From Caldilineaceae bacterium (GTDB lineage Bacteria > Chloroflexota > Anaerolineae > Caldilineales > Caldilineaceae): 64,000 nt of DNA. This document shows, in pieces, positions 1 to 64,000 of the stretch. Each line of letters opens with the position of its first letter. Within the stretch, counting starts at the first letter, position 1. The notes beneath the pieces are model-generated. The model had not been told where the DNA came from and searched no databases. It was given only the letters and a program-made list of their open reading frames with translations. Position numbers and translations under genes: made by a program. The stretch spans positions 2,517,598 through 2,581,597 of the forward strand of contig OY729430.1 in assembly GCA_963422415.1 (NCBI GenBank), read 5' to 3'.

Positions 1-443
1 TCCTGCGTGCTCGGGTCGGGGTTTCCCAAGGAACCCAGCCGATACTGATTTTCCTGAAAGACATTGGGATTGATGGCCCCTATGCCAATGCCGCGTTCGC
101 TGGCATACTGTTTGACCGCATCGTAATCGTCGTCATCGGGCTTGTCCCAGGGAATGTGCAGCGCCACGGTCGAAGCAATGCCTGTCATCCTGTGGACCAT
201 GGCCGCGTCGTCCAGTTTCTGCGGCGTGGTCGTGGCGGCCCCCGGCCAGGGAAAGGCCTTGAATCGAGATCCGCTGTTGGCATAGCCCCAACTGGGAGTT
301 TCAATGTGATGCTGCTTGACTCTAGCCTTTATGGCTTCCACATCGAAGCCGCGCCCATGCAAATTGTCGGCCAGCAACTGGTAGGCAGGACTGTCGTTAC
401 TCAAGGTGAATTCCTTATCTTGCAAAGAGGCCGATAGAGGCAC
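1..443 (-). CDS. rhaI: L-rhamnose isomerase, Pseudomonas stutzeri/Streptomyces type (xylose-isomerase-like TIM barrel); N-terminal ~147 aa only, gene runs off the left edge
   Basis: Absent from the ORF track because it is open at the window edge. My translation of the minus strand from GTG at 441-443 gives (M)[101 protein letters not shown]... This follows the VPSWGVGTGGTRFARFPG...KLDDCAVI...VSLHIPWDK block of characterised L-RhI as I recall it. Lies directly upstream of rhamnulokinase. Confidence 0.75.
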
Positions 444-461
444 AACGATGATGCAGGGATC

Positions 462-1940
462 TTATGTCAATGTCGGCGGATTCGCCATCAGGGTCTGCAG
501 ACGCTGGAAACCTTCATCCCAGTAGGCCCGGACAGCGGGGTCGGCCACCGGTTCGAATTCTCGTGTCGACACCGACCCGCGCACGACGGCGCCAATCTCC
601 TGAAAGGAATCGATCTCGCCCCGGGCCACGGCTTGCACCATAACGTTGCCCGTGGCGGTAGCCTCCGCGGGTCCCGCCACCACCAGACGGTGGGTCGCAT
701 CTGCGGTGGCCTGATTGAGACCTGCATTGCGAGAGCCGCCGCCTACGATGTGTATCGGATCCAGAACGCGTTCCAGAGTTTCCTCCATGCGCGTCAATAC
801 CCATCGGTACTTCAAGGCCAGACTGTCATTGATGCAACGCAAAATTTCAGACTTGCTGTCCGGCACGGGCTGTCCTGTGGCCAAGCAATATTTCTGGATT
901 CGCTGCGGCATTGCGCCAGGCGCCAAGAAGCTGCCGTGGTCGGGATCCACCAAGGCCACCGCGCTTGCCTCCTGTCGACTCAGCTCGTCCAATTCTGCGT
1001 ACGCATATAGGGAGCCTTCGCTGGCCCAGGTGCGGCGACACTCTTGCAGCAGCCAGAGGCCCATGATGTTCTTGCAGAAGCGATAGGCATAATCGATCCC
1101 GCCTTCGTTGGTGAAGTTGTGCTGCAGAGCCTTCGAACTCAGAATGGCCTCGGGCACCACCACCCCCATGATGGACCAGGTTCCCGAACTGATCCAGATG
1201 CAGTCGGCATTGCCTGCCGGCACGGCCGCCACGGCAGAACCCGTGTCATGACATGCCGGCGTGACAACCTGCAAGGCAGGACAATCGGGAATCTGGGATG
1301 TGCCCACCACAAACCCCGGATGCACCACCTCCTGAAAAATGCCGGTGGGCAATCCAAAGGAATTCAGCAGGTCCAGCGACCAGTTCATGGTGCGAGGATT
1401 CAAGCATTGCGTTGTCGAGGCGTTGGTAAACTCGTTCACCTTCTGGCCGGTCAGCCAGAAATTGAAGAGGTCCGGCATGGTAAGAAAGGTCCGGGCATGG
1501 TCCAGGTCGGCCGGACTGTCTCTTTGCACGGCCAAGAGTTGAAACAGTGTGTTGACCATGATGAACTGGATGCCAGACAATGCGAAGATACGCTCTGGCG
1601 CTACGATCTGGAAGGCGGTTTCCATCACGTCCATCGTGCGTCCATCCCGATAATGCACAGGGGAATGCATCATGCGGTCCTGGGCGTCCAGCAGAGCAAA
1701 GTCACACCCCCACGTGTCCAGACCCAGACTCTGGATTTCCGGCTCCGCGTGTACGGCCTTGTGCAACCCTTGCTGAATTTCATGCCAGAGGCGCAGCGTA
1801 TCCCAATGCAATGTGCCGCGCACGGACACTGGCACGTTGGGGAATCGATGAATTTCCTTTAACTCCAACCCGGTGGAAGACAAGCTGCCCAACATGGCCC
1901 TGCCACTGTCGGCACCCAAATCGAAGGCCAGATACTTCAT
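462..1940 (-). CDS. rhaB: Rhamnulokinase (FGGY carbohydrate kinase family)
   Basis: 492-aa ORF. FGGY hallmarks: MKYLAFDLGADSGR, LGLDTWGCDFALLD, ISSGTWSIMG, IHIVGGGSRNAGLNQ. Adjacent to the rhamnose isomerase. Confidence 0.85.
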   Translation of the reverse strand: MKYLAFDLGADSGRAMLGSLSSTGLELKEIHRFPNVPVSVRGTLHWDTLRLWHEIQQGLHKAVHAEPEIQSLGLDTWGCDFALLDAQDRMMHSPVHYRDGRTMDVMETAFQIVAPERIFALSGIQFIMVNTLFQLLAVQRDSPADLDHARTFLTMPDLFNFWLTGQKVNEFTNASTTQCLNPRTMNWSLDLLNSFGLPTGIFQEVVHPGFVVGTSQIPDCPALQVVTPACHDTGSAVAAVPAGNADCIWISSGTWSIMGVVVPEAILSSKALQHNFTNEGGIDYAYRFCKNIMGLWLLQECRRTWASEGSLYAYAELDELSRQEASAVALVDPDHGSFLAPGAMPQRIQKYCLATGQPVPDSKSEILRCINDSLALKYRWVLTRMEETLERVLDPIHIVGGGSRNAGLNQATADATHRLVVAGPAEATATGNVMVQAVARGEIDSFQEIGAVVRGSVSTREFEPVADPAVRAYWDEGFQRLQTLMANPPTLT

Positions 1941-2043
1941 GCGCTACAGAGAGTGTCCGTTGCTGTTCCCGTCTTGAGTACGGCAGCGCATCGACAAGAG
2001 ACAACCCCTTGACACGCTTTCCGCATACCGGAAAGAGATGAGC

Positions 2044-2367
2044 CTATTGTAGTACCAAGGAGACCGCCCTCGGGTATCTCGGAGGTGGGTTTTCTGGGAG
2101 GCTACGTCCCTTGCATGGTCTTTTCAAGGCCTCAGCGAGCCTATCCCACCAACCAAGCCAGAAACTCTGTGCCTTTGGATACTCGCCTTCTATGTCATTG
2201 TAGAGCATGGTCAGGTCCACGGCCGGGCGGATGCCACAGATCTGCATTTTTCCGGCGCTGCACCCGCGGGACAGATATGCTATATTCTCGGCATACCTGC
2301 TCGGAATTCCGTCATCCTGTTGATCCAGTGTTTGAAGGCGCTCCTTGACTGCCCGCTCCCTGAGCAT
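2044..2367 (-). CDS. Hypothetical small protein (107 aa), coding status uncertain
   Basis: Only an ORF (MLRERAVKERLQTLDQQDDG...). I recognise no motif. It fills the gap between rhaB and the Uma2 gene. Confidence 0.25.
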   Translation of the reverse strand: MLRERAVKERLQTLDQQDDGIPSRYAENIAYLSRGCSAGKMQICGIRPAVDLTMLYNDIEGEYPKAQSFWLGWWDRLAEALKRPCKGRSLPENPPPRYPRAVSLVLQ

Positions 2368-2384
2368 GGATCCATGCTGCCACC

Positions 2385-3248
2385 ATGACTATCAGTAACC
2401 TGCATCGGAAGAGACCTGTGGCCGGTATGTCTCCGGCCTCCGCCACTGTCATGGATTTGGATCCGGCGGCCGCGATCATCTACCCCGAAACCGATGGTGA
2501 ACCCTTGGCTGAAGGCACCGCACAGTATGTCGTACTGACGGAAACAGTCACCAAGCTGGCTGACCGATACCGTGAACGACTCGATGTTGCCGTAATCGGC
2601 AACATGCTGGTCTATTATGAAGAAGGCAACAACAAGGCGTCGGTGGCCCCCGACGTGTTTGTGGTCTTCGGAGTTGAGAACCATCCCCGTCGGTCCTATC
2701 TGACTTGGGTGGAGGGCAAGGGTCCCGATTTCGTGCTGGAAGTGGCCTCGATCAGTACATGGCGCGAGGACGAGGGATACAAGCGGGATGTTTACGCACG
2801 GATGGGAGTCGCCGAATACTGGCGTTTTGACCCTACGCCTGACAGCAGCCTTATGATGCCGCCGTTGATTGGCGAGCGGCTGGAAGCGGGCGCATATGAA
2901 TTGCTGCGAATCCAGGCGCATTGTGATCGGGAGTGGCGGGGATACAGTGCCCTGCTAGGGCTGGAATTCCGCGCCGGAAGTGGGCAGCTGGAATTATATG
3001 ACCCCGAGACTCAGACTCAGTTGTTGAACTACGAACGGCTGAGAGAAGAACATCAGATGGCCGAAGCACGAGCACAGGAGGAAGCTGCCAGACGGCGAGA
3101 TGCCGAAACGCGAGCACAGCGGGAAACCGCCAGACGGCGAGATGCCGAAACGCGAGCACAGCAGGAAGCCGCCAGACGGCAGGCCGCCGAAACTCATGTC
3201 CGGGATCTGGAAGAAGAGCTGCGACGCTTGCGGCACGCAAGTGCCTGA
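2385..3248 (+). CDS. Uma2-family (DUF820) PD-(D/E)XK putative endonuclease with a charged C-terminal repeat tail
   Basis: IYPETDGEPLAEGTAQY..., VAPDVFVVFGV, GPDFVLEVAS and YKRDVYARMGVAEYWRFDP match the Uma2 core. The C-terminus is a 14-aa (42-bp) repeat, ARRRDAETRAQRET x ~2.5 (about 3080-3190). Confidence 0.8.
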   Translation: MTISNLHRKRPVAGMSPASATVMDLDPAAAIIYPETDGEPLAEGTAQYVVLTETVTKLADRYRERLDVAVIGNMLVYYEEGNNKASVAPDVFVVFGVENHPRRSYLTWVEGKGPDFVLEVASISTWREDEGYKRDVYARMGVAEYWRFDPTPDSSLMMPPLIGERLEAGAYELLRIQAHCDREWRGYSALLGLEFRAGSGQLELYDPETQTQLLNYERLREEHQMAEARAQEEAARRRDAETRAQRETARRRDAETRAQQEAARRQAAETHVRDLEEELRRLRHASA

Positions 3249-3323
3249 TGAATTCGAGGCTCAGAAGTCAATCGTGTCGGCGCGGACAACAACGAAGACT
3301 CTCTTGTCCTCTGCCAACAGAAG

Positions 3324-3641
3324 TCACTTCACAGCCATATTATGCTCCGCCTCGATCATTTCTGTGCAGCAAGCCTCCATCAAATAACCGAGAGTGGCCT
3401 GCATGGCTCGAAAGTTCACTCGATAGCATAGGGAACGACCTTGGCGACAACATGTCACGCCGCCGCCCTGTTTGAGTTCCTTGAGATGAAAGGAACAAGT
3501 CGAGGCGGGAATATGCAGGCGTTGCGCGATGGCGCTCGCCGCAAGGCCACCGGATCCGATACGCACCAGCAACCTGAAGATATCCAGTCGGAATTCCTGT
3601 GCCAAGGCGAAAAGCATCGCTAGCGTCGCATTCTTGTTCAT
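3324..3641 (-). CDS. arsR: ArsR/SmtB-family metalloregulator
   Basis: 105 aa. Winged-HTH pattern LFALAQEFRLDIFRLL...ASAIAQRLHIPASTCSFHLKELKQGG. Its start overlaps the 3' end of the arsM remnant (ATGA at 3638-3641). Confidence 0.85.
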   Translation of the reverse strand: MNKNATLAMLFALAQEFRLDIFRLLVRIGSGGLAASAIAQRLHIPASTCSFHLKELKQGGGVTCCRQGRSLCYRVNFRAMQATLGYLMEACCTEMIEAEHNMAVK

Positions 3642-4550
3642 GTCGTTGCGCCGCTGCGCGACTTTTCCGCGTGCACAAAGGCCGCCATGAACTTCCCGAT
3701 GGCCATTTGGACGATCTCGGCAGTTGTGCTATCCCAGACTTGAAAAGATGGCCTGGGCCTCGCCCAGATCGTAGATCCGAGTTGGCTCGATTTCGATCTT
3801 GCAGAATCCTGCATTCGCCAAGTAGCCACGGTATTGTTCTTCTTCCAAGGCGCCTGCTACACAGCCAATCCACAACTCGACGCTCGCTCGCACCTAGGTG
3901 CCCACTGAACCTCGCGCCACGATGTCAGACACCGCAAAACGTCCTCCCGGATTGAGAACCGGAACGCCTCGGCAAGTACACGCGGCTTGTCGACCGAGAG
4001 GTTGATTACGCAGTTGGAAATGATCACGTTGACACTACTGTCTGGCAGCGGGATATTTTCAATCTCGCCTTTCAAAAACTCCACATTCGCTACATCGGCC
4101 GCCATCTAGTTTTTCCGTGCCAGTGCAAGCATCTCGTCGGTTATGTCAAGTCAGTAGGCTTTCCCTGTCGGACCGCCGCGCCGTGCCGAAAGCAGCACGG
4201 CAATTCCGCCGCCCGATCCAAGATCCAGTACGATTTCCCCTCTGACAGGGCAGCCAAGGCCGCTGGATTGTCGCAACCCCGCGACGCCAACACGGCCTCT
4301 TCCGGCAAACATGCCATTTCAACATCAGAGTACAGGCGGGCCGTTGCCGGATCGACGGCAGTGTCCATGAAACCACCTTCACAACCACAAGAGGAAACGG
4401 GGCCGTGCGCAGGATCAGAGTCAGCCTGCGCCGCGCTGTGGCAGCCTGTAGTGCCACCGGTCCATACTGGTCACGGACGATGGCACGCAGATGTTCGGCG
4501 GTGTTCTTGCCATCGGTCCGCATCACATTTGGCATAACCTTGCTGGACAT
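3638..4550 (-). pseudogene. arsM: Arsenite S-adenosylmethionine methyltransferase (ArsM), disrupted by several frameshifts and in-frame stops
   Basis: ArsM-like segments are spread over three frames: MSSKVMP..AEHLRAIVRDQYGPVA; [33 protein letters not shown]; (E)[31 protein letters not shown]; [43 protein letters not shown]; [13 protein letters not shown]; [37 protein letters not shown]; GKFMAAFVHAEKS. In-frame stops read on the minus strand: TGA at 4151-4153 (at the Gly of the YGLD motif), TAG at 4106-4108, TAG at 3894-3896. There are at least two 1-nt deletions in G runs. Confidence 0.85.
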
Positions 4551-4692
4551 TTCATGCCTCGCGATGTCCCCAAGCCAAATCCTGATCTTGCGGCGTACAG
4601 ACGCCTTTGGGCTAGAATTCTGCCTGTGGCAGATCAGGAGACTGATTCGGTTGCCCTGCTAACCATTTTCTGAACCCCAAACAAGGATTGCC

Positions 4693-5757
4693 ATGGGTAA
4701 AACCCTGAAAGTCGGAGTAGTTGGCGTAGGCGGTATCGCCCGGACCCACATGCCAGGTTGGGCGGCATCCGAAAACGCTGAAGTGATAGCCGGCTCCGAT
4801 GTTGTCGAGCCCGCCCTGCATTCCTGGGGCAACACGTATGGCGTTGACAGGCTGTACACCAATGCCAAGGATCTTTTCAATGATCCGGACATCGACATCG
4901 TGGACGTATGTACGCCCAACATGTACCACAAGGAATTGGCCATAGGCGGCCTTCAGGCCGGCAAGCATGTCATCTGTGAAAAGCCCTTGGCCCCCACTGC
5001 CGAGGACATCAGGGAAATGATGGCAGCGCGGGACGAGGCCGGCAAGTTGCTGATGACAGCTCAGCACTTCCGCTTCGCGGGTATTTCCAAGGCCATGAAG
5101 AAAGAAATTCTGACGGGCGCCTTGGGCAACGTCTATCACGGCCGCAGCTGGATGTTACGCCGCAACGGCTTTATTCCGTCCCCTTCCTTTGTAGAGACGA
5201 GGCACAGCGGCGGCGGGCCCTGCATTGACATTGGCGTGCATGTGCTGGATCTCACCTTGTGGCTTATGGGCAATCCCAAGCCGGTTGCGGTCTCCGGTGT
5301 GGCTGGCGCCCCTCTGGCCCACATCCCGGGACAATTCCCGGCATGGCGGCCAGAGCGTCCGATGCCCAAAATCTGGGACGTGGAAGACTATGCGGTTGCC
5401 TTCGTGCGATTCGAAAACGGCAGCACCCTGATTTTGGAGACCAGCTGGTTGCTGCACCACGACATTGAAGGCGAAGACATGCAGATCTGGCTGTATGGGG
5501 ACAGAGGTGGATGCCATTATCCTTCGGCCCAATTCCTCTCTTCCAACTATGAAAGCAAGCAGCTGTACAATCGAACCTTGAAGATTACGCGCGATGTCCT
5601 GGAACCGCACGCGCAGGAATGTGTGGAATTTGCACAGGCCATCCTGAACGGCGCCCCGTCTCCGGTACCCTCCGAACACTCCCTGCAGGTTCTGGCGATC
5701 CTGAACGGCATTTATCAGAGTCAGGAGGCGGGCAGAGAAATCCTCTTGGACTATTGA
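4693..5757 (+). CDS. Gfo/Idh/MocA-family NAD(P)-dependent oxidoreductase
   Basis: LKVGVVGVGGIARTHMPGW Rossmann N-terminus and the ICEKPLA motif. Confidence 0.85.
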   Translation: MGKTLKVGVVGVGGIARTHMPGWAASENAEVIAGSDVVEPALHSWGNTYGVDRLYTNAKDLFNDPDIDIVDVCTPNMYHKELAIGGLQAGKHVICEKPLAPTAEDIREMMAARDEAGKLLMTAQHFRFAGISKAMKKEILTGALGNVYHGRSWMLRRNGFIPSPSFVETRHSGGGPCIDIGVHVLDLTLWLMGNPKPVAVSGVAGAPLAHIPGQFPAWRPERPMPKIWDVEDYAVAFVRFENGSTLILETSWLLHHDIEGEDMQIWLYGDRGGCHYPSAQFLSSNYESKQLYNRTLKITRDVLEPHAQECVEFAQAILNGAPSPVPSEHSLQVLAILNGIYQSQEAGREILLDY

Positions 5758-5822
5758 ATTCAGTCTGGATCCCGATCGCTTAGACCCACAACATATCGCT
5801 TCGTCCCAAGGAAACGCCCACT

Positions 5823-6707
5823 ATGGACATGGAAATCATTGCGGATTTCGCTTGCAAAACGGGGGAAGGGCCCTTGTGGCATGCGGAGCATGAGTGTTTG
5901 TATTGGCTGGACATTCCAGATGGCGAGCTGTATCGATATCGACCCGCCACCGACAAGTCCGACTTGATCCATCAGGCAGACCGGCAGATAGGCGGCTTTA
6001 CCATTCAGGAAAATGGCACGTTGCTCCTCTTCATGGAAGGCTGTCGCGTCATGTCGTTCGAGGAAGGCAGGACAACCGTCCTGCTCGACGACGTGCCCGG
6101 ACAGGAAACCAACCGTTTCAACGATGTCATGGCGGGACCACAAGGGCAAGTGTTCTGCGGCACCATGTCCACTCCCGGACAGGAAAAGGCGGATGGCGTA
6201 CTCTATCTGCTGGCTCCCAACGGCCACTTGACAGAGTTGATGGGAGGAATCGGCACGTCCAACGGCATGGGCTTCACGCCAGACCGCAGATTTTTCTTTC
6301 ACACCGACACCAGGACGGGGAAGGTGACACGGTACCCTTGGTCGGACCCAAGGGGAGATTTCGACAGATCTCGGCCTGAAATCTGGTACTCGGCCGCAAA
6401 GGAACCGGGGACTGGACGTCCTGACGGAATGACGGTGGATGCCAACGGGCATCTGTGGATTGCGCACTGGGACGGATCGCAGATTGTCCATCTGGACGAA
6501 ACCGGGACGATGGCCGGATCCATTCCATTCCCTACCTTGAAGGTCTCATCGGTCACTTTCGGGGGCCCGAACTTGACTGACATGTACATCACCACTGCCG
6601 GGGGACAAGACAAGGATTTCAACGGAAAAACAGCTGGAGCCTTGTTTCGGCTGTCTGGCATCGCCCAGGGCCTGCCTGAATTCCGATCCCGCATAGTGGC
6701 GGATTGA
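5823..6707 (+). CDS. SMP-30/gluconolactonase/LRE-family lactonase
   Basis: GEGPLWHAEHECLYWLDIPDGELYRY, NRFNDVMAGPQG, SNGMGFTPD and PDGMTVDANGHLW are typical six-bladed lactonase motifs. Confidence 0.85.
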   Translation: MDMEIIADFACKTGEGPLWHAEHECLYWLDIPDGELYRYRPATDKSDLIHQADRQIGGFTIQENGTLLLFMEGCRVMSFEEGRTTVLLDDVPGQETNRFNDVMAGPQGQVFCGTMSTPGQEKADGVLYLLAPNGHLTELMGGIGTSNGMGFTPDRRFFFHTDTRTGKVTRYPWSDPRGDFDRSRPEIWYSAAKEPGTGRPDGMTVDANGHLWIAHWDGSQIVHLDETGTMAGSIPFPTLKVSSVTFGGPNLTDMYITTAGGQDKDFNGKTAGALFRLSGIAQGLPEFRSRIVAD

Positions 6708-6728
6708 ACCACTTCCCCAATTCCGTTC

Positions 6729-7817
6729 ATGTCCCATTCAAGCCTGCCGCAAGAAATGGAAGCTGTGGTGTGCCACGCTCCCTTGGACTATCGACTGGAG
6801 ACTCTGCCGGTTCCGGCTGCTGCGCAAGACGAAATCTTGCTACAGGTCGACGCCGTGGGCATCTGTGCCAGCGATCTGAAATGTTATCTGGGCGCGCCCA
6901 TGTTTTGGGGCACGGCAGACAAGCCCGGATACTGCCAGGCTCCCATTGTACCGGGACACGAGTTCACGGGTACCGTAGTGCACATGGGACCCGAGGCCCA
7001 AAAAGCGCAACCGCTCCAGCTGGGAGACCGAGTTGTATCGGAACAAATAGTCCCTTGCCAGCAGTGTCGCTATTGTCGCCGCGGACAATACTGGATGTGC
7101 CAGCAGCACGATATTTACGGCTTTCACCAAAACACGCCGGGTGCCATGGCACAGTATGTCAAGCTGCCGGGCAATGCGCTGAACTACAAAGTGCCCCGTA
7201 CCATGCCCGCGGCCTGGGCCGCTTTTGTAGAGCCGTTGGCCTGTGGCATTCATGCCGTGCAAAGGGCCGAAATCGAATTGGACCACACGGTGGTCATAGC
7301 CGGAGCCGGTCCGCTGGGACTTGGCATGGTAGCCGCGGCTCGCCTGAAGAACCCGGCCCAGCTCATAGCCTTGGACCTGAACGACAAGCGGCTGGACCTG
7401 GCCCGGGCCTGCGGAGCCGATCTGGCCCTGAACGTGGGTCAGGTGGATGTTGTGGCCGAAGTCTTGAACCTCACGGCGGGATACGGCTGTGATGTCTACA
7501 TCGAGGCCACCGGGCAACCCTTGGCCATCCCGCAGGGACTGGACATGATATGCAAGCTGGGAACCTTTGTGGAATTCAGTGTCATGCGCGAACCGGTCAC
7601 GGTGGACTGGACCGTAATCGGAGATGGCAAGTCACTCAATATTCATGGAGCCCACCTGAGCCCGCATGCCTATCCCGTTGCCATTCGGATGCTGGAGCAG
7701 GGACTGCTGCCCATGGACCGCATCATCACCCACGAAATGCCACTGACCGCCTTTCAAAAGGGATTTGATCTGGTGGCCAACGGCAGCGAGTCAGTGAAAG
7801 TCACGCTGCGCCCCTGA
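6729..7817 (+). CDS. Zn-dependent medium-chain polyol/alcohol dehydrogenase (MDR)
   Basis: GICASDLKCY, GHEFTGTV, structural-Zn lobe CQQCRYCRRGQYWMC, and NAD fold GAGPLGLG. Confidence 0.85.
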   Translation: MSHSSLPQEMEAVVCHAPLDYRLETLPVPAAAQDEILLQVDAVGICASDLKCYLGAPMFWGTADKPGYCQAPIVPGHEFTGTVVHMGPEAQKAQPLQLGDRVVSEQIVPCQQCRYCRRGQYWMCQQHDIYGFHQNTPGAMAQYVKLPGNALNYKVPRTMPAAWAAFVEPLACGIHAVQRAEIELDHTVVIAGAGPLGLGMVAAARLKNPAQLIALDLNDKRLDLARACGADLALNVGQVDVVAEVLNLTAGYGCDVYIEATGQPLAIPQGLDMICKLGTFVEFSVMREPVTVDWTVIGDGKSLNIHGAHLSPHAYPVAIRMLEQGLLPMDRIITHEMPLTAFQKGFDLVANGSESVKVTLRP

Positions 7818-7878
7818 CACCCACAGCGACAGAATTCCGTCAGTTCCTTGCTGCACCCAATCGCAAGGGGGGGGCAGC

Positions 7879-8658
7879 TTATTCCCACTCTCTTTCAACG
7901 CTGCGGCCCAGAATGCAGAACTGCTCCAGTTCATATACGCACCCGTTCGCGGGTCTGGAAGCAGCAGACAGCCAGAAGACCACGTGCACAGCCACCTCCT
8001 CGGGGGTCAGAAGTCTGCCCGAGGGTGCGAATTCCTTGGGCACGTTCTCATGCCAATTTTCGGGCAGCCCTTCCGAAACCTTGAGCGCTATCTCGTTCGG
8101 CGATGTGCACCAGCCCACGTTCAGCTGGTTGATCCGAATGTGTTCCGCGGCCAAGGCATTCGCCAGATTTCGGGTCATGGTCTGCAGCCCCCCCTTGGCC
8201 GCGGAGTAGGGCAGGAGATCGGCTTGACCAGACCAGGCGTTGACGGATCCAATGTTCACCACGACGCCTCCACCTTGCTTTCGAAAATACGGAACAGCCT
8301 GCCGGATGACCAGCAGAGGAGCCCGCAGATTGGTGTGATAGTGCCGGTCGAAGGTTTCAGCGTCGGTCTCGTCCAACGTCGCCCGGGAGGTTCTCGCCGC
8401 GTTGTTGACCACTCCATCGATCCGCCCGAATTGGGAAACGGTGGCCTCCACTATGCGCACACAGATTTCAGGATCTGCCACGTCGCCCAGCACGAAACGG
8501 GCTTTGTCTCCCAAGTCTTGGGCCAGCGTTCGAGCGGCGTGCTCTCTGCGTCCGTGAATCATGACGGCAGCGCCCGCGGCCACACAAGCTCTTGCCGAGG
8601 CTTCGCCAATGCCCGTAGTGGATCCTGTGATCAGCACTACCTTGTCTTTGAGTTGCAT
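7879..8658 (-). CDS. Short-chain dehydrogenase/reductase (SDR)
   Basis: TGSTTGIGEA (TGxxxGIG), NNAA, and YSAAKGG (YxxxK). Confidence 0.9.
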   Translation of the reverse strand: MQLKDKVVLITGSTTGIGEASARACVAAGAAVMIHGRREHAARTLAQDLGDKARFVLGDVADPEICVRIVEATVSQFGRIDGVVNNAARTSRATLDETDAETFDRHYHTNLRAPLLVIRQAVPYFRKQGGGVVVNIGSVNAWSGQADLLPYSAAKGGLQTMTRNLANALAAEHIRINQLNVGWCTSPNEIALKVSEGLPENWHENVPKEFAPSGRLLTPEEVAVHVVFWLSAASRPANGCVYELEQFCILGRSVEREWE

Positions 8659-8840
8659 GGAACGACTCCTGCTTTCTTCCGTGGCTACATTCCATCAGGC
8701 AGCAAAATTCACTCTTGTGCCGGCCCTGCCTACAATCTGCCAATCGCCCTGCCGGCACGGTCAACCCAACTCGAGACACAAGGTTGCAGATTGCAGCAAC
8801 GGATCAAGAGACAGACGCTGCTGCCTGATCGCAGCCAGCC

Positions 8841-10151
8841 CTATTTCAACTGCCAAGGGCTGGCCATCACTCCCACATGCGAGAAAGAAAGTGGAAGCTC
8901 GTCGTCAATGGACAGCCGCGGATGGGTCTCTATGTCCTTTCGCAGACTGGGGCTGGCATAGAACTCGTCGACCATCAGCGTATTCCGTATAAATACCATT
9001 CGGGCTTCTTCCGGGGGCTTGGCACATCCTCTGATTGCCACCTGCAGAGATTGCTCATCGGCAGGCATGGTAATGGGCAGATGCACCCTGAACATTCCGA
9101 AAATGCCAGAGGTGATTGCATTGGTATAAGTGGCCACCCAGTCAATCTTTTCGGCCACGCGCGCAGTGGTCACATTGGCCAGTCCAAGTCCGGATACATT
9201 GCCGTGTGTCTCGGGAGTCAGATCCAGGACCGTGATAAGTCCTACATCCACTGCGCCGAAATCTTCCGGCTGCCGCGGGATCATCAACCGGCTTGCTACA
9301 TTGGTGTCCATGCCTGTGCCGCTGATGTTCTTGCCCAGTTCCTTAACCACCAGGATGTCTATGGCGTCAAAAGGCAGACTGGCCATCCGCTCCTTGGCCT
9401 CGACCAGCAATTCCGCCTCGCGGGCCGTGCCGATCTCCCCGTCGCTTAGGAACTCGATGCGGGCCGTCTGGTCATAGGCATTTTCAATCGGACACAGCGC
9501 TCCGATCAGATTCGTTTCTGCCTCGTATAGGCGGGCCGCGGGAGCCAGGTATTTCTGAAAGTTTTCTCCTCCGCCGGCATGCATAACGGAAGCCCCGTGC
9601 TGCTTGCCCAAGCCAATGACCGACATCTTGGAGGGCCCGCTCTCCAATGTGCCCCTGAAGTCGGTATGCGGCTTGATGCGGCTAATCAAGATGCAATGAT
9701 CCGCGGCCATGGACTCCACGCCCTGAAACAGAACGGGCCCATTCTCAATCTCGCCAATGGACTTGACCTCCATGGTGGCCCTTATGTCACATCCAACGCT
9801 TTGGGCCGTCACGCCCAGCTCCGCCATCATCAGCTTTTGCCCTTCGGCCGTAGCGCCCCCGTGGCTGCCCATGGCGGGAAAGACAAAGGGCCGGAAACCA
9901 TGCTCGCGCAACCAGTCTACACTGGCCTTGGCCAAGACCGGAATGTGGGCAATGCCACGGCTTCCCACCCCCACCCCCACTGTCGCCCCAGGCTGCATGC
10001 GGTGATAGACGCCGCTCTCAGTCCAAGCCTCGTGAACCCGCCCGGGCAAGTCCTCCACCTGGCTGGCATTGAAAGTCTGTCGCACCTTCAACAGCGTTTC
10101 CGGCAAAGGGGCGGGAAAGTTCAATTCTTGAATTTGCTTTAACAACTGCAT
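8841..10151 (-). CDS. LarA-like / DUF2088 (lactate-racemase N-terminal domain) family protein, substrate unknown
   Basis: 436 aa. The pattern VGVGVGSRGIAHIP...FPAMGSHGGATAEGQ...ILISRIKPHTDFRGTLESGPSKMSVIGLGKQHGASVMH parallels the LarA layout (SDHTRP...ATGFHRPST...LISEGFIESHFFAGFSGGRKS) as I recall it. Family assignment is by eye only. Confidence 0.5.
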   Translation of the reverse strand: MQLLKQIQELNFPAPLPETLLKVRQTFNASQVEDLPGRVHEAWTESGVYHRMQPGATVGVGVGSRGIAHIPVLAKASVDWLREHGFRPFVFPAMGSHGGATAEGQKLMMAELGVTAQSVGCDIRATMEVKSIGEIENGPVLFQGVESMAADHCILISRIKPHTDFRGTLESGPSKMSVIGLGKQHGASVMHAGGGENFQKYLAPAARLYEAETNLIGALCPIENAYDQTARIEFLSDGEIGTAREAELLVEAKERMASLPFDAIDILVVKELGKNISGTGMDTNVASRLMIPRQPEDFGAVDVGLITVLDLTPETHGNVSGLGLANVTTARVAEKIDWVATYTNAITSGIFGMFRVHLPITMPADEQSLQVAIRGCAKPPEEARMVFIRNTLMVDEFYASPSLRKDIETHPRLSIDDELPLSFSHVGVMASPWQLK

Positions 10152-10194
10152 TGCGCACTCCTGAAGTATGGGGCAATCTCCAGTCCTCGAAACA

Positions 10195-10914
10195 CTACCC
10201 CTTGACCCGGGCCACTATTTCCTGCATCAGACCGCCAAAATTATCCGAATTCGCCTTGAAGGCGTCGCGGGCAATCACCAGCGGCGCCCCAAACACCACA
10301 ATCTCCGCCCCCATCTCCAAGGTGTCCAACGCCTGTTCCACACTCAGCCCCCCCACGGCTTGCACGGGAATGGACACTGCATCGACTACGGTGGCCAAAT
10401 CCTCCAACGGAGTTCGTTCCGGTTCCAGATTCCGCTCGTCGAAGCCAGTATGCACGATGATGTAATCCACTCCCAGCTCTTCCGCCCGGCGGGCCCGTCC
10501 CGGTTTGTCGGGACAGAGCATCACGTCGCACATGACCTTCTTGCCGTACTGGCGGGCCATTGCCACTTGGGCGATGATGCTGGCATCGTGGGCCTGCCCC
10601 ATCACCACCACCATATCCGCACCGGCCCGAAACATCATTTCCCCCTCCAAGCCGGCTCCGTCCATGGTCTTCAGGTCCGCGATGAGGGGGACTCCTGGAA
10701 AGGCCTCCCGCAGAGCTCGCACCCCATGCAGCCCTTCCGCCAGAATCAGGGGCGTGCCGGCTTCCAGCCAATCCACGCCCGCCGCGTGGGCCACGTGGGC
10801 CATCTCCAGAGCTTCGGGAATGGTGGTCACATCCAAGGAAACCTGAATGATAGGGGCAGGGTGGACCGACATGGCTTCCATCTTGAAATTATGCAGAACA
10901 GACTCTAGTTCCAA
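10195..10914 (-). CDS. 3-keto-L-gulonate-6-P decarboxylase / 3-hexulose-6-P synthase family (OMP-decarboxylase superfamily)
   Basis: IIQVSLDV, GVDWLEAGTPL, IADLKTMDGAG and VVVMG motifs. The real start may be the internal MEAM/MSV (about 10872-10881), because 10905-10914 overlaps the upstream gene. Confidence 0.75.
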   Translation of the reverse strand: MELESVLHNFKMEAMSVHPAPIIQVSLDVTTIPEALEMAHVAHAAGVDWLEAGTPLILAEGLHGVRALREAFPGVPLIADLKTMDGAGLEGEMMFRAGADMVVVMGQAHDASIIAQVAMARQYGKKVMCDVMLCPDKPGRARRAEELGVDYIIVHTGFDERNLEPERTPLEDLATVVDAVSIPVQAVGGLSVEQALDTLEMGAEIVVFGAPLVIARDAFKANSDNFGGLMQEIVARVKG

Positions 10915-11942
10915 GTCAGGACAGATTTTACGCTGTACCCTGACTCCATGCGCTCAAAGGCTTCGTGCCACTCTTGCAAGGGATAGACTCCCCCGATCAC
11001 CGGTCCCAGGTTGAGCTGGCCCGTATCCAGCAGCCTTAGCACGCGCTCCCACGTGCCATACGTATGGCTAAAGGCACCCTGCAAGTGAATCGCCTTCTGG
11101 ACCAAAAGATCCAGATTGAAGTCCAGAGGCTGCGGTCCCCATCCAATCTTGGTGATCTGGCCATTGGGACGAACCAGTTCCATGCCCTGCCGCAAGGCCC
11201 GGCTGACTCCGGTGCAATCGACCACCAGATCCGCGCCCGCTCCATCGCCCAGCGAGTCGATCAAGGCCTTGGGATCCTCCTTTTCGACGTTCAGCACATG
11301 ATCGGCCCCCAGCTCTGCGGCCACGTTCAGGCGGCGCGTGTCAGCACCGGTGCCCAAGACCACCAATGTACCAGCTCCGCGTATGCGGGCCACCTGCAGA
11401 GCCATGATGCCAATGGGGCCCGGACCCTGAATAACCACTAGGTCACCGGGACGCATGGCAGTCTTTTCCACCAATGCGTTGTAGGCCACACACCCCGGTT
11501 CCGTCAAGGCGGCTTGCTCATAAGTGACACGGTCCGGAATTCTGTGCAGAATCTCGGGACGGGCCACGACATACGCGGTGAAGGCCCCGTGCGTCAGGGC
11601 TCCGTACCCCAGACGGCTGGGACACATGTTGTAGCTGCCGTCCAAGCAGTAGCTGCAGCGGCCGCAGACGGAGGCCGCGGTTTCGCAGGCAACCCGGTCA
11701 CCTGCCCTAAAGCCCTGTACGTCCTGACCTACCTCCACTATCTCGCCACTGAATTCGTGGCCCAGCACCAAGGGCAGAATAATGTCCCAACTGTGCTGGT
11801 TGCGCCATAAATGCACGTCGCTGCCACAGACACCGGCGGCCTTGACATTGATGACCACCTTGTCCTCGGACCCGGTCGGCTCGTCCATGGAACGAATCTC
11901 GACCTCCCTGTCCCCGGTTCCATATTTGACTAGCGCTTCCAT
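10905..11942 (-). CDS. Zn-dependent MDR dehydrogenase (sorbitol/threonine dehydrogenase-like)
   Basis: GVCGSDVH, GHEFSGEIVEVG, CGRCSYCLDGSYNMC, GPGPIGIM. Confidence 0.85.
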   Translation of the reverse strand: MEALVKYGTGDREVEIRSMDEPTGSEDKVVINVKAAGVCGSDVHLWRNQHSWDIILPLVLGHEFSGEIVEVGQDVQGFRAGDRVACETAASVCGRCSYCLDGSYNMCPSRLGYGALTHGAFTAYVVARPEILHRIPDRVTYEQAALTEPGCVAYNALVEKTAMRPGDLVVIQGPGPIGIMALQVARIRGAGTLVVLGTGADTRRLNVAAELGADHVLNVEKEDPKALIDSLGDGAGADLVVDCTGVSRALRQGMELVRPNGQITKIGWGPQPLDFNLDLLVQKAIHLQGAFSHTYGTWERVLRLLDTGQLNLGPVIGGVYPLQEWHEAFERMESGYSVKSVLTWN

Positions 11943-11966
11943 TCTGCTCCTTGCGTCACAAAGCGA

Positions 11967-12857
11967 TCAGTCGAAGTGATACGCCCGCATCTCTTTCAGG
12001 AAATCCACGCTCCGCTTCATTTCCTCCATGCCGTTCATGCCATCCTCGATGCTCACCCAGCCAGCAAAGTTGCGGCTGGCCAGACGGCTGAAGATCGCGT
12101 CATAGTCGTTCAAGCCCTGCCCTGTAACCCCGTGCTGGAGCTCGTCTAGGTAACCGATGCTGCCATCCTGCACTCGCAGGGCCTCCAGACTGGTGTCCGG
12201 CGTCAGGTACCTGTCACTGGCGTGCACGGTGACCACCCGGGGCAGCACTGCATCCAGCAAGGCGATGGGATCGTCGCCCGCCACAAGGGCATTGGAAGGA
12301 TCGTACTGTATCCCGAACCACTTCGAATCCGGAATTCGCTCCAAGACTCGCAGAAAGACTTCCATCTTCTGCGCAAACTCCGGATACAGCCAGTATCCAT
12401 CCTTGTAGTGATTTTCGAGAGCCAACACCACACCCAGCTCCGCCGCCACCGGCAGGACTGTCTGAAATGCCTCCACCACCAGGTCCAGTCCGACTTCCAA
12501 GGACAGGTCCGGATACCGCTGCCCGGTCAGGATGCGGCAGGTCACACCTTCGCCGCCCAAGTGACGCGCCACCTGCATCATATTCACCTGGTGTTCCACG
12601 GCCTTCTGACGCATTTCCAGCTGGGGATGCGTGAAATCTGCCGAGACACAGAGCATGGGCATTTCATAGCCGCGGGCCGCCAAGGCTTCGCCTATGGAGT
12701 CCAAGTACGGTCCCTCCAAAGAGGCAACAAAGCCTTCGTACAGCTCCAAGCCCTCTACGTCCAAAGATTCTGACATGCGAATCCAATCAAAGACATCCAT
12801 GGTGCGATGGACACAGATGTCATCCAGATAGCACTTGGGAAAGGCGGCGATGCGCAT
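11967..12857 (-). CDS. Sugar phosphate isomerase/epimerase (xylose-isomerase-like TIM barrel; UlaE/SgbU-like)
   Basis: 296 aa with LEGLELY..., LALENHYKDGYW, and QYDPSNALVAGDDP. Confidence 0.8.
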   Translation of the reverse strand: MRIAAFPKCYLDDICVHRTMDVFDWIRMSESLDVEGLELYEGFVASLEGPYLDSIGEALAARGYEMPMLCVSADFTHPQLEMRQKAVEHQVNMMQVARHLGGEGVTCRILTGQRYPDLSLEVGLDLVVEAFQTVLPVAAELGVVLALENHYKDGYWLYPEFAQKMEVFLRVLERIPDSKWFGIQYDPSNALVAGDDPIALLDAVLPRVVTVHASDRYLTPDTSLEALRVQDGSIGYLDELQHGVTGQGLNDYDAIFSRLASRNFAGWVSIEDGMNGMEEMKRSVDFLKEMRAYHFD

Positions 12858-12864
12858 GGCTGGA

Positions 12865-13848
12865 TCAGGGCTCCAGAATTACCTTTATGAGATCCAGTTC
12901 ACCCTTGGCCAACCCCTCGATGATGGCTGGCCCCTCCTCGAGGGGAGCCACCTGTTCAATCAAGGGGGCCACATCCAGGAGACCCGCGTCAATGGACTGG
13001 ATCACCTTCTCGAATTCATCGGAAAACCCATATGTGCCCGCGACAGTGATTTCCCGAGTCACCACTTCCTGCATGTTGACCTCGATCATGAGATCGCTGT
13101 TGCCTATCCACGTCACATGCCCCCCCACTCTGACCATGGCGTGGGCCTGCTGCACCGACTTGGACAGCCCCACGGCCTCAATTGCCACGTCCGCTCCGAT
13201 CTGGCGGGTTATGTCCATAATCCTTGCTACAGGGTCTTCATCCCTGACATTGATGGCCACATCCGCCCCGGCACGGCGTGCCGCCTCCAATCTGCGCTCG
13301 CTCATGTCTGTCACGACAATGGTGCCAGCCCCGCCTAGACGGGCACACAGCATCGCCAGCAAGCCGATGGCGCCGGCGCCGACCACCACCACGGTGTCCA
13401 TAAGATCCAGAGGCGTGCGGGACAGTGCATGCATGGCAATCGAAAGAGGTTCGCACATGGCAGCCTGATGCCAAGTCATGCCTTCCGGCTTGGGGTACAG
13501 CATGGACTTGTGCACACGCACCAAGTCTGCATAGGCCCCTTGCGCATTGACCCCCAGCACATCTCGTTGTCCTATCCCGTCATAGGGAAACAGAGGCGAG
13601 ACAATGACTTCATCCTCTTCTTCCACACCCCTGACATTGCTGCCCAGAGCTGCCACAACGCCACTGAATTCATGGCCCATGATCATGGGAGGAGTACGCC
13701 GGCCGGTACTTCCAGTGTATCCGTGAACATCGGATCCGCAGATGCCCACGGCTTTGACACTGACCAAGACATCATCTGTAGCAAGCTCCGGCGGAGAGGC
13801 CTCGCTGACCTGCATATGCCAAGGAGCGGTGTAAAGCAGTGTCTTCAT
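12865..13848 (-). CDS. MDR-family dehydrogenase lacking the four-Cys structural-zinc lobe
   Basis: GICGSDVHGY, GHEFSGVVAALG, GAGAIGLL. The usual CxxCxxC...C segment is replaced by SPLFPYDGIGQRDVLG. Confidence 0.8.
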   Translation of the reverse strand: MKTLLYTAPWHMQVSEASPPELATDDVLVSVKAVGICGSDVHGYTGSTGRRTPPMIMGHEFSGVVAALGSNVRGVEEEDEVIVSPLFPYDGIGQRDVLGVNAQGAYADLVRVHKSMLYPKPEGMTWHQAAMCEPLSIAMHALSRTPLDLMDTVVVVGAGAIGLLAMLCARLGGAGTIVVTDMSERRLEAARRAGADVAINVRDEDPVARIMDITRQIGADVAIEAVGLSKSVQQAHAMVRVGGHVTWIGNSDLMIEVNMQEVVTREITVAGTYGFSDEFEKVIQSIDAGLLDVAPLIEQVAPLEEGPAIIEGLAKGELDLIKVILEP

Positions 13849-14329
13849 TGAGATGCATCCTGTTGAAAACCGGCAGGATCAGCAAGGTCAAAGGCTACCC
13901 ACCTCGACGGCATGTCCTGTCCAAGGCATGTGCGACTTCAAACGGATCGAACCGCACTGATCTTGGCAGCACCCCAATTGTAACCGTCTCGCGCAGGCAA
14001 AGGGCCAAGCCTCCGTGCCTTGAAAGTCTTGCAGTTCACCTTTGCCCGTCAAGAGATCCTCCTCAATCTCATTTCAATCCAGGCTGCTTGGCAGCACAGA
14101 CACCAGCCTTGCCTGCCCAAGAACCATTTATGACGCCGTGCAAGAGACAGATTTGAGATCCATCCTAGGGACACCCCATTTCCTGTTTGTCCTTTGGATG
14201 AAGACCTGAAAGTTTCCTTGCACAGGGCAAGGCAGTGCAGATCTCAATATCCTTAACGTCGCCGAAATTTGGCAAGCCATGGAGCATCACGGCCTTCATA
14301 AGCCTGGTCAGGTTTTCCCTCGTTTTCAA

Positions 14330-15124
14330 GCGTCTGAGGCATTCCTTTCAAGTTGGACTTTCACCGACTGCACGCGAGCGAAGGCGACGTGCGTGACGCG
14401 TTGCGTGCGGAGCAGATGACAGACCACTGTCGGAATGGCAGCAGGCTCGTGGAGACAGTCGGCGCGAGATTCTGCTGCCATGGTCAGTGGATGGAGGGAC
14501 AGGTCCATGCTGGGATAGGTCACGAGGTCATTGACCGAGAATGTGGCACGGCAATCCTGTCTGTCCCATGCATTGGCGACACAGTCATCAAGGTGGTTTG
14601 CAATTGTCAAACTGTCACTTGCAGTCGTCCTGATGCAAACAGCCCGAAATTGGTTTTGAGCATGCCTGCGCGTCCATCTGTCACAGGTGAAACAGGAAGG
14701 CAACAAGAAACGATGCAAAGATTGTTCTCGCTGCCAGCACAGCAGCGAGAACAATCTCTCGGCATTCCTCGTAGGGCATCTCACTGGCTCCCTGCAAGCG
14801 CAAGGCTTGGGATCGCATGCCGGGTCTAGACTCTGGCACCATCCTTCTGACACCGCATGCGATAGCCACGGCCCCACAGGGGTTTGTCGGCGCAGTTGCA
14901 TATGAAATCCGCTGCCGTGCGCTCAATCCCATGGAGCGTTCATCCGGACGGAGTATCCAAACAAGAATCCATGCAGATTCCCACGATTGCATTGGCTGTC
15001 GAGCTATTCCCATGCCAGACAGCTGCGAAAGCAGCCGCTCTCTTTCATGTTCCGTCGGCGGCCAAGGCCAGCGCGTAGACTTGACGGCCCTAAGGCTGTG
15101 CCGTGGCAGGTGCACAGCAAGCAA
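14330..15124 (-). pseudogene. Possible relic of an IS630/Tc1-like transposase N-terminal (HTH) region - very tentative
   Basis: Minus-strand frames give PPTEHERERLLSQLSGMGIARQPMQSWESAWILVWILRPDERSMGLSARQRISYATAPTNP...ESRPGMRSQALRL. After a frame change they give RWTRRHAQNQ...CRATFSVNDL. This loosely follows the IS630 pattern (LSxEERxxLExL...ARIVLL..G.S...IA..LGVS..TV...RPRSGRP...HWS.R.LA...FKLSNDP). Judged by eye only. No intact ORF or terminal repeats were identified. Confidence 0.15.
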
Positions 15125-15312
15125 ATCGACACGTCGTTATGCCCCGTATGCAAGCAAAGGTCCAAGTGCGAAGCCGTTGAGCACTTGGCCTAGGCTGTCC
15201 ACAGAGCAGCGCGACGCTGATGAAGATCGAAATGTCGGGACACTGCCATCGTCAGCTTCTGGCCGGACAGATGCAGTGTGTGCAAAACCGAGCCCTTCTG
15301 GCAGCAGGATAG

Positions 15313-18300
15313 TCAGTGCGTGATCTGCTGGCGGCAGTCCAGACAACTGGCTGGCAGTGCAACCAGCTGGCCGCTATGGTCCAGAAACAGTCTTTCCAGC
15401 GGGGACAGATCCACGAAGAAGTCTGCCGGAATCGTGGCCAGCTGAGGGGTGCGCCAAATCAACGTGCGCAATGCGGCAAGATCGGCCAACAGATCCTCCG
15501 GTACCGTTGTCAGACGGTCACTCGACAGATACAGATTCTGCAGCTGGGAGAGTCCCGCGAAGAGATTCGGTGGCAGAGCAACCAGATCAACTATATCGGC
15601 CATCGACGTGTCATCCATCCTCAAATCGGTGCCCAGACACAGCATCTGCAGGGCCCCCAAGTCGGCGAAGAGACCCGCCGGCAGTGTGGACAGCTTGGTA
15701 TTGCACAGATTCAGTTTCTGCAGGGCGTCCAGCCCGGCAAAGAGACCCGCCGGCAGCGCAGTCAGCGCCGTGTTGCCACTCAGATACAGCGTCTGCAGGG
15801 CGTCCAGCCCGGCAAAGAGACCCGCCGGCAGGGCAGTCAGCGCCGTGTTGCCACTCAGATACAGCGTCTGCAGGGCGTCCAGCCCGGCAAAGAGACCCGC
15901 CGGCAGCGCAGTCAGCGCCGTGTTATCTCTCAGATTCAGTTCCTGCAGGGCGTCCAGCCCGGCAAAGAGACCCACCGGCAGGGTAGTCAGCGCCGTGTTG
16001 TCATTCAGATACAGCGTCTGCAGGGCGTCCAGCCCGGCAAAGAGACCCACCGGCAGGGTAGTCAGCGCCGTGTTGTCACTCAGATACAGCGTCTGCAGGG
16101 CGTCCAGCTCGGCAAAGAGACCCACCGGCAGGGTAGTCAGCGCCGTGTTGTCACTCAGATACAGCGTCTGCAGGGCGTCCAGCTCGGCAAAGAGACCCAC
16201 CGGCAGGGTAGTCAGCGCCGTGTTGCCACTCAGATACAGCGTCTGCAGGGCGTCCAGCCCGGCAAAGAACTTCCTCGGAACCGCGGCCAGCTGGGGGGTG
16301 TACCAAGACAGCGTGTGCAACGCGGCAAGATCGGCCAATAGATCCTCCGGTACCGTTGTCAGACGGTTACTCGACAGACGCAGCGTCTGCAGGGCGTCCA
16401 GCTCGGCAAAGAACTTCCTCGGAACCGCGGCCAGCTGGGGAGTGTGCCAAGACAGCCTGTGCAACGCGGCAAGATCGGCCAATAGATCCTCCGGTACCGT
16501 TGTCAGACGGTTACTCGACAGACGCAGCGTCTGCAGGGCACTCAGTCCGGCAAAGAGATCTGGTGACAGGCGCTCCACTCTGGTGTCGTGCAGCTGCAGC
16601 GTCTGCAGGGCGTCCAGCCCGGCAAAGAGACCCGCCGGCAGGGTAGCCAGCACCTTGTTGCCGCGCAGATGCAGCGCCTGCAGGGCGGTTAGGCCGGCGA
16701 AAAGACCCACGGGTAGATGCTCCACTCTGGTGTCATGCAGATGCAGCGTCTGCAGGGTGTCCAGCCCGGCAAAGAGACCCGCCGGCAGGTGTTCCACTCC
16801 GGTGTCCTCCAGATGCAGCGTCTGCAGGGCGTCCAGCCCGGCAAAGAGACCCACGGGTAGATGCTCCGCTCCGGTGTCACTCAAATGCAGGGTCTGCAGG
16901 GCGTCCAGTCCAGCAAAGAGACCCGCCGGCAGCGCAGTCAGCACCTTGTTGCCGCGCAGATGCAGGGTCTGCAGGGCATCCAGCCCGGCAAAGAGACCCG
17001 CCGGCAGGTGCCCCACTCCGGTGTCCTCCAGATGCAGGGTCTGCAGGGTGTCCAGCCCGGCAAAGAGACCTACCGGCAGGGCAGTCAGCGCCGTGTTGCC
17101 GCTCAGATGCAGGGTCTGCAGGGTGTCCAGCCCGGCAAAGAGACCTACCGGCAGGGCAGTCAGCGCCGTGTTGCCGCGCAGATGCAGCGTCTGCAGGGCG
17201 TCCAGCCCGGCAAAGAGACCTACCGGCAGGGCAGTCAGCGCCGTGTTGCCGCGCAGATGCAGCGTCTGCAGGGCGTCCAGCCCGGCAAAGAGACCCGCCG
17301 GCAGCGCAGCCAGCTGATTGTAATCCAGATGCAGCGTCTGCAGGGTGTCCAGCCCGGCAAAGAGACCCGCCGGCAGCGCAGTCAGCGCCGTGTTGCCGCG
17401 CAGATGCAGCGTCTGCAGGGCGTCCAGCCCGGCAAAGAGACCCGCCGGCAGGTGTTCCACTCCGGTGTCCTCCAGATGCAGCGTCTGCAGGGCGTCCAGC
17501 CCGGCAAAGAGACCCGCCGGCAGGTGTTCCACTCCGGTGTCCTCCAGATGCAGCGTCTGCAGGGCGTCCAGCCCGGCGAAGAGACCCGCCGGCAGCGCAG
17601 CCAGCTGATTGTGACCCAGATCCAGCGTCTGCAGGGTGTCCAGCCCGGCGAAGAGACCCGCCGGCAGCGCAGCCAGCTGATTGTGACCCAGATCCAGCGT
17701 CTGCAGGGTGTCCAGCCCGGCAAAGAGACCCGCCGGCAGCGCAGCCAGCTGATTGTGACCCAGATCCAGCGTCTGCAGGGCAGTCAGGCCGGCGAAAAGA
17801 CCCGGCGGTAGCGCAGCCAGCTGATTGCGACGCAGATCCAGCGTCTGCAGGGCAGTCAGGCCTGCGAAATCATCAGCCCGCAGCTGACCCAAGTGGCTGT
17901 AGTGCAGATCCAGAGCGGTTACGCTTGCCAGCTGCGCTGCACCAACAGATGCACAGGTCTCCTGGCTCGTCAGTGCAGTCAAGGCGGATGCCACCACCTG
18001 CGCGCGCCCATGCAGGGGGCCGTCCTCGCACCACGCCTCGTTCGTAGTCCAAGCCAGTTTCGTCTCGTAGCGCAGATAGCCTGTGCCCTCTACCCGTTCA
18101 TCATCTACATAGCGCACGGCACCCTCCCGCGTCACCAGAAGTCCAAAGCTGCGTGCCGCTGCGGCCAAGTCCTGTCCTTGTACATCCACCGGATGGGCTA
18201 CCACCGTCCTGTTCACCCGGGTCACTGGCCGGTACCCAGCCGGCACCTTAAACAGATCGGTCGGCTCTTGGCGCGCATAATGCTGCACCGGCGAGCGCCA

Positions 18301-18501
18301 TGCAGCGATCGTAGCTGTCACTTGCATGCCTGTGCGCACCAAGCGGTAACTGCTCTCCCAATGCTCAGCCGGATGATCGTAGGCCCCCTGCGCTACCCAG
18401 GTTGGTGGCGATTCCGACGCCAGCCCCGGCCGGGCCAGCAGGGTCAAGGCCAGCAGCGTTCCCAGTGCCCAACACAGTATTCGGCTGATCCAAGTATGCA
18501 T
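15313..18501 (-). CDS. Secreted leucine-rich-repeat protein LRR1: signal peptide, ~120-aa uncharacterised X module, Cys-containing N-cap, ~35 LRRs of 24/25 aa
   Basis: Start moved to the ATG at 18499-18501 (MHTWISRILCWALGTLLALTLLARPGLA/SE, Sec-type signal) because GGAGAG lies 5 nt upstream. The ORF-track start at 18558 has no such support. I counted ~35 units of consensus LPAGLFAGLDALQTLxLxxNxLTA. The protein ends ...LPASCLDCRQQITH. Confidence 0.85.
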   Translation of the reverse strand: MHTWISRILCWALGTLLALTLLARPGLASESPPTWVAQGAYDHPAEHWESSYRLVRTGMQVTATIAAWRSPVQHYARQEPTDLFKVPAGYRPVTRVNRTVVAHPVDVQGQDLAAAARSFGLLVTREGAVRYVDDERVEGTGYLRYETKLAWTTNEAWCEDGPLHGRAQVVASALTALTSQETCASVGAAQLASVTALDLHYSHLGQLRADDFAGLTALQTLDLRRNQLAALPPGLFAGLTALQTLDLGHNQLAALPAGLFAGLDTLQTLDLGHNQLAALPAGLFAGLDTLQTLDLGHNQLAALPAGLFAGLDALQTLHLEDTGVEHLPAGLFAGLDALQTLHLEDTGVEHLPAGLFAGLDALQTLHLRGNTALTALPAGLFAGLDTLQTLHLDYNQLAALPAGLFAGLDALQTLHLRGNTALTALPVGLFAGLDALQTLHLRGNTALTALPVGLFAGLDTLQTLHLSGNTALTALPVGLFAGLDTLQTLHLEDTGVGHLPAGLFAGLDALQTLHLRGNKVLTALPAGLFAGLDALQTLHLSDTGAEHLPVGLFAGLDALQTLHLEDTGVEHLPAGLFAGLDTLQTLHLHDTRVEHLPVGLFAGLTALQALHLRGNKVLATLPAGLFAGLDALQTLQLHDTRVERLSPDLFAGLSALQTLRLSSNRLTTVPEDLLADLAALHRLSWHTPQLAAVPRKFFAELDALQTLRLSSNRLTTVPEDLLADLAALHTLSWYTPQLAAVPRKFFAGLDALQTLYLSGNTALTTLPVGLFAELDALQTLYLSDNTALTTLPVGLFAELDALQTLYLSDNTALTTLPVGLFAGLDALQTLYLNDNTALTTLPVGLFAGLDALQELNLRDNTALTALPAGLFAGLDALQTLYLSGNTALTALPAGLFAGLDALQTLYLSGNTALTALPAGLFAGLDALQKLNLCNTKLSTLPAGLFADLGALQMLCLGTDLRMDDTSMADIVDLVALPPNLFAGLSQLQNLYLSSDRLTTVPEDLLADLAALRTLIWRTPQLATIPADFFVDLSPLERLFLDHSGQLVALPASCLDCRQQITH
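15690..17880 (-). repeat. In-frame 72/75-bp tandem repeats encoding the LRR1 units, with runs of near-identical copies
   Basis: For example, the unit ggcgtccagcccggcaaagagacccgccggcag...cagatacagcgtctgcag recurs every 75 bp through ~15760-16260 with only a few substitutions. 72-bp versions run through ~17290-17870. A 144-bp double unit is duplicated at ~16270-16560. Confidence 0.9.
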
Positions 18502-19107
18502 CTGCTCTCCTGTCGATCGTGGCCAACTCCCATTGTATTGCACACGGTGACACGACAATCGAGTAGGGCAACCTCAGACGAGAGACGACCCGGAGAGTGC
18601 AGTGGAGGATAAGTCTCCAAGTGCGCAAGCCACCATGAAACCGGTGTCAGTCACAGCGTCTGGGTTCCAAGCAGATACGAAATTACCTAATATGCATATG
18701 CACCTGTCGGCAATACTGACCGAAGAGGCCAAACCACAAACCAAGGTGATCTGATCGGCATCTCTGGCGTGACACGGACAACTCCGAAGCCCCGCACCTG
18801 TGTATGCATGACAAGCCCTATGACTTTTAATCCGTACAACACAAAGGTTTTGGGAGCGCCGAGAAATTTCAGGCCTGTTTGTCCAATTAAACGACATCAC
18901 CATTCAGAACAGAGAGGTCGACTGCCTAGAGTGTTTGATTTGTCTCGTCACTGATCGCGTTATATGCAATGGCGTTCCAATAGCATAAGTGTTTTCCATC
19001 AACAAACACTTGAAATCTTGGCCACCATTGAAAAATGTAGAGACGAGAGCGAATGGAAGTGGACAGAGGCAGGATATTCAGGTTGGTATTAGGTCAGTGA
19101 CGGGAAA

Positions 19108-19142
19108 GGGGCATAGATTCGGGATCCTCCAGTCTATGCCCC
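19108..19142 (-). terminator. Stem-loop ~30 nt downstream of the M23/FN3 gene stop (candidate intrinsic terminator)
   Basis: GGGGCATAGA (19108-19117) pairs with TCTATGCCCC (19133-19142), with a 15-nt loop. On the minus strand it is followed by TTTCCCG, which is only a short U tract. Confidence 0.45.
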
Positions 19143-19170
19143 TGGTTTGAGAGCTTGGATCTGGATAAGC

Positions 19171-22100
19171 TCAGGCAGGCAGAATCAGGACGTGACCGCC
19201 GGGTTCGGGATTGGACCAAGGACCGGCGCCCAAGGCATTGACTGCCTGTACCGAGTAGTACCAGGTGCCATCTACAGTTGGAGCGGCCTCGACATAGGAA
19301 GTGTCCTGTACACGCTCGGTACGCAGCGCATAGGGCTGGTTCCGGCTGGCCAGACGACGGCGCACGCGGTAGTGGGTGACGGGTCGGCCGCCGTCGTGAG
19401 TGGGGGCGGTCCAAGTCAGAGTCACTTGGCCACCAGCCAGACGCACCGTGCCCGCGCCCACCGCAGCGGGGGATGTGCCCACCTGCAGCACGTGACCGCT
19501 GGTTTCAGGATTGGACCAGAGGCTGTCCCCTAGGGCATTGACGGCCTGCACCGAGTAGTACCAGGTGCCGTCCACAGTTGGAGCGGCCTCGACATAGGCA
19601 GTGTCCTGCACGCGCTCGGCACGCAGCGCATAGGCCTGATTCTGGCTGGCCAGACGGCGGCGTACCCGATAGTGGGTGACAGGGCGACCACCGTCGTGGG
19701 TGGGAGCGGTCCAAGTCAGGGTCACCTGGCCACCGGCCAGACGCACCGTGCCCGCGTCCACCGCGCTCGGGGGCGTGCCTACCTGCAGCACGTGACCGCT
19801 GGTTTCGGGATTGGACCAAGGGCTGTCTCCCAAGGCGTTGACCGCCTGTATCGAGTAATACCAGGTGCCATCCACAGTTGGAGCGGCCTCGTCATAGGCG
19901 GTGTCTGGCACGCGTACAGCACGCAACGCATAGGCTTGGTTCTCACTGGCCAAACGTCGGCGCACCCGATAGTGGGTGACAGGGCGACCACCATCGGCAG
20001 CAGGAACGGTCCAAGTCAATGCAACCCGGCCGCCGTACAGGTGCACGGTCCCGGCTCCCACCACCCCTGGGGATGCTGCCGCGGTCACCACCGAGACTGG
20101 AGCCGAGCGGATCCCGGCTGCTGCGGCATGGTGACCTTGCACCGCATAGGCATAGGCTGTGGCCGGAGCCAAATCATGCCGGTCACGCCACTGCGTCAGG
20201 GTCTCTCCCGTGTCCGGCACGTGCCGAACCCAAGATCCTGATGTTCCAACGCGCCGCCACACCCGATAGCCGTGTACCGGCCCGCCGCCGGCTGGCGCCC
20301 GCCAACGCAGCTGCACGTGAGGCCCCACCGCCTCCGCCGTCAGATCCCGGGGCTGTCCAGGTGGAGGCAGTGGGGCAGCCGACGTAGCTACCTGCACTAC
20401 CCCCGAGGGCACCCCCGCCCCCGCCGCGTTCAGGGCGCGCACGCGCAGCAGGTAGACCGTAGCCGCGGCCAGCCCCGTCAGCATGTGCCGCGTGCGCGTG
20501 GACCCCGTGTCCTGCACCAACGCGCGCCAGACCGAACCCGTCCACCGCTCAAGACGGTAGCCCTCAATGCGGGCCCCGCCATTGTGAACCGGCCGGCTCC
20601 AATCCAGCGTGGCCGTGGTGGCCTCAAGACCCTCCGCCTGCAGATTCTCCGGCGCGGCTGGCGGTTGCACCCGCGCCGCTGCCGTCCATCGCACCCGGGC
20701 CGTGTAGCGCAGGTAGCCCACGTGATCCAGCTCCGGCCCGTCCACGTAGCGCACCGCCCCGTCTTGCCCTACTGTCAGATCGAAGCGGGCGGGCAGGCCG
20801 CTCACGTGGTCCGTGCCGTCCGTGTTCACGCGTCGGCCGTCCGGCACCGTGTGCCGGTATTGGCGGGCCGGGCGCAACTCCGCCGGCAGCACGCATAGGT
20901 TTGCCGGATTCTGTCGCGCCGCGTACTGCACCGCCGAGCGCGTGCTGCCCAAGGTACCGGTCACCGTGTTCCCCCGTCGCGTCAGGTCGTAGCGGCCCTC
21001 CCAGTGCACCGCCCGGTTCTGAAAGTGGCCTTGGCGGTTCAGGTCTGGCTGCGAGATCGGCGTCGCCAGCGCCGCCGCCGTCTGCCACTCCAGACCCGTG
21101 ACCTGGTAGGCCAAGTACCCGACATGATCCACCTGATGGTCATTCAGGTAGCGCACCGCCCCGTCTTGCCCGACCGTCAGATCGAAGCGGGCGGGCAGGC
21201 CGCTCACGTGGTCCGTGCCATCCGTGTTCACGTGTCGGCCGTCCGGTACCGTATGCTGGACCGGAGCCGTGGGTCGGAACCCCGCTGGCAACACAAACAG
21301 ATCCTCAGGCCGTTGGCGGGCGTAGTACTGCACCGGAGAGCGGACGCTGCCGAAACTTGCCGTCACCGTGGTATCCCGTTTCGACACCGCCCATCTGCCC
21401 TCCCAGTTCGTGGCCAGATTCAGGTAGCGCCCCGACGCCCTTTGCACGCCACCCGGCGGTGGCGTCGGCATCTCAGGACCCGGCGGCGTGGGTTGCTCCA
21501 CCTGCACCGTGGGCACCTTTGACAGAGTTCCCGACGTCACTACGAAGTTCCTGCTGACCCAACCCGGCATTGCAGTGCGATACTGAATCTGCCACCAGGC
21601 AGGTGTCTCCGCATCCTTGCCCACAATCGGGTACACGGTCCGGTCCGCCAGGCGACCCACCTCTGCATGCACCGTGCTCGGCCCCGAACGCACCGGCAGG
21701 GGCGTGGACACGTCTGTTGCCTCCGCGGACAACACGGCGGACACGATCCTATCCATGTCCGCCCCGGCCAGCGCCTCCGGATCGGCGATCAGACGCGGGT
21801 CGCGCAACGTGCTGACCCGCGTCCCGGTATCGCCCGTCACAGTCACCTGATTCATCCGCACCCAACCGACCTCTTCCTTGGATCGCTCGATTTGCCACCA
21901 ACGTCGTTCGTACCGGATGCCAGGAGGGCCGACATGATCTCGTTGAGAGTGCGCAGGCATATAACGTCCGTCGTGGCCCACAAGGGCATAGGTGCCAGGG
22001 GCCAGCTTGTCAAGGCGATGCTCATCCGTGTTGTCATACGGTTTGCTGTACACATGCACTGTCGTGCCCGCCTTCACCTGCACTTCTGGACAGGACCCCG

Positions 22101-22671
22101 GCGAGATGTTGGAGTTTAGACAATGTCTGTTGATTGCCTGAGGTATGCCACTGGTATCGTTTGTAATCGCATCCCAATTGTATGGGTGCCCCACCAGAAA
22201 ATTCTTGAAATCCCGGCCTCCATTGAAATCATCTCCTATGCCTACAACCCCTTCCTTATTGTATGTCCTGTATCGCACATGCAGGTGCGAGACATCAGTG
22301 TTCGTGCGACCGGAAACACCGATCAGATCACCTTGCTTCACACCTTCTTGGCCCTTCTCAACCAGCAGCACCGACAGGTGTGCATAGGCCAGTTCAAACC
22401 CGCCGCTCGCATCGTCTTCCCGTGCCGTGCGGATGGTGATGTAGTTGCCATAGTTATTCCCTGGATCCCTTAGTGCCTTGTGGACATAGCCTGCAGCCAT
22501 GGCATGGATGGGCGTGCCCGTGCAGCAGCCCCAATCGATGCCTTCGTGGCCCTCCTGTTCAAATTCTTGATAAAGTTCTCTTGTGGCAGGATCATTGAAT
22601 ATATTTGTAATTGTCCAGTTTTCGCCCGGCCGAAACGGTAGTCCTAGTTCGAGGGTTTCATGGGATGTCAT
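19171..22671 (-). CDS. Giant multidomain protein: M23 (LytM-type) metallopeptidase, 2 x SH3b-like, Pro-rich linker, 2 x X module, 5 x fibronectin type III; no recognisable signal peptide
   Basis: AAGGAGA lies 7 nt upstream of the ATG. M23 motifs are HEGIDWG (HxxxD) and DVSHLHV (HxH), at aa ~35-140. SH3b-like segments are VKAGTTVHVYSKP...RRWWQIE...GWV and LPVRSGPS...PAWWQIQY...GWV. X modules are at aa ~415-532 and ~545-665. FN3 units run from aa ~668 (APENLQAEGLEATTATLDWSRP...GYRLERW...YLLRVRALNAAG) to aa 1160. Confidence 0.85.
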   Translation of the reverse strand: MTSHETLELGLPFRPGENWTITNIFNDPATRELYQEFEQEGHEGIDWGCCTGTPIHAMAAGYVHKALRDPGNNYGNYITIRTAREDDASGGFELAYAHLSVLLVEKGQEGVKQGDLIGVSGRTNTDVSHLHVRYRTYNKEGVVGIGDDFNGGRDFKNFLVGHPYNWDAITNDTSGIPQAINRHCLNSNISPGSCPEVQVKAGTTVHVYSKPYDNTDEHRLDKLAPGTYALVGHDGRYMPAHSQRDHVGPPGIRYERRWWQIERSKEEVGWVRMNQVTVTGDTGTRVSTLRDPRLIADPEALAGADMDRIVSAVLSAEATDVSTPLPVRSGPSTVHAEVGRLADRTVYPIVGKDAETPAWWQIQYRTAMPGWVSRNFVVTSGTLSKVPTVQVEQPTPPGPEMPTPPPGGVQRASGRYLNLATNWEGRWAVSKRDTTVTASFGSVRSPVQYYARQRPEDLFVLPAGFRPTAPVQHTVPDGRHVNTDGTDHVSGLPARFDLTVGQDGAVRYLNDHQVDHVGYLAYQVTGLEWQTAAALATPISQPDLNRQGHFQNRAVHWEGRYDLTRRGNTVTGTLGSTRSAVQYAARQNPANLCVLPAELRPARQYRHTVPDGRRVNTDGTDHVSGLPARFDLTVGQDGAVRYVDGPELDHVGYLRYTARVRWTAAARVQPPAAPENLQAEGLEATTATLDWSRPVHNGGARIEGYRLERWTGSVWRALVQDTGSTRTRHMLTGLAAATVYLLRVRALNAAGAGVPSGVVQVATSAAPLPPPGQPRDLTAEAVGPHVQLRWRAPAGGGPVHGYRVWRRVGTSGSWVRHVPDTGETLTQWRDRHDLAPATAYAYAVQGHHAAAAGIRSAPVSVVTAAASPGVVGAGTVHLYGGRVALTWTVPAADGGRPVTHYRVRRRLASENQAYALRAVRVPDTAYDEAAPTVDGTWYYSIQAVNALGDSPWSNPETSGHVLQVGTPPSAVDAGTVRLAGGQVTLTWTAPTHDGGRPVTHYRVRRRLASQNQAYALRAERVQDTAYVEAAPTVDGTWYYSVQAVNALGDSLWSNPETSGHVLQVGTSPAAVGAGTVRLAGGQVTLTWTAPTHDGGRPVTHYRVRRRLASRNQPYALRTERVQDTSYVEAAPTVDGTWYYSVQAVNALGAGPWSNPEPGGHVLILPA
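19192..20091 (-). repeat. Three tandem 300-bp (100-aa) near-identical FN3-coding repeats
   Basis: The copies begin near 19189, 19489 and 19789 (cacgtgaccgctggtttc[ag]ggattggacca...gagta[ga]taccaggtgcc). Protein unit: VLQVGT..AGTVRLAGGQVTLTWTAPTHDGGRPVTHYRVRRRLAS.NQ.YALR.ERVQDT.YVEAAPTVDGTWYYSVQAVNALG...SNPE..GH. Confidence 0.9.
20677..21429 (-). repeat. Tandem duplication encoding the two X modules (period ~402 bp), with a ~105-bp almost identical core
   Basis: 20746-20850 and 21148-21252 match: gtagcgcaccgccccgtcttgccc..gtcagatcgaagcgggcgggcaggccgctcacgtggtccgtgcc.tccgtgttcacg.gtcggccgtccgg. They differ at only a handful of positions. Confidence 0.85.
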
Positions 22672-22800
22672 GCGATATCTCCTTATGCATGGAACAGACT
22701 AGGACGGTACTCTATGTCATTCCGTGCATGTCCGCCATTGCCATCGCGTGGTAGCCGCGTCACTGCAGCGTAGAGCTGTCCGATCCAAATCGCACCCAAA

Positions 22801-22832
22801 GCCCGTTCCATGCCAAGAGGCATGGAACGGGC
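22801..22832 (-). terminator. Perfect 14-bp GC-rich hairpin plus T tract, ~130 nt upstream of the M23 gene and ~570 nt downstream of LRR2
   Basis: GCCCGTTCCATGCC aaga GGCATGGAACGGGC. On the minus strand it is followed by TTTGGGTGCGATTT. It could be the LRR2 terminator, the end of an unannotated RNA, or a leader element of the M23 gene. Confidence 0.5.
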
Positions 22833-23401
22833 AGAGACATCCATCCACGGTAGAGGATGTCAGAACCCATAGTCAAGTCAGATACAAATCAAGGCTTTCC
22901 TGCCAGTCTGTGCCTTCCAACTCTACGCCTGATGTCAGCTACTGGATTACAAGGCTCAGCGGGAAGCATAGGTCGGCGATGTAGTGCAGACAAGCATTTT
23001 TCATAGCAAAAACCACAGTGATTCACTCGGTCCGCTGGACCAGATCCCGCCGAATCGGCTGAGAGTGTAAGTCAAGAAGTCTGTCGGCAGTGATGTCACA
23101 TAGTGAGCAGCTAGGCACACCGAGACCAGATCCAGATTACGGGTCAGCAAGTATCCCAGACGCGCACCGTCCAGTCCCTAGAGAGCCATTCCCACCATTA
23201 CAGCAGGGATGAGTTCCAGCCTTAGGTTGTAGCTGGATCCTCGTCTACTTCACCATTACACAACAGCATCTTCTCTGATTGCTTCCTGTACCCCTACATG
23301 CGCAGACCTGCGGTGACAATCCACTCAACAACCAAAAGTCAGGGCTGTGCGGCAGGCACTCGCTTGTCACTGTTGACAGGGACAGCACTCAGAACATGAA
23401 C

Positions 23402-26320
23402 TTAGGGGCAGACCAGCACATCGTTCCAATATTCGCCCTCGAGCATATGCGCGGGTAGGCAAATCAAAGGGTTGTCGTACATGTACAGCTTTCGCAATTG
23501 GAGAAGGTCGGCAAAGAGACCCACCGGTAGCGTAGCCAAGTAGTTGTTTCTCAATTCCAGCGTTTGCAGTTCGGAGAGGCCGGCAAAGAGATCTTCAGGT
23601 AGCGCAGCCAGTTGGTTGAAACTCAGATCCAGCATTTGCAGTTCGGAGAGGCCGGCAAAGAGATCTTCAGGCAGCGCAGCCAGTTGGTTGGAACTCAGAT
23701 ACAGCGTTTGTAGTTCGGAGAGACCCGCGAAGGCATTCGGCGGCAGATCAGCCAATCTGTTGCGGAGCAGATCCAATCTGCGCAAAGCCGTGAGGTCGGC
23801 AAAGAGATCTTCAGGCAGCGCAGCCAGTTGATTGGAACTCAGATACAGCGTTTGCAGTTCGGAGAGACCCGCGAGGAGATCTTCAGGCAGCGCAGCCAGT
23901 TGATTGGAACTCAGATACAGCGTTTGCAGTTCGGAGAGACCCGCGAGGAGATCTTCAGGCAGCGCAGCCAGTTGGTTGGAACTCAGATCCAGCGTTTGCA
24001 ATTCGGAGAGACCCGCGAGGAGATCTTCAGGCAGCGCAGCCAGTTGGTTGGAACTCAGATCCAGCGTTTGCAATTCGGAGAGACCCGCGAGGAGATCTTC
24101 AGGCAGCGCAGCCAGTTGGTTGGAACTCAGATCCAGCGTTTGCAGTTCGGAGAGGCCCGCGAAGAGATCCGCTGGCACTGCAGCTAGTTGGTTGGAACTC
24201 AGATCCAGCGTTTGCAGTTCGGAGAGACCCGCGAGGAGATCTTCAGGCAGCGCAGCCAGTTGGTTGGAACTCAGATCCAGCGTTTGCAGTTCGGAGAGGC
24301 CCGCGAAGAGATCCGCTGGCACTGCAGACAGTTGATTGTGGCCCAGCTCCAGCGTTTGCAATCTGGAGAGATCGGCGAAAAAATCCGCTGGCAGCGTATT
24401 CAGTCGGTTGAAGCGCAGATCCAGTGTCTGCAGTTTGGAGAGATCGGCGAAGAGACCTGCCGGCACTGCAGCCAGTGAGTTGTAGTCTATCTCGCTGGAG
24501 TGAAAGGCCCTCGGATCCCGAGGACCCAAAATCAGCGACTGCAGGTCTGTCAGACCTGCAAAAAGACCGGGCGGCAGCGTATCCAGTTGCTCGCTGTACA
24601 GTGTCAGCGATTGCAGTGCAGCCAAGTCCATAAAAAGATCGGACGGCAGCACGCTTAGGTTCAAAAGGGACACTTCCAGCGACTGCAGGTCTGTCAGACC
24701 TGCAAAAAGACCGGGCGGCAGCGTATCCAGTTGCTCGCTGTGCAGTGTCAGCGATTGCAGTGCAGCCAAGTCCATAAAAAGATCGGACGGCAGCGCGCTT
24801 AGGTTGGAAAGGAACAGCTTCATCGATTGCAGATCCCTCAAGCCGGTGAAAAGGTTGGACGGCAGCATGCGCGGGTTCGGCAGGGAAGGCTCCACCCACA
24901 GCCATATGGCATCGTGAGCGTAACGGTCTATAAGGGGAGAAGGCGACCGCGGGGAAAAGGAAGGAATGGCATCAATGTCGTACAGTTCCAGCGATTGCAG
25001 GGCGGCCAGGTCGGAGAAAAGACCCGACGGCAGGGCAGCGGCAAAGTTGTACAGTTCCAGCGACTGCAGGGCGGTCAGGTCGGAGAAAAGACCCGACGGC
25101 AGGGTACCAGCAATGTTGTACAGTTCCAGCCATTGCAGGGCGGCCAGGTCGGAGAAAAGACCCGACGGCAGGACGGTCACGTGGGGAATGAACAGTTCCA
25201 GCGATTGCAAATCCGACTGATCGGCGAAGAGATCCGATGGCAGGACGGTCACGTGGGGAATGAACAGTTCCAGCGATTGCAAATCCGACTGATCGGCGAA
25301 GAGATCCGGCGGCAGGGCCGTCATGGCACTGCTGAACAGATGCAGCTCTTGCAGTTGGGAGAGCCCAGTGAAAAGACTTGGTGGCAAGGCTGTCAGATCG
25401 AGATTATGCTCCATTATGCGAGGACCGCCGCGTCCAGTACCCAACCACAGCTGCTGCAGACTAGCAAGGGGTACGAAGAGATTCTCAGGCAGAACAGTCA
25501 ACCGGGTATAGCGCAAATGCAGGGTGTGCAGGTGGTCTAGCCCAACAAACGACTCGGGTGCTAGAGTCGTCAGTTCGGTGAAGTTCAGATTCAAGGTGTG
25601 CAGCCGGGAGAGACCGGCGAAAAGGCCCACTGGCAGAGTGGTGAGTCTGCTGTATCTTAGATCCAAGCTATGCAAGACCGTAAGCCCAGTAAAGAGATCG
25701 GATGGCAGGGTAGGCGCGGTGCTGTACAGCTTCAGCGTTTGCAGGGCGGTCAGGTCAGAGAAAAGGCTGGCTGGTACGGTGTCAACGCTGTGCAGCTTCA
25801 GCGTTTGCAGTCCGGAGAGGCCCGCGAAGGCATTCGGCGGCAGATCGGCCAATCTGTTGCGGAGCAGATCCAATCTGCGCAAAGCCGTGAGTCCAGCGAA
25901 GAGATTCGGGGGCAGAGCAGTCAAGTTGTTATCCCTCAGATCCAAGCTGTGCAAGGCTGTGAGCCCGGCAAAATCACCGGTCTGTAGGACGCGCAGGCTC
26001 CTTCCTCTCAGATTCAAAGCAACAATGGCCGACAGGTGTGCCGGAGTGATCTGGGCGCAGACCAGGCCGGTCTGCGCCTCCAGTGCATTCACTATCCCTT
26101 GCGTGCGTCCATGCAGAGGACCGGTGCCACATCCCTCTTCGTCCGTGAACCGGACCGGGGTCACCGTAGCTGTCTGTTCCCCCTTGGGGTTGTCTGCATA
26201 GAATGCCACTCCGTCCGATCCCAAAGTCAAGTCCAGGCTGTGCTCCGCCGGATCGGACCACTCCAGACTCATGCCCAAGTACAGCGACACCACCAACATC
26301 CACCGCATGTACACTTGCAT
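23402..26320 (-). CDS. Leucine-rich-repeat protein LRR2 (paralogue of LRR1): short hydrophobic N-terminus, truncated X-module remnant, Cys N-cap, ~34 LRRs, Cys-containing C-cap
   Basis: Start moved to the ATG at 26318-26320 (MQVYMRWMLVVSLYLGMSLEW...) because GGAGGTG lies 4 nt upstream. GCGTGPLHGRTQGIVNAL...VCAQI parallels WCEDGPLHGRAQVVASAL...TCASV of LRR1. Repeat units include LSELQTLDLSSNQLAALPEDLLAG. The C-terminus is YDNPLICLPAHMLEGEYWNDVLVCP. Confidence 0.85.
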   Translation of the reverse strand: MQVYMRWMLVVSLYLGMSLEWSDPAEHSLDLTLGSDGVAFYADNPKGEQTATVTPVRFTDEEGCGTGPLHGRTQGIVNALEAQTGLVCAQITPAHLSAIVALNLRGRSLRVLQTGDFAGLTALHSLDLRDNNLTALPPNLFAGLTALRRLDLLRNRLADLPPNAFAGLSGLQTLKLHSVDTVPASLFSDLTALQTLKLYSTAPTLPSDLFTGLTVLHSLDLRYSRLTTLPVGLFAGLSRLHTLNLNFTELTTLAPESFVGLDHLHTLHLRYTRLTVLPENLFVPLASLQQLWLGTGRGGPRIMEHNLDLTALPPSLFTGLSQLQELHLFSSAMTALPPDLFADQSDLQSLELFIPHVTVLPSDLFADQSDLQSLELFIPHVTVLPSGLFSDLAALQWLELYNIAGTLPSGLFSDLTALQSLELYNFAAALPSGLFSDLAALQSLELYDIDAIPSFSPRSPSPLIDRYAHDAIWLWVEPSLPNPRMLPSNLFTGLRDLQSMKLFLSNLSALPSDLFMDLAALQSLTLHSEQLDTLPPGLFAGLTDLQSLEVSLLNLSVLPSDLFMDLAALQSLTLYSEQLDTLPPGLFAGLTDLQSLILGPRDPRAFHSSEIDYNSLAAVPAGLFADLSKLQTLDLRFNRLNTLPADFFADLSRLQTLELGHNQLSAVPADLFAGLSELQTLDLSSNQLAALPEDLLAGLSELQTLDLSSNQLAAVPADLFAGLSELQTLDLSSNQLAALPEDLLAGLSELQTLDLSSNQLAALPEDLLAGLSELQTLDLSSNQLAALPEDLLAGLSELQTLYLSSNQLAALPEDLLAGLSELQTLYLSSNQLAALPEDLFADLTALRRLDLLRNRLADLPPNAFAGLSELQTLYLSSNQLAALPEDLFAGLSELQMLDLSFNQLAALPEDLFAGLSELQTLELRNNYLATLPVGLFADLLQLRKLYMYDNPLICLPAHMLEGEYWNDVLVCP
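23550..24480 (-). repeat. In-frame 72-bp tandem repeats (about 13 units, several nearly identical) encoding LRR2 units; further block duplications up to ~25990
   Basis: Unit: cagccagttggttggaactcagatccagcgtttgca[ag]ttcggagagacccgcgaggagatcttcaggcagcg. A 144-bp double unit is duplicated at ~24540-24830. Another duplicated unit lies at ~25176-25310 (FADQSDLQSLELFIPHVTVLPSDL x2). Confidence 0.9.
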
Positions 26321-26997
26321 TGTCCACCTCCGAGACGTCGCTGGTCCCAAGGCTGGAAGATCTCCTGGAGACTGGTCTACGTCGCCTTGCCAGAGTGTTA
26401 CGAATTCTGAATCAAACAAGGGCTATCGGTGATTCCATAGCCTCAAGGTCAGTCCCAATCCGGTCCTTGGATCCTATTGATGATATAGTGTCGGCTTCTT
26501 TCTGTAGCCTTGTCGCAGGTGACATATCTGCCGACACTCGACCGTACACTAGTCTCCGCGGTCACTGAGGGGATAGCTGGGAGGGACAAGGGCCAACAAG
26601 TGTCCACGTCCGTTGACTTCCCTCATGCTTCAATGCGCGCATCGTCCCATCCGCACCAACGTGCCATCGGCAGTTCAATAGTCTCGCGGATACCCTCAGC
26701 TTTTTGGCGCTGGTTCAGGACATCCTCTGCAGCAGAATCCGGCAGAGAAGACGCGCTGACCTGCATGTGTCAAGGAAGAGTATGAAGCAGAGACTTTTTC
26801 CACAGTGTCAGAGGTCTCTTTACAAGCACGAGGGCAGGAGGATCGACCAGAACTGCACCTGCAAGCCAAAGATTGCATTTCAGGACCGCTCGGCCTACCT
26901 CACCTGCGTTGCCTGTCGATGAACCTATATTCATTCGTCTTTCGTTTATCCTTTGGGGCCAAGATTCTCTTGAACAGGGCAAGGCAACAACCAGACG

Positions 26998-28362
26998 ATG
27001 CAGCTCTCAAGACCCTCAATGTCACCGAAGATCGGCAAGCCGTTGCTCATTGCGGCCATCATCGCGGTCCCCACGCTTTTGGTTGGTTTCTTCTTTGTCT
27101 TCAATCTGTACCTGAAGCCCTTGATGCAAGTCTGTCCCAAGAACTGCCAAGGAGCGGACTATGAAGGGCAAGTCCTCCTTGGACAATCGTTCAAGAACTT
27201 TGACCTTTCTCACGCAAACATGCCGCGGACAATCGCCAGAGAGGCGGATTTCAGCGGAGCCAATCTCCATTTCGCCAATCTCTCTCATGCGGATCTGAAC
27301 GGAGCGGATTTCAGGAGATCCGATCTCTCCGCTGCCCTGCTGACACACGCGGATCTGCGGAATGCCAATCTGGCTGGCAGCCGACTTGGCGGGGCCAGAC
27401 TGTACGGAGCGGATCTGAGACATGCCGATTTGAGAGGCTCCATCCTAGGCTCGGCGGATCTGTCTCAAGCCTTGTTGCAGGGATCCATCATTGACGAAAA
27501 GACCGTATTGAGCGGCCATTGGGAACGCATTTGGCATCTCTGGAACGACTCCGATCCAGATCTGGATCTGGAAGGCGCCAGTCTGTCCCGAGCCAATATG
27601 CAAGGATACGACTTCGGTCCAGCCAATCTCAGACATGCCCGTCTGCGAGACACGAATCTCAGCGGGGCCAACCTCTCCGAGGCCGACCTGGAAATGGCAG
27701 ACTTGCGTCAATCCGTGATTGACGACTCCACTCGCCTTGCGCCGCGGGACCGCTTGGTATGGGAAATGCACAACGCTCCAAGCGTATCTCCGGATTATGC
27801 CAACGTGGTCGTAACCAATGCCCTGCTGTCCGAAATATATCTGCAGAATGCCAACCTGCAAGGGGCAGTGTTCCGAGATTCCATCTTGACATTTGCCAAT
27901 CTGCGGAATTCCGATCTACGGGGGGCGGACTTTTCCGGAGCCAACATGACAGAGGCGGATCTTGACGGGGCCCTTTTGACGGACACCATTCTATCCGGCG
28001 CGAATCTGCATGGGGCCGAGATGGGATTCAGCAACCTGCGGGGCGCCATCATTGACACCGACACCGTCCTGCCGGAGAGATGGCTTGTTGTCTGGACCAT
28101 CTTGAATCACGGGGGTGAGGGGGGAGATTACTCTGGTCTGTTTCTGGGCAGCGCCGACTTGGCTGGCGCCGCCTTGCAAAACGCCAATTTCACGGAGGCT
28201 GATCTCCGCTTTGCCGTACTGGCCGGAGCCGATCTCCGCAATGCAAACTTCACCGATGCCATCTTGACCTCGACGGATTTCACCGATGCGCTGCTGACCG
28301 GAGCCATTTTTTCCGGCGCAGATCTGTCCAACGCAGTCGGCTTTGTGCCTGAAGGGAAGTAG
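26998..28362 (+). CDS. Pentapeptide-repeat protein with a single N-terminal transmembrane anchor
   Basis: MQLSRPSMSPKIGKPLLIAAIIAVPTLLVGFFFVFNLYL has basic residues before the helix, which predicts N-in topology. After it come long runs of A(D/N)LxG/A(N/D)Fxx pentapeptides (ADFSGANLHFANLSHADLNGADFRRSDLSAALLTHADLRNANLAG...). An alternative start at 27019 (MSPK...) is possible. Confidence 0.85.
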   Translation: MQLSRPSMSPKIGKPLLIAAIIAVPTLLVGFFFVFNLYLKPLMQVCPKNCQGADYEGQVLLGQSFKNFDLSHANMPRTIAREADFSGANLHFANLSHADLNGADFRRSDLSAALLTHADLRNANLAGSRLGGARLYGADLRHADLRGSILGSADLSQALLQGSIIDEKTVLSGHWERIWHLWNDSDPDLDLEGASLSRANMQGYDFGPANLRHARLRDTNLSGANLSEADLEMADLRQSVIDDSTRLAPRDRLVWEMHNAPSVSPDYANVVVTNALLSEIYLQNANLQGAVFRDSILTFANLRNSDLRGADFSGANMTEADLDGALLTDTILSGANLHGAEMGFSNLRGAIIDTDTVLPERWLVVWTILNHGGEGGDYSGLFLGSADLAGAALQNANFTEADLRFAVLAGADLRNANFTDAILTSTDFTDALLTGAIFSGADLSNAVGFVPEGK

Positions 28363-28504
28363 ACAATCTACGGCGGCTGGATCGAGCCTTGACATGCACT
28401 TCCCCAGTCGGCACTGCCTCTGGAATTTCCACAGCGGAGAAATCAACGACCTAGCACAGAACATAACAGTGAAAGCCAGTTTTCACCTTTTTGCCAAGTT
28501 GTCT

Positions 28505-28513
28505 TGTTATAAT
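28505..28513 (+). promoter_or_regulatory. Candidate extended -10 promoter element (TGTTATAAT) upstream of the ABC substrate-binding gene
   Basis: TGnTATAAT lies in an AT-rich patch 135 nt upstream of the ATG at 28649. No good -35 sits at 17-nt spacing (TTGCCA is only 11 nt away). Sequence pattern only. Confidence 0.3.
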
Positions 28514-28648
28514 GCTCTCGCCTTTTTTCCAAAACAGCAGGTTGTGCGAGCACAGCTGATGGAGTTCATCCTTACGGGGTGCGCTTTGGCTCAGGCCGTG
28601 TTTGAAAATTCGGTTGGACCTGCGCCAAGTTTCAGAGGTTAATGTGTC

Positions 28649-30475
28649 ATGAAGAGAGGAATATCGTTATTGTTGGTTGCACTGCTGGTCATGCTGGCAG
28701 TCGTGGCCTGTGCTGCACCGGGGACCACGGGTCCAGCAGCAAGTGGAGAAGCGGCGGAATCCGGCGGCGAGGAAATGGCGGAGGACTACTCCGACGCATC
28801 TCGCGCTGAAACCGTTATCTTCGAGGTGGATGCCCGTGGCGGCCAGTTCGCGGATCCCGAATTGATGAATCCCTATGTTCCTGGCGGTCTGCGCAACCAA
28901 GGCATACACCAGGCTGTGCAGGAGCCCCTGTTCGTCCTGAATTACCAGACCGGTGAAATAGAGTCTTGGCTGGGCGAGTCCATGGAGGCAGACGAAACCT
29001 TCACCACTTGGACTCTGAACCTCCGCAAGGGCGTGGAATGGAGCGATGGCGAAGCGTTCAACGCCGATGATGTCATCTTCACCATGGGTTTGTTGATGGA
29101 AAACACCGAAATGAACTATGCCGCCGGTCTGCAGGACTGGGTGGAGAGCACGGAAAAGGTCGACGATTTCACGGTTACCTTCAATCTGACCCGCCCCAAT
29201 CCCCGATTCCAGCTTGACAACTGGTCCGTCCGCATTTGGGGCGGTCCTATCATTCTGCCTGAGCATATCTGGGCCGATCAGGACCCCCTGACCTTCAAGA
29301 ACTACGATCCCGAAAAGGGGTGGCCAGTCTTCACGGGCCCATATCTGCTGGACAGCATCGGCCCCACGGAATTCAGCTACGTGCGCAACGACGACTGGTG
29401 GGGAGCCAAGGCCGGTTGGAAGGAACTGCCAGAGCCCAAGAAGCTGATTTGGGTCCGCAGCGCTTCCGACGAGACCGCCGTCAACGTGATGGCTCAGGGC
29501 GGCATCGACAGTCTGATGGACATCACCTTGGGACAGCTGCAGGCCCTGCAGGGCCAGAACCCCGATGTCATCACCTGGTTCTCGGAAATGCCGCTGGCTT
29601 GGGTTCCCGATCCCTGCTCACGCACCTTCGAGTTCAATAACGCCATTGAGCCTTGGAACGACCCAGACATGCGCTGGGCCATCAACTACGCAGTGGACCG
29701 CGACGAGATCGTTCAGATTGCCTACGAGGGCACCACGCTGAAAAATCGCCATTATTTCCCCGCATATCCGCCGCTGGATGCCTTGGTGGACTTGGCCATC
29801 GCGGAAGGAGCTTGGGACGTGGACCAGCTCTTTACCCACGATCCCCAAATGACATCCGAAATCCTGGAATCCAAGGGCTATACCCGTGAAGGCGACGGCT
29901 ATTGGCAAAAGGACGGAGAGGATCTATCTCTGGAGATTGCGACGCATGAAGGCTTCATTGAAAAGAAGCGCATTGCTCAGATCGTGACCGAGCAGCTGCA
30001 GCGTGTTGGCATCAACGCCGTGCATGTGAACCAGGCGGGCCAGACATGGGGCGACAACTTCCGGAACGGTGAATTCGAATCCCGCATGGGTTGGCAGACC
30101 TGCGGTTCCGTAAACGAACCTTGGGCAACCATGGATACATTCAACACCCGCTGGCTCGAACCCATCGGCACCCGCGCCAACCAAAATTCTTGGCGCTGGA
30201 GTGGTGAAAAGGCGGAAGAGTACGGTGCGCTGGTAGACCAGATTGGTTCTCTGCCGCTGGGCGATCCGGCCATTGAGCCCCTGTTTCTGCAGGCCACCGC
30301 GTTGCTCTTCGAAGAGCTGCCTGTCATTCCGATCACGGAAGCCAAGAAGATCATTCCCTTCTTGGAGACGTACTGGACCAACTGGCCTACGTACGACAAT
30401 CAGTATGTGCACCCGCCAACTTGGTGGCAACACACGCACTACATCATTCACGAGATCGAGTCGACCGGCAACTAG
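28649..30475 (+). CDS. ABC transporter substrate-binding lipoprotein, family 5 (Opp/Dpp/oligosaccharide type)
   Basis: Signal peptide with lipobox [21 protein letters not shown]. The 608-aa size and motifs ([32 protein letters not shown]..., [13 protein letters not shown]) fit SBP_bac_5. Confidence 0.85.
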
Positions 30476-30506
30476 CCCGCCTCGAGTCTTTACGACCGTA
30501 TAGGGA

Positions 30507-30546
30507 GACCAGCCGGGGCAGCCCCGGCTGGTCCATTATTTTCTGC
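30507..30546 (+). terminator. Intercistronic hairpin plus T-rich tail after the SBP gene (partial terminator or mRNA stabiliser)
   Basis: GACCAGCCGGGG cag CCCCGGCTGGTC (30507-30533, perfect 12-bp stem) followed by cattattttct. Confidence 0.65.
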
Positions 30547-30574
30547 ACACTGCAATTTCCCTCCGAGATGCTTT

Positions 30575-31591
30575 ATGGGTGAACTTACCCTCGGCTACTT
30601 CTTGCGCCGCCTCGGCATGTGGACCTTGACCATATGGATTGGGTCCACGCTGATCTTCCTCATTCCTCGTCTGGCTCCAGGCGATCCCGTGACCGCGATG
30701 GTGGAGCGCATGTTGCAGCAGGCCGGCACCATTGAAAATTCGGCTGACATGATCAATGCGTGGCGGGTTCGGTTTGGCTTGGACGGCCCCTTGCATGTCC
30801 AGTACCTCCGCTACCTGAACAATATGGCCAGACTGGATCTAGGCTACTCCTTGGCCAATTTTCCGGCTCGGGTCACGGACATTGTGACCCGTTCACTACC
30901 TTGGACTATTGGCATGTTGTCGATCGCCACTGTCATTTCGTTTCTGATCGGCAATATGATAGGAGCCTTGATGGCATGGCGCAGAGTTCCGGGTTGGATT
31001 CGCAGCGTCCTTCCGGTTTCTCTTATCTTCACGGCCATTCCTTTCTTCATGTTCGGGCTGCTGCTGATTGCGGTATTGGCCTTCGAGTGGAAGATCTTCC
31101 CCGCCTTTAGCAACTACGGACGCAATATTGATCCGGGTTTCAACTGGGACTTCATTTCCAGCGTGGTATATCACGGCACATTGCCCGTGTTCTCCATTGT
31201 GATTACCTCCATGGGCTTTTGGGCCTTGGGTATGCGGGGCATGATGGTGACCACCGATGGGGAGGACTACATGATTCTGGCCGATGCCAAAGGCCTGCGT
31301 TCCCGCCGCATATTTTGGTTCTATGGCGTACGCAATTCCCTGCTGCCCCAGATCACGGCCTTGGCTCTCAGCATCGGTGCCTTGGCCGGGGGGTCCCTGC
31401 TGGTGGAATACATTTTTGGCTATCCGGGTCTGGGCTATTTTCTGTATCAGGCCATCATCAGCGCGGACTACACGGTCATTCAAGGCATTGTGTTCATGTT
31501 GATTGTGGGCACGGCCACGGCCGTCTTGATTCTGGACCTTCTCTATCCCATGATCGATCCGCGCATTACCTACCAGAAGGGCACATCATGA
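30575..31591 (+). CDS. ABC transporter permease (DppB/OppB-like)
   Basis: 338 aa, multi-pass and hydrophobic, with the typical ADAKGLRSRRIFWFYGVRNSLLP segment. Confidence 0.85.
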   Translation: MGELTLGYFLRRLGMWTLTIWIGSTLIFLIPRLAPGDPVTAMVERMLQQAGTIENSADMINAWRVRFGLDGPLHVQYLRYLNNMARLDLGYSLANFPARVTDIVTRSLPWTIGMLSIATVISFLIGNMIGALMAWRRVPGWIRSVLPVSLIFTAIPFFMFGLLLIAVLAFEWKIFPAFSNYGRNIDPGFNWDFISSVVYHGTLPVFSIVITSMGFWALGMRGMMVTTDGEDYMILADAKGLRSRRIFWFYGVRNSLLPQITALALSIGALAGGSLLVEYIFGYPGLGYFLYQAIISADYTVIQGIVFMLIVGTATAVLILDLLYPMIDPRITYQKGTS

Positions 31592-32526
31592 GCGTGATCA
31601 TTCAGGAAACGGCCAATCAAGCTGAAGGGGGGCTGAATGCATGGGATTCTCCTTGGCTAAATACCAAGTTTCTCATCGGTCTGTCTCTCATTCTGATGGT
31701 ATTGCTGATGGCCGCTGTGGGGCCGTTGGGTTTGTGGGACACGACCTTGGCCAGAGTTGCCTCGTCGCCCTTGAATCTGCCCCCTATGTGGGTCACCAGC
31801 GAAAATCCCTTCTTTGGAACTCCCAGTTCTGAACATCCCCTAGGAACCGACAGTGATGGCAGAGACATGTTGGCCGTGCTTCTCGTCGGCGCCCCGCGCT
31901 CCCTGCACATCGGCTTGATCGCCGCCGGGGTCGGTATACTCATTGGTATCGTGCTGGGCTTCACGGCGGGTTTCGTTGGCGGCTGGGTGGATGCCGTGAT
32001 TCGAACCCTGTCCGATTCCATCATCACAATCCCGGCGCTGGCCGTGTTGATTGTGATTTCGGCATTTGTCAGGCAGCTGAGCGTACCCATTCTGGCCTTG
32101 TTGCTGGCGGCTTTTGCATGGCCTGGACCTACTCGACTCTTGCGCGCTCAAGTATTGACCTTGCGGGAACGGGGCTATGTGCAAATGGCGCGTTTGTCCG
32201 GAGCCAGCACATTCACAATTCTGTTCAAGGAAATGCTGCCCAACATGATGCCGTATTTGGCAGCCAGTCTGACAGGCAACGTATCAGGGGCAATCCTGGC
32301 GGTCACTGGCTTGGAAGCCTTGGGATTGGGCCCTACCCGCATTCCCACCATGGGCATGACCATCTATCATGCCACGGCAGTGTCTGCTCTGTTCAGGGGC
32401 ATGTGGTGGTGGTGGGGCATTCCCATCGTGGCCTTGGTCGTCGTGTTTATCTCACTCTTCCTGATGGCAGTCGGCTTGGATGAAATCGCCAATCCGCGCC
32501 TGCGAGGAGTGATGTCTTCCTCATGA
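31588..32526 (+). CDS. ABC transporter permease (DppC/OppC-like)
   Basis: Start set at the ATG 31588-31590 (MSVIIQETANQ...), which forms an ATGA overlap with the upstream stop. The ORF-track extension back to 31219 overlaps the previous gene. YVQMARLSGASTFTILFKEMLPNMMP is the typical DppC loop. Confidence 0.85.
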   Translation: MSVIIQETANQAEGGLNAWDSPWLNTKFLIGLSLILMVLLMAAVGPLGLWDTTLARVASSPLNLPPMWVTSENPFFGTPSSEHPLGTDSDGRDMLAVLLVGAPRSLHIGLIAAGVGILIGIVLGFTAGFVGGWVDAVIRTLSDSIITIPALAVLIVISAFVRQLSVPILALLLAAFAWPGPTRLLRAQVLTLRERGYVQMARLSGASTFTILFKEMLPNMMPYLAASLTGNVSGAILAVTGLEALGLGPTRIPTMGMTIYHATAVSALFRGMWWWWGIPIVALVVVFISLFLMAVGLDEIANPRLRGVMSSS

Positions 32527-33563
32527 CCGTGGAAATGACCCAAACCCGTCCCGCGACAGGGGGCTTTGACGGACATGGAGAAGGCGCCGCATTGACAGTC
32601 AAGGAACTCAAGGTCTACTATCACACCCCTACCGGGGACGTGAGGGCCGTAGACAGCGTTTCCTTTGAAGTGCGCAAAGGGGAAATCATGGGCTTGGTCG
32701 GCGAATCCGGCTGCGGCAAGACCACGACGGCGATGGCCATTCTGCAGCTGGTGCAGAGTCCAGGCCGCATTGTAGGCGGTTCCGTCGAGTTGGACGGCAT
32801 TGACTTGATGCAGCTGAATAGCGCTGAACTGCGAGATGTGCGATGGACCAGGTTGTCGCTGATCCCGCAGGGGGCCATGAACTCCTTGAATCCCGTGATG
32901 CTGATCAATTCGCAGATCAAGGATGCCATCCAGACCCACGAGGCGCGATCCAGTTCCGCGGAGCTGAAGGAGCGCATTGAAAACCTGTTTCAGCTGGTGG
33001 GTCTGCCCAGCCGGGTCTACAACATGTATCCCCACGAGCTGAGTGGCGGCATGAAGCAGCGGGCCTGCATTGCCATGGCCATCGCGTTGAATCCCCAATT
33101 GATCATTGCGGATGAACCGACTAGCGCCTTGGATGTAGTGGTGCAGAGGGTTGTGGGCCAGACCCTGCTGGATGTCAAGAGACGTCTGGGCATTTCCATG
33201 ATCGTGATTGGCCACGACATGGGCCTGATGGCCCAGCTGGTGGATCGCCTGGCCGTCATGTACGCCGGCCGGATGGTGGAAATCGCCCCTGTCAAGTCAA
33301 TGTTTGCCGAGCCATTGCATCCCTATGCGCAATTGCTGATTGAATCCATCCCGTCGATCAAGGAACGAAAGCCCCTTAGGCTGACGGAAGGCTTGACTCA
33401 CGATCTGCGCACTCCACCTACGGGCTGCATCTTCCAGATGCGGTGTCCCCACGTCATGGACATTTGTCGGGAAGCGGACCCCCCGTTGCGGGAATTGAGA
33501 CCGAATCATCAGACTGCCTGTCATCTTTACGAGGATGACGGTACGCCGATACCCCATCCCTAG
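32523..33563 (+). CDS. ABC transporter ATP-binding protein (DppD/OppD-like)
   Basis: Walker A GESGCGKTT, signature LSGGMKQR, Walker B IIADEPTSALD. The C-terminal oligopeptide-type extension carries Cys residues (CIFQMRCPHVMDIC). ATGA-coupled to the permease. Confidence 0.9.
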   Translation: MTVEMTQTRPATGGFDGHGEGAALTVKELKVYYHTPTGDVRAVDSVSFEVRKGEIMGLVGESGCGKTTTAMAILQLVQSPGRIVGGSVELDGIDLMQLNSAELRDVRWTRLSLIPQGAMNSLNPVMLINSQIKDAIQTHEARSSSAELKERIENLFQLVGLPSRVYNMYPHELSGGMKQRACIAMAIALNPQLIIADEPTSALDVVVQRVVGQTLLDVKRRLGISMIVIGHDMGLMAQLVDRLAVMYAGRMVEIAPVKSMFAEPLHPYAQLLIESIPSIKERKPLRLTEGLTHDLRTPPTGCIFQMRCPHVMDICREADPPLRELRPNHQTACHLYEDDGTPIPHP

Positions 33564-33617
33564 ACCCAAGACCGTCGCCTTCAGCGCTTCACACCCAAGA
33601 CATAAGGACACTCTGTA

Positions 33618-34604
33618 ATGCCGCCGCTGTTGGAAGTACAGAATGCCACCAAGCTTTACGGTGGTTCCTTGCTAAGTGGAGGCCCCGTCACTGTGGCCCT
33701 GCAGGACTACAATTTGACCATCGAGGAATCGCCTGCCACGATCACGGCCGTCGCGGGGGAATCAGGCAGCGGCAAGTCCACCTTGGCCAATCTGGTGTTG
33801 GGATTTACCAGCCTCACTTCGGGAAACATCATTTTTCGAGGCAGGAATGTCAAGGAAATGATCGGGCAAGAGCGCATGCAGTATCGTCGCGAGGTGCAGG
33901 CCGTGTTTCAAGACCCCTATGCGGTGTATAACCCGTTTTACCGGGTGAAGCACGTATTCGACATGATCATCCACAACTTCAAGATGGCCCACAATGTGCG
34001 CGACGGGCGTGAGATGATTGAAGACGCCCTGAATGTGGTGGGATTGCGAGGCGAGGAGATTCTGGAAAAATATCCTCATCAGCTGAGCGGTGGTCAGCGG
34101 CAACGCATCATGATGGCGCGCGCCTATATGTTGCGCCCCCGGCTGATTGTGGCCGACGAGCCAGTTTCCATGGTGGATGCATCCCTGCGGGCCATGATTC
34201 TGGACATCATGCTACGGTTGCGGGATGAGGAAGGCATCTCCTTTCTCTACATCACGCATGACCTGAGCACTGCCTACCAGATCGGCGATGCCATCTACTT
34301 GCTGTATCAAGGGGTGATTGCCGAAAGCGGGGAAACCACCAGTGTCATTGAGAATCCCAAGCATCCCTATGTGCAGCTGCTGCTGGACTCCATTCCCGTG
34401 CCTGATCCGGATATCAAGTGGGGTTCCGAGGATATGGCGACAGTCGACGATGAAGAAATGCGGATCAGCGTAGACAGCGGATGTCGTTTCTATCCCCGCT
34501 GTTCGCAGCGATTTGATCGGTGCCTGGAATTGACGCCACCCCCATTCTCGGTGGGGGAGAAAGATCACCAGGCCGCCTGCTTCCTCTATGAGGACAAACG
34601 CTAG
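33618..34604 (+). CDS. ABC transporter ATP-binding protein (DppF/OppF-like)
   Basis: GESGSGKST, LSGGQRQR, IVADEPVSMVD. Confidence 0.9.
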   Translation: MPPLLEVQNATKLYGGSLLSGGPVTVALQDYNLTIEESPATITAVAGESGSGKSTLANLVLGFTSLTSGNIIFRGRNVKEMIGQERMQYRREVQAVFQDPYAVYNPFYRVKHVFDMIIHNFKMAHNVRDGREMIEDALNVVGLRGEEILEKYPHQLSGGQRQRIMMARAYMLRPRLIVADEPVSMVDASLRAMILDIMLRLRDEEGISFLYITHDLSTAYQIGDAIYLLYQGVIAESGETTSVIENPKHPYVQLLLDSIPVPDPDIKWGSEDMATVDDEEMRISVDSGCRFYPRCSQRFDRCLELTPPPFSVGEKDHQAACFLYEDKR

Positions 34605-34834
34605 GGGACGGTTCCTGTCTGCGCCTGCCCTTCTCTTGGTAAAGCCAGAATTGGCGTTGGCAACCCTGATCGTGGGCCGGCGCGTCCGCAACTGGACCTG
34701 AATCTGCGGACGAAAATCTTGCCGAAATTGTTTTTGGATAGCCCAAGAAGGCCTACAGGAGAAGCAGATCCTCTCGAACATCCTTGTCCTGATAGACTCT
34801 GCCAAACGGGAATGCGGCGCGGAGGCCCCTGGCG

Positions 34835-35767
34835 ATGTATGCATCTGGATTGTCCAATGAACTGCCTGAACCCAGGCCCAGGGTGCTGGCAATTGGGTAC
34901 GCCTGCTATGACCTGACCTTTGCCGTGGCACGACACTTGGGCCCTGACGAAAAGGCCAATGCCGAGAACTTCGCCGGTTGTGGCGGTGGATTGGCAGCCA
35001 ACGCTGCCGCCACCGCCGGGGCGTTGGGGTACGATACCGTTCTGGCCGCCTATTTGGGCCACGATCTCTTTGGCGACGCCCATGTCGGTGAACTGCGGGC
35101 ATTGGATGTGAGGGTGGACCACCTTCTTCGATCGGATGCACCCACAGGCGTTTCAGGCGTCATGGTCAAGCCGAACGGCAACCGTACATTGGCCGCCTAT
35201 AGGGGAAAGCAGCCTCAGTATCCTGCCGATGCCTTGGACTTGGAGGTCATACAGCCCCAAGCTGTATTGGTGGACGGGCACCAGCCAGACGTTTCCGTGA
35301 GCGTAATTCAGCAGGCCCGGGCAAGAGGTGTGCCCACTGTCTTGGATGCCGATGCCGATTCGCCGCGCAGCCGGGCGCTGGCGCCGATCGTGGATCATGT
35401 AGTGGCCGCAGAACGCTTTGCCTTCGACTATACGGGCGCTGCCACGCTGCAGGACGCCTTGCAAGGCATGGCCCGGCTGGCAGAGACAGTTGTGGTTACG
35501 TTGGGAGAAAGAGGACTGGTTTGGTCTAGGCATGGACAGACAGGTTCCTTGTCGGCCTACGATATAGAGGTGCGAGACACCAACGGAGCGGGCGATGCAT
35601 TTCACGGCGCCTATATCGGCGCACTGGCTGAGGGCATGGCCTGGCCAAGGCTCTTGCGATTTGCCAGCGCCACTGGCGCCTTGTGTTGTCAGACGGTGGG
35701 ATCCAGGAATGGACTGCCTTGTCGTTCCGAAGTTCTCAGTCTCATGTCCGCCCAAAGCATTGCTTGA
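34835..35767 (+). CDS. PfkB-family carbohydrate kinase (ribokinase / keto-deoxy-sugar-acid kinase like)
   Basis: VLAIGYACYDL..., GGGLAANAA, DTNGAGDAFHGAY. Confidence 0.8.
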   Translation: MYASGLSNELPEPRPRVLAIGYACYDLTFAVARHLGPDEKANAENFAGCGGGLAANAAATAGALGYDTVLAAYLGHDLFGDAHVGELRALDVRVDHLLRSDAPTGVSGVMVKPNGNRTLAAYRGKQPQYPADALDLEVIQPQAVLVDGHQPDVSVSVIQQARARGVPTVLDADADSPRSRALAPIVDHVVAAERFAFDYTGAATLQDALQGMARLAETVVVTLGERGLVWSRHGQTGSLSAYDIEVRDTNGAGDAFHGAYIGALAEGMAWPRLLRFASATGALCCQTVGSRNGLPCRSEVLSLMSAQSIA

Positions 35768-35795
35768 TTTTCCGGTTTGAAGGAGCCATAACATC

Positions 35796-36647
35796 ATGAC
35801 TGCACGCGTTTCCACATCTTCTTGGAGCCTGCACAGAGCCTTGGGGTCCGTGTGGCTGGATGACTTTTCCACTGAGAAGCTGACCCCTCCCAGCAATAAC
35901 GCCGCCATGTCGCTGCTGCAGTTGCCAGACATGGCGGCTCAGCATGGCATCCATACGCTGGAAATCTGTCATTTTCACTTCCCCACTCGAGACAAGGGCT
36001 ACCTGACCGAACTGGCCAGCGAAGCCGCCCGCGCCAACGTGGAAATCTTCTCGATCCTGGTTGACGATGGGGACATCACAGCCGCCGATCCGCAAGAACG
36101 GGAAGTGCAGTTGGACTGGATCCGAGGCTGGATTGACAGTGCCGGCATCCTCGGCGCGAAGGCGGCCCGCATAGTCGCGGGTGAAGCGTCCGTGCCGGCT
36201 GACATCCAGAATCCGGCGGGACATCCCAGCATTCAAATGAGCGCCCTGCAACTGAAATCCCTGTACGCCTATGGACAGGACAAAGGGATCAAGATCTTTA
36301 CCGAAAATTTCCGTCCACTGTCGTTGCAGGCAGACCACCTTGTTGCAATTCTGGAGCTTTGTGACGGCCAGATCACCATCTGCGCCGATTTTGGCAATTT
36401 CAAGGGGCCAGATCGCTACCAGGAATTTGCCAAAATTGCCCCGTGGGCTACCTCGGGCCATGCCAAGGCTCAATACGAAACAGACGGCTCCATTGTTCCC
36501 GATGACCTGGCAGGCGGCATTCAGGTCCTGAAGCAGAGTGGGTTTTCAGGTCCGCTGTCACTGATTTTCGATCAGCCCATGGTGTCGGATTCAACCGAAT
36601 GGGACTATTTGGATTCCATGAAAAGAGTCGCCGACATGGAGCTGTAG
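35796..36647 (+). CDS. Xylose-isomerase-like TIM-barrel protein (sugar phosphate isomerase/epimerase family)
   Basis: 283 aa. HGIHTLEICHFHF..., IFTENF..., and the overall family pattern. Specific function unknown. Confidence 0.7.
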   Translation: MTARVSTSSWSLHRALGSVWLDDFSTEKLTPPSNNAAMSLLQLPDMAAQHGIHTLEICHFHFPTRDKGYLTELASEAARANVEIFSILVDDGDITAADPQEREVQLDWIRGWIDSAGILGAKAARIVAGEASVPADIQNPAGHPSIQMSALQLKSLYAYGQDKGIKIFTENFRPLSLQADHLVAILELCDGQITICADFGNFKGPDRYQEFAKIAPWATSGHAKAQYETDGSIVPDDLAGGIQVLKQSGFSGPLSLIFDQPMVSDSTEWDYLDSMKRVADMEL

Positions 36648-36843
36648 GCCTGTCCGCGGCCAATGCAGATTGTGCCCCGATAGCCACGCCTACCATCCTG
36701 GGGGAAAGCAAGCGCCGTGAATATCCGCAACAGGACACGCAAAACTCATTGACACGTCTGAAACCACTTTCGCGGTTGACAACGTCAGCGCCGAAATCTA
36801 CCACATTGCAACATCAGGACCAGGGCCTGCCGGGGCCCTGCCC

Positions 36844-38763
36844 TTGGACGATGGCCTGCTGCGGCATTCTTCCAGCGGCAATCTCTTTGGCTTGACTCAG
36901 AATGCCGGCATGGGCTGGCAACCGTCCCGACTCAGACAACCCGAATTTCTGATCCTCTCTACGCAAGGAGGCATCCGCGCTCCGGATGGAACGCCGGTAG
37001 CGTTGGGATACCACACGGGGCACTGGGAAGTGGGACTGCTGATGGAGGAGGCTGCACGGACCTTCTCCGAACTTTCCTGCACGCCCTTCGCCGCATTCGT
37101 CAGCGATCCCTGCGATGGCCGGACGCAGGGCACCACGGGCATGTTTGACAGTCTGGCATACCGCAATGATGCAGCTATAGTGCTGCGCCGGCTCATCCGT
37201 TCCTTGCCCACCCGCAAGGGCATTCTGGGGATCGCCACTTGCGACAAGGGATTGCCGGCCATGATGGTCGCTTTGGCTTCGCAGTCTGACTTGCCCGTGG
37301 CCGTGGTGCCGGGGGGAGTCACCTTGCCGCCTGTGCATGGTGAAGATGCCGGCAAGGTGCAAACCATTGGCGTCCGCTACGTCCATGGGCAACTTTCAGT
37401 GGAAGAAGCGGCTGCACTGGGCTGTCGAGCTTGCGGTTCCCCGGGCGGAGGCTGTCAATTCCTGGGTACCGCAGGAACCAGCCAGGTAGTCGCCGAAGCC
37501 TTGGGCCTGTCCATAACTCATGCGGCGCTGGCCCCTTCCGGACAGCCGATCTGGCGGGAAATGGCACGGCAGTCCGCCCAATGCCTGGTGGATTTGCATC
37601 GGCGCGGCATCCACGCCCAACAGATTCTGACGCCCGCAGCCTTGGAGAATGCCATGGTGGTGCATGCCGCCTTCGGAGGCAGCACCAACCTGCTCTTGCA
37701 CATTCCGGCCGTAGCCCATGCGGCAGGACTTGCCCGACCATCGGTAGAGGATTGGAAACGCATCAACTTCCAGACGCCCCGCCTAGTGGACGTACTGCCC
37801 AACGGTCCTGTCGGTCATGTCACGGTGCAGGCCTTTTTGGCAGGGGGCGTGCCCGAGGTGATGCTGCATCTTCGCAGTCTGGACCTCCTCGACCTTGACG
37901 TGCCCACAGCCACCGGGCTGCGGCTGGGCGACAATCTGGCCCAGTGGGAAACCAGTGAACGCAGACGGCGGTTGAAGGAGATTCTGCGGGAACGAGACGG
38001 AGTCAAAGCGGACGACGTCATCATGGCTCCTCAAGAAGCCAGAGCCCGCAGACTGGCCAGCACCGTGACTTTTCCCACGGGAAACCTGGCTCCTGAAGGG
38101 TCCGTGATCAAAAGCGCCGCGATAGATCCGTCTGTGCTGGATGAAGATGGCGTATATGCCATTATGGGTCCCGCTCGAGTCTTCAACAGCGAAGCCGCCG
38201 CCATTCAGGCCATCAAGGGTCAGACCGCAGTTGCAGTCAAGCCCGGTGACGTCATAGTGCTGATGGGCAGGGGACCGATAGGCAGCGGCATGGAGGAGAC
38301 CTACCAGCTGACATCGGCGCTGCGCTATCTGGAGTGGGGCAAGGAAGTGGCTCTGATTACGGATGCCCGTTTCAGTGGGGTCAGTGCGGGCGCCTGCATC
38401 GGACACATAGGCCCGGAGGCCTTGGCTGGGGGACCGCTGGCCAAGGTCAGAGACGGCGACCTGATTCGAATAGTGGTGGATACGACAAACCTGACCGGCA
38501 CTGTCGATTTAGTGGGATCGTCGCCCGAAGATGGAGCGGGCGCGACAGCAGCGGGCGATGCTCTGCTCCGCCAACGAAGTCTGCATCCGGATCTGGCGCC
38601 GGACGCGCAGCTGCCGGAGGACACCCGGCTCTGGGCCGCCCTGCAGAAAGTCAGCGGCGGTACGTGGGGGGGTTGCGTCTATGACGTGGACGCCATCATT
38701 GCAGCTCTAGACGGGACGAATCGCGCCTTTGAAGTAGAGAAAGATCGCTACGCTTCCGCTTGA
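36844..38763 (+). CDS. IlvD/Edd-family dehydratase of the YjhG/YagF (D-xylonate / pentonate dehydratase) type
   Basis: [16 protein letters not shown]...[27 protein letters not shown]...[38 protein letters not shown]...[16 protein letters not shown] follows E. coli YjhG closely (from memory). TTG start at 36844. The 3' end overlaps the convergent siroheme gene by 16 bp. Confidence 0.85.
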
Positions 38764-40046
38764 TCGCCCAGAAGCCACCATGCGGCAATCCGGTCGCGCA
38801 ACTGTTGGGCTGTTCGTGGTTGTCCGTTCCATGAGCTGACAGCCACCGTGCAGTCTCCAATCTGGGTGAACGCAGGTACCCAGAAATCGCCAGCATCCGG
38901 ATCTGTCGCCACATTGCACAGAATGTGGCGCTGTGCAGCCAGATGCGCAATGACATGATTGAGTTGCGGGTCACTGGTCGCGGCGAAAACAAGGAACATG
39001 CCTTCCAGATCCGCACTGCGGAATTCACGGGGCAGCCACGTTATTTCATCCGCATCGATTCTGTCTTTGAGATCTTGCGTGACGTTGGGACTGCAGAGGA
39101 CAACCCGACCTCCTGCATCCAGCAGTTTCAGACACTTGCGCGTGCCCACGGCGCCTCCTCCTACCACCAGTACGGTCCGGGATCGCATCTGGGTCAATGC
39201 GATGGGATATGTCTCCGGATTCCGCTCGCTCTTGAGAGGCGCCGCTTCCGCCGGAGCCTTGGCCCCGACTGTCATGCCAGACCAATGTGCCACCACTTTC
39301 CCTATGATCATCAGGCTGGGACTGTTCCATTCCCCTTCTGCCACGGCCTGCACGACTTGGGCCAAGGTAGTCTGCTGCACATTCTGCTCCGGCCATGTGC
39401 CTGCGCTGACCAGGAGAACGGGAGTGTCAGGGGGCTTGCCAGCCGTCAGCAATTCCTGTCGCACCTCGGAGACTGCCCTGAATCCCATCAGAACGATCAG
39501 AGTGTCCAACTGGGCCAAGGCTTTCCAGTTGGAACGGCCTTGTCGGTTCTCCAAGGCCGATTGCCCCGTAAACACTGCAAAGTCCGCGGCCAGGCCCCTG
39601 TGCGTCAAGGGAACGCCCAGAGCCGCAGGCACACCGGTGGCGGAGCTGACGCCTGGAACCACTTCCACCCTGCATTGCGCCGCACGGAGAGCATCCTGTT
39701 CCTCTCCACCGCGCCCAAAAACAAAGGGATCGCCGCCTTTGAGGCGGACCACCTTCTTGCCTTGTTGTGCCAGCTCAATCAGCAGCGCGTTAATGTCCGC
39801 CTGCGCCCAGCTTGGCCCTCCCGACACCTTGCCCACTTCAAGGAGCTCGGCGTCGGCACGGGCCAGGGCCAAGAGGCGCCGGTCCACCAGGCGGTCATGC
39901 ACCACGGCATCCGCCGTTTGCACCATCCGCAGCCCGCGCACAGTTATGAGATCCGGGCTGCCAGGTCCGGCTCCCACCAAAAAGACCTTGCCGGCCATCT
40001 GAGAACAGTCAACCGCAGCGGCTGTTAGGCCAACGGCTCGGGACAC
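38748..40046 (-). CDS. Fusion of uroporphyrinogen-III C-methyltransferase (SUMT, N-terminal) and precorrin-2 dehydrogenase (SirC/CysG-N-like, C-terminal)
   Basis: SUMT: [52 protein letters not shown]-terminal NAD domain: [29 protein letters not shown]...[16 protein letters not shown]...[16 protein letters not shown]. Confidence 0.85.
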
Positions 40047-40780
40047 GAAGACAAGTGGCTCAGAATGATCTCCGAGATACCCGGAACATCCTCCAGCGGG
40101 CCCAGCAATGTCACCCCTCTATCCGGAAATTCATCCGACACGGACGCCAATATGCGCGGCAAGTCTTCCTTGACGTGTCGTCCCCAGTGGAGAAAGTAGG
40201 GCAGCACTGCCACATGGGCAATACCTTGCTGCAACAGCCTCTGACATCCCGTCGCCAAATCAGGGCGATTTATGTCAAGATAACTGGCCACCACGGGCAT
40301 GGGTCTGCACGCGGCCTGCAACTGCGCAGAGATGGTCTGGACCTGACATACAGACTGCGCAAAATGCGAACCGTGAGCGACTAGGACCACACCGGCGGTC
40401 TGGTGGGAAACGAGGGTCTGGCGCCAAGGATCAAGCTGAGCATGCAACAGCTTGGCCATCGAGTCATGCTCACCCAGAACCGGCGTCAATCGGCACTGCA
40501 TATCGGGATACATTGTACGCAGATCCCTTGTCTGTCGTGACAGATCCCGCTGAACGTATTGTCCTGTAGTCAGGAAATAGGGCTGCACCGACACCTGCCG
40601 CACCCCACGCTGCGCCAAGGCCGAAGCGCATTCGGCCAAGGTGGGGACGCCATAGTTGAGAAAACCCGTTTCAATGGCGAGGCGGGACGTGCACGCTCTA
40701 AGCCTGGCGGCCACGCGCTGCATGCCCGCCGCACTGTGTGGCCGCAGACTGCCATGGCCTACGATGAGTAGACCTTCCAC
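40025..40780 (-). CDS. Sirohydrochlorin chelatase, two-domain CbiX/SirB type
   Basis: GLLIVGHGSLRP... and a second half VVLVAHGSHFAQS... The ORF-track start (40915) would overlap cysH by 157 nt. I prefer the GTG at 40778-40780 ((M)EGLLIVGHGS), which overlaps cysH by 22 nt. The start remains uncertain. Confidence 0.75.
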   Translation of the reverse strand: MEGLLIVGHGSLRPHSAAGMQRVAARLRACTSRLAIETGFLNYGVPTLAECASALAQRGVRQVSVQPYFLTTGQYVQRDLSRQTRDLRTMYPDMQCRLTPVLGEHDSMAKLLHAQLDPWRQTLVSHQTAGVVLVAHGSHFAQSVCQVQTISAQLQAACRPMPVVASYLDINRPDLATGCQRLLQQGIAHVAVLPYFLHWGRHVKEDLPRILASVSDEFPDRGVTLLGPLEDVPGISEIILSHLSSCPEPLA

Positions 40781-41556
40781 TCTTCCTCCTTGCTGGCAGA
40801 GGCGAGGCCCTCTTCCTCGTCGACTTGCAGACCGCACTCTGTCTTGTCCATGCCTTGCCAACGGCCGGCCCTCTCGTCTTGCCCTTCCGCGACCGGTTGC
40901 GTGCAGGGCCAGCATCCAATGGAAGGATAGCCTTGGTCATGCAACTCGTTGTAAGGCAAATCGTGCGATCGGATGTAATCCCACACCTCATCGCGCGTGA
41001 CCTTGGCCATGGGGGACACTTTCACTACATTGAACCTGTCGTTCCAAGAGACAAAAGGCGTGTTGGTTCGCGTCGGGGACTGGTCCCGCCGAATCGCGGT
41101 GATCCAGGCGCTGCTGTCCTTCAAGGCGTGAATCTGGGTGTATACCTTGCGCAACTTGCAGCATTCCGTGGGATTCTTGTAATAGAGATTGGGACCGTAC
41201 CGCTCCTCCTGTTCTTCGATCGTAATGAAGGGCTTGACCTGCCGAAAGGTCCGTCCAAAGTGCCTCTCGGCTCGGGCAATCTGCGCATGAGTCTCCTTGA
41301 AGAGAAACATCGTATCCAGAAAGTAGATGTCGATGTCCGAGTTTATCTTCAGGGCGATGTCCATCATCATGAGACCGGAAGGGCCAAATGAAGTGCCGAG
41401 CGACACGCCGCTCTTGAACATGTCCAGACACCACCTCAGCATGCGTTCCACCGAAGCAGACTCAAATTCCTCGTTGAGAGCTTCCAGGTACCGCGTCGTG
41501 ATGAATCCCGGGCGACCGGAATTGGTGGCGAAAAAGGCGGATCGAGCGAAAGTCAT
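40759..41556 (-). CDS. cysH: Adenylylsulfate/phosphoadenylylsulfate reductase, thioredoxin-dependent, Fe-S-type (CysH)
   Basis: Start set at MTFARSAFF... (ATG 41554-41556, GGAGA 6 nt upstream). Motifs: FLDTMFLFKETH, the CC pair in ECCKLRKV, and GCWPCT (cluster ligands typical of APS reductases). The C-terminal catalytic motif reads ECGLQ rather than ECGLH. Confidence 0.85.
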   Translation of the reverse strand: MTFARSAFFATNSGRPGFITTRYLEALNEEFESASVERMLRWCLDMFKSGVSLGTSFGPSGLMMMDIALKINSDIDIYFLDTMFLFKETHAQIARAERHFGRTFRQVKPFITIEEQEERYGPNLYYKNPTECCKLRKVYTQIHALKDSSAWITAIRRDQSPTRTNTPFVSWNDRFNVVKVSPMAKVTRDEVWDYIRSHDLPYNELHDQGYPSIGCWPCTQPVAEGQDERAGRWQGMDKTECGLQVDEEEGLASASKEEEWKVYSS

Positions 41557-41575
41557 TGTGCATCTCCGGAACAGA

Positions 41576-42664
41576 TCAAGCGGTCTGGGTCGCGGTACGG
41601 AACTCACCCAGCAGAGCGCGGGCGTCCGCAAGGCAGGCCTCCGCAGCCGATATGCCTGCAGCCTGCGATGGCGACCGACCCAAAAGAGTCAATAGGACCC
41701 CGGCCGTCATTACGACTTGCGCCCGGGCGGCCGATGCCCTGTTTTCCAACGCCTGCAGGTTCAGAGCGGCATGGTGCGCAACGGCACGACCTGCAGACAC
41801 GGCTTCGCGTTGGGGGAAGCCCAATTCCTCCGGATCCAATGTCACCGGGATCTTCAGGCGCTTTCCAAAGATGCGGGTCTTGCGTCCCGATCTCATCTCA
41901 ATCGAACCTTCTTCTCCCTGTACAATCCAGCTGTCAATCCGGCCGGTCTGCATGTCTCTCATTTCGTTAATGTATTTGGTGTGATAAAAGCCAGACACCT
42001 GAAAGTCGGCATCGGCCGGATTGACCAGCTTTTCCACTGTGTTGAGGACCGTGCGCAGGCCGAATTCCCGCCGCAAGGGCATGAGATCCAGCCAAGCCGG
42101 CATGAAGGCGCGGGCATCGCAATACGCAATGCCGGTCTTGTCCAGCGTCTTGGCTGCGACCTCGGGCGACAAGCCGGTGGCTACGCCCAGTTCGGACAGG
42201 ACATGGGCCGGAGTGACTCCGGCCTTGGTGGGCACGCCTTCCGCTCCATGCAGCAGTACCGGTTGCCCACAGGCCGCTAGAACCAAGGCCACCGCCGGCG
42301 CGAGCTGCGCTGTACGTTCCTTGCCATCATAGGGCACGGCCAAATCCAGCAATCCCCTCTGGCTTGTCACGACAGGCGTCATCCAACGCGCCCGCACCGC
42401 TTCCACAAAACCGCGGATTTCGTCTCGGGACTCCCCCTTGACCCGCTGGGCCACGAAAAAGGCGCCTGCCTGGGCCGGGGACACCGTGCCGGCCAAGATG
42501 CGGTTCAAGGCGTCGTGCGCCTCTGCCTGAGTCAGATCGCGGCGCAACGTCTCGCCTCGACCCAATGCCTGCACGTAGGGCCTGAACCCGTCTCGGTCCC
42601 ATGTGGACGCGGGACGTCCTTCTATCGCAGGACCAGCCATGGATGAGCCGACCGACACCGGCAA
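41576..42664 (-). CDS. Anthranilate-phosphoribosyltransferase-like (glycosyltransferase family 3, TrpD paralogue) protein with a divergent active site
   Basis: The N-terminal helical domain LTQAEAHDALNRILAGTVSPAQAGAFFVAQRVKGES.DEIRGF and the core ...PLRREFGLRTVLNTVEKLVNPA follow TrpD. The PRPP-site motifs GTGGD and KHGN are replaced by VPYDGK and LHGA. Confidence 0.7.
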   Translation of the reverse strand: MPVSVGSSMAGPAIEGRPASTWDRDGFRPYVQALGRGETLRRDLTQAEAHDALNRILAGTVSPAQAGAFFVAQRVKGESRDEIRGFVEAVRARWMTPVVTSQRGLLDLAVPYDGKERTAQLAPAVALVLAACGQPVLLHGAEGVPTKAGVTPAHVLSELGVATGLSPEVAAKTLDKTGIAYCDARAFMPAWLDLMPLRREFGLRTVLNTVEKLVNPADADFQVSGFYHTKYINEMRDMQTGRIDSWIVQGEEGSIEMRSGRKTRIFGKRLKIPVTLDPEELGFPQREAVSAGRAVAHHAALNLQALENRASAARAQVVMTAGVLLTLLGRSPSQAAGISAAEACLADARALLGEFRTATQTA

Positions 42665-42681
42665 TCAGATATTGGAGCGAA

Positions 42682-43284
42682 CTAAGCGACGACGCGCGCC
42701 GCCAAGTCGGAAAGATTCAATGCACCCGCGCCCTGCACCCGCCACGACACGGATTCACGGGGATCCCCGTCCGCTCTCTCCAAGGAGAACTGCATCTTGC
42801 CCAAGACTTGGGCGAAGAAGGAATGCACTGCACCCTCCACTTCATCCAGATTGGCGGCGGCGGAAGGGTACAGCAGGCGGTCCAGCAATGAGATCTCGAT
42901 ATGGCAAGGATCAATTGTCACATCCAAATCAGGTTCCGCCTCGAGTAGCTGTCCTGTCGTCAAGGACAGCGTCCAGATCTCCTGGAGCCGCCGCGCCAGT
43001 GGCTGAGTGTCGGTCAAGCGGCCATGCTTGCGCACATAATAGAAGCCCTGACATTCCGCGTCCGCCCGCGTGCCATTGTCCAATCCCAGATCCTCGGCAT
43101 GACCCACCAGCATTACGCCGGGCCCCGCAGGCACATGCTTGTAGTCCGCCACGTCGATCATGACGGTCGGGGTTTTCTCCTGTTGAATCCAGTCATGGAA
43201 CACCGGAATCACTCGCTCCAGATCCACAGGCCTGCTGGTCCGGGAAGTGCCAAATCGTATCTTGAGTCGTTGTGGCGCCTGCAT
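42682..43284 (-). CDS. Hypothetical protein (200 aa) embedded in the sulfur-assimilation operon
   Basis: Start trimmed to MQAPQRLKIRFG... (43284), because the longer ORF overlaps the sulfite reductase 3' end. I recognise no motif (…VIPVFHDWIQQEKTPTVMIDVADYKHVPAGPGVMLVGHAEDLGLD…). Confidence 0.6.
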   Translation of the reverse strand: MQAPQRLKIRFGTSRTSRPVDLERVIPVFHDWIQQEKTPTVMIDVADYKHVPAGPGVMLVGHAEDLGLDNGTRADAECQGFYYVRKHGRLTDTQPLARRLQEIWTLSLTTGQLLEAEPDLDVTIDPCHIEISLLDRLLYPSAAANLDEVEGAVHSFFAQVLGKMQFSLERADGDPRESVSWRVQGAGALNLSDLAARVVA

Positions 43285-43294
43285 AGTCGTAACT

Positions 43295-45631
43295 CTAGAG
43301 CTGAATGCCTTGCGATGCTTCCTGCGCCGCCATGCGTCCATCGCAGGCATAGGCGGCCTCGATGAAGAGATGAGCCTCTTCAATGGTTTCATGGGCTTGA
43401 TCGTGGGAGGGCTGCTCCAAACGCCGCTGATGGTGCTTGAAGAGATACTGGCCAAACTTGCCTTTGGCAAACTTGTCAAAGAACAGTTCAGTATCAAAAA
43501 ATCGTTCCCTGAACCGATTCACGATGTCCGCCTCGTCATGACCAATGTCCACCGCTTGGCCGCGCAACAGGGACCGTGCGCCCAATACCATGGCTTGGAC
43601 CGCTCTTTCATAGGCCACGTCGATTTGCCCTTCGTCCAGCGCCACCAGCGCTTCCAAGGCCTCCGCTTCGGCCCGGGAGACCTCCATGGTAAAAAGGGAC
43701 ACAACCTCTCCGGCACATTCCCCCACGCCAATGTCGCCAATCGTGAATTCCCGGGGGTCTCCCCAATCACTGTAATAGGAGGCATCGTCTTCGTAGAGGG
43801 GAATGGCGCTGAACGGTTTGAACAGGCTCCGAATCTCCTTTTTGCCGTAGCGTTGCACCCACTCCTGGAAACTCTCGCCTTCGTCGCGCTCCGTGTCGAA
43901 CTTCTTGGTCAGGACATGCAGAACATCAGGGACGGACCGGGAAGGCACTGCGCCCACGGGCAGACCGTAGCTGCCCGCGTTGTTCTTCCACTGCCCTCCC
44001 AGCACCACCTGGAAATGTGGAACCGTGCGCCGATTGCGGTGGCGGCTATTGCCGAAAAATCCGATATCCGCCACGTGATGCTGACCACAGGAGTTGAAGC
44101 AGCCGCTGATCTTGATCTTGAGGTTGCTGATCGAATCCGGCAACTCCTCCCGCTGCGCCGCCAGGCGCATGGACAATTCGCCGGCCAAACCCCGCGAGGA
44201 GGCAATGCCCAGTTTGCAGGTGTCCGTGCCGGGACAAGCCGTAATGTCATGAATGGCGCCGGCTCCCGGCGTTGCCATGCCCAAGCAGACCAGTTCGTCG
44301 TAGACCTCTTTCAAATCCTGATTGGCCACCCACCGCAGCACAATGTTCTGCTCCACCGTGGTGCGCAGATGCTCGCCCACGTAAGTACGGGCCAAGTCGG
44401 CCAACCCAAAGGCCTGCTGCGCAGTCAGATCTCCCAGCGGCAAATTGACATAGACCACCGAGAACCCGGATTGTCGTTGTGGATACACATTCGACTTGAG
44501 CCATTCTTGATAGTCTTCGTCGTCATGGAAGGCCTCGAGGGTGATGGGCTGATGCAGGGGCCGCTCCGCAAAGGATTCAATGGTGTCGAGAAAATCGTCC
44601 CATCTTTCGTCTTGGGGCATGACCGCCCGCTCCGCGTGAACCAACCGCGTAAATTCCTCGATACCCAGTTCCGCCACCAGAAACTTAATGCGGGCCCGGT
44701 TGCGGTTGCGCTTTTCTCCCAAGCGGGCGAAAACACGGCAGACAGCCTGCGCCAAGGGCAGAATCTCGGTTTCCGGCACGGCCGCGGCCAAGAGTTTGGC
44801 TTGATGGGGAATGGCGCCCAATCCTCCACCCACATACATGTCAAAGCTGCGCATGGAACGACCGTCCACTTCCCGGACTTGGGCCACAAAGCCCAAGTCA
44901 TGCAGTCCCACTAGACCACATCCTTCATGTGCGCAGCCTGAAAAGGCAATCTTGAATTTGCGCCCGAAGTCCTGCACATCGTCATGTCCCAGGAGGAAGT
45001 AGGTCAGGGCATCCGCATATGGTGTTACATCAAACACCTCGGTCCGACAGACTCCGGCCAATGGGCAGGCCGTCACGTTGCGAACCGAATTGCCACAGGC
45101 TTCGCGGGTGGTGATCCCCACGGCCGCCAGACGCCGCATCAGATCAGGCGTGTCTTCCACGTGCACAAAGTGCAACTGGAAATCCTGCCGGGTGGTAATG
45201 TGCAAGATGCCATCTGCATACTCGTCCGCCAACTGAGCCACCGTCTCCAGTTGATCCGGCTTCAAGCCGCCCCACGGCACCTTGATCCGTTGCATGCCGG
45301 GAGCGTCCCACAGGGTTTCGGGGCCCTTTGTGGCATCGCCCGAGGGGTACGACAGCTCCCGGTCCGTGATACCGTCATGTCGCTTGCCATTGTCGTAGCG
45401 TTGACCGTAAATGCCCCGCCGCAGCCGTGTCTCGGCAAGGACTTTCTCGTCCAAGTCGCCCCGCTGGCTTAGGACCATCTGCCCTTCAAACGTATCGATC
45501 TCGTTGCCCCACGTCTCGGGGATTTGAGATCCCAGTCTGCCTTTCCAGCTTGTCTCTTGCACTGCACCCATCTCCTTGTCCTGCGAAAGAGCCACGAGGC
45601 CCGACCTGTCAGTCCCAATGGCCTGCATCAA
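43295..45631 (-). CDS. Assimilatory sulfite (nitrite/sulfite) reductase hemoprotein, ferredoxin-type, long form with a ~190-aa C-terminal extension
   Basis: NIR_SIR repeats (ITTRQDFQLHFV, LRTTVEQNIVLRWV) and siroheme/4Fe-4S Cys clusters TACPGTDTCKLG and SGCFNSCGQHH. The extra C-terminal region starts near ...DIGVGECAGEVVS. The exact start is uncertain (MMQ at 45631 or MGAVQE a little downstream). Confidence 0.85.
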   Translation of the reverse strand: MMQAIGTDRSGLVALSQDKEMGAVQETSWKGRLGSQIPETWGNEIDTFEGQMVLSQRGDLDEKVLAETRLRRGIYGQRYDNGKRHDGITDRELSYPSGDATKGPETLWDAPGMQRIKVPWGGLKPDQLETVAQLADEYADGILHITTRQDFQLHFVHVEDTPDLMRRLAAVGITTREACGNSVRNVTACPLAGVCRTEVFDVTPYADALTYFLLGHDDVQDFGRKFKIAFSGCAHEGCGLVGLHDLGFVAQVREVDGRSMRSFDMYVGGGLGAIPHQAKLLAAAVPETEILPLAQAVCRVFARLGEKRNRNRARIKFLVAELGIEEFTRLVHAERAVMPQDERWDDFLDTIESFAERPLHQPITLEAFHDDEDYQEWLKSNVYPQRQSGFSVVYVNLPLGDLTAQQAFGLADLARTYVGEHLRTTVEQNIVLRWVANQDLKEVYDELVCLGMATPGAGAIHDITACPGTDTCKLGIASSRGLAGELSMRLAAQREELPDSISNLKIKISGCFNSCGQHHVADIGFFGNSRHRNRRTVPHFQVVLGGQWKNNAGSYGLPVGAVPSRSVPDVLHVLTKKFDTERDEGESFQEWVQRYGKKEIRSLFKPFSAIPLYEDDASYYSDWGDPREFTIGDIGVGECAGEVVSLFTMEVSRAEAEALEALVALDEGQIDVAYERAVQAMVLGARSLLRGQAVDIGHDEADIVNRFRERFFDTELFFDKFAKGKFGQYLFKHHQRRLEQPSHDQAHETIEEAHLFIEAAYACDGRMAAQEASQGIQL

Positions 45632-46304
45632 AGCTCAGTGACATCCAAAACCGTACCAGAAACGTACAAACGGCCCGCTGCTGGCGCTGGGCCGCTCCTA
45701 TTCAATTCATCTACGGGAATGTTTCCGTGACGAAGCCGACCCGACGTCTCGCTAGCGGTCTGGACAACACGGACACTCGCAAGGACAATCCCCATGCATC
45801 CACAAGATTTCATGCATGGCACCGGCGCCAAAGCCGCACTCAACCGCGGCTATACGTCGCATGGAAACCCCCAGAGGGCCTGCAGTGTTCAAGAACCGCC
45901 TCACGATTATTTGGACAATGTTATCACAGGATTGCCTGCCTTTCGCTGGCCAATTCAGGTGGTATATCCATTTGTCGTTCGGTCTTGTCCGATCTTGCCT
46001 GTACCCTTCATGCTCCAGTTCTGGAATGGCTTGGAAGCGTGGCCGCAGCCCCTTGAAATCCCATCCCACTGGGTACACGGAAGCCTGGAAAACAAGAAGC
46101 TCAAGGCACTCTTGCAATGGCGCCTCTCATCATGCATGAATCCACGGCGCCGCAGGCATGTTGAAGTTCTCTTCGAAATCTTCCCATTCTGCGGAGACAT
46201 CCCCAGCAGTTCGTTCGCCTCGCATTCTTGTGTAGGATTCGGGAGGTACCAAGGCATTCCACTGCCCCAATGGCATTTGCGCCTCAACAAGGAGACTGCC
46301 GTCC

Positions 46305-48020
46305 ATGACCTTCGATCCCATCACTCTGGAAATCCAATGGCAGCGATTGGTCAACATCGTGGACGAGATCGACAACGCGGTGATCCGCACTTCGTTCTCG
46401 ACCATTGTGGGTGAAAGCCACGATTTCGGTTGTGCGCTCATGGATGCCGAAGGATCCGGTCTGGCCCAGGCGCAATGGAGTCCACCCCAGTTCTGCACGA
46501 TGCTGCCGCGCACCACCAAGGCCATGCTGCAGCGATTTCCAGCGGCCACCTTGCAGGAAGGGGATGTCTTGGCCACCAACGATCCTTGGATTGGCAGTAC
46601 CCATCTGCCGGACTACAACCTGATATCGCCCGTATTCCACAAAGGCCGGCTGGTGGCTTTTCTGGGCACGGTGGCCCATGTCTCGGACGTAGGCGGACAC
46701 TTGGGGGATCTCGAGGCCCAAGACATGTTCATGGAAGGCACTCGCGTCATGCCCAACAAGTTTTACGCGGCAGGCAAGGTCGTGCCCATGATTGAAGAGT
46801 TCATTGCCGCCAACTGCCGCGTGCCCAACATGGTGCTGGGAGACTTGCACGCCATTGTGGGGACTCACCGCATGGGCGCCCAGCGTATCCGCGAGTTTCT
46901 GGATGACTATCGGATGGCCGACTTGGATGCACTGGCCTCCGAAATTCTGGACCGCAGCGAACATGCCCTGCGCTCCTCGATTCAGGATCTGCCCAACGGT
47001 CGGTCGGATTACTCCGTGACCGCCGACGGCTATCTGGAGCCCTTTACCCTGAATGTGCAACTTGCCGTGCGAGACAACGAGATCCACATGGACTTCGAGG
47101 GCACATCCCCCCAGCAATGGCATTCCGCCATCAATGCCGCCTTCAACATTAGCTACGCCACGGCGGTCTATCCCATCAAGGCCATGCTGGCTCCGCACAT
47201 CTTCAACAACGACGGTCTCATCCGGCCCATTCGCATGACTGCACCGGAAGGCTCTATCGTGAATTGCACCTTCCCGGCGCCCGTGGCCGCCCGGGCCAAG
47301 GTCATCAAGCACATTCCACCTCTCATCTTCGGAGCCCTGGCCGATCTGATGCCGGAATCCGTGATTGCCGCCGCCGGGGGCATCTTTCCCTTCCATGTCG
47401 TCGGCAAGGATGAACGCTTTGGCCCGCATGCCGTGCATATGTTGCCGCACGGAGGTCTCGGAGCCACACATGACGCCGATGGCCTGCTGCCCACCGCCTA
47501 TCCTCACAACAGTACCGTGACACCCACGGAGCTGATCGAGATCCAGTGTCCCCTCCTGATGACGCACAAGCGCCTGATCCCGGATTCCGGTGGACCAGGC
47601 CAATTTCGGGGCGGACTGGGCCAGGAAATCGGATTGCGCGCCACGTCGGCGCAGGGCACCACTCTTACCATTCGTCCCGATTTGATGAAATATCCAGCTG
47701 AAGGTCTGCGTGGCGGACAACGCGGCAGCGCCGGCGCTGTCATCATGAATGGCGAGCGCATGCACCGTTTCGTGCCTCATCCCTTCAAGCAAGGAGACGA
47801 AGTCATATTGCGCGTGCCGGGTGGCGGCGGGTATGGTCCGCCCACGGCACGGAAGCGGGAGGCCATACTGCGGGATATGGCCTTGGGGCTGGTGTCACCG
47901 GCGCATGTTCAAGCCGTCTATGATGTCTCGATCGCGCAGTCGGAGGACGAACTGGCTCATGCTGCATTACGGCAGGCTGTCACGCAGGTGCAGGCCCGGA
48001 GCCGCAAGATCCGATCATGA
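46305..48020 (+). CDS. Hydantoinase B / oxoprolinase-family protein (HyuB-like), with no adjacent HyuA
   Basis: 571 aa. ITLEIQWQRLVNIVDEIDNAVIRTSFSTIVGESHDFGCALMD, NDPWIGSTHLPDYNLISPVF, RVPGGGGYGPP. Confidence 0.85.
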   Translation: MTFDPITLEIQWQRLVNIVDEIDNAVIRTSFSTIVGESHDFGCALMDAEGSGLAQAQWSPPQFCTMLPRTTKAMLQRFPAATLQEGDVLATNDPWIGSTHLPDYNLISPVFHKGRLVAFLGTVAHVSDVGGHLGDLEAQDMFMEGTRVMPNKFYAAGKVVPMIEEFIAANCRVPNMVLGDLHAIVGTHRMGAQRIREFLDDYRMADLDALASEILDRSEHALRSSIQDLPNGRSDYSVTADGYLEPFTLNVQLAVRDNEIHMDFEGTSPQQWHSAINAAFNISYATAVYPIKAMLAPHIFNNDGLIRPIRMTAPEGSIVNCTFPAPVAARAKVIKHIPPLIFGALADLMPESVIAAAGGIFPFHVVGKDERFGPHAVHMLPHGGLGATHDADGLLPTAYPHNSTVTPTELIEIQCPLLMTHKRLIPDSGGPGQFRGGLGQEIGLRATSAQGTTLTIRPDLMKYPAEGLRGGQRGSAGAVIMNGERMHRFVPHPFKQGDEVILRVPGGGGYGPPTARKREAILRDMALGLVSPAHVQAVYDVSIAQSEDELAHAALRQAVTQVQARSRKIRS

Positions 48021-49435
48021 CAGCCGACTTGGCCATCACTGGCGGACTGATCATCAATCCCGCGTACGAGTCTGCCCATGCCTCGCGGCATGGCACGTTG
48101 GTCGTGGCAGGAGGCCGCATTGCCGCCTTCCTCGATCCAGCGGACAGACCACAGGCTCGACAAATTCTTGACGCCACGGGCATGCTGGTGCTTCCTGGAG
48201 GCATCGATCCGCATTTTCACTGTCGCGCGCCTTCGTTTCCCCAACGCGGCGATTTTGCCACGGAATCAAGAGCGGCGGCGGCGGGCGGTGTCACGACGAT
48301 CTTCGAGATGCCCATCTCCAAACCGGGAGTGGCCACTGCCAGTGCCTTGACCGCGCGCGGCGCCCTAGTGGAAAGAGATGCCTATGTAAACATCGCACTG
48401 TATGGGGCGCCAGGCCTGCTGGACGCGCGGGAGGTGCAAGGCATGGCGCAAGCCGGAGCCATTGCCTTCAAGCTTTTCATGACCGAGGCGCCGCCCGGGC
48501 GCGCGGATGAGTTTGACGGTCTCATTGCCCCCGACTTGGCGACCGTGGGAGCCGCGCTTGCCTTGACGCGGCGAACCGGTTTGCGCTGTGCCGTCCACTG
48601 CGAGGATCAAAGCCTCATCGATTGGTATTCCGACCAGGCCCGGAACTGCCCTGTGGCGGACTGGCAGCGTCATTTGATGTCCCGGCCGGCTGTTGCGGAA
48701 ACGGCGGCTCTCGCGGGTGTACTGCAGCTGGCGCAGGCGTTGCACGCGCCCGTTCACATCGTTCACGTCAGCGCACAGGCCAGTGTGGCCCTAGTGCAGG
48801 CGGCCAAGCAACAGGGAACCCCCGTCACGGCCGAAACATGCCCGCACTATCTGCTGTTTACCAACGAGGTCTTGGCACAGGTCGGCCCCTATGGCAAAAT
48901 CAACCCGCCGATACGCTCGCAGGCGGATCAGGATGCCTTGTGGAAGGGTTTGCATGGAGGGATTTTCGATTTCATCGCCACCGATCATGCACCTTTCACC
49001 GCCGCCGAGAAGGAAGCGACTTGGGGCCGCATGCTTGATGCACCGCCGGGACATCCGGGCGTAGAGGCGCTCGTGCCGCTGCTGTTGACTTGGGGGCTGG
49101 AAGGCAGGTTCCCCTTGGAACGCGTCGTGGAACTCATGGCATCCAATGCCGCCTGCAGCTTTGGTCTCTATCCCCACAAAGGGGTGTTGCGCCTTGGATC
49201 AGATGCCGACATTTGCGTATACGACCCACGGACGGCCACCACGCTGGAAGGGGGTTCCTGGCGGACCAAGGGGGCTGAAGCCAGCCGCTTGTACCAGGGA
49301 GTGCCCGTGCAGGGCTCTGTCCATGCCACCATCGTGGGTGGCCAAGTGGTCTATCAGGACGGCGCCGTAGTGGGCCGTCCCGGGAGCGGCGCTTGGCTAC
49401 GCCCCCGCCGGGCCGACCTGGAACGCCAGTCATGA
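48017..49435 (+). CDS. Cyclic amidohydrolase (allantoinase / dihydropyrimidinase / dihydroorotase superfamily)
   Basis: GGIDPHFH metal motif, AFKLFM (carboxylated-Lys position), VHCED, ATDHAP. ATGA-coupled to HyuB. Confidence 0.85.
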   Translation: MTADLAITGGLIINPAYESAHASRHGTLVVAGGRIAAFLDPADRPQARQILDATGMLVLPGGIDPHFHCRAPSFPQRGDFATESRAAAAGGVTTIFEMPISKPGVATASALTARGALVERDAYVNIALYGAPGLLDAREVQGMAQAGAIAFKLFMTEAPPGRADEFDGLIAPDLATVGAALALTRRTGLRCAVHCEDQSLIDWYSDQARNCPVADWQRHLMSRPAVAETAALAGVLQLAQALHAPVHIVHVSAQASVALVQAAKQQGTPVTAETCPHYLLFTNEVLAQVGPYGKINPPIRSQADQDALWKGLHGGIFDFIATDHAPFTAAEKEATWGRMLDAPPGHPGVEALVPLLLTWGLEGRFPLERVVELMASNAACSFGLYPHKGVLRLGSDADICVYDPRTATTLEGGSWRTKGAEASRLYQGVPVQGSVHATIVGGQVVYQDGAVVGRPGSGAWLRPRRADLERQS

Positions 49436-50523
49436 CTCTCGCCTGTGCACTGGTGGGATGTGGCGTCCGGGGTTCGATATGGGCCGAGGTCCTGATGGCA
49501 CACGAGGCAGTAAATCTGGTGGCGCTGGTCGATCCAGACATTACGCGCACACGGAGTTTGGCCACGCGCCTAGGTGGGACGATGTCCTGTCACGCCGCCT
49601 TGGTTCCCGATCCGACACAATGGGATTTCGTGGTCTTGGCCACTCCGCCCGAGATGCATTTCGCACAGGTTCAATTGTGTCTTGCACGGGGCATGCACAT
49701 TATCTGCGAAAAGCCTCTGGTGGAGGAATTCGGACGTGCCGTCGAGCTGGTGCGGATGGCGGAAGCGGCGGATCGTCTCCTGATGGTGGGCATGAATTTT
49801 CGCTACCTAGCTTCCAGCCAGTACCTGCGTCGCGCGGTACAAAAGGAACGGTTCGGCCCGCTGGGCTTCGGCCATTTCGATTACACCCGCCAGCGGGACG
49901 GGCGGCGCGCCGATCTGAACACCTATAGCCTCACCATGCGCTACCCCATGCTGCTGGAGCAGTCCGTACACCACTTGGATCTGCTGCGGTACTGTTACGG
50001 GGAGGACATTGTACGTCTGTGTGCCGACTCATGGAATCCCCCCGGCAGCGTATATCGCCACGACAGTTGTGTTTCCGTCCTGCTGGAACTTGTCTCTGGG
50101 GCCCGTGTCAATTATCTAGGCACCTGGACGGCGGGTTGGAATGGTATGGCCTTTTCTTGGCGCAGCGACTTTCGCCGCGGCGTGATTCTGCAGCGCAACC
50201 AGTTCGGCGATCTCGTGGAGTGCCATTTCGAACCGGAACTGGGCTTGACCGGATCTCGCTTCAAGGAACCCTCCGAGGCAGAACCTTGGCAACCCGTCGC
50301 CCTGCCTGATCAGCGCCCTTTCTACGATGACACCAGAGGCCTGCTGGACGAGTTGCTGAACTCGCTCCACCAAGGAATTCCTCTGCAGACCTCGGCCCGT
50401 GACCACTTGCAGACTCTCGCCATACTGGAATCCGTGATGCATGCGAGTGATCACCGCGTCTGGTCTGACATCTCCGGTGTCTTTGCAGCCCACAACGCCT
50501 CTGATCTGGGACGGACCGCGTGA
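49432..50523 (+). CDS. Gfo/Idh/MocA-family oxidoreductase
   Basis: Start set at MTLACALVGCGVRGSIWAEV (ATG 49432, ATGA overlap with the upstream stop). ICEKPLV motif. Confidence 0.8.
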   Translation: MTLACALVGCGVRGSIWAEVLMAHEAVNLVALVDPDITRTRSLATRLGGTMSCHAALVPDPTQWDFVVLATPPEMHFAQVQLCLARGMHIICEKPLVEEFGRAVELVRMAEAADRLLMVGMNFRYLASSQYLRRAVQKERFGPLGFGHFDYTRQRDGRRADLNTYSLTMRYPMLLEQSVHHLDLLRYCYGEDIVRLCADSWNPPGSVYRHDSCVSVLLELVSGARVNYLGTWTAGWNGMAFSWRSDFRRGVILQRNQFGDLVECHFEPELGLTGSRFKEPSEAEPWQPVALPDQRPFYDDTRGLLDELLNSLHQGIPLQTSARDHLQTLAILESVMHASDHRVWSDISGVFAAHNASDLGRTA

Positions 50524-50840
50524 ATTTCACAAAGTGGTGGTGGCGTGCCGTTTCGGCAAGAACGTGCTTGTACCTGCACGTAGGAGGCGTGGTTTCAGGG
50601 ACTCCCGCCAAATCGCTCCATCATGTCTTCGCGTCCCGCCTTGGAAAAAAATGGCGGAGCGGTTCTGCCAGGGCATGTCCTGGTCCGCCACGCTTTCTAA
50701 GGATCGCGTAATGTCAAGTGTTTTGATCCCATTGCATCAAAGACCCTGGGCATTCCGGAATGCGGGAAATTGCAGGATGCCCGATTCGAATTGGGACAAA
50801 CAGGCCTATGCCTTGCAAGCAGCAGCACGAAAAAAATGCG

Positions 50841-52004
50841 ATGAATAGAGTCACGATTCCGGATCTCGCCGAGCGGGACAGACGCTTGGCCCGCATAAGG
50901 ACCGCCATGACTCACATGGATCTCGATGGTCTGCTGGTGGCCGGCAAGGGTCACTGGTGGACCGGCCGCGGCTATTTTCGGTATCTCACCGACTTTCACA
51001 TTTGGGGACATGACGGCTTGATCTTCATTCCATGCCAGAATGATCCCTTCCTGACTTTCAGCTCCCATGCCGTGGCGGAGCGCATCGGCGATCGTGGTTG
51101 GATTACGGATGTCCAAGGCGACGTCTACATCGCGCCCCGCATGGCGACGGAGTGCAAGGCCCGCGGTTTTGGCCGGTCCCGCATCGGCGTGGCCGGGCAT
51201 CAGTTTATTCTGGGAGCGGGCACCATGGAGACCCTGACTGCCGAGATGCCCGACGCGGAATTCCTGGTGGCCGATGATCTCCTGAATCGGGTGCGGGCCA
51301 TCAAGAGTGATCTGGAAATGCAACAGGAATTCGAGCTTTGGGACTTGGCCAAGTCCGCCATGGAACGCTTTGTCGAGGTGATCCGTCCCGGGGCCACCCA
51401 ACGCGAACTGGCTGCCGAAGCCTGTCGTGTAGCTTGGGCGGGTGGAGCCCGCGACATTCTGGTTTTCATCGGCGAACGCCCTGGCGAACATGAAGTGCCC
51501 CAGGCTGTTCCGCTGCGTTGTGACGACATCGTGCGCTACCACATGGAAATCTTGGGGCCGGGTGGGCACTGGTGTGAATTAACCGTGAATTGTGCATTCC
51601 GGACTCCCACCGAACTGGAGTTGAAACTCATGGACAGTGAGCTGCAGGCGTTCGAGCGCATCCGGGCCGCGGCCGTGCCAGGGACGCGCCTGAATGATCT
51701 GGCGAGCATCTTCGAACACACCTTGCAGAAGCAGGGCTGGACACTGGGAGCGCCTACCCAGCATTTCGATTTCCATGGTCAGGGCATGGACACGATTGAA
51801 TATCCTTGGTATTCCGCGGCGAAAGGCTGGGGCGCCAGCCAAGACTGGCCTCTGGAGGCGGGCATGGTGTTCTCCTATCACCCACGACGCAACCTTGTTA
51901 ACGGACCGAGCTGGAGCACGGGTATCAACGAGGACATTCGGATCACTGCCACGGGCGCCGAGACCTTCAGCGGAGACTGGAATCACCGCTGGCGACATAT
52001 GTGA
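50841..52004 (+). CDS. M24-fold (creatinase/prolidase-like) protein with non-canonical metal-ligand positions
   Basis: Start set at MNRVTIPDLAERDRRLARIRTAM (typical creatinase/prolidase N-domain opening). The pita-bread C-domain is recognisable (FHGQGMD, GMVFSYHP, GINEDIRIT). Confidence 0.75.
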   Translation: MNRVTIPDLAERDRRLARIRTAMTHMDLDGLLVAGKGHWWTGRGYFRYLTDFHIWGHDGLIFIPCQNDPFLTFSSHAVAERIGDRGWITDVQGDVYIAPRMATECKARGFGRSRIGVAGHQFILGAGTMETLTAEMPDAEFLVADDLLNRVRAIKSDLEMQQEFELWDLAKSAMERFVEVIRPGATQRELAAEACRVAWAGGARDILVFIGERPGEHEVPQAVPLRCDDIVRYHMEILGPGGHWCELTVNCAFRTPTELELKLMDSELQAFERIRAAAVPGTRLNDLASIFEHTLQKQGWTLGAPTQHFDFHGQGMDTIEYPWYSAAKGWGASQDWPLEAGMVFSYHPRRNLVNGPSWSTGINEDIRITATGAETFSGDWNHRWRHM

Positions 52005-53014
52005 CATATGCCATCAGGGCAGACAGCATGACTTTGCATGTAGGCATTCTGGGTGCAGGCCAAGCGGGAGCGCGCCACATCACGGGGTTTGCCGCATTGG
52101 GGAATGTACGGATTGACGCGGTGGCGGACCCGGACCCGGAACGGGCATATCGAGAAGCGTCCCGTTGCGGGGCAACGCCCTTTCAGGACTGGCGGGACCT
52201 CTTGGAAACTTCCACGGCATTGGATGCCGTGGTGGTGGCTCTGCCGCACCATCTGCATATGGAGGTCGCCTGCATGGCGGCGGCTCGTGGTCTGCACGTT
52301 CTAATGGAAAAACCCATGGGCACGACCGTGACCGAGGGTCTCAAGATAGTGGAAGCCTGCGATCAGGCCAAGGTCATGCTGATGGTCGGCTATGTCCACC
52401 GATTTCGGGAGGAGGCGCTCCGGGCTCGGGAGTGGATTGCCACCGGGCACATCGGCCTGCCGATCAACTGCGCGGAAACCATCGCCTCGCCCCGCGGTGC
52501 GCATCTGGGGACCTGGGTGAACGCGCCCGATCATGCAGGCGGCGGTGTCTTGCTGTATACGGGCATTCACGCGCTGGACCGTTTGTTGTGGCTGGTAGAT
52601 TCGCCGATAAGCAAGGTGTACGGGGCGATCCGGCGATTTTCCGCAGCCTCGCAGGTTGAGGAAACCGTGGCAGCCCTGCTGGAATTCACCAATCAAGCCA
52701 CGGCGACTTTCTCGGTCAATGGACCAACGTATCCCTGCGGCTTGACCGGCTGGCGCAGCGAGATATATGGAACCAAAGGAGTGATCCGGATTCAGGCCCG
52801 TCATTCCGTGGAAATCGCGAGTGCGGGGCTGGTACGACAGGTTGACGTAACGAACGTGGCCGCGAAAAGCGGTGTGCACTACAATTTCCAACGTCAGGCC
52901 CGGGCTTTTGTGAAAGCCATTCAACAGGGCATGGATTCGCCTATTCCCGGCCAAAGCGGCCTGTCTGCGCTGGAGGTTTGTCAGGCCATTTACCACAAGT
53001 CCCTGCCGGGTTGA
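52001..53014 (+). CDS. Gfo/Idh/MocA-family oxidoreductase
   Basis: LHVGILGAGQAGARH and LMEKPMG motifs. The start is GTG 52001 (overlapping the upstream stop) or ATG 52028. Confidence 0.85.
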   Translation: MTYAIRADSMTLHVGILGAGQAGARHITGFAALGNVRIDAVADPDPERAYREASRCGATPFQDWRDLLETSTALDAVVVALPHHLHMEVACMAAARGLHVLMEKPMGTTVTEGLKIVEACDQAKVMLMVGYVHRFREEALRAREWIATGHIGLPINCAETIASPRGAHLGTWVNAPDHAGGGVLLYTGIHALDRLLWLVDSPISKVYGAIRRFSAASQVEETVAALLEFTNQATATFSVNGPTYPCGLTGWRSEIYGTKGVIRIQARHSVEIASAGLVRQVDVTNVAAKSGVHYNFQRQARAFVKAIQQGMDSPIPGQSGLSALEVCQAIYHKSLPG

Positions 53015-53224
53015 ATCTCTAGGGAAACAGCTGGCCACGGCCCTGATTCCGAAACCAAGCAGCCATCACGTCATGTGACACCACACAGAGGAGTTGCGTG
53101 CCATATGACCTTTTCTGATTTCCCTTGCTTCTGAAGAACGAAGAGAAGCCGACAAGGGTTCAGTGACAGGGGCAGCAATCTGTCACGCAAGGCCAATAAG
53201 GCACGGACAGAAAACATCGACTCT

Positions 53225-54322
53225 ATGGAGGGATCAATGCCGTTGTTGGATCCGGATACAGACCTCAGTCACGACTCGGTGTCGCATGCGTTGCTGCAGC
53301 AACGGCCCATCATTGAATCCATGCTGCACCATCCTGCCTGCCAAGCCCTGCAGGGCTTGGCAGGATTGGTTCTGCACGGACGTTACATCACAGTGGAGAC
53401 GCGTGTGGACACCTCCAAATCGAGTGGGTTTCAGAGACGTCTGTCCGATATGGCGTGGGTCCTGACCGGCAAAGGCAGAAGAGTTCTGCTGATTGTGGAG
53501 CATCAATCCACAGATGCAGACATGTCGTTGCGGATGCTTGAATATGCCAAGAACGCCTTTCATGCCCATGGGGAATCACTGCAGGTTTCCACATTCCCTC
53601 TCCTTTTCTACACGGGACGGAAATCAAGCCGCGGCTGGTGGATGCCCCGCACGGATTCCCGCCAAGGCGACGACTGGTTTTGGAAAGCGGGACCCATCGT
53701 GGACGTGAACGATTTCCCCTTGCAAGACATGTACGCGGATTCGGAAAATCTGCCAAGGCCCAATCTGTTCAGCGGCATCATTGCCTTGCACCAGCTCTAT
53801 TGGAAACTGCAGGAGAGTGAGGATCTGGTTGAATCATATGGGTATTACAATATGATTGTGGAGGTGGCAAAGGTATGGCTGAAACCGTGTCTTGCTGAGG
53901 AAGATGGAGAACTGGGGCGCATTTTCGCCATCTGGATAGCGATCGGGATGAAGGATTTTCTGCAGGGCTATCCGCAGGGTCAGACGACCTTGGACCATCT
54001 GTCAACGCTGGATTTTGGGAAACTGGAGGCGAACATGATTGGATTGCAGGAAGTTGTAGACGGGATGTGGAAAGACGGTCACGCCAAAGGCCACGTGAAA
54101 GGCCACGTGAAAGGCTACAGGGAAGGCCACGTGGAAGGCCAGCTGGATATCCTGACTGACTTTGTGGCAAGACATTGGGGCGCCGAAGTCAGTGTGCAGT
54201 TCAGAGCGCGTCTGGAACAAGACCCCGGGATTCAATATCCCGATCTGAATACTTTGTATGGGCGGCTGGATGCAGGTCATGCACCACTGCCGGATGATCT
54301 CGGCTCCTTGGGACGCCGCTGA
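53225..54322 (+). CDS. Rpn-family recombination-promoting nuclease / putative transposase (PD-(D/E)XK) with a DUF4351-like tail
   Basis: LSHDSVSHALLQQRPIIESML..., LLIVEHQSTDADMSLRMLEYAKNAF, and a C-terminal GHAKGHVKGHVKGYREGHVEGQLDILTDFVARHWG. All are typical of this family. Confidence 0.7.
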   Translation: MEGSMPLLDPDTDLSHDSVSHALLQQRPIIESMLHHPACQALQGLAGLVLHGRYITVETRVDTSKSSGFQRRLSDMAWVLTGKGRRVLLIVEHQSTDADMSLRMLEYAKNAFHAHGESLQVSTFPLLFYTGRKSSRGWWMPRTDSRQGDDWFWKAGPIVDVNDFPLQDMYADSENLPRPNLFSGIIALHQLYWKLQESEDLVESYGYYNMIVEVAKVWLKPCLAEEDGELGRIFAIWIAIGMKDFLQGYPQGQTTLDHLSTLDFGKLEANMIGLQEVVDGMWKDGHAKGHVKGHVKGYREGHVEGQLDILTDFVARHWGAEVSVQFRARLEQDPGIQYPDLNTLYGRLDAGHAPLPDDLGSLGRR

Positions 54323-54564
54323 GCCGTAATCACGTGCAGCATGTCAGTCTGTGGTCATGAAGCAGACAACCTGATTTCTTCCACTGAGGTATTTCCCCAG
54401 ATTGTAGCTGTGCAGGCGTCGGCTCGATGATCTGCCGCCGAGTCTGGACGCCATGGCGGAACGTGCGAGAAGGAAAGCGACAGTCCTGCGTCGAAGCCAG
54501 TGCCACCGGGGCGGAGATATGGCACACTGGGACAAGGACAAGAGCCTGAAGAAGGGAATGGAGA

Positions 54565-55560
54565 ATGGAATACCGACAACTGGGCAGCAGTGGGTTTCGA
54601 GTGCCTGTCTTGGGACTGGGAGGCAATATCTTTGGGCGCCAAGGCGCCACGTCACACTTCACCGACCAGACGGAAACAGCCCGGATAGTGTTCAGGGCCC
54701 TAGACCTCGGCGCCAACTTCATTGACACCTCGGACAGCTATACAGGAGGCGATTCGGAACTGTTTCTGGGCCAGATTTTGGCGGGGCAACGGCACAAATT
54801 CATCATCGCCAGCAAGGTGGGATGGGAACCCAATCACAAGATCGCGGCGGGGTACCGAATGGGGCCCAATGAAGCCGGCCTGTCACGGGGACACATCATG
54901 AACGGCATTGACGGCACCTTGCGCCGACTGGACACGGATTATGTGGATCTGTATTACGCACACAAACCGGATCCCCATACTCCGTGGGAAGAGACACTCC
55001 GTGCATTCGACGATTTGGTGCGCATGGGCAAGGTCCGCTATGTGGCCTGTTCCAATTTCGCAGGATGGCACATCGCGGCCATGAGCGAGATTTCCGCCCA
55101 GCGCGGCTACACTCCCCTGATGGCCAGTCAGTCTCTCTACAATCTGTTCGATCGCCAGATTGAACGCGAGGTTCTTCCTGCCTGTCGGAGGTATAAACTG
55201 AGTGTGATGCCCTATTCTCCGCTAGCCCAAGGTGTGCTCACCGGCAAGTATAGGGCTGGTGAATCCGCACCCCGTGGCACTCGGGCCTACGGCAACACCA
55301 GTCCCCGCCTACGCGCCTACATGACCCCTGCACGCCTGGAAGCGATAGCGAATCTGGACCGTTGGTCCCAAGACCACGGGTATCGAGTGGCGGATCTGGC
55401 CTTGGCGTGGCTACTGGCCCAGCCCGGTGTAGCCTCGGTCGTCAATGCCGTGACCAGTGTGAAGCAACTGGAAGCGAACATCCGTGCCACCGGCTGGACA
55501 TTGACCGTAGCCCAGCTGGCGGAAGTAGCGGATCAGATTGATCCACTGGCAGACCGCTAG
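54565..55560 (+). CDS. Aldo/keto reductase
   Basis: MEYRQLGSSGFRVPVLGLGGNIFG, IDTSDSYTGG, LYYAHKPD. Confidence 0.9.
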   Translation: MEYRQLGSSGFRVPVLGLGGNIFGRQGATSHFTDQTETARIVFRALDLGANFIDTSDSYTGGDSELFLGQILAGQRHKFIIASKVGWEPNHKIAAGYRMGPNEAGLSRGHIMNGIDGTLRRLDTDYVDLYYAHKPDPHTPWEETLRAFDDLVRMGKVRYVACSNFAGWHIAAMSEISAQRGYTPLMASQSLYNLFDRQIEREVLPACRRYKLSVMPYSPLAQGVLTGKYRAGESAPRGTRAYGNTSPRLRAYMTPARLEAIANLDRWSQDHGYRVADLALAWLLAQPGVASVVNAVTSVKQLEANIRATGWTLTVAQLAEVADQIDPLADR

Positions 55561-55846
55561 CCTCGGGGATGAGGCCAAGACTGAACACAAGACCGGCAGG
55601 GCTCCGGTGACCGTATCTTGGATCGGGGATCATTCACGGCGCACGGGCATCTTTTGCCGCGGGCCTTAGGGAACACTCCCGTAGCGTCTGCGGAACACTG
55701 CACTTTGTGAAAACGAGAGGTTTCCGGCAAAGATCTGTCGGGGACCACGGAGTTGAGGGTTTTCTAGTGATGCGCTCACGGCGCGCATGACGCCGCCAAT
55801 CCCGCTGAAGCGGGAATAATCATCGACGGATTCCTGAAAACCATGA

Positions 55847-56512
55847 TCAGCGGAGAGCAGACCGGTCTCGGGCCTGAGCCAATTTGTCCCGCCAAAAGGC
55901 ATCCAACTCTGTCATCTGTTCCATTTGCACGGCCAATGCGGGATCATACATTTGATATACACAGCGATTGACCGCCTTCAGGGTCATGCCAGGATGGGGT
56001 CGTGCCATGAGATGCCAAGTATCTCCCGCCTCCACGACGCCTGTCTCTAGGACCTGAAGATAGAAACCTGTACGCAGTTCCTGGATGGTCAAGCGCACCC
56101 AGTCGCTGCGCCCCACGCGTTTCCCCTGTTTCTGGCAGGGAGTGCGCGGCTTGGAGACTTGGATCCGCGCGGTGCCGACATCGTAAACGTCCAACAGGCA
56201 AATCTCGTCTTCATGGGCATGCGCCAGAGTCCAGTTTTCACCCACCCCTCCCGGCTGCAGGGCTAAATCCAACTGCCTGTTCCAGAAAGCGTAATCTGCA
56301 AGCGTATGACAACAGACAGCCATGTTCGGATGCCCATGATGTTCCTTGTCCGTCACTTCGTCTCCGACCAATCCCCTCAATTCCAATTGCACAGGACCTG
56401 TGACTCGATTACGAAAAATGGAGGAACGCCAAGCGCCGCCGGGGCCGGAATGGATTTGGGGCTTCCCGATATGAATGGAATCGATCTGGATGTTGAAGGG
56501 TTGCTTGGCCAT
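55847..56512 (-). CDS. MOSC-domain protein
   Basis: The preferred start is MAKQPFNIQIDSIHIGKPQ. Motifs: VTDKEHHGHPNMAVC, GENWTL, VSKPRTPCQKQG (conserved Cys). Confidence 0.75.
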   Translation of the reverse strand: MAKQPFNIQIDSIHIGKPQIHSGPGGAWRSSIFRNRVTGPVQLELRGLVGDEVTDKEHHGHPNMAVCCHTLADYAFWNRQLDLALQPGGVGENWTLAHAHEDEICLLDVYDVGTARIQVSKPRTPCQKQGKRVGRSDWVRLTIQELRTGFYLQVLETGVVEAGDTWHLMARPHPGMTLKAVNRCVYQMYDPALAVQMEQMTELDAFWRDKLAQARDRSALR

Positions 56513-57006
56513 GAACGCCTCTGCCGGTCCATCTTGACTGTGGCTCGTCCCGTGCGGAGCACCGTCCCATTCTATCGCCACCGTGGACTTTCCAGTTCAT
56601 CATGGCCGGAGCGGGAAAGGGCATGCCCAACCGCGCGGCAGGAGGTGAAGCAGGGTCAGGCGGAATCAAGACAGAGAGAACAGGTTTGACAGCAGGCCTG
56701 TGACCCGAACCAGGTTTGAATTTGCAGTGGCGTCTCTTCGAAGTGTCCTCCGATGTCGGTTGCGCGGACAGCGACCCGTGCGCACAGCAGGTGTTCATTT
56801 CGGAAGCAGTCCTTGACAAGACATTGAACTTGAACGTTAGGGTCGTTCGCGTGGCAAGGGCGGCCCGCGTTCATTGGCTCTCCCCAAGGGAGTTTGCAGG
56901 TCTGGGCAAGGGTGATAGGATGCACTATGGCTACAGGGGCATCCCTGCAGGGAACCCGAGCCCGATGGCAGAAAGGCACGGCCCTTCGATTTCCAAGGAG
57001 ATTCAC

Positions 57007-58413
57007 ATGAGGAACAGAGCAAGAATTTCACGGCGCACCTTTCTGAAAGGAGCCGTGTGGAGCGCATCGGGACTGGTTCTGGCAGCTTGCGTCACGCCGA
57101 CCGCTACCACCCCCGCAGCCATGGGAGAGGCTACGACCATGGCGGAACCAGTGGACATAGATGTATGGACGGGATGGACAGAAGGCGCAGCCGACAAGAT
57201 TGAACAGATCCTGGAAGGTTACAACGAATCTCAGTCCAAGGTCCGCGCTCATCACGTGGTAGTGCCCGGGGGCAGCGGCACCATGATGCAAAAGCTGTTG
57301 GCAGGCATTGCCGCCAACGAAGGACCTACCACGGCCGTCGTGTTCGGAGCCGACAAGGCGTATCAATTGGCCGCCAACAACGCGTTGTTGGCCTTGGATG
57401 AGTTGGGCGATCCGGCCCAGGTGCAGATCTTGCGAGATTGGATGCACCCAGCCATCTGGGACCTGGGCGAATACGAAGGCGGGTTCTACTATGCCAGCAT
57501 GTGGAATCAGTCGATCGGCACATTCGTGAATCTGGACTTGGCCGAAGCCGCGGGTGTAGACGTGGACAGCCCTCCCCAGACGCTTGAAGAACAGATCGAT
57601 GTCTGGGAACGGCTGACGACCTACGACGACCAAGGCAACATTGAGATACTCGGCGGCGACTTCAACTGGGACGCCATGATCCTGGGTCGTTACCATGGCC
57701 AGTTCATAGCGGATGGCACTACCATCACGGCCAATCACCCCAACAACGTCAAGGCTCTGGAATGGAACGTAGCGGTTTGGGAGCGGTTTGGAATTGAAAA
57801 GATGCAGGTCTACCAAGCCTCATTGCAGGGCGCGGGAGGTCGATCGCGGGGACTGGCTCCCTTCCTGGCCGGTGTGCGGGCGACGGAAACGACGGGGCCT
57901 TGGCGCTGGAACTCGCTCCGCGACTATGCCTCCGAAGACTTCCGATACACCGTCTGGCCCTTCCCCAGTCCCGCGGGCTATACAGAGCAAGGCATGTATA
58001 CCTATGGAGATGGCTGGATCGTGCCGGTCACCGCTCCAGAGCCGGAAGCGGCCTGGGAAATCATCAGCGTCATGACCGGCGCCACCGGCGATCGAGACAC
58101 CTACACTTCACTATTCGTCACGTGGTTGTGCGTCAACAATCCGGTGTCGGAGGGCATGAAGGATCATCCCAAGTTCAAGGACGAAGTCATCAGTCAGTGC
58201 CCTGGCTATGTGGATATCTTCATGGATGATCTGTACAACTCCGACCATTACCTGTATCCAGCCAAGTTGCCCACCAGTTCGTCGTTTGCGCAGTTGCTGG
58301 GAACCGAGTGGCAAAAAGCCTATCAAGGGGAAAAGTCGGCGCAGGAAGCCTTGGACTTCGTACAGGAAGAAGCCCAGAAGGAACTGGACCTCTGGCTGGA
58401 GCAGTCCGCGTAG
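57007..58413 (+). CDS. Sugar ABC transporter substrate-binding lipoprotein (family 1, CUT1-like) with a Tat-type signal
   Basis: Start set at MRNRARISRRTFLKGAVWSASGLVLAAC (twin-Arg motif plus lipobox). The ORF-track N-terminal extension (56716) has no support. Confidence 0.85.
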   Translation: MRNRARISRRTFLKGAVWSASGLVLAACVTPTATTPAAMGEATTMAEPVDIDVWTGWTEGAADKIEQILEGYNESQSKVRAHHVVVPGGSGTMMQKLLAGIAANEGPTTAVVFGADKAYQLAANNALLALDELGDPAQVQILRDWMHPAIWDLGEYEGGFYYASMWNQSIGTFVNLDLAEAAGVDVDSPPQTLEEQIDVWERLTTYDDQGNIEILGGDFNWDAMILGRYHGQFIADGTTITANHPNNVKALEWNVAVWERFGIEKMQVYQASLQGAGGRSRGLAPFLAGVRATETTGPWRWNSLRDYASEDFRYTVWPFPSPAGYTEQGMYTYGDGWIVPVTAPEPEAAWEIISVMTGATGDRDTYTSLFVTWLCVNNPVSEGMKDHPKFKDEVISQCPGYVDIFMDDLYNSDHYLYPAKLPTSSSFAQLLGTEWQKAYQGEKSAQEALDFVQEEAQKELDLWLEQSA

Positions 58414-58431
58414 CGCCTAGACTGTCATGAC

Positions 58432-58465
58432 CTTGCGCCGTGTCCGTGCTGGATCACGGCGCAAG
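58432..58465 (+). promoter_or_regulatory. Intercistronic stem-loop after the SBP gene (11-bp stem, no U tract)
   Basis: CTTGCGCCGTG (58432-58442) pairs with CACGGCGCAAG (58455-58465). Self-complementary GGCCGGCC-rich sequence follows. Confidence 0.4.
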
Positions 58466-58575
58466 CGCTTCCGGCCGGCGCAGCCTGGAGGGCTTGCATG
58501 GGGCCGGCCGGTCCGTTGATGGGCCGGCCGGCGCTCTCGCAGCACAATTCGAAATCTGTTCCATTCTGAACGGCC

Positions 58576-59475
58576 TTGCCCTTGACTATCTCGGACGGCA
58601 TCGCACCGCGTAAAGAACGCCACTCCTTGGCTCGGCGTTCCTTGCGCATGGAGCGTTGGGGTCTGGAGTTCAGCAAGTACCTGATACTGGGGCTGTTCGC
58701 GTTGTTTTTTCTGATACCTTGGGCCTGGATGATTTCCACCTCGCTCAAGAATGCAGAGGAATTGTCTTTGCATCCTCCCATCTGGATCCCGGAACCAATT
58801 CGGTGGGACAACTACGTCACGGCCTTTCAAGAGGGCTCCTTGGGACGCTTCCTGTGGAACACCGTGGTGGTCACCGTACCTTCCGTCATTGGCGCCGTGC
58901 TCGCCAATTCCCTTATCGCCTATGGTTTTGCCCGCATTCAATGGCCAGGGCGCGACTCGATATTCGCCATCGTGCTGGCCACCTTGATCTTGCCTGACTT
59001 TGTCACTTTCATTCCTCTCTACTTGATCTTCCGTGACCTTGGCTGGCTCAACACCTATGCCCCCTTGATCGTGCCCATTTTTCTGGGGAGTCCCTTCTTC
59101 ATCTTTCTGCTGCGCCAGTTCTTTATGGGCTTGCCGGCCGAGTTGTCGGACGCCGCCCATGTGGATGGCGCTTCCGAACTTCTGATATTTCTGCAAATCA
59201 TTCTGCCACTGGCCATGCCGGCCTTGGCCGTCGTGGCCCTGTTCCAATTCATCGGCAGTTGGAACGACTATTTCGGCCCCTTGATTTACCTCAGCGACAT
59301 TGAGAAGTACACCATCTCGCTGGGCATAGCCAACATGGAATCCTCCTACGGATTTTCCAATTTCGCCTGGATCATGGCGGCCACCATCATGAGTGTCCTG
59401 CCCATCGTCGTGCTCTTCTTCTTTGCGCAACGCACCTTCATCGAGGGTATCGCCTTGACGGGACTGAAAGGATAG
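58576..59475 (+). CDS. Carbohydrate ABC transporter permease (MalG-like)
   Basis: EAA loop LPAELSDAAHVDGASELLIFLQIILPLAMPAL. The start could be the internal MERWGLEFSKY (58648). Confidence 0.85.
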   Translation: MPLTISDGIAPRKERHSLARRSLRMERWGLEFSKYLILGLFALFFLIPWAWMISTSLKNAEELSLHPPIWIPEPIRWDNYVTAFQEGSLGRFLWNTVVVTVPSVIGAVLANSLIAYGFARIQWPGRDSIFAIVLATLILPDFVTFIPLYLIFRDLGWLNTYAPLIVPIFLGSPFFIFLLRQFFMGLPAELSDAAHVDGASELLIFLQIILPLAMPALAVVALFQFIGSWNDYFGPLIYLSDIEKYTISLGIANMESSYGFSNFAWIMAATIMSVLPIVVLFFFAQRTFIEGIALTGLKG

Positions 59476-60396
59476 GTGATCATGGCCGTTTCCTCCTCTT
59501 TCCGGTTCTCCAGCTCCCGCGATCGACGTCGCCTGATCACCGGCCTGCTTTTCATTTCGCCCTGGATTCTGGGCTTCCTGCTGTTTCGGGTCTATCCGTT
59601 CGTCGCTTCGCTGTATTACAGTTTCACCTTCTATCCCGTCTTGCAGAGCCCAAAGTGGATCGGAATCCGGAATTATTTCAATCTCTTCGATGATCCTCGA
59701 TTCCTGACCTCGCTTTGGAACAGTTCCTACTACGCCATTGGCGCTGTCCCGTTGGGCGCTCTCTTCGGGATTCTCCTGGCCATGCTTCTCAACATGCGCG
59801 TCCGGGGGCTGTCCATGTTTCGGACCGTCTTCTTCTTGCCCAGCATCACGCCCATCGTAGCCGCGGCCATTGTGTGGCTGTGGATGTTCAATCCGCGGAT
59901 CGGCATCATCAACTACTTTCTTTCGCTGGTGGGTGTGCAGGGGCCTGCTTGGATGGGTGATCCGCAGTGGGCCAAGGCGGCCCTGATTCTCATGAGCGTG
60001 TGGAGCGTGGGCAATGCCGTCGTGATTTATCTGGCCGCGTTGCAGGACGTTCCCCGCGAGTTGCTGGAGGCGGCCGCCTTGGATGGGGCCAAGGCGCTGC
60101 AGCGCATATGGCACGTTACCTTGCCGATGATCAGTCCGGTCATTCTCTTCAATGTCATCGTGGGCCTGATCGCCGCATTCCAGTTGTTCACCCAGGTGCA
60201 CGTGATGACGGACGGGCAGGGCAGTCCCGCGGACTCCACACTCATGATGTCAATCTACCTCTTTCAATCGGCCTTCCTGTTCTTCAAGATGGGGTATGCC
60301 TCCGCCCAAGCCTGGATTCTCTTTCTCATCATTGTGCTCTTTACCCTGCTGCTTTTTCGCGTTTCGGGCCGCCTCGTGTACTACGGAGGTCGTTGA
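59476..60396 (+). CDS. Carbohydrate ABC transporter permease (MalF-like)
   Basis: ITGLLFISPWILGFLLFRVYP and the EAA loop RELLEAAALDGAKALQRIWHVTLP. GTG 59476 or ATG 59482 start. Confidence 0.85.
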   Translation: MIMAVSSSFRFSSSRDRRRLITGLLFISPWILGFLLFRVYPFVASLYYSFTFYPVLQSPKWIGIRNYFNLFDDPRFLTSLWNSSYYAIGAVPLGALFGILLAMLLNMRVRGLSMFRTVFFLPSITPIVAAAIVWLWMFNPRIGIINYFLSLVGVQGPAWMGDPQWAKAALILMSVWSVGNAVVIYLAALQDVPRELLEAAALDGAKALQRIWHVTLPMISPVILFNVIVGLIAAFQLFTQVHVMTDGQGSPADSTLMMSIYLFQSAFLFFKMGYASAQAWILFLIIVLFTLLLFRVSGRLVYYGGR

Positions 60397-60468
60397 TCCG
60401 GTTCGAGTGGGAAGAATGCGATTCAGGCCGCTCGCCGTCGAATCTCTTGCTGACTGAAGATTTGCAGC

Positions 60469-62142
60469 TTACGCTTCCTCTCCGCCGATCCAACCATAGT
60501 CACGCCGGGCGCGTTCCGTCGAAATGAAACCAGCCTCCAGATCCCGCTGGATTTGGTCTGGGTCTCGTTCCGTCACAGAGCCGAATCCACCGCCGCCCGG
60601 CATACGCAGTTCGATTTCATCGCCGGGTTGCAGATCCAAAGGCGGAAAACGCGTGATCGGCCGGCCATTCCATCGGACCTCTCCGACCACGCCGGGCGCG
60701 CCGCCCGCAAGACCTGGAGGAGCGCAAAACATCTTGTCGGGCCGCACGCGGCCCTGAATGGGGACCCGGGCAATGTTCTTGAAGGTCATGCGCTGTCCAA
60801 TTCCGCCGCGCTGGCGGCCCGCCCCTGCCGAATCCATTCGATATTCCTTGTGAAGAATGAGAATGGGAGCCTGGGTTTCCATGATCTCGATGGGTGTCAC
60901 CGAGCTGTTGTGCGGAAAGGCAATGGGAGGCATGCCGTCCAGCCCCTGCATGGCGCCCCGACCTCCATGGGGCAGGCAGCTCACGGCAAAGGCACCGTAT
61001 TCTTCCAGATCGCCATGCACCGAGAACGGCCAGATGGAGCCGCTGCCGGCTTGGGCGTGCTCCCCGAGAATGGGCCAGACCGCGCCGAACAGGACCTGAT
61101 TGATGTTGTTCGTGACCTTGGCCCGCGCCTGTACGGGAAAGGTGTCGTCGCAGTTCAGAATGCAACCTTGGGGCGCCGTGACATGGATGGGCTGGAATAG
61201 TCCCTGATTGTTGGGTATCTGCGGCGCCAAGGAACACTTGAAGGGATACATGGTGGAGGCAAAGGTAGTGTTGTAGACACAGTTGATTGAGCCGGCCCGG
61301 GTTTGCGGGGATGTGCCGGCATAGTCCACGAAGATGTCGTCGCCCTGAATGCAAACGGTGGCATGGAGATGCACGATGTCAATGTAGCCGTCAATGTCAA
61401 GACCAAACTCATATGCTCCATCGGGCAACTCCCGAATGCGGTGGCGCATCAGGGCTTCGGATCGGCTATGGATGACCTGGGCGAGGCGACTTAGATCCGA
61501 CATTTCGTAGTCGTCCAGAAATTCGCGCAGCCGTCGCACGCCAATGTGATGGGTCCCCACGATGGCCCGAATGTCACCCAGCACCAGATTGGGCACCCGG
61601 CAGTTGTTGCCGATGACTTCAAGGAGAAATTCGTTTGGCATCCCTTGGGCAAACAGCTTACAGGGGGGAATGCGGATGCCCTCCGTGAAGACATCGTGGG
61701 CTTCAATATCCCCCCGATGCCCCCCCACATCGGAAAGATGAGCCACGGTCCCCATGAACGCGACGGGCTTGCCATCATGGAACACCGGTGTCAACAGCAC
61801 ATAATCGGGCAGATGCCCCGTGCCAATCCACGGATCGTTGGTGCACAGCACATCCCCTTCCCGAAGAGTCTCCAGCGGATGGGTCTGCAGCAGGCGCCGC
61901 GCCGTACGGGGCAGGACCACACAGAAGTTAGGTGGCGAAAAACGAGACTGGCACAGGGAATTCCCATTCTGATCCACCAAGATGCAGGCGAAGTCGCGGC
62001 TTTCGCCCACGATGGTGGAAAATGAGGTCTTGACCGTGGCGAAATCAATCTCGTCCATGATCGAGATCAGCCGTTGCCACTGGATCTCCAAGCTGACGGA
62101 ATCAATATCCGCAGGGGGGGCAGGGGGAGTCTGTCGTGACAT
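60469..62142 (-). CDS. Hydantoinase B / oxoprolinase-family protein (second HyuB paralogue, no HyuA nearby)
   Basis: VSLEIQWQRLISIMDEIDFATVKTSFSTIVGESRDFACILVD, NDPWIGTGHLPDYVLLTPVF, RMPGGGGFG. Roughly 60% identical by eye to the 46305 gene over the N-terminal 200 aa. Confidence 0.85.
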   Translation of the reverse strand: MSRQTPPAPPADIDSVSLEIQWQRLISIMDEIDFATVKTSFSTIVGESRDFACILVDQNGNSLCQSRFSPPNFCVVLPRTARRLLQTHPLETLREGDVLCTNDPWIGTGHLPDYVLLTPVFHDGKPVAFMGTVAHLSDVGGHRGDIEAHDVFTEGIRIPPCKLFAQGMPNEFLLEVIGNNCRVPNLVLGDIRAIVGTHHIGVRRLREFLDDYEMSDLSRLAQVIHSRSEALMRHRIRELPDGAYEFGLDIDGYIDIVHLHATVCIQGDDIFVDYAGTSPQTRAGSINCVYNTTFASTMYPFKCSLAPQIPNNQGLFQPIHVTAPQGCILNCDDTFPVQARAKVTNNINQVLFGAVWPILGEHAQAGSGSIWPFSVHGDLEEYGAFAVSCLPHGGRGAMQGLDGMPPIAFPHNSSVTPIEIMETQAPILILHKEYRMDSAGAGRQRGGIGQRMTFKNIARVPIQGRVRPDKMFCAPPGLAGGAPGVVGEVRWNGRPITRFPPLDLQPGDEIELRMPGGGGFGSVTERDPDQIQRDLEAGFISTERARRDYGWIGGEEA

Positions 62143-62147
62143 GGAAG

Positions 62148-63920
62148 CTACTCTTGAGAGTTGTGCAATTCATCCAGCGAGGTGTGCAGGGTGCAGGACC
62201 CGGCTCTGTGGGAACGGACATGCACACTTACGTCGGCATTGCCGGGACCGCGCACCAGCCATTCGGCCTGGGCGGCGGATTCACCCCAAGGCCGTCGCCA
62301 AGGATCATAGGGCATGCGTCTTTCCTCCCGCCCGGCCAAATCGCCTATCTTGACCTTGGGAGGGCCCATGAGTATTTCACAGTCTGCGTCGACTTCAAGC
62401 GAAACCGTAACATCGCCGTTCCGGTTGAGGATCTGAGTCTGATGCGTGAGATGCGTGGCCAGATACCCCAGGTTTTCCACTTGGGCCTGCACGATATACA
62501 GATCCGGACCGACAGGTTGTGCCCTGACAGCGCGCAGACGCAACAGGGGTGAGGCAAGAGCGTGCCGCACGGCAAAGAGCACGTTGGGCTGGGCCACTTG
62601 CGCAATCAGTCTGGGAGGCGGATTCCGATGGATATAGAACGGATCCCAGCCCCCGAGTAGCACGACACCCAGTTGGGGATGCTCGAATTCACGCCAGTCC
62701 CGATGCGCCCGGGGGCTGTGGGCGTCGGCCCACTGCAGGAACCGAATTTGTTCGGACTCGTTGTGAGGCCGAGTGGAAAAGTATTGGGGCTTGGGTATAC
62801 CCACTTCGGTTTCGATATCCCACACCTCGCTGGACAAGGCCGGAATGCCGAAGCGATCATAAAGCCAATCCGAAAAGACGCCATGCCGCGGACTGCGCAG
62901 GTTGGGGGTGAAGTCTTCGTAGGTGGAGATTAGGGGATACCCTGTAAGCTCCGTGCCGATGGCGCCCAACGCCTGGAAAATTTCCAGGTCGGCCGCCGGC
63001 AATTCCGAATCCCGCTTGAATCCGGAAGGACGCAGGATCAGGCCGCCATGGCTGTGATATGCCTGAGCCCCCGTGATGTTGGCATGAGACAACACGAAAC
63101 GCGCCATGGCCATGGCTTCGGGTTCGTTGAGCGGGAAGTCGCCGGACCCGTACTCGCCCCCTTCCGGCTCCCAATTGACGGGAAATTGGCGATTCAGATT
63201 GCCGTGGCAAGGAGGAATGATGGGCAGTGTAACCCCATCCCAGTCCCGCAACATGCCTTCCGGCAGCATGCGATAGTACTGTCCGTCCGCCTCCCAAGGC
63301 TGCCGTGGAATGAGCAGGCGCGGCTCGCGGGATGAGCGTTTCCATTCCCCGCGCAAGTCGGGAATGGCCATCTGCCGGATTTCGCCATCTCCGTTCACAT
63401 CCTCCAGATGGAGACCCGTGGGATACTCGTCCGCGGGATGATAGCGGCCGGTGCCCACTGTACGATAAGGGGAGGTCAGGCAGAGTTCGGCCCCATCCGG
63501 ATTCACGCGCGGCAGCACATACACAGCCCGCGTATCCAGCAAGCGCGTGACATCCGGATCCCGTCCGTACTCGCTGAGCAGAAAATCGATGGTATAGAGC
63601 GTGATGGCGGAGGTGATCACCTCCTCGCCATGATTGTTGCCATCAATGTAGAACCCGGGCTTGTTGTCATGGGAGCCTGTCGCCTGATTGGTCAAGGTGA
63701 CCGCCCAGATCTCCCGTCCGTGAAAACTCGATCCGATTGCGTCAAGACAGGCCAAGGAGGGAAAGGCGGCCACCAATTCCTGCAAGGCAGCCGTAAACTC
63801 CTCGTGGACGAGATAGCGATCGTGTTGTAGTTGCATGAGTCTGGAACGGGATCGTTGAAGGGAGCCAGAGAGGTCAATGGGAGCGGAGTGACGACTCCCG
63901 CGGGATGTCCCGACGGACAT
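62148..63920 (-). CDS. M14-family zinc carboxypeptidase
   Basis: GREIWAVTLTN, YIDGNNHGEEV (HxxE zinc site), AYHSHGG. The start is uncertain (63920 or MQLQHDRY at 63836). It lies 5 nt upstream of the HyuB paralogue on the same strand. Confidence 0.8.
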   Translation of the reverse strand: MSVGTSRGSRHSAPIDLSGSLQRSRSRLMQLQHDRYLVHEEFTAALQELVAAFPSLACLDAIGSSFHGREIWAVTLTNQATGSHDNKPGFYIDGNNHGEEVITSAITLYTIDFLLSEYGRDPDVTRLLDTRAVYVLPRVNPDGAELCLTSPYRTVGTGRYHPADEYPTGLHLEDVNGDGEIRQMAIPDLRGEWKRSSREPRLLIPRQPWEADGQYYRMLPEGMLRDWDGVTLPIIPPCHGNLNRQFPVNWEPEGGEYGSGDFPLNEPEAMAMARFVLSHANITGAQAYHSHGGLILRPSGFKRDSELPAADLEIFQALGAIGTELTGYPLISTYEDFTPNLRSPRHGVFSDWLYDRFGIPALSSEVWDIETEVGIPKPQYFSTRPHNESEQIRFLQWADAHSPRAHRDWREFEHPQLGVVLLGGWDPFYIHRNPPPRLIAQVAQPNVLFAVRHALASPLLRLRAVRAQPVGPDLYIVQAQVENLGYLATHLTHQTQILNRNGDVTVSLEVDADCEILMGPPKVKIGDLAGREERRMPYDPWRRPWGESAAQAEWLVRGPGNADVSVHVRSHRAGSCTLHTSLDELHNSQE

Positions 63921-64000
63921 GTGCCGGGACGGATCAACCCCTATGTTGGCCAGAAGCGACGATACATTGTAACGGTACGCAAGCGAAAGGATCGCCCCAT

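Follow-up and report, generated by a model that had tools for sequence, protein, structure and literature searches.

Gene Organization of the Locus

Four large genes were found in the region studied, which belongs to a 64-kb stretch of DNA from a Caldilineaceae bacterium, hereafter the window. Three of them, on the minus strand, encode two LRR proteins (LRR1 and LRR2) and the giant M23 hydrolase located between them, and the fourth, on the plus strand, encodes a pentapeptide-repeat protein with a hydrophobic anchor at its N-terminus (Table 1). The analysis of open reading frames and their translations, together with Pfam, confirmed the genes, the coordinates and the domain content proposed in the first-pass annotation, and the flanks were also as described there, with a polyol cluster (zinc-ADH and sugar isomerase) reaching up to position 13848 and an ABC locus starting with an SBP gene at 28649. 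Each minus-strand gene carries its own strong Shine-Dalgarno sequence, as had been claimed; the motifs GGAGAG (LRR1), AAGGAGA (M23 gene) and GGAGGTG (LRR2) precede the ATG by 3, 6, and 4 nt, respectively.

Table 1. Features of the region, with positions given in the window.
Feature	Position	Strand	Description and basis
LRR1 gene	15313-18501	-	1062 aa, SD-supported ATG at 18501; ORF and translation
LRR1 signal peptide	18418-18501	-	aa 1-28, ...ARPGLA/SE; sequence inspection, without a predictor
X of LRR1	18043-18393	-	aa 37-153; BLASTP to hydrolase X copies, member of X profile
Cys-containing LRR N-cap/linker of LRR1	17860-18042	-	aa 154-214; C158, C183; motif GPLHGR
LRR1 repeat array	15352-17859	-	~34 repeats of 24-25 aa; 72/75-bp tandem DNA repeats
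Hydrolase (M23) gene	19171-22671	-	1166 aa; ORF and translation, Pfam
Peptidase M23 catalytic domain	22258-22551	-	aa 41-138; PF01551 2.3e-16, 60.2 bits vs. 28.7-bit cut-off
SH3b-like domain 1	21817-22086	-	aa ~196-285; related to SH3b domain 2 at E 2e-5
SH3b domain 2	21541-21699	-	aa 325-377; SH3_3 E 5.5e-6, 26.9 bits, just below the 27-bit cut-off
X copy 1	21073-21441	-	aa 411-533; BLASTP, profile, AF2 model
X copy 2	20674-21039	-	aa 545-666; 60% identical to X copy 1
Five FN3 domains	19174-20670	-	aa 668-1166; Pfam fn3, 5 stretches, 5.9e-38
LRR2 gene	23402-26320	-	972 aa; ORF, translation, Pfam
X remnant of LRR2	26135-26263	-	aa ~20-62; alignments to LRR1 and X family
LRR2 repeat array	23501-25963	-	~29 repeats; one 24-aa unit is present in four exact copies
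Pentapeptide-repeat gene	26998-28362	+	454 aa; Pentapeptide 8e-74

The four spacers (1464, 669, 730, and 677 bp) contained no pseudogene relics. They were AT-richer than the rest, as had been noted, with a GC content of 0.50–0.55 against 0.587 for the whole window, but such a difference is ordinary for intergenic DNA. The proposal that the region was horizontally acquired was not supported, since the GC3 of the four genes (0.65–0.74) matched that of the flanking housekeeping genes (0.67–0.73) and no sign of recent transfer was obtained from their codon-position GC. The elevated total GC of the LRR1 and M23 genes was confined to codon positions 1 and 2 and is hence explained by amino-acid composition. 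The pentapeptide protein had also been regarded as part of the set; however, its gene was present in none of the 54 independent related loci, and the sole locus containing it, L001, corresponds to the same organism as the window. This gene is an unrelated neighbor of the module.

Domain Organization of the Hydrolase and the LRR Proteins

The hydrolase, which is identical to the database protein P0004, is arranged as M23, which occupies the extreme N-terminus, two SH3b domains, two copies of a module designated X, and a stalk of five FN3 domains. The zinc/catalytic motif set of the M23 domain is intact (H42xxxD46 and H129xH131). SH3b-like domain 1 picked up SH3 regions in relatives, with no Pfam call on this copy itself. 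The FN3 region includes a 300-bp unit in 2.8 copies with 85% match (TRF, 19186–20018), and the last three FN3 domains are a recent 300-bp tandem amplification. No signal peptide was present in the hydrolase of the window, and there is no room for one because the stop-to-stop open reading frame reaches just 9 codons upstream. Furthermore, the protein P0003, encoded on the same 3.47-Mb contig, has a probable clan GH-A glycosidase head, so that the catalytic head is swappable (M23 or probable glycosidase) on a constant SH3-X-X-FN3 chassis.

LRR1 matched LRR_8 at 6e-208 in 23 stretches, with an additional weak match to LRR_EndoS at aa 174–250. Its repeat motif was detected 35 times, the first match falling inside the signal peptide, and three 25-mers are exactly repeated; at the DNA level, TRF gave 30 copies with 80% match over 15640–17853. 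LRR2 has a hydrophobic N-terminus, matched LRR_8 at 2e-131 and includes a 72-bp unit in 12.8 copies with 83% match (TRF), plus other blocks. The alignment of both proteins showed that they have the Cys N-cap in common and that in LRR2 this cap is preceded by only the last ~45 residues of X. LRR1 is intact, and from this alignment the X of LRR2 is truncated, with its C-terminal third left and two thirds lost. The earlier suggestion that the region is fast-evolving fits the near-identical tandem DNA repeats of 72–75 bp (LRR) and 300 bp (FN3), as well as the large tandem arrays of X-LRR paralogs found at two related loci (L027 and L029).

The X Module and Its Predicted Fold

When the X of LRR1 was compared with the two hydrolase copies by BLASTP, E-values of 5e-20 and 4e-19 were obtained, with 43 and 41% identity. 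Hence, the claim that X is common to the three minus-strand proteins was upheld for LRR1 and the M23 protein, but LRR2 retains only the truncated remnant, whose pairwise E-value against the hydrolase copies was 0.023. The similarity being statistically significant, the LRR and M23 genes are not random neighbors, in agreement with the first-pass annotation and with their linkage in 14 loci (see below).

X is an undescribed all-beta domain of ~120 aa, a beta sandwich, with no sequence match in Pfam, NCBIfam or the PDB. Among 1.84 billion proteins, the family comprised 258 representative clusters at E ≤ 1e-3 and 82 at E ≤ 1e-30. Just two multidomain architectures were distinguished among the 151 classified members, the rest being X-only chains, mostly short. 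The first consists of an M23 or probable glycosidase head followed by SH3b-X-X-FN3n; these proteins lack a signal peptide and begin with M-x(1–8)-HGL. In the second, a signal peptide or lipobox is followed by one or two X copies and an LRR array. The Sec signal or lipobox was confined to this X-LRR class, all of whose members begin with one, and some of them combine a lipoprotein anchor with a Pro/Thr-rich linker. Pfam analysis of 40 family members detected fn3 in 20, LRR_8 in 10, M23 in 10 and SH3_3 in nine (best 7e-44).

The AF2 model of X copy 1 reached a pLDDT of 97.7 and a pTM of 0.89, and its best 24 PDB matches in Foldseek were all RBP heads of the lactococcal phages TP901-1 and p2 (E 3e-4 to 5e-3, TM 0.51–0.58). 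The matches in the viral structure library were annotated phage RBP or tail proteins, many unannotated proteins and a few giant-virus proteins, the best one with E 1.5e-5 and TM 0.62. Altogether, these structural matches are of moderate strength (TM 0.51–0.63, 12–18% identity). At the sequence level, neither 50,697 phage genomes nor 2.9 million viral contigs contained a match to X, and its PHROG matches, to an uncharacterized family (4e-5) and a minor tail protein (7e-3), were weak. The predicted fold of X thus resembles the head domains of siphophage receptor-binding proteins.

Conservation and Distribution of the Gene Pair

In all 14 sampled M23-type loci, which belong to nine species-level genomes, the gene directly upstream of the M23 gene is an LRR gene in divergent orientation; therefore, the linkage is conserved. 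The order in the window differs, with LRR2, M23 and LRR1 on one strand instead of a divergent pair. X-LRR genes were numerous, often solitary or in arrays, and mostly far from any hydrolase gene (L019–L022, L027, L029). At L023, the partner of the hydrolase is a lipobox-SH3_3-LRR protein, in which an SH3b domain (31.3 bits, above the cut-off) is found where the other partners carry X. Holin genes (PF05105, E 1e-22 to 1e-24) adjoin X/SH3 genes at L009, L047, and L017, and a partial copy was found in a fourth locus (hence 3–4 of ~14 loci); no holin was detected within the window. The flanks of related loci contained further eukaryote-type repeat genes (RCC1, four; WD40, two).

All 52 genome loci with X belonged to Caldilineaceae, Anaerolineales or Chloroflexi MAGs, and the only metagenome matches among 241 million records were four contigs of MKWU01, from the sponge Aplysina aerophoba. 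The X family is lineage-restricted, in sponge-associated Caldilineaceae. A sponge origin is documented for MKWU01 only, the bin names SB06xx imply one, and the OZ.../DAOU... MAGs belong to neither group. LRR "eukaryotic-like proteins" are a recognized genomic feature of sponge-associated Caldilineaceae (PMC6306507).

Comparison With Known Systems

No described system of this composition was found in Pfam, NCBIfam, PADLOC or the literature searched, as the first annotation had anticipated, and PADLOC and toxin families gave no match. The closest logic is that of Listeria, where the LRR protein InlB and the autolysins Ami and Auto share GW modules, and of pneumococcus, where LytA and PspA/CbpA share choline-binding repeats: as in our case, where X would be the module, a surface protein (with LRRs in Listeria) and a murein hydrolase carry the same non-covalent targeting module. 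Moreover, LytA lacks a signal peptide, like the hydrolase described here. Nevertheless, X shares neither sequence nor fold with the SH3-like GW modules or with choline-binding repeats, it is N-terminal to the LRRs whereas GW is C-terminal, and its genes lie side by side and form a conserved pair, unlike those of either set. Internalin NCBIfam models scored 90–95 bits against a cut-off of 1050.

The hydrolase resembles lysostaphin, ALE-1, and LytM in having an M23 domain with HxxxD and HxH motifs followed by SH3b wall-binding domains, but it is 3–5 times larger, has two X and five FN3 domains in addition, and lacks a signal or pro-peptide; the ShyA/MepM NCBIfam models reached 38.6 bits (cut-off 700). 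The best structural matches of X, the small all-beta heads of TP901-1 ORF49 and p2 ORF18 (2f0c, 4ios, 2bsd, 1zru), belong to phage RBPs, whose heads bind wall saccharides. X, however, shows only 12–15% identity to these heads and no sequence match in phage collections, and it has neither the shoulder nor the neck by which RBPs trimerize. It is encoded in a cellular genome, with tandem copies in one chain and with LRR or hydrolase domains fused to it.

Proteins without a signal peptide can be exported through holins, as in phage lysis cassettes and in the "type 10" secretion by a holin and a peptidoglycan hydrolase, of which TcdE of C. difficile is an example. The large signal-less proteins with a muralytic domain and the PF05105 genes at three loci are reminiscent of it, but most related loci and the window lack a holin. 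Finally, the sponge Caldilineae setting and the repeat-rich, expanded, variable arrays are shared with the eukaryotic-like proteins (ANK, TPR, LRR) of sponge symbionts (PMC6306507); that literature, however, counts repeat domains, and neither X, the X-LRR fusion nor the M23-SH3b-X-X-FN3 pairing was found there.

Proposed Function and Alternative Interpretations

We infer that X is a glycan-binding targeting module, because its predicted fold is that of a saccharide-binding siphophage RBP head and because an SH3b domain takes its place at L023. In the reading that we prefer, with a probability of about 0.45, the proteins share X as a module that targets glycans or the wall and brings the M23 endopeptidase and the LRR arrays to one surface. 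The mature LRR protein would present X at its N-terminus, then the disulfide-type cap and ~30 LRRs, and the hydrolase would probably leave the cell by a non-Sec route. With the same X, both would reach a common surface that bears polysaccharide, most likely the bacterium's own wall or a secondary wall polymer. There, the M23 enzyme may remodel the wall locally, and the LRR arrays would be exposed on the outside, where they would offer "eukaryote-like" surfaces for binding sponge cells or matrix.

Some observations weigh against this interpretation, namely a hydrolase without a recognizable export signal in a window without a holin, a gene order unlike that of the other loci, and the degraded X of LRR2. 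In addition, X is not required merely to retain the LRR proteins, since some relatives have a lipoprotein anchor and linker; such relatives are no less compatible with an X that has an external ligand than with one that binds the own wall. The strict gene adjacency is not predicted by anchor sharing alone.

An antibacterial weapon seems unlikely. In such a system, the signal-less hydrolase would be a lysostaphin-like bacteriolysin freed by holin or lysis, X would recognize wall polysaccharides of competitors or prey in the manner of a phage RBP, and the X-LRR protein would act as a cognate inhibitor or immunity factor on the producer wall, or as a targeting adaptor. In its head-SH3b core and absent signal peptide, the hydrolase agrees with lysins of the lysostaphin/ALE-1 type and with phage endolysins, and its M23 part was matched by PHROG endolysin and tail-lysin families. 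A swappable head is a usual trait of polymorphic lysins and toxins, some loci hold holin genes, and a secreted partner encoded strictly next to the hydrolase recalls effector-immunity pairs; plant LRR proteins (PGIPs) do inhibit wall-degrading enzymes. Nevertheless, the usual immunity protein is small and specific, whereas the partners here have 450–1100 aa and a highly variable repeat number, and LRR immunity proteins are not known from bacteria. The partner family is also mostly distant from hydrolase genes, X is broken in the LRR2 protein encoded beside the hydrolase, and neither a secretion-system or trafficking domain nor a PADLOC or toxin-family match was found.

Rather doubtful is a purely host-directed set, in which X would bind sponge glycans or matrix, the LRR and FN3 domains would mimic host matrix or receptors and block recognition or phagocytosis, and M23/SH3b would have a secondary role, e.g., shedding or processing muropeptides seen by the host. 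M23 peptidoglycan endopeptidases and SH3b domains target bacterial walls and not animal matrix, and in one partner it is SH3b, a peptidoglycan binder, that replaces X. On the other hand, the family has so far appeared only in sponge-associated lineages and metagenomes, the LRRs belong to the "typical" class of 24 residues and have Cys caps, RCC1 and WD40 genes flank related loci, and in the lipoprotein versions with a PT linker the outer tip would be formed by X and the LRRs. The eukaryotic-like proteins of sponge symbionts include LRR proteins, and LRR genes are specifically noted in sponge Caldilineae, with FN3 unmentioned (PMC6306507). No host interaction of any LRR protein of sponge symbionts was described in the literature examined.

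It is improbable that the genes form no functional unit, each belonging independently to some expanded repeat-protein family and lying together by chance in a variable region. The many solitary or arrayed X-LRR genes, the deviating arrangement of the window, the partly decayed LRR2 and the long spacers, which suggest separate transcription, would agree with this; however, the 14/14 divergent adjacency and a domain shared by both protein classes and found nowhere else argue against it. Least probable is a domesticated phage tail-fiber/lysin remnant or a phage-receptor decoy or mask, with an RBP-derived X in a tailocin-like device or coating the receptor polysaccharide against adsorption. M23, FN3, and RBP-head-like domains are all known in phage tail proteins, X has weak PHROG matches, and phage-type holin genes lie nearby at related loci. 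However, neither phage structural nor integrase nor tRNA features were seen in the window, and no phage structural family was among the 25 commonest Pfam families of 105 ORFs flanking related loci. Moreover, X lacks sequence matches in the phage genomes and viral contigs, PADLOC gave none, and the fusion to LRRs that most X copies show is foreign to the layout of phage proteins.

Returning to the preferred reading, with X as the shared targeting module, the region represents one copy of a conserved module of sponge-associated Caldilineaceae that combines a signal-less hydrolase with secreted X-LRR proteins.

Gene Content of the Region

ORF listing and translation bore out the coordinates that the first-pass annotation had given for the four genes of its proposed accessory island, and its three Shine-Dalgarno sites were present as described. 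On one side the genes are bordered by a zinc-ADH/sugar-isomerase cluster, on the other by an oligopeptide-type ABC transporter. The three minus-strand genes (LRR2, hydrolase, LRR1) run in the same direction, which is a variant of the divergent pair usual in the related loci. The spacers between the genes (0.67–1.46 kb, GC 0.50–0.55) held ORFs of non-coding appearance and no gene relics, since six-frame HMM and BLAST searches with X, M23, SH3, FN3 and LRR queries returned nothing significant. Neither tRNA nor Rfam elements were found in the window, and the terminator-like matches inside LRR1 were artefacts of its repeat unit. Horizontal acquisition had also been suggested, but GC3 was 0.65–0.74 in the four genes vs. 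0.67–0.73 in the flanks, with no sign of recent transfer.

The pentapeptide gene did not prove to be a member of the module. Its product was clearly classified (PF00805 243 bits, Pentapeptide 8e-74; NCBIfam Alr5209-family model 181.9 vs. 125), but a homologue was present in 0 of the 54 independent related loci (±6–10 kb) and recurred only in L001. This locus, a Logan contig (ERR11641160, 4658 bp) matching the window at ~26.3–30.5 kb, contains the 5′ end of LRR2, the pentapeptide gene and the ABC SBP gene, and was 100% identical in every compared segment; it therefore represents the same organism sequenced in another run (a second public assembly). The exact sequences of LRR1 and the pentapeptide protein were absent from a collection of 15 billion proteins, in which the hydrolase was present.

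Features of the window and of related loci (L0xx, loci holding X-family genes).
Feature	Location	Strand	Remarks
LRR1	window 15313-18501	-	1062 aa; ORF and translation
M23 protein (hydrolase)	window 19171-22671	-	1166 aa; ORF and translation
LRR2	window 23402-26320	-	972 aa; ORF and translation
Pentapeptide-repeat protein	window 26998-28362	+	454 aa; divergent; hydrophobic N-terminal anchor; ORF and translation
Hydrolase N-terminus	window 22620-22671	-	reads MTSHETLELGL, no exact HGL
Tandem DNA units	window 15640-17913, 23556-25323, 19186-20018		coding LRR and FN3 arrays; 72/75 bp x 30 copies, 72 bp x 12.8, 300 bp x 2.8; match 80-93%
LRR partner with X (ten loci)	L004-L007, L009-L011, L042, L047, L054		divergent from M23 gene
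LRR partner with SH3b in place of X	L023:4063-7059	-	divergent from M23 gene
LRR partner without X or SH3b	L037, L040, L044		divergent from M23 gene
Arrays of four to six consecutive X-LRR genes	L027:2-12454; L029:3301-20358
Four X loci	OZ242330.1, within 545-628 kb
PF05105 holin gene	L009:5752-6183	+	adjoins X- or SH3b-bearing ORF
PF05105 holin gene	L047:2353-2784	+	adjoins X- or SH3b-bearing ORF
PF05105 holin gene	L017:5774-6196	-	adjoins X- or SH3b-bearing ORF
PF05105 holin gene, partial	L007:2449-2592		adjoins X- or SH3b-bearing ORF
~270-aa Trans_reg_C protein	L005:14367-15194	+	adjoins hydrolase/LRR locus
~270-aa Trans_reg_C protein	L007:4063-4824	-	adjoins hydrolase/LRR locus
~270-aa Trans_reg_C protein	L009:2707-3690	-	adjoins hydrolase/LRR locus
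~270-aa Trans_reg_C protein	L008:14342-15190	+	adjoins hydrolase/LRR locus
~270-aa Trans_reg_C protein	L042:2260-3069	-	adjoins hydrolase/LRR locus
~270-aa Trans_reg_C protein	L044:17453-18313	+	adjoins hydrolase/LRR locus

Domains of the Hydrolase and LRR Proteins

In the hydrolase, Peptidase_M23 (Pfam PF01551) was detected at aa 41–138 (2.3e-16, 60.2 bits vs. a gathering score of 28.7) with both zinc/catalytic motifs intact, H42EGID46 (HxxxD) and H129LH131 (HxH), and this active-looking domain is a predicted endopeptidase. SH3b copy 2 lay at the threshold of SH3_3 (PF08239; 26.9 bits, cut-off 27) and copy 1 was related to it at E 2e-5; the homologous positions in relatives matched SH3_3 at up to 7e-44; fibronectin type III was found in five PF00041 stretches (129.4 bits). 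No Sec signal was found in the hydrolase, nor a signal peptide in any protein of its class. Most of these start with M-x(1-8)-HGL(S/T) just ahead of M23, a short conserved segment that might serve as a pro-segment or as an export tag of unrecognised type.

Some relatives (the X-bearing database proteins P0003, P0005, P0006 and P0025) carry another N-terminal domain of ~400 aa in place of the M23 head on the SH3-X-X-FN3 chassis. Its YWVxANE and VIVSEYG motifs, together with weak GH2/GH5 matches (E ~0.01), point to a probable clan GH-A glycosidase. Such glycosidase-type versions hold three X copies per chain, and one of them, P0003, is 64% identical to the window hydrolase and encoded on the same 3.47-Mb contig.

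Both LRR proteins carry tandem LRR_8/LRR_4 repeats with an LxxLxLxxN-type core, about 34 in LRR1 (LRR_8, 6e-208) and about 29 in LRR2 (2e-131). Near-identical DNA units encode these arrays as well as the FN3 array of the hydrolase, and several of the protein repeats are exact copies, which indicates recent intragenic expansion. LRR1 has a Sec-type signal and, beyond X, the cap and the LRRs, no further domain; in LRR-class X proteins the signal was always present, sometimes followed by a Pro/Thr-rich linker. Membership of the Listeria internalins was discarded because the NCBIfam models scored far under their cut-offs on the window LRR proteins (internalin_H 90–95 bits vs. 1050, internalin_A 73.5 vs. 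1600) and no LPXTG motif was found at the C-termini of LRR1 and LRR2. Type III-secreted LRR effectors were likewise ruled out: the XopAC (369 bits vs. 450), XopL (225 vs. 500) and SlrP (181 vs. 1113) matches were below cut-off and confined to the LRR part, and LRR1 has a Sec-type signal and no effector domain.

The X Domain Family

It had been proposed that all three minus-strand proteins share an uncharacterised module. This held for LRR1, whose aa 37–153 matched both hydrolase X copies (E 5e-20 and 4e-19), and failed for LRR2, which reached only E 0.023 and retains a broken copy, the last ~45 residues, followed by the same two-cysteine LRR cap as in LRR1. No match to X was found in Pfam, NCBIfam or the PDB sequences. 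When a six-copy profile was searched against 1.84 billion representative proteins, 258 clusters were recovered, 82 of them at E<=1e-30, and the named members were each a “hypothetical protein” of the Caldilineaceae SB0661/SB0662 bins.

Architectures were assigned by local HMMs for 151 listed X proteins, and only two multidomain types were observed, the rest being X-only chains, mostly short. In the first, a catalytic head is followed by SH3b, by X-X and by an FN3 array, in chains of up to 3662 aa; in the second, a signal peptide or lipobox precedes one to four X copies, and an LRR array follows. Pfam searches on 40 members detected fn3 in 20, LRR_8 in 10, M23 in 10 and SH3_3 in 9. The X copies clustered by position and class (hydrolase X1, hydrolase X2, LRR-type), with identities of 0.41–0.49 within a class and 0.30–0.36 between hydrolase-type and LRR-type. 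This grouping and the low identity between classes point to an old split and exclude recent exchange of X between neighbouring genes.

Predicted Fold of X

The AlphaFold2 model of X1, built from a 52-sequence alignment, reached a pLDDT of 97.7 and a pTM of 0.89. When it was compared with the PDB by Foldseek, the top 24 matches were all receptor-binding protein (RBP) head domains of the lactococcal phages TP901-1 and p2 (E 3e-4 to 5e-3, TM 0.51–0.58), and an earlier, shallower model had given the same answer. Predicted phage proteins were matched with a TM of up to 0.63. In BFVD, the best match was annotated as a phage receptor-binding protein (E 1.5e-5, TM 0.62) and several others as tail proteins; many were unannotated and a few came from giant viruses. 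With TM above 0.5 to solved heads, the fold of X is predicted to be phage-RBP-head-like.

At the level of sequence, a phage origin of X was not borne out, since tblastn found no match among 50,697 INPHARED phage genomes and none was found among 2.9 million IMG/VR viral contigs; PHROG gave weak matches only (E 4e-5 to 7e-3).

Phage RBP heads bind host wall saccharides, so that X would most simply be read, by analogy of the modelled fold, as a glycan-binding module. An independent hint came from L023, where the LRR partner of the M23 hydrolase is organised as lipobox-SH3b-LRR instead of signal-X-LRR. Its SH3b domain (SH3_3, 31.3 bits, above cut-off) occupies the exact position of X in the other partners, a natural domain swap which suggests that X and SH3b may do the same job.

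Distribution and Gene Linkage

A scan of one genome per species (185,579 species) with the motif RSPVQ[YH][FYW]AR yielded 52 loci, as many as ten or more in one genome. All of them lay in MAGs of Caldilineaceae, Anaerolineales or “Chloroflexi”. The best identity to the window X1 was 61%, and therefore the window’s own species lies outside the scanned set. Among 241 million metagenome records, the only matches were four contigs of MKWU01, an Aplysina aerophoba sponge metagenome (PMC5649159). LRR genes have already been noted as eukaryotic-like features of sponge Caldilineae (PMC6306507).

The first-pass annotation had left it to be checked whether homologues are unlinked in related genomes, and the linkage was found to be conserved: an M23-type hydrolase gene was directly preceded by a divergent LRR gene in 14 loci of 9 genomes. 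Many further X-LRR genes were solitary or arranged in arrays, and such arrays on some Caldilineaceae chromosomes denote a strongly expanded paralogous family.

The flanks of the related hydrolase/LRR loci (L004–L047, 105 ORFs) were variable, and no phage structural family was present among their 25 most frequent Pfam families. AAA_21, RCC1, WD40, Type ISP, an atypical Trans_reg_C regulator and PF05105 holins (three loci) recurred, and the neighbourhoods look like variable accessory regions. They are rich in eukaryote-type repeat proteins (RCC1 in four cases, WD40 in two) and in defence-type genes (AAA_21/AbiEii-like in five, and Type ISP restriction).

The holin genes are of phage type (E 1e-22 to 1e-24) and might let the signal-less hydrolases leave the cell; in the window, no holin homologue was found (tblastn E > 0.4). 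The ~270-aa protein, met next to hydrolase/LRR loci of several genomes, has an N-terminal part that is receiver-like by inspection, although no receiver domain was called by Pfam, and a DNA-binding domain of the OmpR-type Trans_reg_C family (E 1e-6 to 1e-9). This protein, possibly a dedicated regulator, is absent from the window (tblastn E > 0.1).

Comparison with Known Systems

The presence of LRR and FN3, together with relatives confined to MAGs of Caldilineaceae/Anaerolineales and to the A. aerophoba metagenome, agrees with the eukaryotic-like proteins of sponge symbionts. A known defence system was rejected for lack of any PADLOC match. The genes also differ from effector-immunity or polymorphic toxin pairs: the catalytic domain is N-terminal, there is no trafficking domain, the neighbour is an LRR protein of ~1000 aa, and PADLOC returned nothing. 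A holin-endolysin cassette or holin-dependent secretion locus was not recognised in the window, which has no holin, although three of the related loci (L009, L047 and L017) do carry one.

The nearest likenesses are Listeria InlB and Ami, which have GW modules in common, and pneumococcal LytA and surface proteins, which have choline-binding repeats in common; X would act in the module as the GW modules do and is likened to these repeats. The M23, SH3b, FN3 and LRR parts are ordinary, LRR enrichment in sponge Caldilineae is already known, and there is precedent for a targeting module common to a hydrolase and an LRR surface protein. What is new is the X domain itself, its confinement to two multidomain architectures within a single host-associated lineage, and the conserved pairing of hydrolase and LRR genes; the libraries and literature searched contained none of these.

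Proposed Mechanism and Alternatives

We propose that X would target the hydrolase and the LRR proteins to the same glycan-bearing surface. In the reading that we prefer, at a confidence of about 0.45, this surface would be the bacterium’s own wall polymer, with X acting like the GW or choline-binding modules. The LRR arrays would then present binding surfaces to the host, and the hydrolase, leaving the cell by a non-Sec and possibly holin-dependent route, would remodel the wall locally. Several observations count against the own-wall reading: the fold match of X is of moderate strength, the window shows no export route, and lipoprotein-anchored X-LRR relatives would not need X for retention.

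Anchor sharing would also leave the strict gene adjacency unexplained. In a rival reading that we consider rather unlikely, the hydrolase would be a lysostaphin-like antibacterial lysin and the LRR partner its inhibitor or adaptor. A purely host-directed set of eukaryotic-like proteins appears unlikely. It is distinctly improbable that X forms (pseudo)trimers as RBP heads do, so that hydrolase X1 and X2 and the X of the neighbouring LRR protein build one three-lobed head, where the glycosidase-type relatives have three X copies within a single chain. In such a cell-free “guided lysin”, released through holins, the LRR protein would be the subunit that confers recognition and can be exchanged. 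That the genes form no functional unit is very improbable given the conserved linkage. Least probable of all is a domesticated phage module or receptor mask, which has the fold of X on its side and the phage sequence searches against it.

Significance

In the sponge microbiome literature, LRR proteins figure among the “eukaryotic-like” symbiosis factors, with no account of how they are mounted or what partners they work with. X is an element common to this lineage’s expanded LRR proteins and its giant signal-less wall hydrolases, and thus a concrete, testable unit. It has so far been found only in sponge-associated Caldilineaceae, its phage-RBP-head-like fold is confidently predicted, and the hydrolase and LRR gene types remain neighbours in different species.

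If the rival “guided lysin” reading were true, the pair would represent a novel type of device for bacterial antagonism, phage-tail-tip-like in its targeting and made of cellular proteins, which sponge symbionts could direct against specific neighbours or use to remodel their own wall where they touch the host. If X anchors or targets these proteins, as in the preferred reading, the way in which repeat proteins are turned towards the host on the Chloroflexota envelope of these symbionts would become testable, there would be a ligand to seek, and X would be a handle for cataloguing this surface-protein family in metagenomes.

Follow-up and report, generated by a model that had tools for sequence, protein, structure and literature searches.

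The question raised by this locus is what a protein module of about 125 residues, here called X, does on two carriers as dissimilar as a leucine-rich repeat (LRR) protein and a peptidoglycan hydrolase. The window, i.e. the whole analysed stretch of 64,000 nucleotides from a Caldilineaceae bacterium, encodes one X in the protein LRR1, two in an M23/SH3/FN3 protein (the M23 protein) and a plausible remnant in a second LRR protein, LRR2, all three genes being on the minus strand.

The three-gene block and its X modules

The LRR1 gene (15313–18558) has a longest ORF of 1081 aa (LRR_8 E=9.5e-208), with the ATG at nt 18501 as the likely true start, and its product consists, in order, of a Sec-type signal peptide predicted from the translation (MHTWISRILCWALGTLLALTLLARPGLA followed by SE, nt 18418–18501), one X (aa 55–179, nt 18022–18396), a Cys/GPLHGR linker and about 35 leucine-rich repeats; apart from X, no non-LRR domain or further anchor was found in it. 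The M23 protein (19171–22671, 1166 aa) is identical to P0013 of a 3.47-Mb NCBI/ENA contig. Its Peptidase_M23 catalytic domain (aa 41–138, nt 22258–22551; Pfam PF01551 E=2.3e-16, 60.2 bits against a cut-off of 28.7 bits) has intact zinc motifs, H42-x3-D46 (H42-EGI-D46) and H129-x-H131 (H129-L-H131), and is followed by an SH3-like region with a bacterial SH3 (SH3_3) domain (aa 325–377, nt 21541–21699; Pfam E=5.5e-6, the 26.9 bits being slightly below the 27-bit cut-off), by the copies X1 (aa 411–538, nt 21058–21441) and X2 (aa 545–671, nt 20659–21039), and by five fibronectin type III (FN3) repeats (19174–20655; Pfam fn3 E=5.9e-38, 5 stretches), the final three of which are ~300-nt DNA repeats (repeat family D9). 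No signal peptide was found in the M23 protein, whose ATG is separated by only 9 codons from the stop upstream. The LRR2 gene (23402–26419, 1005 aa) encodes a weak signal-like N-terminus, the putative X remnant, a Cys/GPLHGR linker and LRRs.

The block of about 12.9 kb with LRR1, M23 and LRR2 is bracketed by two minus-strand copies of the 5′ end of an alcohol-dehydrogenase-like (ADH) gene, one intact at the left edge (13699–13848, repeat family D12), and one decayed at the right edge (26690–26799), where the reading frame contains a stop (KKSLLHTLP*HMQVSASSLPDSAAEDVL versus MKTLLYTAPWHMQVSEASPPELATDDVL). The genes next to the block encode dehydrogenases, an ABC transporter and a pentapeptide-repeat protein, and genes for phage structure, packaging or lysis were not found around it in the window.

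The preliminary description of this DNA had proposed that one module recurs in otherwise unrelated architectures, and this was confirmed by composition-adjusted BLASTP, in which the X of LRR1 was 42% identical to X1 (E=5e-28), and X1 60% identical to X2 (E=1e-52). Since these E-values were obtained with compositional adjustment, the likeness among the copies is homology and not an effect of composition. The family HMM scored the full copies in LRR1, X1 and X2 at 151, 163 and 155 bits, respectively, and otherwise picked out only the LRR2 stretch in the window, at 2.3 bits. At the DNA level, X1 and X2 share a 154-nt stretch of 86% identity (repeat family D10).

The likewise proposed remnant in LRR2 (aa ~57–95, nt 26135–26251) corresponds to the last third of X, lacks the ~70 residues in the middle of the module, and has an HMM score that is non-significant alone. 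However, LRR2 aa 58–134 are collinear with LRR1 aa 134–215 (BLASTP E=4e-10, over the last third of X together with the Cys/GPLHGR linker), and the stretch is situated as X is in LRR1, after the signal-like N-terminus and before the LRR cap. An X remnant is thereby plausible, mostly from the linker and the collinearity.

Within the module, the segment RSPVQyxARQxPxxLFxxPxGFRP (module aa 36–59) is strongly conserved, including a polar cluster of R36, S37, Q40, R44 and R58, each invariant in over 80% of 79 diverse members; aa 74–84 form a hypervariable loop. The two tandem positions of the M23 protein, T1 (X1) and T2 (X2), represent position-specific subfamilies, as T1 never paired with T2 in nearest-neighbour tests, and X1 and X2 were 79% and 82% identical to T1 and T2, respectively, of the paralogue P0012 of the same genome. 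The closest relative of the LRR1 module was P0002 (55% identity). X of the LRR type and X of the hydrolase type are separate subfamilies of about 42% identity, and therefore no recent module exchange has taken place between these genes.

Family extent and architectures

In agreement with the earlier statement that X is not a named domain, no match was obtained for it in Pfam, NCBIfam or PDB sequences, nor any consistent one in Pfam at E≤1–10. An exhaustive HMM search returned 275 cluster representatives among 1.84 billion at E≤1e-3 (123 at E≤1e-30); X is a small, real, cellular family without annotation.

About 71 of the ~155 members examined were LRR carriers, and a crude hydrophobicity screen indicated a signal-peptide-like N-terminus in about 49 X-LRR proteins, usually with X directly after it. 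Hydrolase-type members had either an M23 head (n=13) or a glycosidase-like head (n=5); all 18 carried tandem X-X, a signal peptide was found in none of the 18, and most continued into FN3 repeats. A few members bore WD40 or RCC1 repeats, many LRR proteins contained two X, and some proteins three or four. Two main architectures are thus represented: class A, with a signal peptide or lipobox, one or two X and an LRR solenoid, to which LRR1 belongs and in which several proteins are lipoprotein-like as judged from their N-termini; and class B, with an N-terminal hydrolase head on a constant SH3-X-X-FN3n chassis. The class B head is an M23 endopeptidase in the window and glycosidase-like in P0012, although the SH3-X-X-FN3 chassis of these two proteins is 73% identical over 851 aa. 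One genome contained at least four class B paralogues.

X-LRR genes adjoin X-X hydrolase genes in four loci (the window, L001, L002 and L003), in a different genomic context each time. The suggestion that X functionally links the three genes of the window finds indirect support in this recurring neighbourhood, but not in the history of the modules, considering the divergence of the two subfamilies.

Predicted fold and phage relationships

AlphaFold2 modelling of the X1 sequence with an alignment of 79 sequences produced a confident beta-sandwich (pLDDT 95.6, pTM 0.87). In Foldseek searches of the PDB, ranks 1–25 were all receptor-binding protein (RBP) head domains of lactococcal and Listeria phages (TP901-1 ORF49, p2 ORF18 and PSA gp15), with query-normalised TM-scores of 0.49–0.56 and target-normalised scores up to 0.70; the best match had E=3.5e-4, probability 1.0, and TM-scores of 0.55 (query-normalised) and 0.70 (target-normalised). 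In the viral library BFVD, the highest-ranking matches were to receptor-binding and tail proteins of phages (E=2.9e-5, with query-normalised TM-scores reaching 0.64). The overall similarity to RBP heads is moderate, with TM about 0.55–0.64 and ~14% sequence identity, and profile comparison of X (A5) with TP901-1 BppL by hhalign was non-significant (probability 0.45%, E=0.13). By its modelled fold, X is nevertheless of the phage RBP head type (p2 ORF18/TP901-1 BppL). No profile (Pfam, NCBIfam) or structural match was found to SH3b, LysM, SLH, GW or carbohydrate-binding modules (CBMs), the only CBM-like Foldseek matches being CGTase domains at E about 0.2 and TM about 0.25. X, which had been described as unrecognised, is hence no longer a fold orphan, as its model belongs by structure to an established class of glycan-binding domains, but it still has no sequence family name.

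Weak but recurrent HMM likeness was observed to the C-terminal domains of two phage protein families: phrog_3971, of function not known, was matched by 28 of 79 members (best E=1.1e-6), and phrog_3639, annotated as 'minor tail protein', by 20 of 79 (best E=2.9e-5). The matches were always in the C-terminal ~100 profile positions, also for the LRR1 copy (phrog_3971, E=5e-4, positions 222–321 of 331), and the scores were low and did not exceed about 24 bits in ten sequences inspected individually. Neither X1 nor X2 matched PHROG, tblastn gave no match in 50,697 phage genomes (INPHARED), and no relative was found in IMG/VR viral contigs.

Like X, the heads of p2 ORF18, TP901-1 ORF49/BppL and PSA gp15 are antiparallel beta-barrels or sandwiches of ~100–130 residues. 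The RBP head is, however, the C-terminal tip of a homotrimeric fibre and is preceded by a neck and shoulder or a stem, whereas X is N-terminal after a signal peptide, or internal before FN3, in one or two tandem copies without neck or shoulder. RBP genes are located in phage tail and baseplate modules, unlike X, whose genes are cellular, encode a Sec signal or an enzyme head in addition, and in the window neighbour metabolic and transport genes.

Proposed surface targeting and alternative readings

We consider X to be an autonomous, cellular, RBP-head-like beta-sandwich, which most likely serves as a targeting or anchoring module that brings its passenger to a cell surface, probably by binding a glycan; we give this reading a probability of roughly 0.55. 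Ligand binding, the glycan nature of the ligand and the surface that bears it are what we infer from three observations: the modelled fold resembles that of phage RBP heads, which bind cell-wall saccharides; hydrolase heads of two different kinds carry the same X-X cassette; and X is the sole non-LRR domain in the secreted LRR1, in a family where it usually follows the signal peptide directly. Of the targeting, anchoring or docking role suggested in the preliminary description, the RBP-head-like model and the X-X pair on two kinds of hydrolase are thus in favour, while binding and docking as such keep the standing of a proposal.

In class A, X would direct the LRR solenoid to the cell envelope or hold it there, and in class B the X-X pair would act with SH3 to keep the enzyme at the wall substrate that it cleaves. 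The conserved segment aa 36–59 is the best candidate for a contact surface, and the hypervariable loop aa 74–84 a candidate tuner of specificity. GW modules in Listeria are common to a surface LRR protein (InlB) and an autolysin (Ami), which they target to the wall, and the SH3b domains of M23 enzymes of the lysostaphin/ALE-1 type bring the enzyme to its substrate in the wall. The analogy with X is functional, i.e. one non-catalytic module that would hold both an LRR protein and a peptidoglycan hydrolase at the envelope, and the M23 protein is similar to the lysostaphin/ALE-1 type in combining an M23 catalytic head with a separate targeting domain. GW and SH3b are of SH3-like fold, in contrast to the RBP-head-like sandwich of X, to which they have no sequence relationship, and the M23 protein has an SH3_3 domain of its own besides X, which departs from a plain GW/SH3b analogy.

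Siphophage RBP heads are obligate trimers that recognise saccharides in the cell wall of their Gram-positive hosts, with the saccharide/glycerol site at the subunit interfaces, formed by His/Asp/Arg and an aromatic residue (PMC3893620). This binding mode may not transfer to X, because X is N-terminal or internal, neckless and present in one or two copies instead of C-terminal homotrimers. Moreover, the core motif is unusually invariant for receptor recognition and could equally mean a protein partner. The extracellular location of class B is assumed, as a recognisable export signal is absent, and class A lipoproteins would have less need for X as a separate anchor.

A protein partner is central to the alternative in which X is a docking or oligomerisation module, so that X domains of different proteins associate, e.g. 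the X of an LRR protein with the X-X of a hydrolase into a pseudo-trimeric, RBP-like head coupling the two. The obligate trimers of RBP heads (PMC3893620), the 2 + 1 copies in adjacent window genes, the four loci with neighbouring X-LRR and X-X hydrolase genes, the non-equivalence of T1 and T2, and a core motif highly conserved across passengers, as expected for a common protein interface, are all consistent with it. We regard it as unlikely, however, given that the 2 + 1 arithmetic is not general when many LRR proteins have two X and some proteins three or four, that X is also fused to WD40 and RCC1 repeats, and that class B proteins show no export signal by which to meet the secreted LRR proteins. 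An inert, Ig/FN3-like spacer that extends the protein from the cell surface, with no ligand of its own, would agree with an all-beta sandwich next to FN3 and SH3 domains, and a Foldseek TM of about 0.55 is insufficient to establish function; yet the invariant polar cluster is atypical of a spacer, the positions of X are fixed (immediately downstream of the signal peptide or, in tandem, as T1-T2 ahead of FN3), and the best structural matches were receptor-binding heads and not Ig or FN3 folds, which makes a mere spacer improbable.

If, instead, X were an RBP head in its native setting, the window genes would be tail-fibre and tail-lysin genes of a prophage or tailocin. The fold and PHROG matches point to phage tail proteins, M23 peptidases and FN3 domains are found in such proteins, and class B resembles virion proteins in having no signal peptides. 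The chance of this is nevertheless very slight, in view of the metabolic and transport genes around the block, the lack of X in the phage genomes and viral contigs searched, the Sec or lipoprotein signals of class A, and the multiple class B paralogues within one genome.

Within the favoured reading of surface targeting, a more specific and rather doubtful version sees in X a phage receptor-binding head that was domesticated by a Caldilineae-like, possibly sponge-symbiont lineage and would now serve as a general address label, by which peptidoglycan and glycan hydrolases as well as 'eukaryote-like' LRR, WD40 and RCC1 scaffolds are guided to one defined glycan of other cells or of the host. If so, class B proteins would be natural lysin–RBP fusions, i.e. 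bacteriocin-like enzymes with phage-type recognition, exported by some route that needs no signal peptide, and the neighbouring X-LRR proteins would have the same surface as their target.

Among the noted features of sponge Chloroflexi are LRR proteins (PMC6306507). Papers on eukaryote-like proteins of sponge symbionts cover the repeat classes and not X, which is fused to LRR, WD40, RCC1 and FN3, in resemblance to the eukaryote-like repeats (LRR, WD40, FN3) of sponge-associated bacteria, including Caldilineae. The sole genome match was a Caldilineaceae MAG, and one relative (L005) originated from the Aplysina aerophoba sponge metagenome MKWU.

X copies in three adjacent genes and extent of the X family

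The genes for LRR1 (15313-18558), the M23 protein (19171-22671, 1166 aa) and LRR2 (23402-26419) are arranged head-to-tail, all on the minus strand. Pfam identified LRR_8 and related models in LRR1 and LRR2, and Peptidase_M23 (aa 41-138), SH3_3 (aa 325-377) and five fn3 repeats in the M23 protein, in which the zinc motifs H42-x3-D46 and H129-x-H131 were intact. No Pfam model covered aa ~410-672 of the M23 protein or the N-terminal ~180 residues of LRR1. The uncharacterised module X (~125 aa), which the preliminary description had read once in LRR1 and twice in the M23 protein (X1 and X2), was recovered where it had been read. In BLASTP with compositional adjustment, LRR1-X was 42% identical to M23-X1 (E=5e-28), and M23-X1 was 60% identical to M23-X2 (E=1e-52). 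These E-values, together with a confident predicted fold, rule out a compositional artefact. In LRR1, X follows the predicted signal peptide MHTWISRILCWALGTLLALTLLARPGLA|SE and is the only non-LRR domain of the protein.

When the window was scanned with the family HMM, the three copies scored 151-163 bits, and the only other signal was the putative remnant in LRR2 (2.3 bits). The claim that LRR2 keeps the last third of the module is plausible: LRR2 aa 58-134 are collinear with LRR1 aa 134-215 (last third of X and the Cys/GPLHGR linker) at E=4e-10, but the family HMM score is low and the statistical support is mostly from the linker. LRR2 also retains the motif 'DPAEH', matching the start of the LRR1 module, and therefore an internal deletion of ~70 residues of X is the simplest reading of the LRR2 sequence.

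That X is not a named domain was borne out by searches of Pfam, NCBIfam and PDB sequences. The three window copies had zero Pfam matches even at E<=10 and no relevant NCBIfam match, scanning of 79 diverse members singly against Pfam and NCBIfam gave scattered single-member noise only, and X profiles against PDB sequences likewise returned only noise (e.g. PpsR at E=0.018).

A word-indexed homologue search with the three window copies returned 10 proteins, mostly fragments, and the same kind of search with an 18-sequence X alignment only two matches. The contigs of the ten proteins contained many further X copies, either split by gene callers or too divergent for shared words; for instance, locus L001 encodes a 1320-aa LRR protein with three X copies, and loci L002 and L003 carry several X-bearing genes. 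When 1.84 billion cluster representatives were searched exhaustively with HMMER, a small family emerged, of 275 proteins at E<=1e-3 and 123 at E<=1e-30, counted as clusters at 50% identity. The X family is rare but real. One family member, P0013, is identical to the window M23 protein, and its contig (3,472,255 bp, NCBI/ENA) also encodes the large X-X proteins P0012, P0019 and P0028.

Architectures of X-bearing proteins

Two main architectures were identified. Class A comprises LRR proteins (~71 of ~155 members examined), ~49 of them with a signal-peptide-like N-terminus, in some cases with a lipobox; in most of these signal-bearing proteins the first X starts ~30-80 residues from the N-terminus. 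LRR1 is a typical class A protein. In class B, an N-terminal enzyme head is followed by SH3-like domains, tandem X-X and, in most members, FN3 repeats. The head is M23 in 13 members and an unassigned domain of ~420 aa in five. WD40 propellers and RCC1 repeats were found as X partners in smaller groups.

The two heads share one chassis. Residues 321-1166 of the window M23 protein (SH3-X1-X2-FN3x5) were 73% identical over 851 aa to residues 576-1425 of P0012, a paralogue in the same genome with the ~420-aa head in place of M23. This head, also found at L002:450-2546 and L003:15876-20537, had no match in Pfam or PDB when the P0012 N-terminus was searched. It is read as glycosidase-like, resembling clan GH-A, solely from the NE and SEYG motifs recognised by eye ('...YWVIANE...' and '...VIVSEYG...').

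A signal peptide was detected in none of the 18 class B proteins examined (13 M23-headed and five glycosidase-like-headed). For the window M23 gene a missed signal peptide is excluded, as its ATG lies only nine codons downstream of the preceding stop. Class B wall hydrolases are presumably extracellular, and signal-less M23 and glycosidase-like enzymes on a common SH3-X-X-FN3 chassis pose a concrete export question. In most M23-headed X-X proteins the N-terminus or its vicinity bears a short common motif, ...HGL(S/T)... followed by ...(L/F)PF.PGE.W, as at window positions 22633-22671 and in the relatives P0019, P0021, P0028, P0030, P0033, P0035, P0040, P0043, P0048 and P0064.

The tandem copies are of two subtypes. 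When nearest neighbours were sought across proteins, the first copy paired with another first copy in 13 of 22 cases and never with a second copy, and the second copy with another second copy in 16 of 22 cases and never with a first; the X1-X2 pair is therefore an old unit whose two halves are not equivalent. LRR1-X falls in another subfamily, of the LRR type, with P0002 as its nearest relative (55% identity) and only ~42% identity to the hydrolase copies, indicating that X is common to the window genes at the family level and was not recently swapped among them.

Within the window M23 protein, segment 61-100 of the two tandem copies is 87% identical, with 40-50% identity in the flanking segments. 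This local peak looks like gene conversion. P0012 shares the high identity in this segment, and the family in general lacks such a pattern (family mean 0.425). An identical specificity loop in both tandem copies was accordingly rejected as a family rule. At the DNA level, the two tandem X copies of the window are ~73% identical overall and 86% identical over 154 nt (20704-20857 vs 21106-21259).

Predicted fold and proposed function of X

Structure prediction with AF2 from the three window copies only reached a pLDDT of 44; with the 79-sequence X alignment, pLDDT was 95.6 and pTM 0.87, and the model consisted of eight or nine strands and one short helix. Foldseek against PDB placed heads of phage receptor-binding proteins (RBPs), and only these, at ranks 1-25: TP901-1 ORF49, p2 ORF18, chimeras of the two, and Listeria phage PSA gp15. 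The best match had E=3.5e-4, probability 1.0 and TM-scores of 0.55 (query) and 0.70 (target) at ~14% identity; adenovirus fibre knobs appeared at lower ranks. Top matches in BFVD included a 'Receptor binding protein' of an uncultured siphovirus (E=2.9e-5, TM 0.64), a tail protein of Streptomyces phage BRock, and (minor) tail proteins of Microbacterium, Arthrobacter, Corynebacterium, Enterococcus and Lactococcus phages.

Independently, profile searches pointed weakly to phage tail proteins. Of the 79 members, 28 matched phrog_3971 (best E=1.1e-6) and 20 matched phrog_3639 ('minor tail protein'), always within the C-terminal ~100 profile positions; LRR1-X matched positions 222-321 of the 331 in phrog_3971 (E=5e-4), and M23-X1 had no PHROG match. 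Direct comparison of the X profile with TP901-1 BppL was not significant (probability 0.45%). Therefore the claim made here is similarity of fold class to RBP heads and weak homology to the C-termini of phage tail proteins, not membership of the lactococcal RBP head family. X represents a new family of cellular domains that is unannotated in the versions of Pfam and NCBIfam searched, obeys clear architectural rules and is predicted to fold like phage RBP heads.

The RBP heads of p2 and TP901-1 are antiparallel-strand beta-barrels at the tip of a homotrimer, resemble the heads of the adenovirus fibre and of reovirus sigma1, use the interfaces between heads to bind glycerol and saccharides, and recognise phospho-polysaccharide of the host cell wall (PMC3893620). 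The earlier proposal of a targeting or anchoring function thereby gained support from the predicted fold, and the preliminary interpretation as a whole is partly supported. Most plausibly, X is a surface or glycan targeting module. As a cell-surface, probably glycan-binding, targeting or anchoring module, it would set the LRR solenoid on an envelope in class A, and in class B X-X and SH3 would together bring the hydrolase head into position at its wall substrate. Conservation within X peaks at aa 36-59 (RSPVQyxARQxPxxLFxxPxGFRP), where at least 80% of members share each of R36, S37, P38, V39, Q40, A43, R44, P54, R58 and P59; this stretch is a candidate contact surface, and the most variable one, loop aa 74-84, may tune specificity. 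Because the motif is kept across genomes and passengers, we tend to favour a conserved ligand, for example a polymer of the wall or sheath, and consider strain-specific receptors of the phage-RBP type less likely.

A docking or pseudo-trimer module is an attractive alternative, as RBP heads trimerise and the window holds 2+1 copies of X, but one, two, three and four copies per protein all occur, with two in many LRR proteins. That X is an inert spacer is made less likely by the conservation of its polar motif and by the specificity of its structural neighbours. The phage-like fold also raises the possibility that the X-bearing genes belong to a prophage or tailocin; against this, the window has no phage context, Sec signals are present on class A proteins, a tblastn search of phage genomes with the family consensus returned nothing, and no X relative was found in IMG/VR viral contigs. 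X appears to be a phage receptor-binding fold in cellular genes, used as a reusable targeting module. If binding is confirmed, X would provide a mode of localisation for poorly understood LRR, WD40 and RCC1 repeat proteins, and its fusions a natural template for RBP-guided lysins.

Gene neighbourhood and habitat leads

X-LRR genes adjoin X-X hydrolase genes in four loci, each with a different genomic context: the window, L001 (X and M23 pieces present as fragments), L002 (a glycosidase-like X-X gene, an X-LRR gene and an M23-SH3-X-X-FN3 gene) and L003 (two X-X-LRR genes beside a glycosidase-like X-SH3-X-X-FN3 gene). At L001, in a 4.86-Mb genome, the 1320-aa protein is lipoprotein-like with the order X-X-LRR-X-LRR (10573-14535, minus strand), and the short out-of-frame pieces of X and M23 adjoining it (9551-10479, plus strand) look like the decayed remains of a class B gene.

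An alcohol-dehydrogenase-like gene of the window has an intact 5′-end (MKTLLYTAPWHMQVSEASPPELATDDVL...; 13699-13848, minus strand), and ~12.95 kb away lies a decayed duplicate of this end, interrupted by an in-frame stop (KKSLLHTLP*HMQVSASSLPDSAAEDVL...; 26690-26799, minus strand). The two copies exactly bracket the ~12.9-kb LRR1-M23-LRR2 block, which suggests that the three genes arrived, by insertion, or were rearranged as one unit. Neighbourhood and bracketed block support gene association, short of the joint function suggested in the preliminary description. In the gaps, neither an integrase nor a transposase was detected.

Taxonomic leads came from contig and metagenome searches. Among genome contigs, the full M23 protein had one match, in a Caldilineaceae MAG (L004; 42% identity, N-terminal part only), at a locus without X. 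The metagenome scan for X gave a single locus, L005 (MKWU01000311.1:29899-50246), with an X-X-LRR gene at ~9323-11755 of the locus, from the metagenome of the sponge Aplysina aerophoba, which includes Caldilineae bins. In sponge Chloroflexi, eukaryote-like repeat proteins, LRR proteins among them, are viewed as symbiosis features (PMC6306507), and exactly these repeat classes are the X partners. The sponge locus and the LRR, WD40, RCC1 and FN3 fusions hint, as leads only, that the X family belongs to sponge-associated Caldilineae-like bacteria. X is fused both to wall hydrolases and to LRR, WD40 and RCC1 proteins, repeat classes discussed as host-interaction factors of sponge symbionts.

Unusually long regions with no convincing ORF lie at 13849-15312 (1.46 kb), 18559-19170 (0.6 kb), 22672-23401 (0.7 kb) and 26420-26997 (0.6 kb). 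The gap ORFs around LRR1, M23 and LRR2 had zero Pfam matches, no Rfam matches or tRNAs were detected, and promoter and terminator scans stayed at background level; each of the three genes is probably transcribed on its own. The LRR arrays of LRR1 (15382-17944) and LRR2 (23364-25969) are long runs of 72/75-nt DNA repeats, many of them 80-90% identical and with repeat families common to both genes, and the three final FN3 repeats in the M23 gene (19186-20085) are 300-nt repeats with 76-85% identity. Arrays of this kind readily recombine and change in copy number. Directly beside the block, on the plus strand (26998-28362), is a gene for a 454-aa pentapeptide-repeat protein with a hydrophobic N-terminal segment, and after it comes an ABC transporter of the peptide/oligosaccharide type (SBP_bac_5 and permease).
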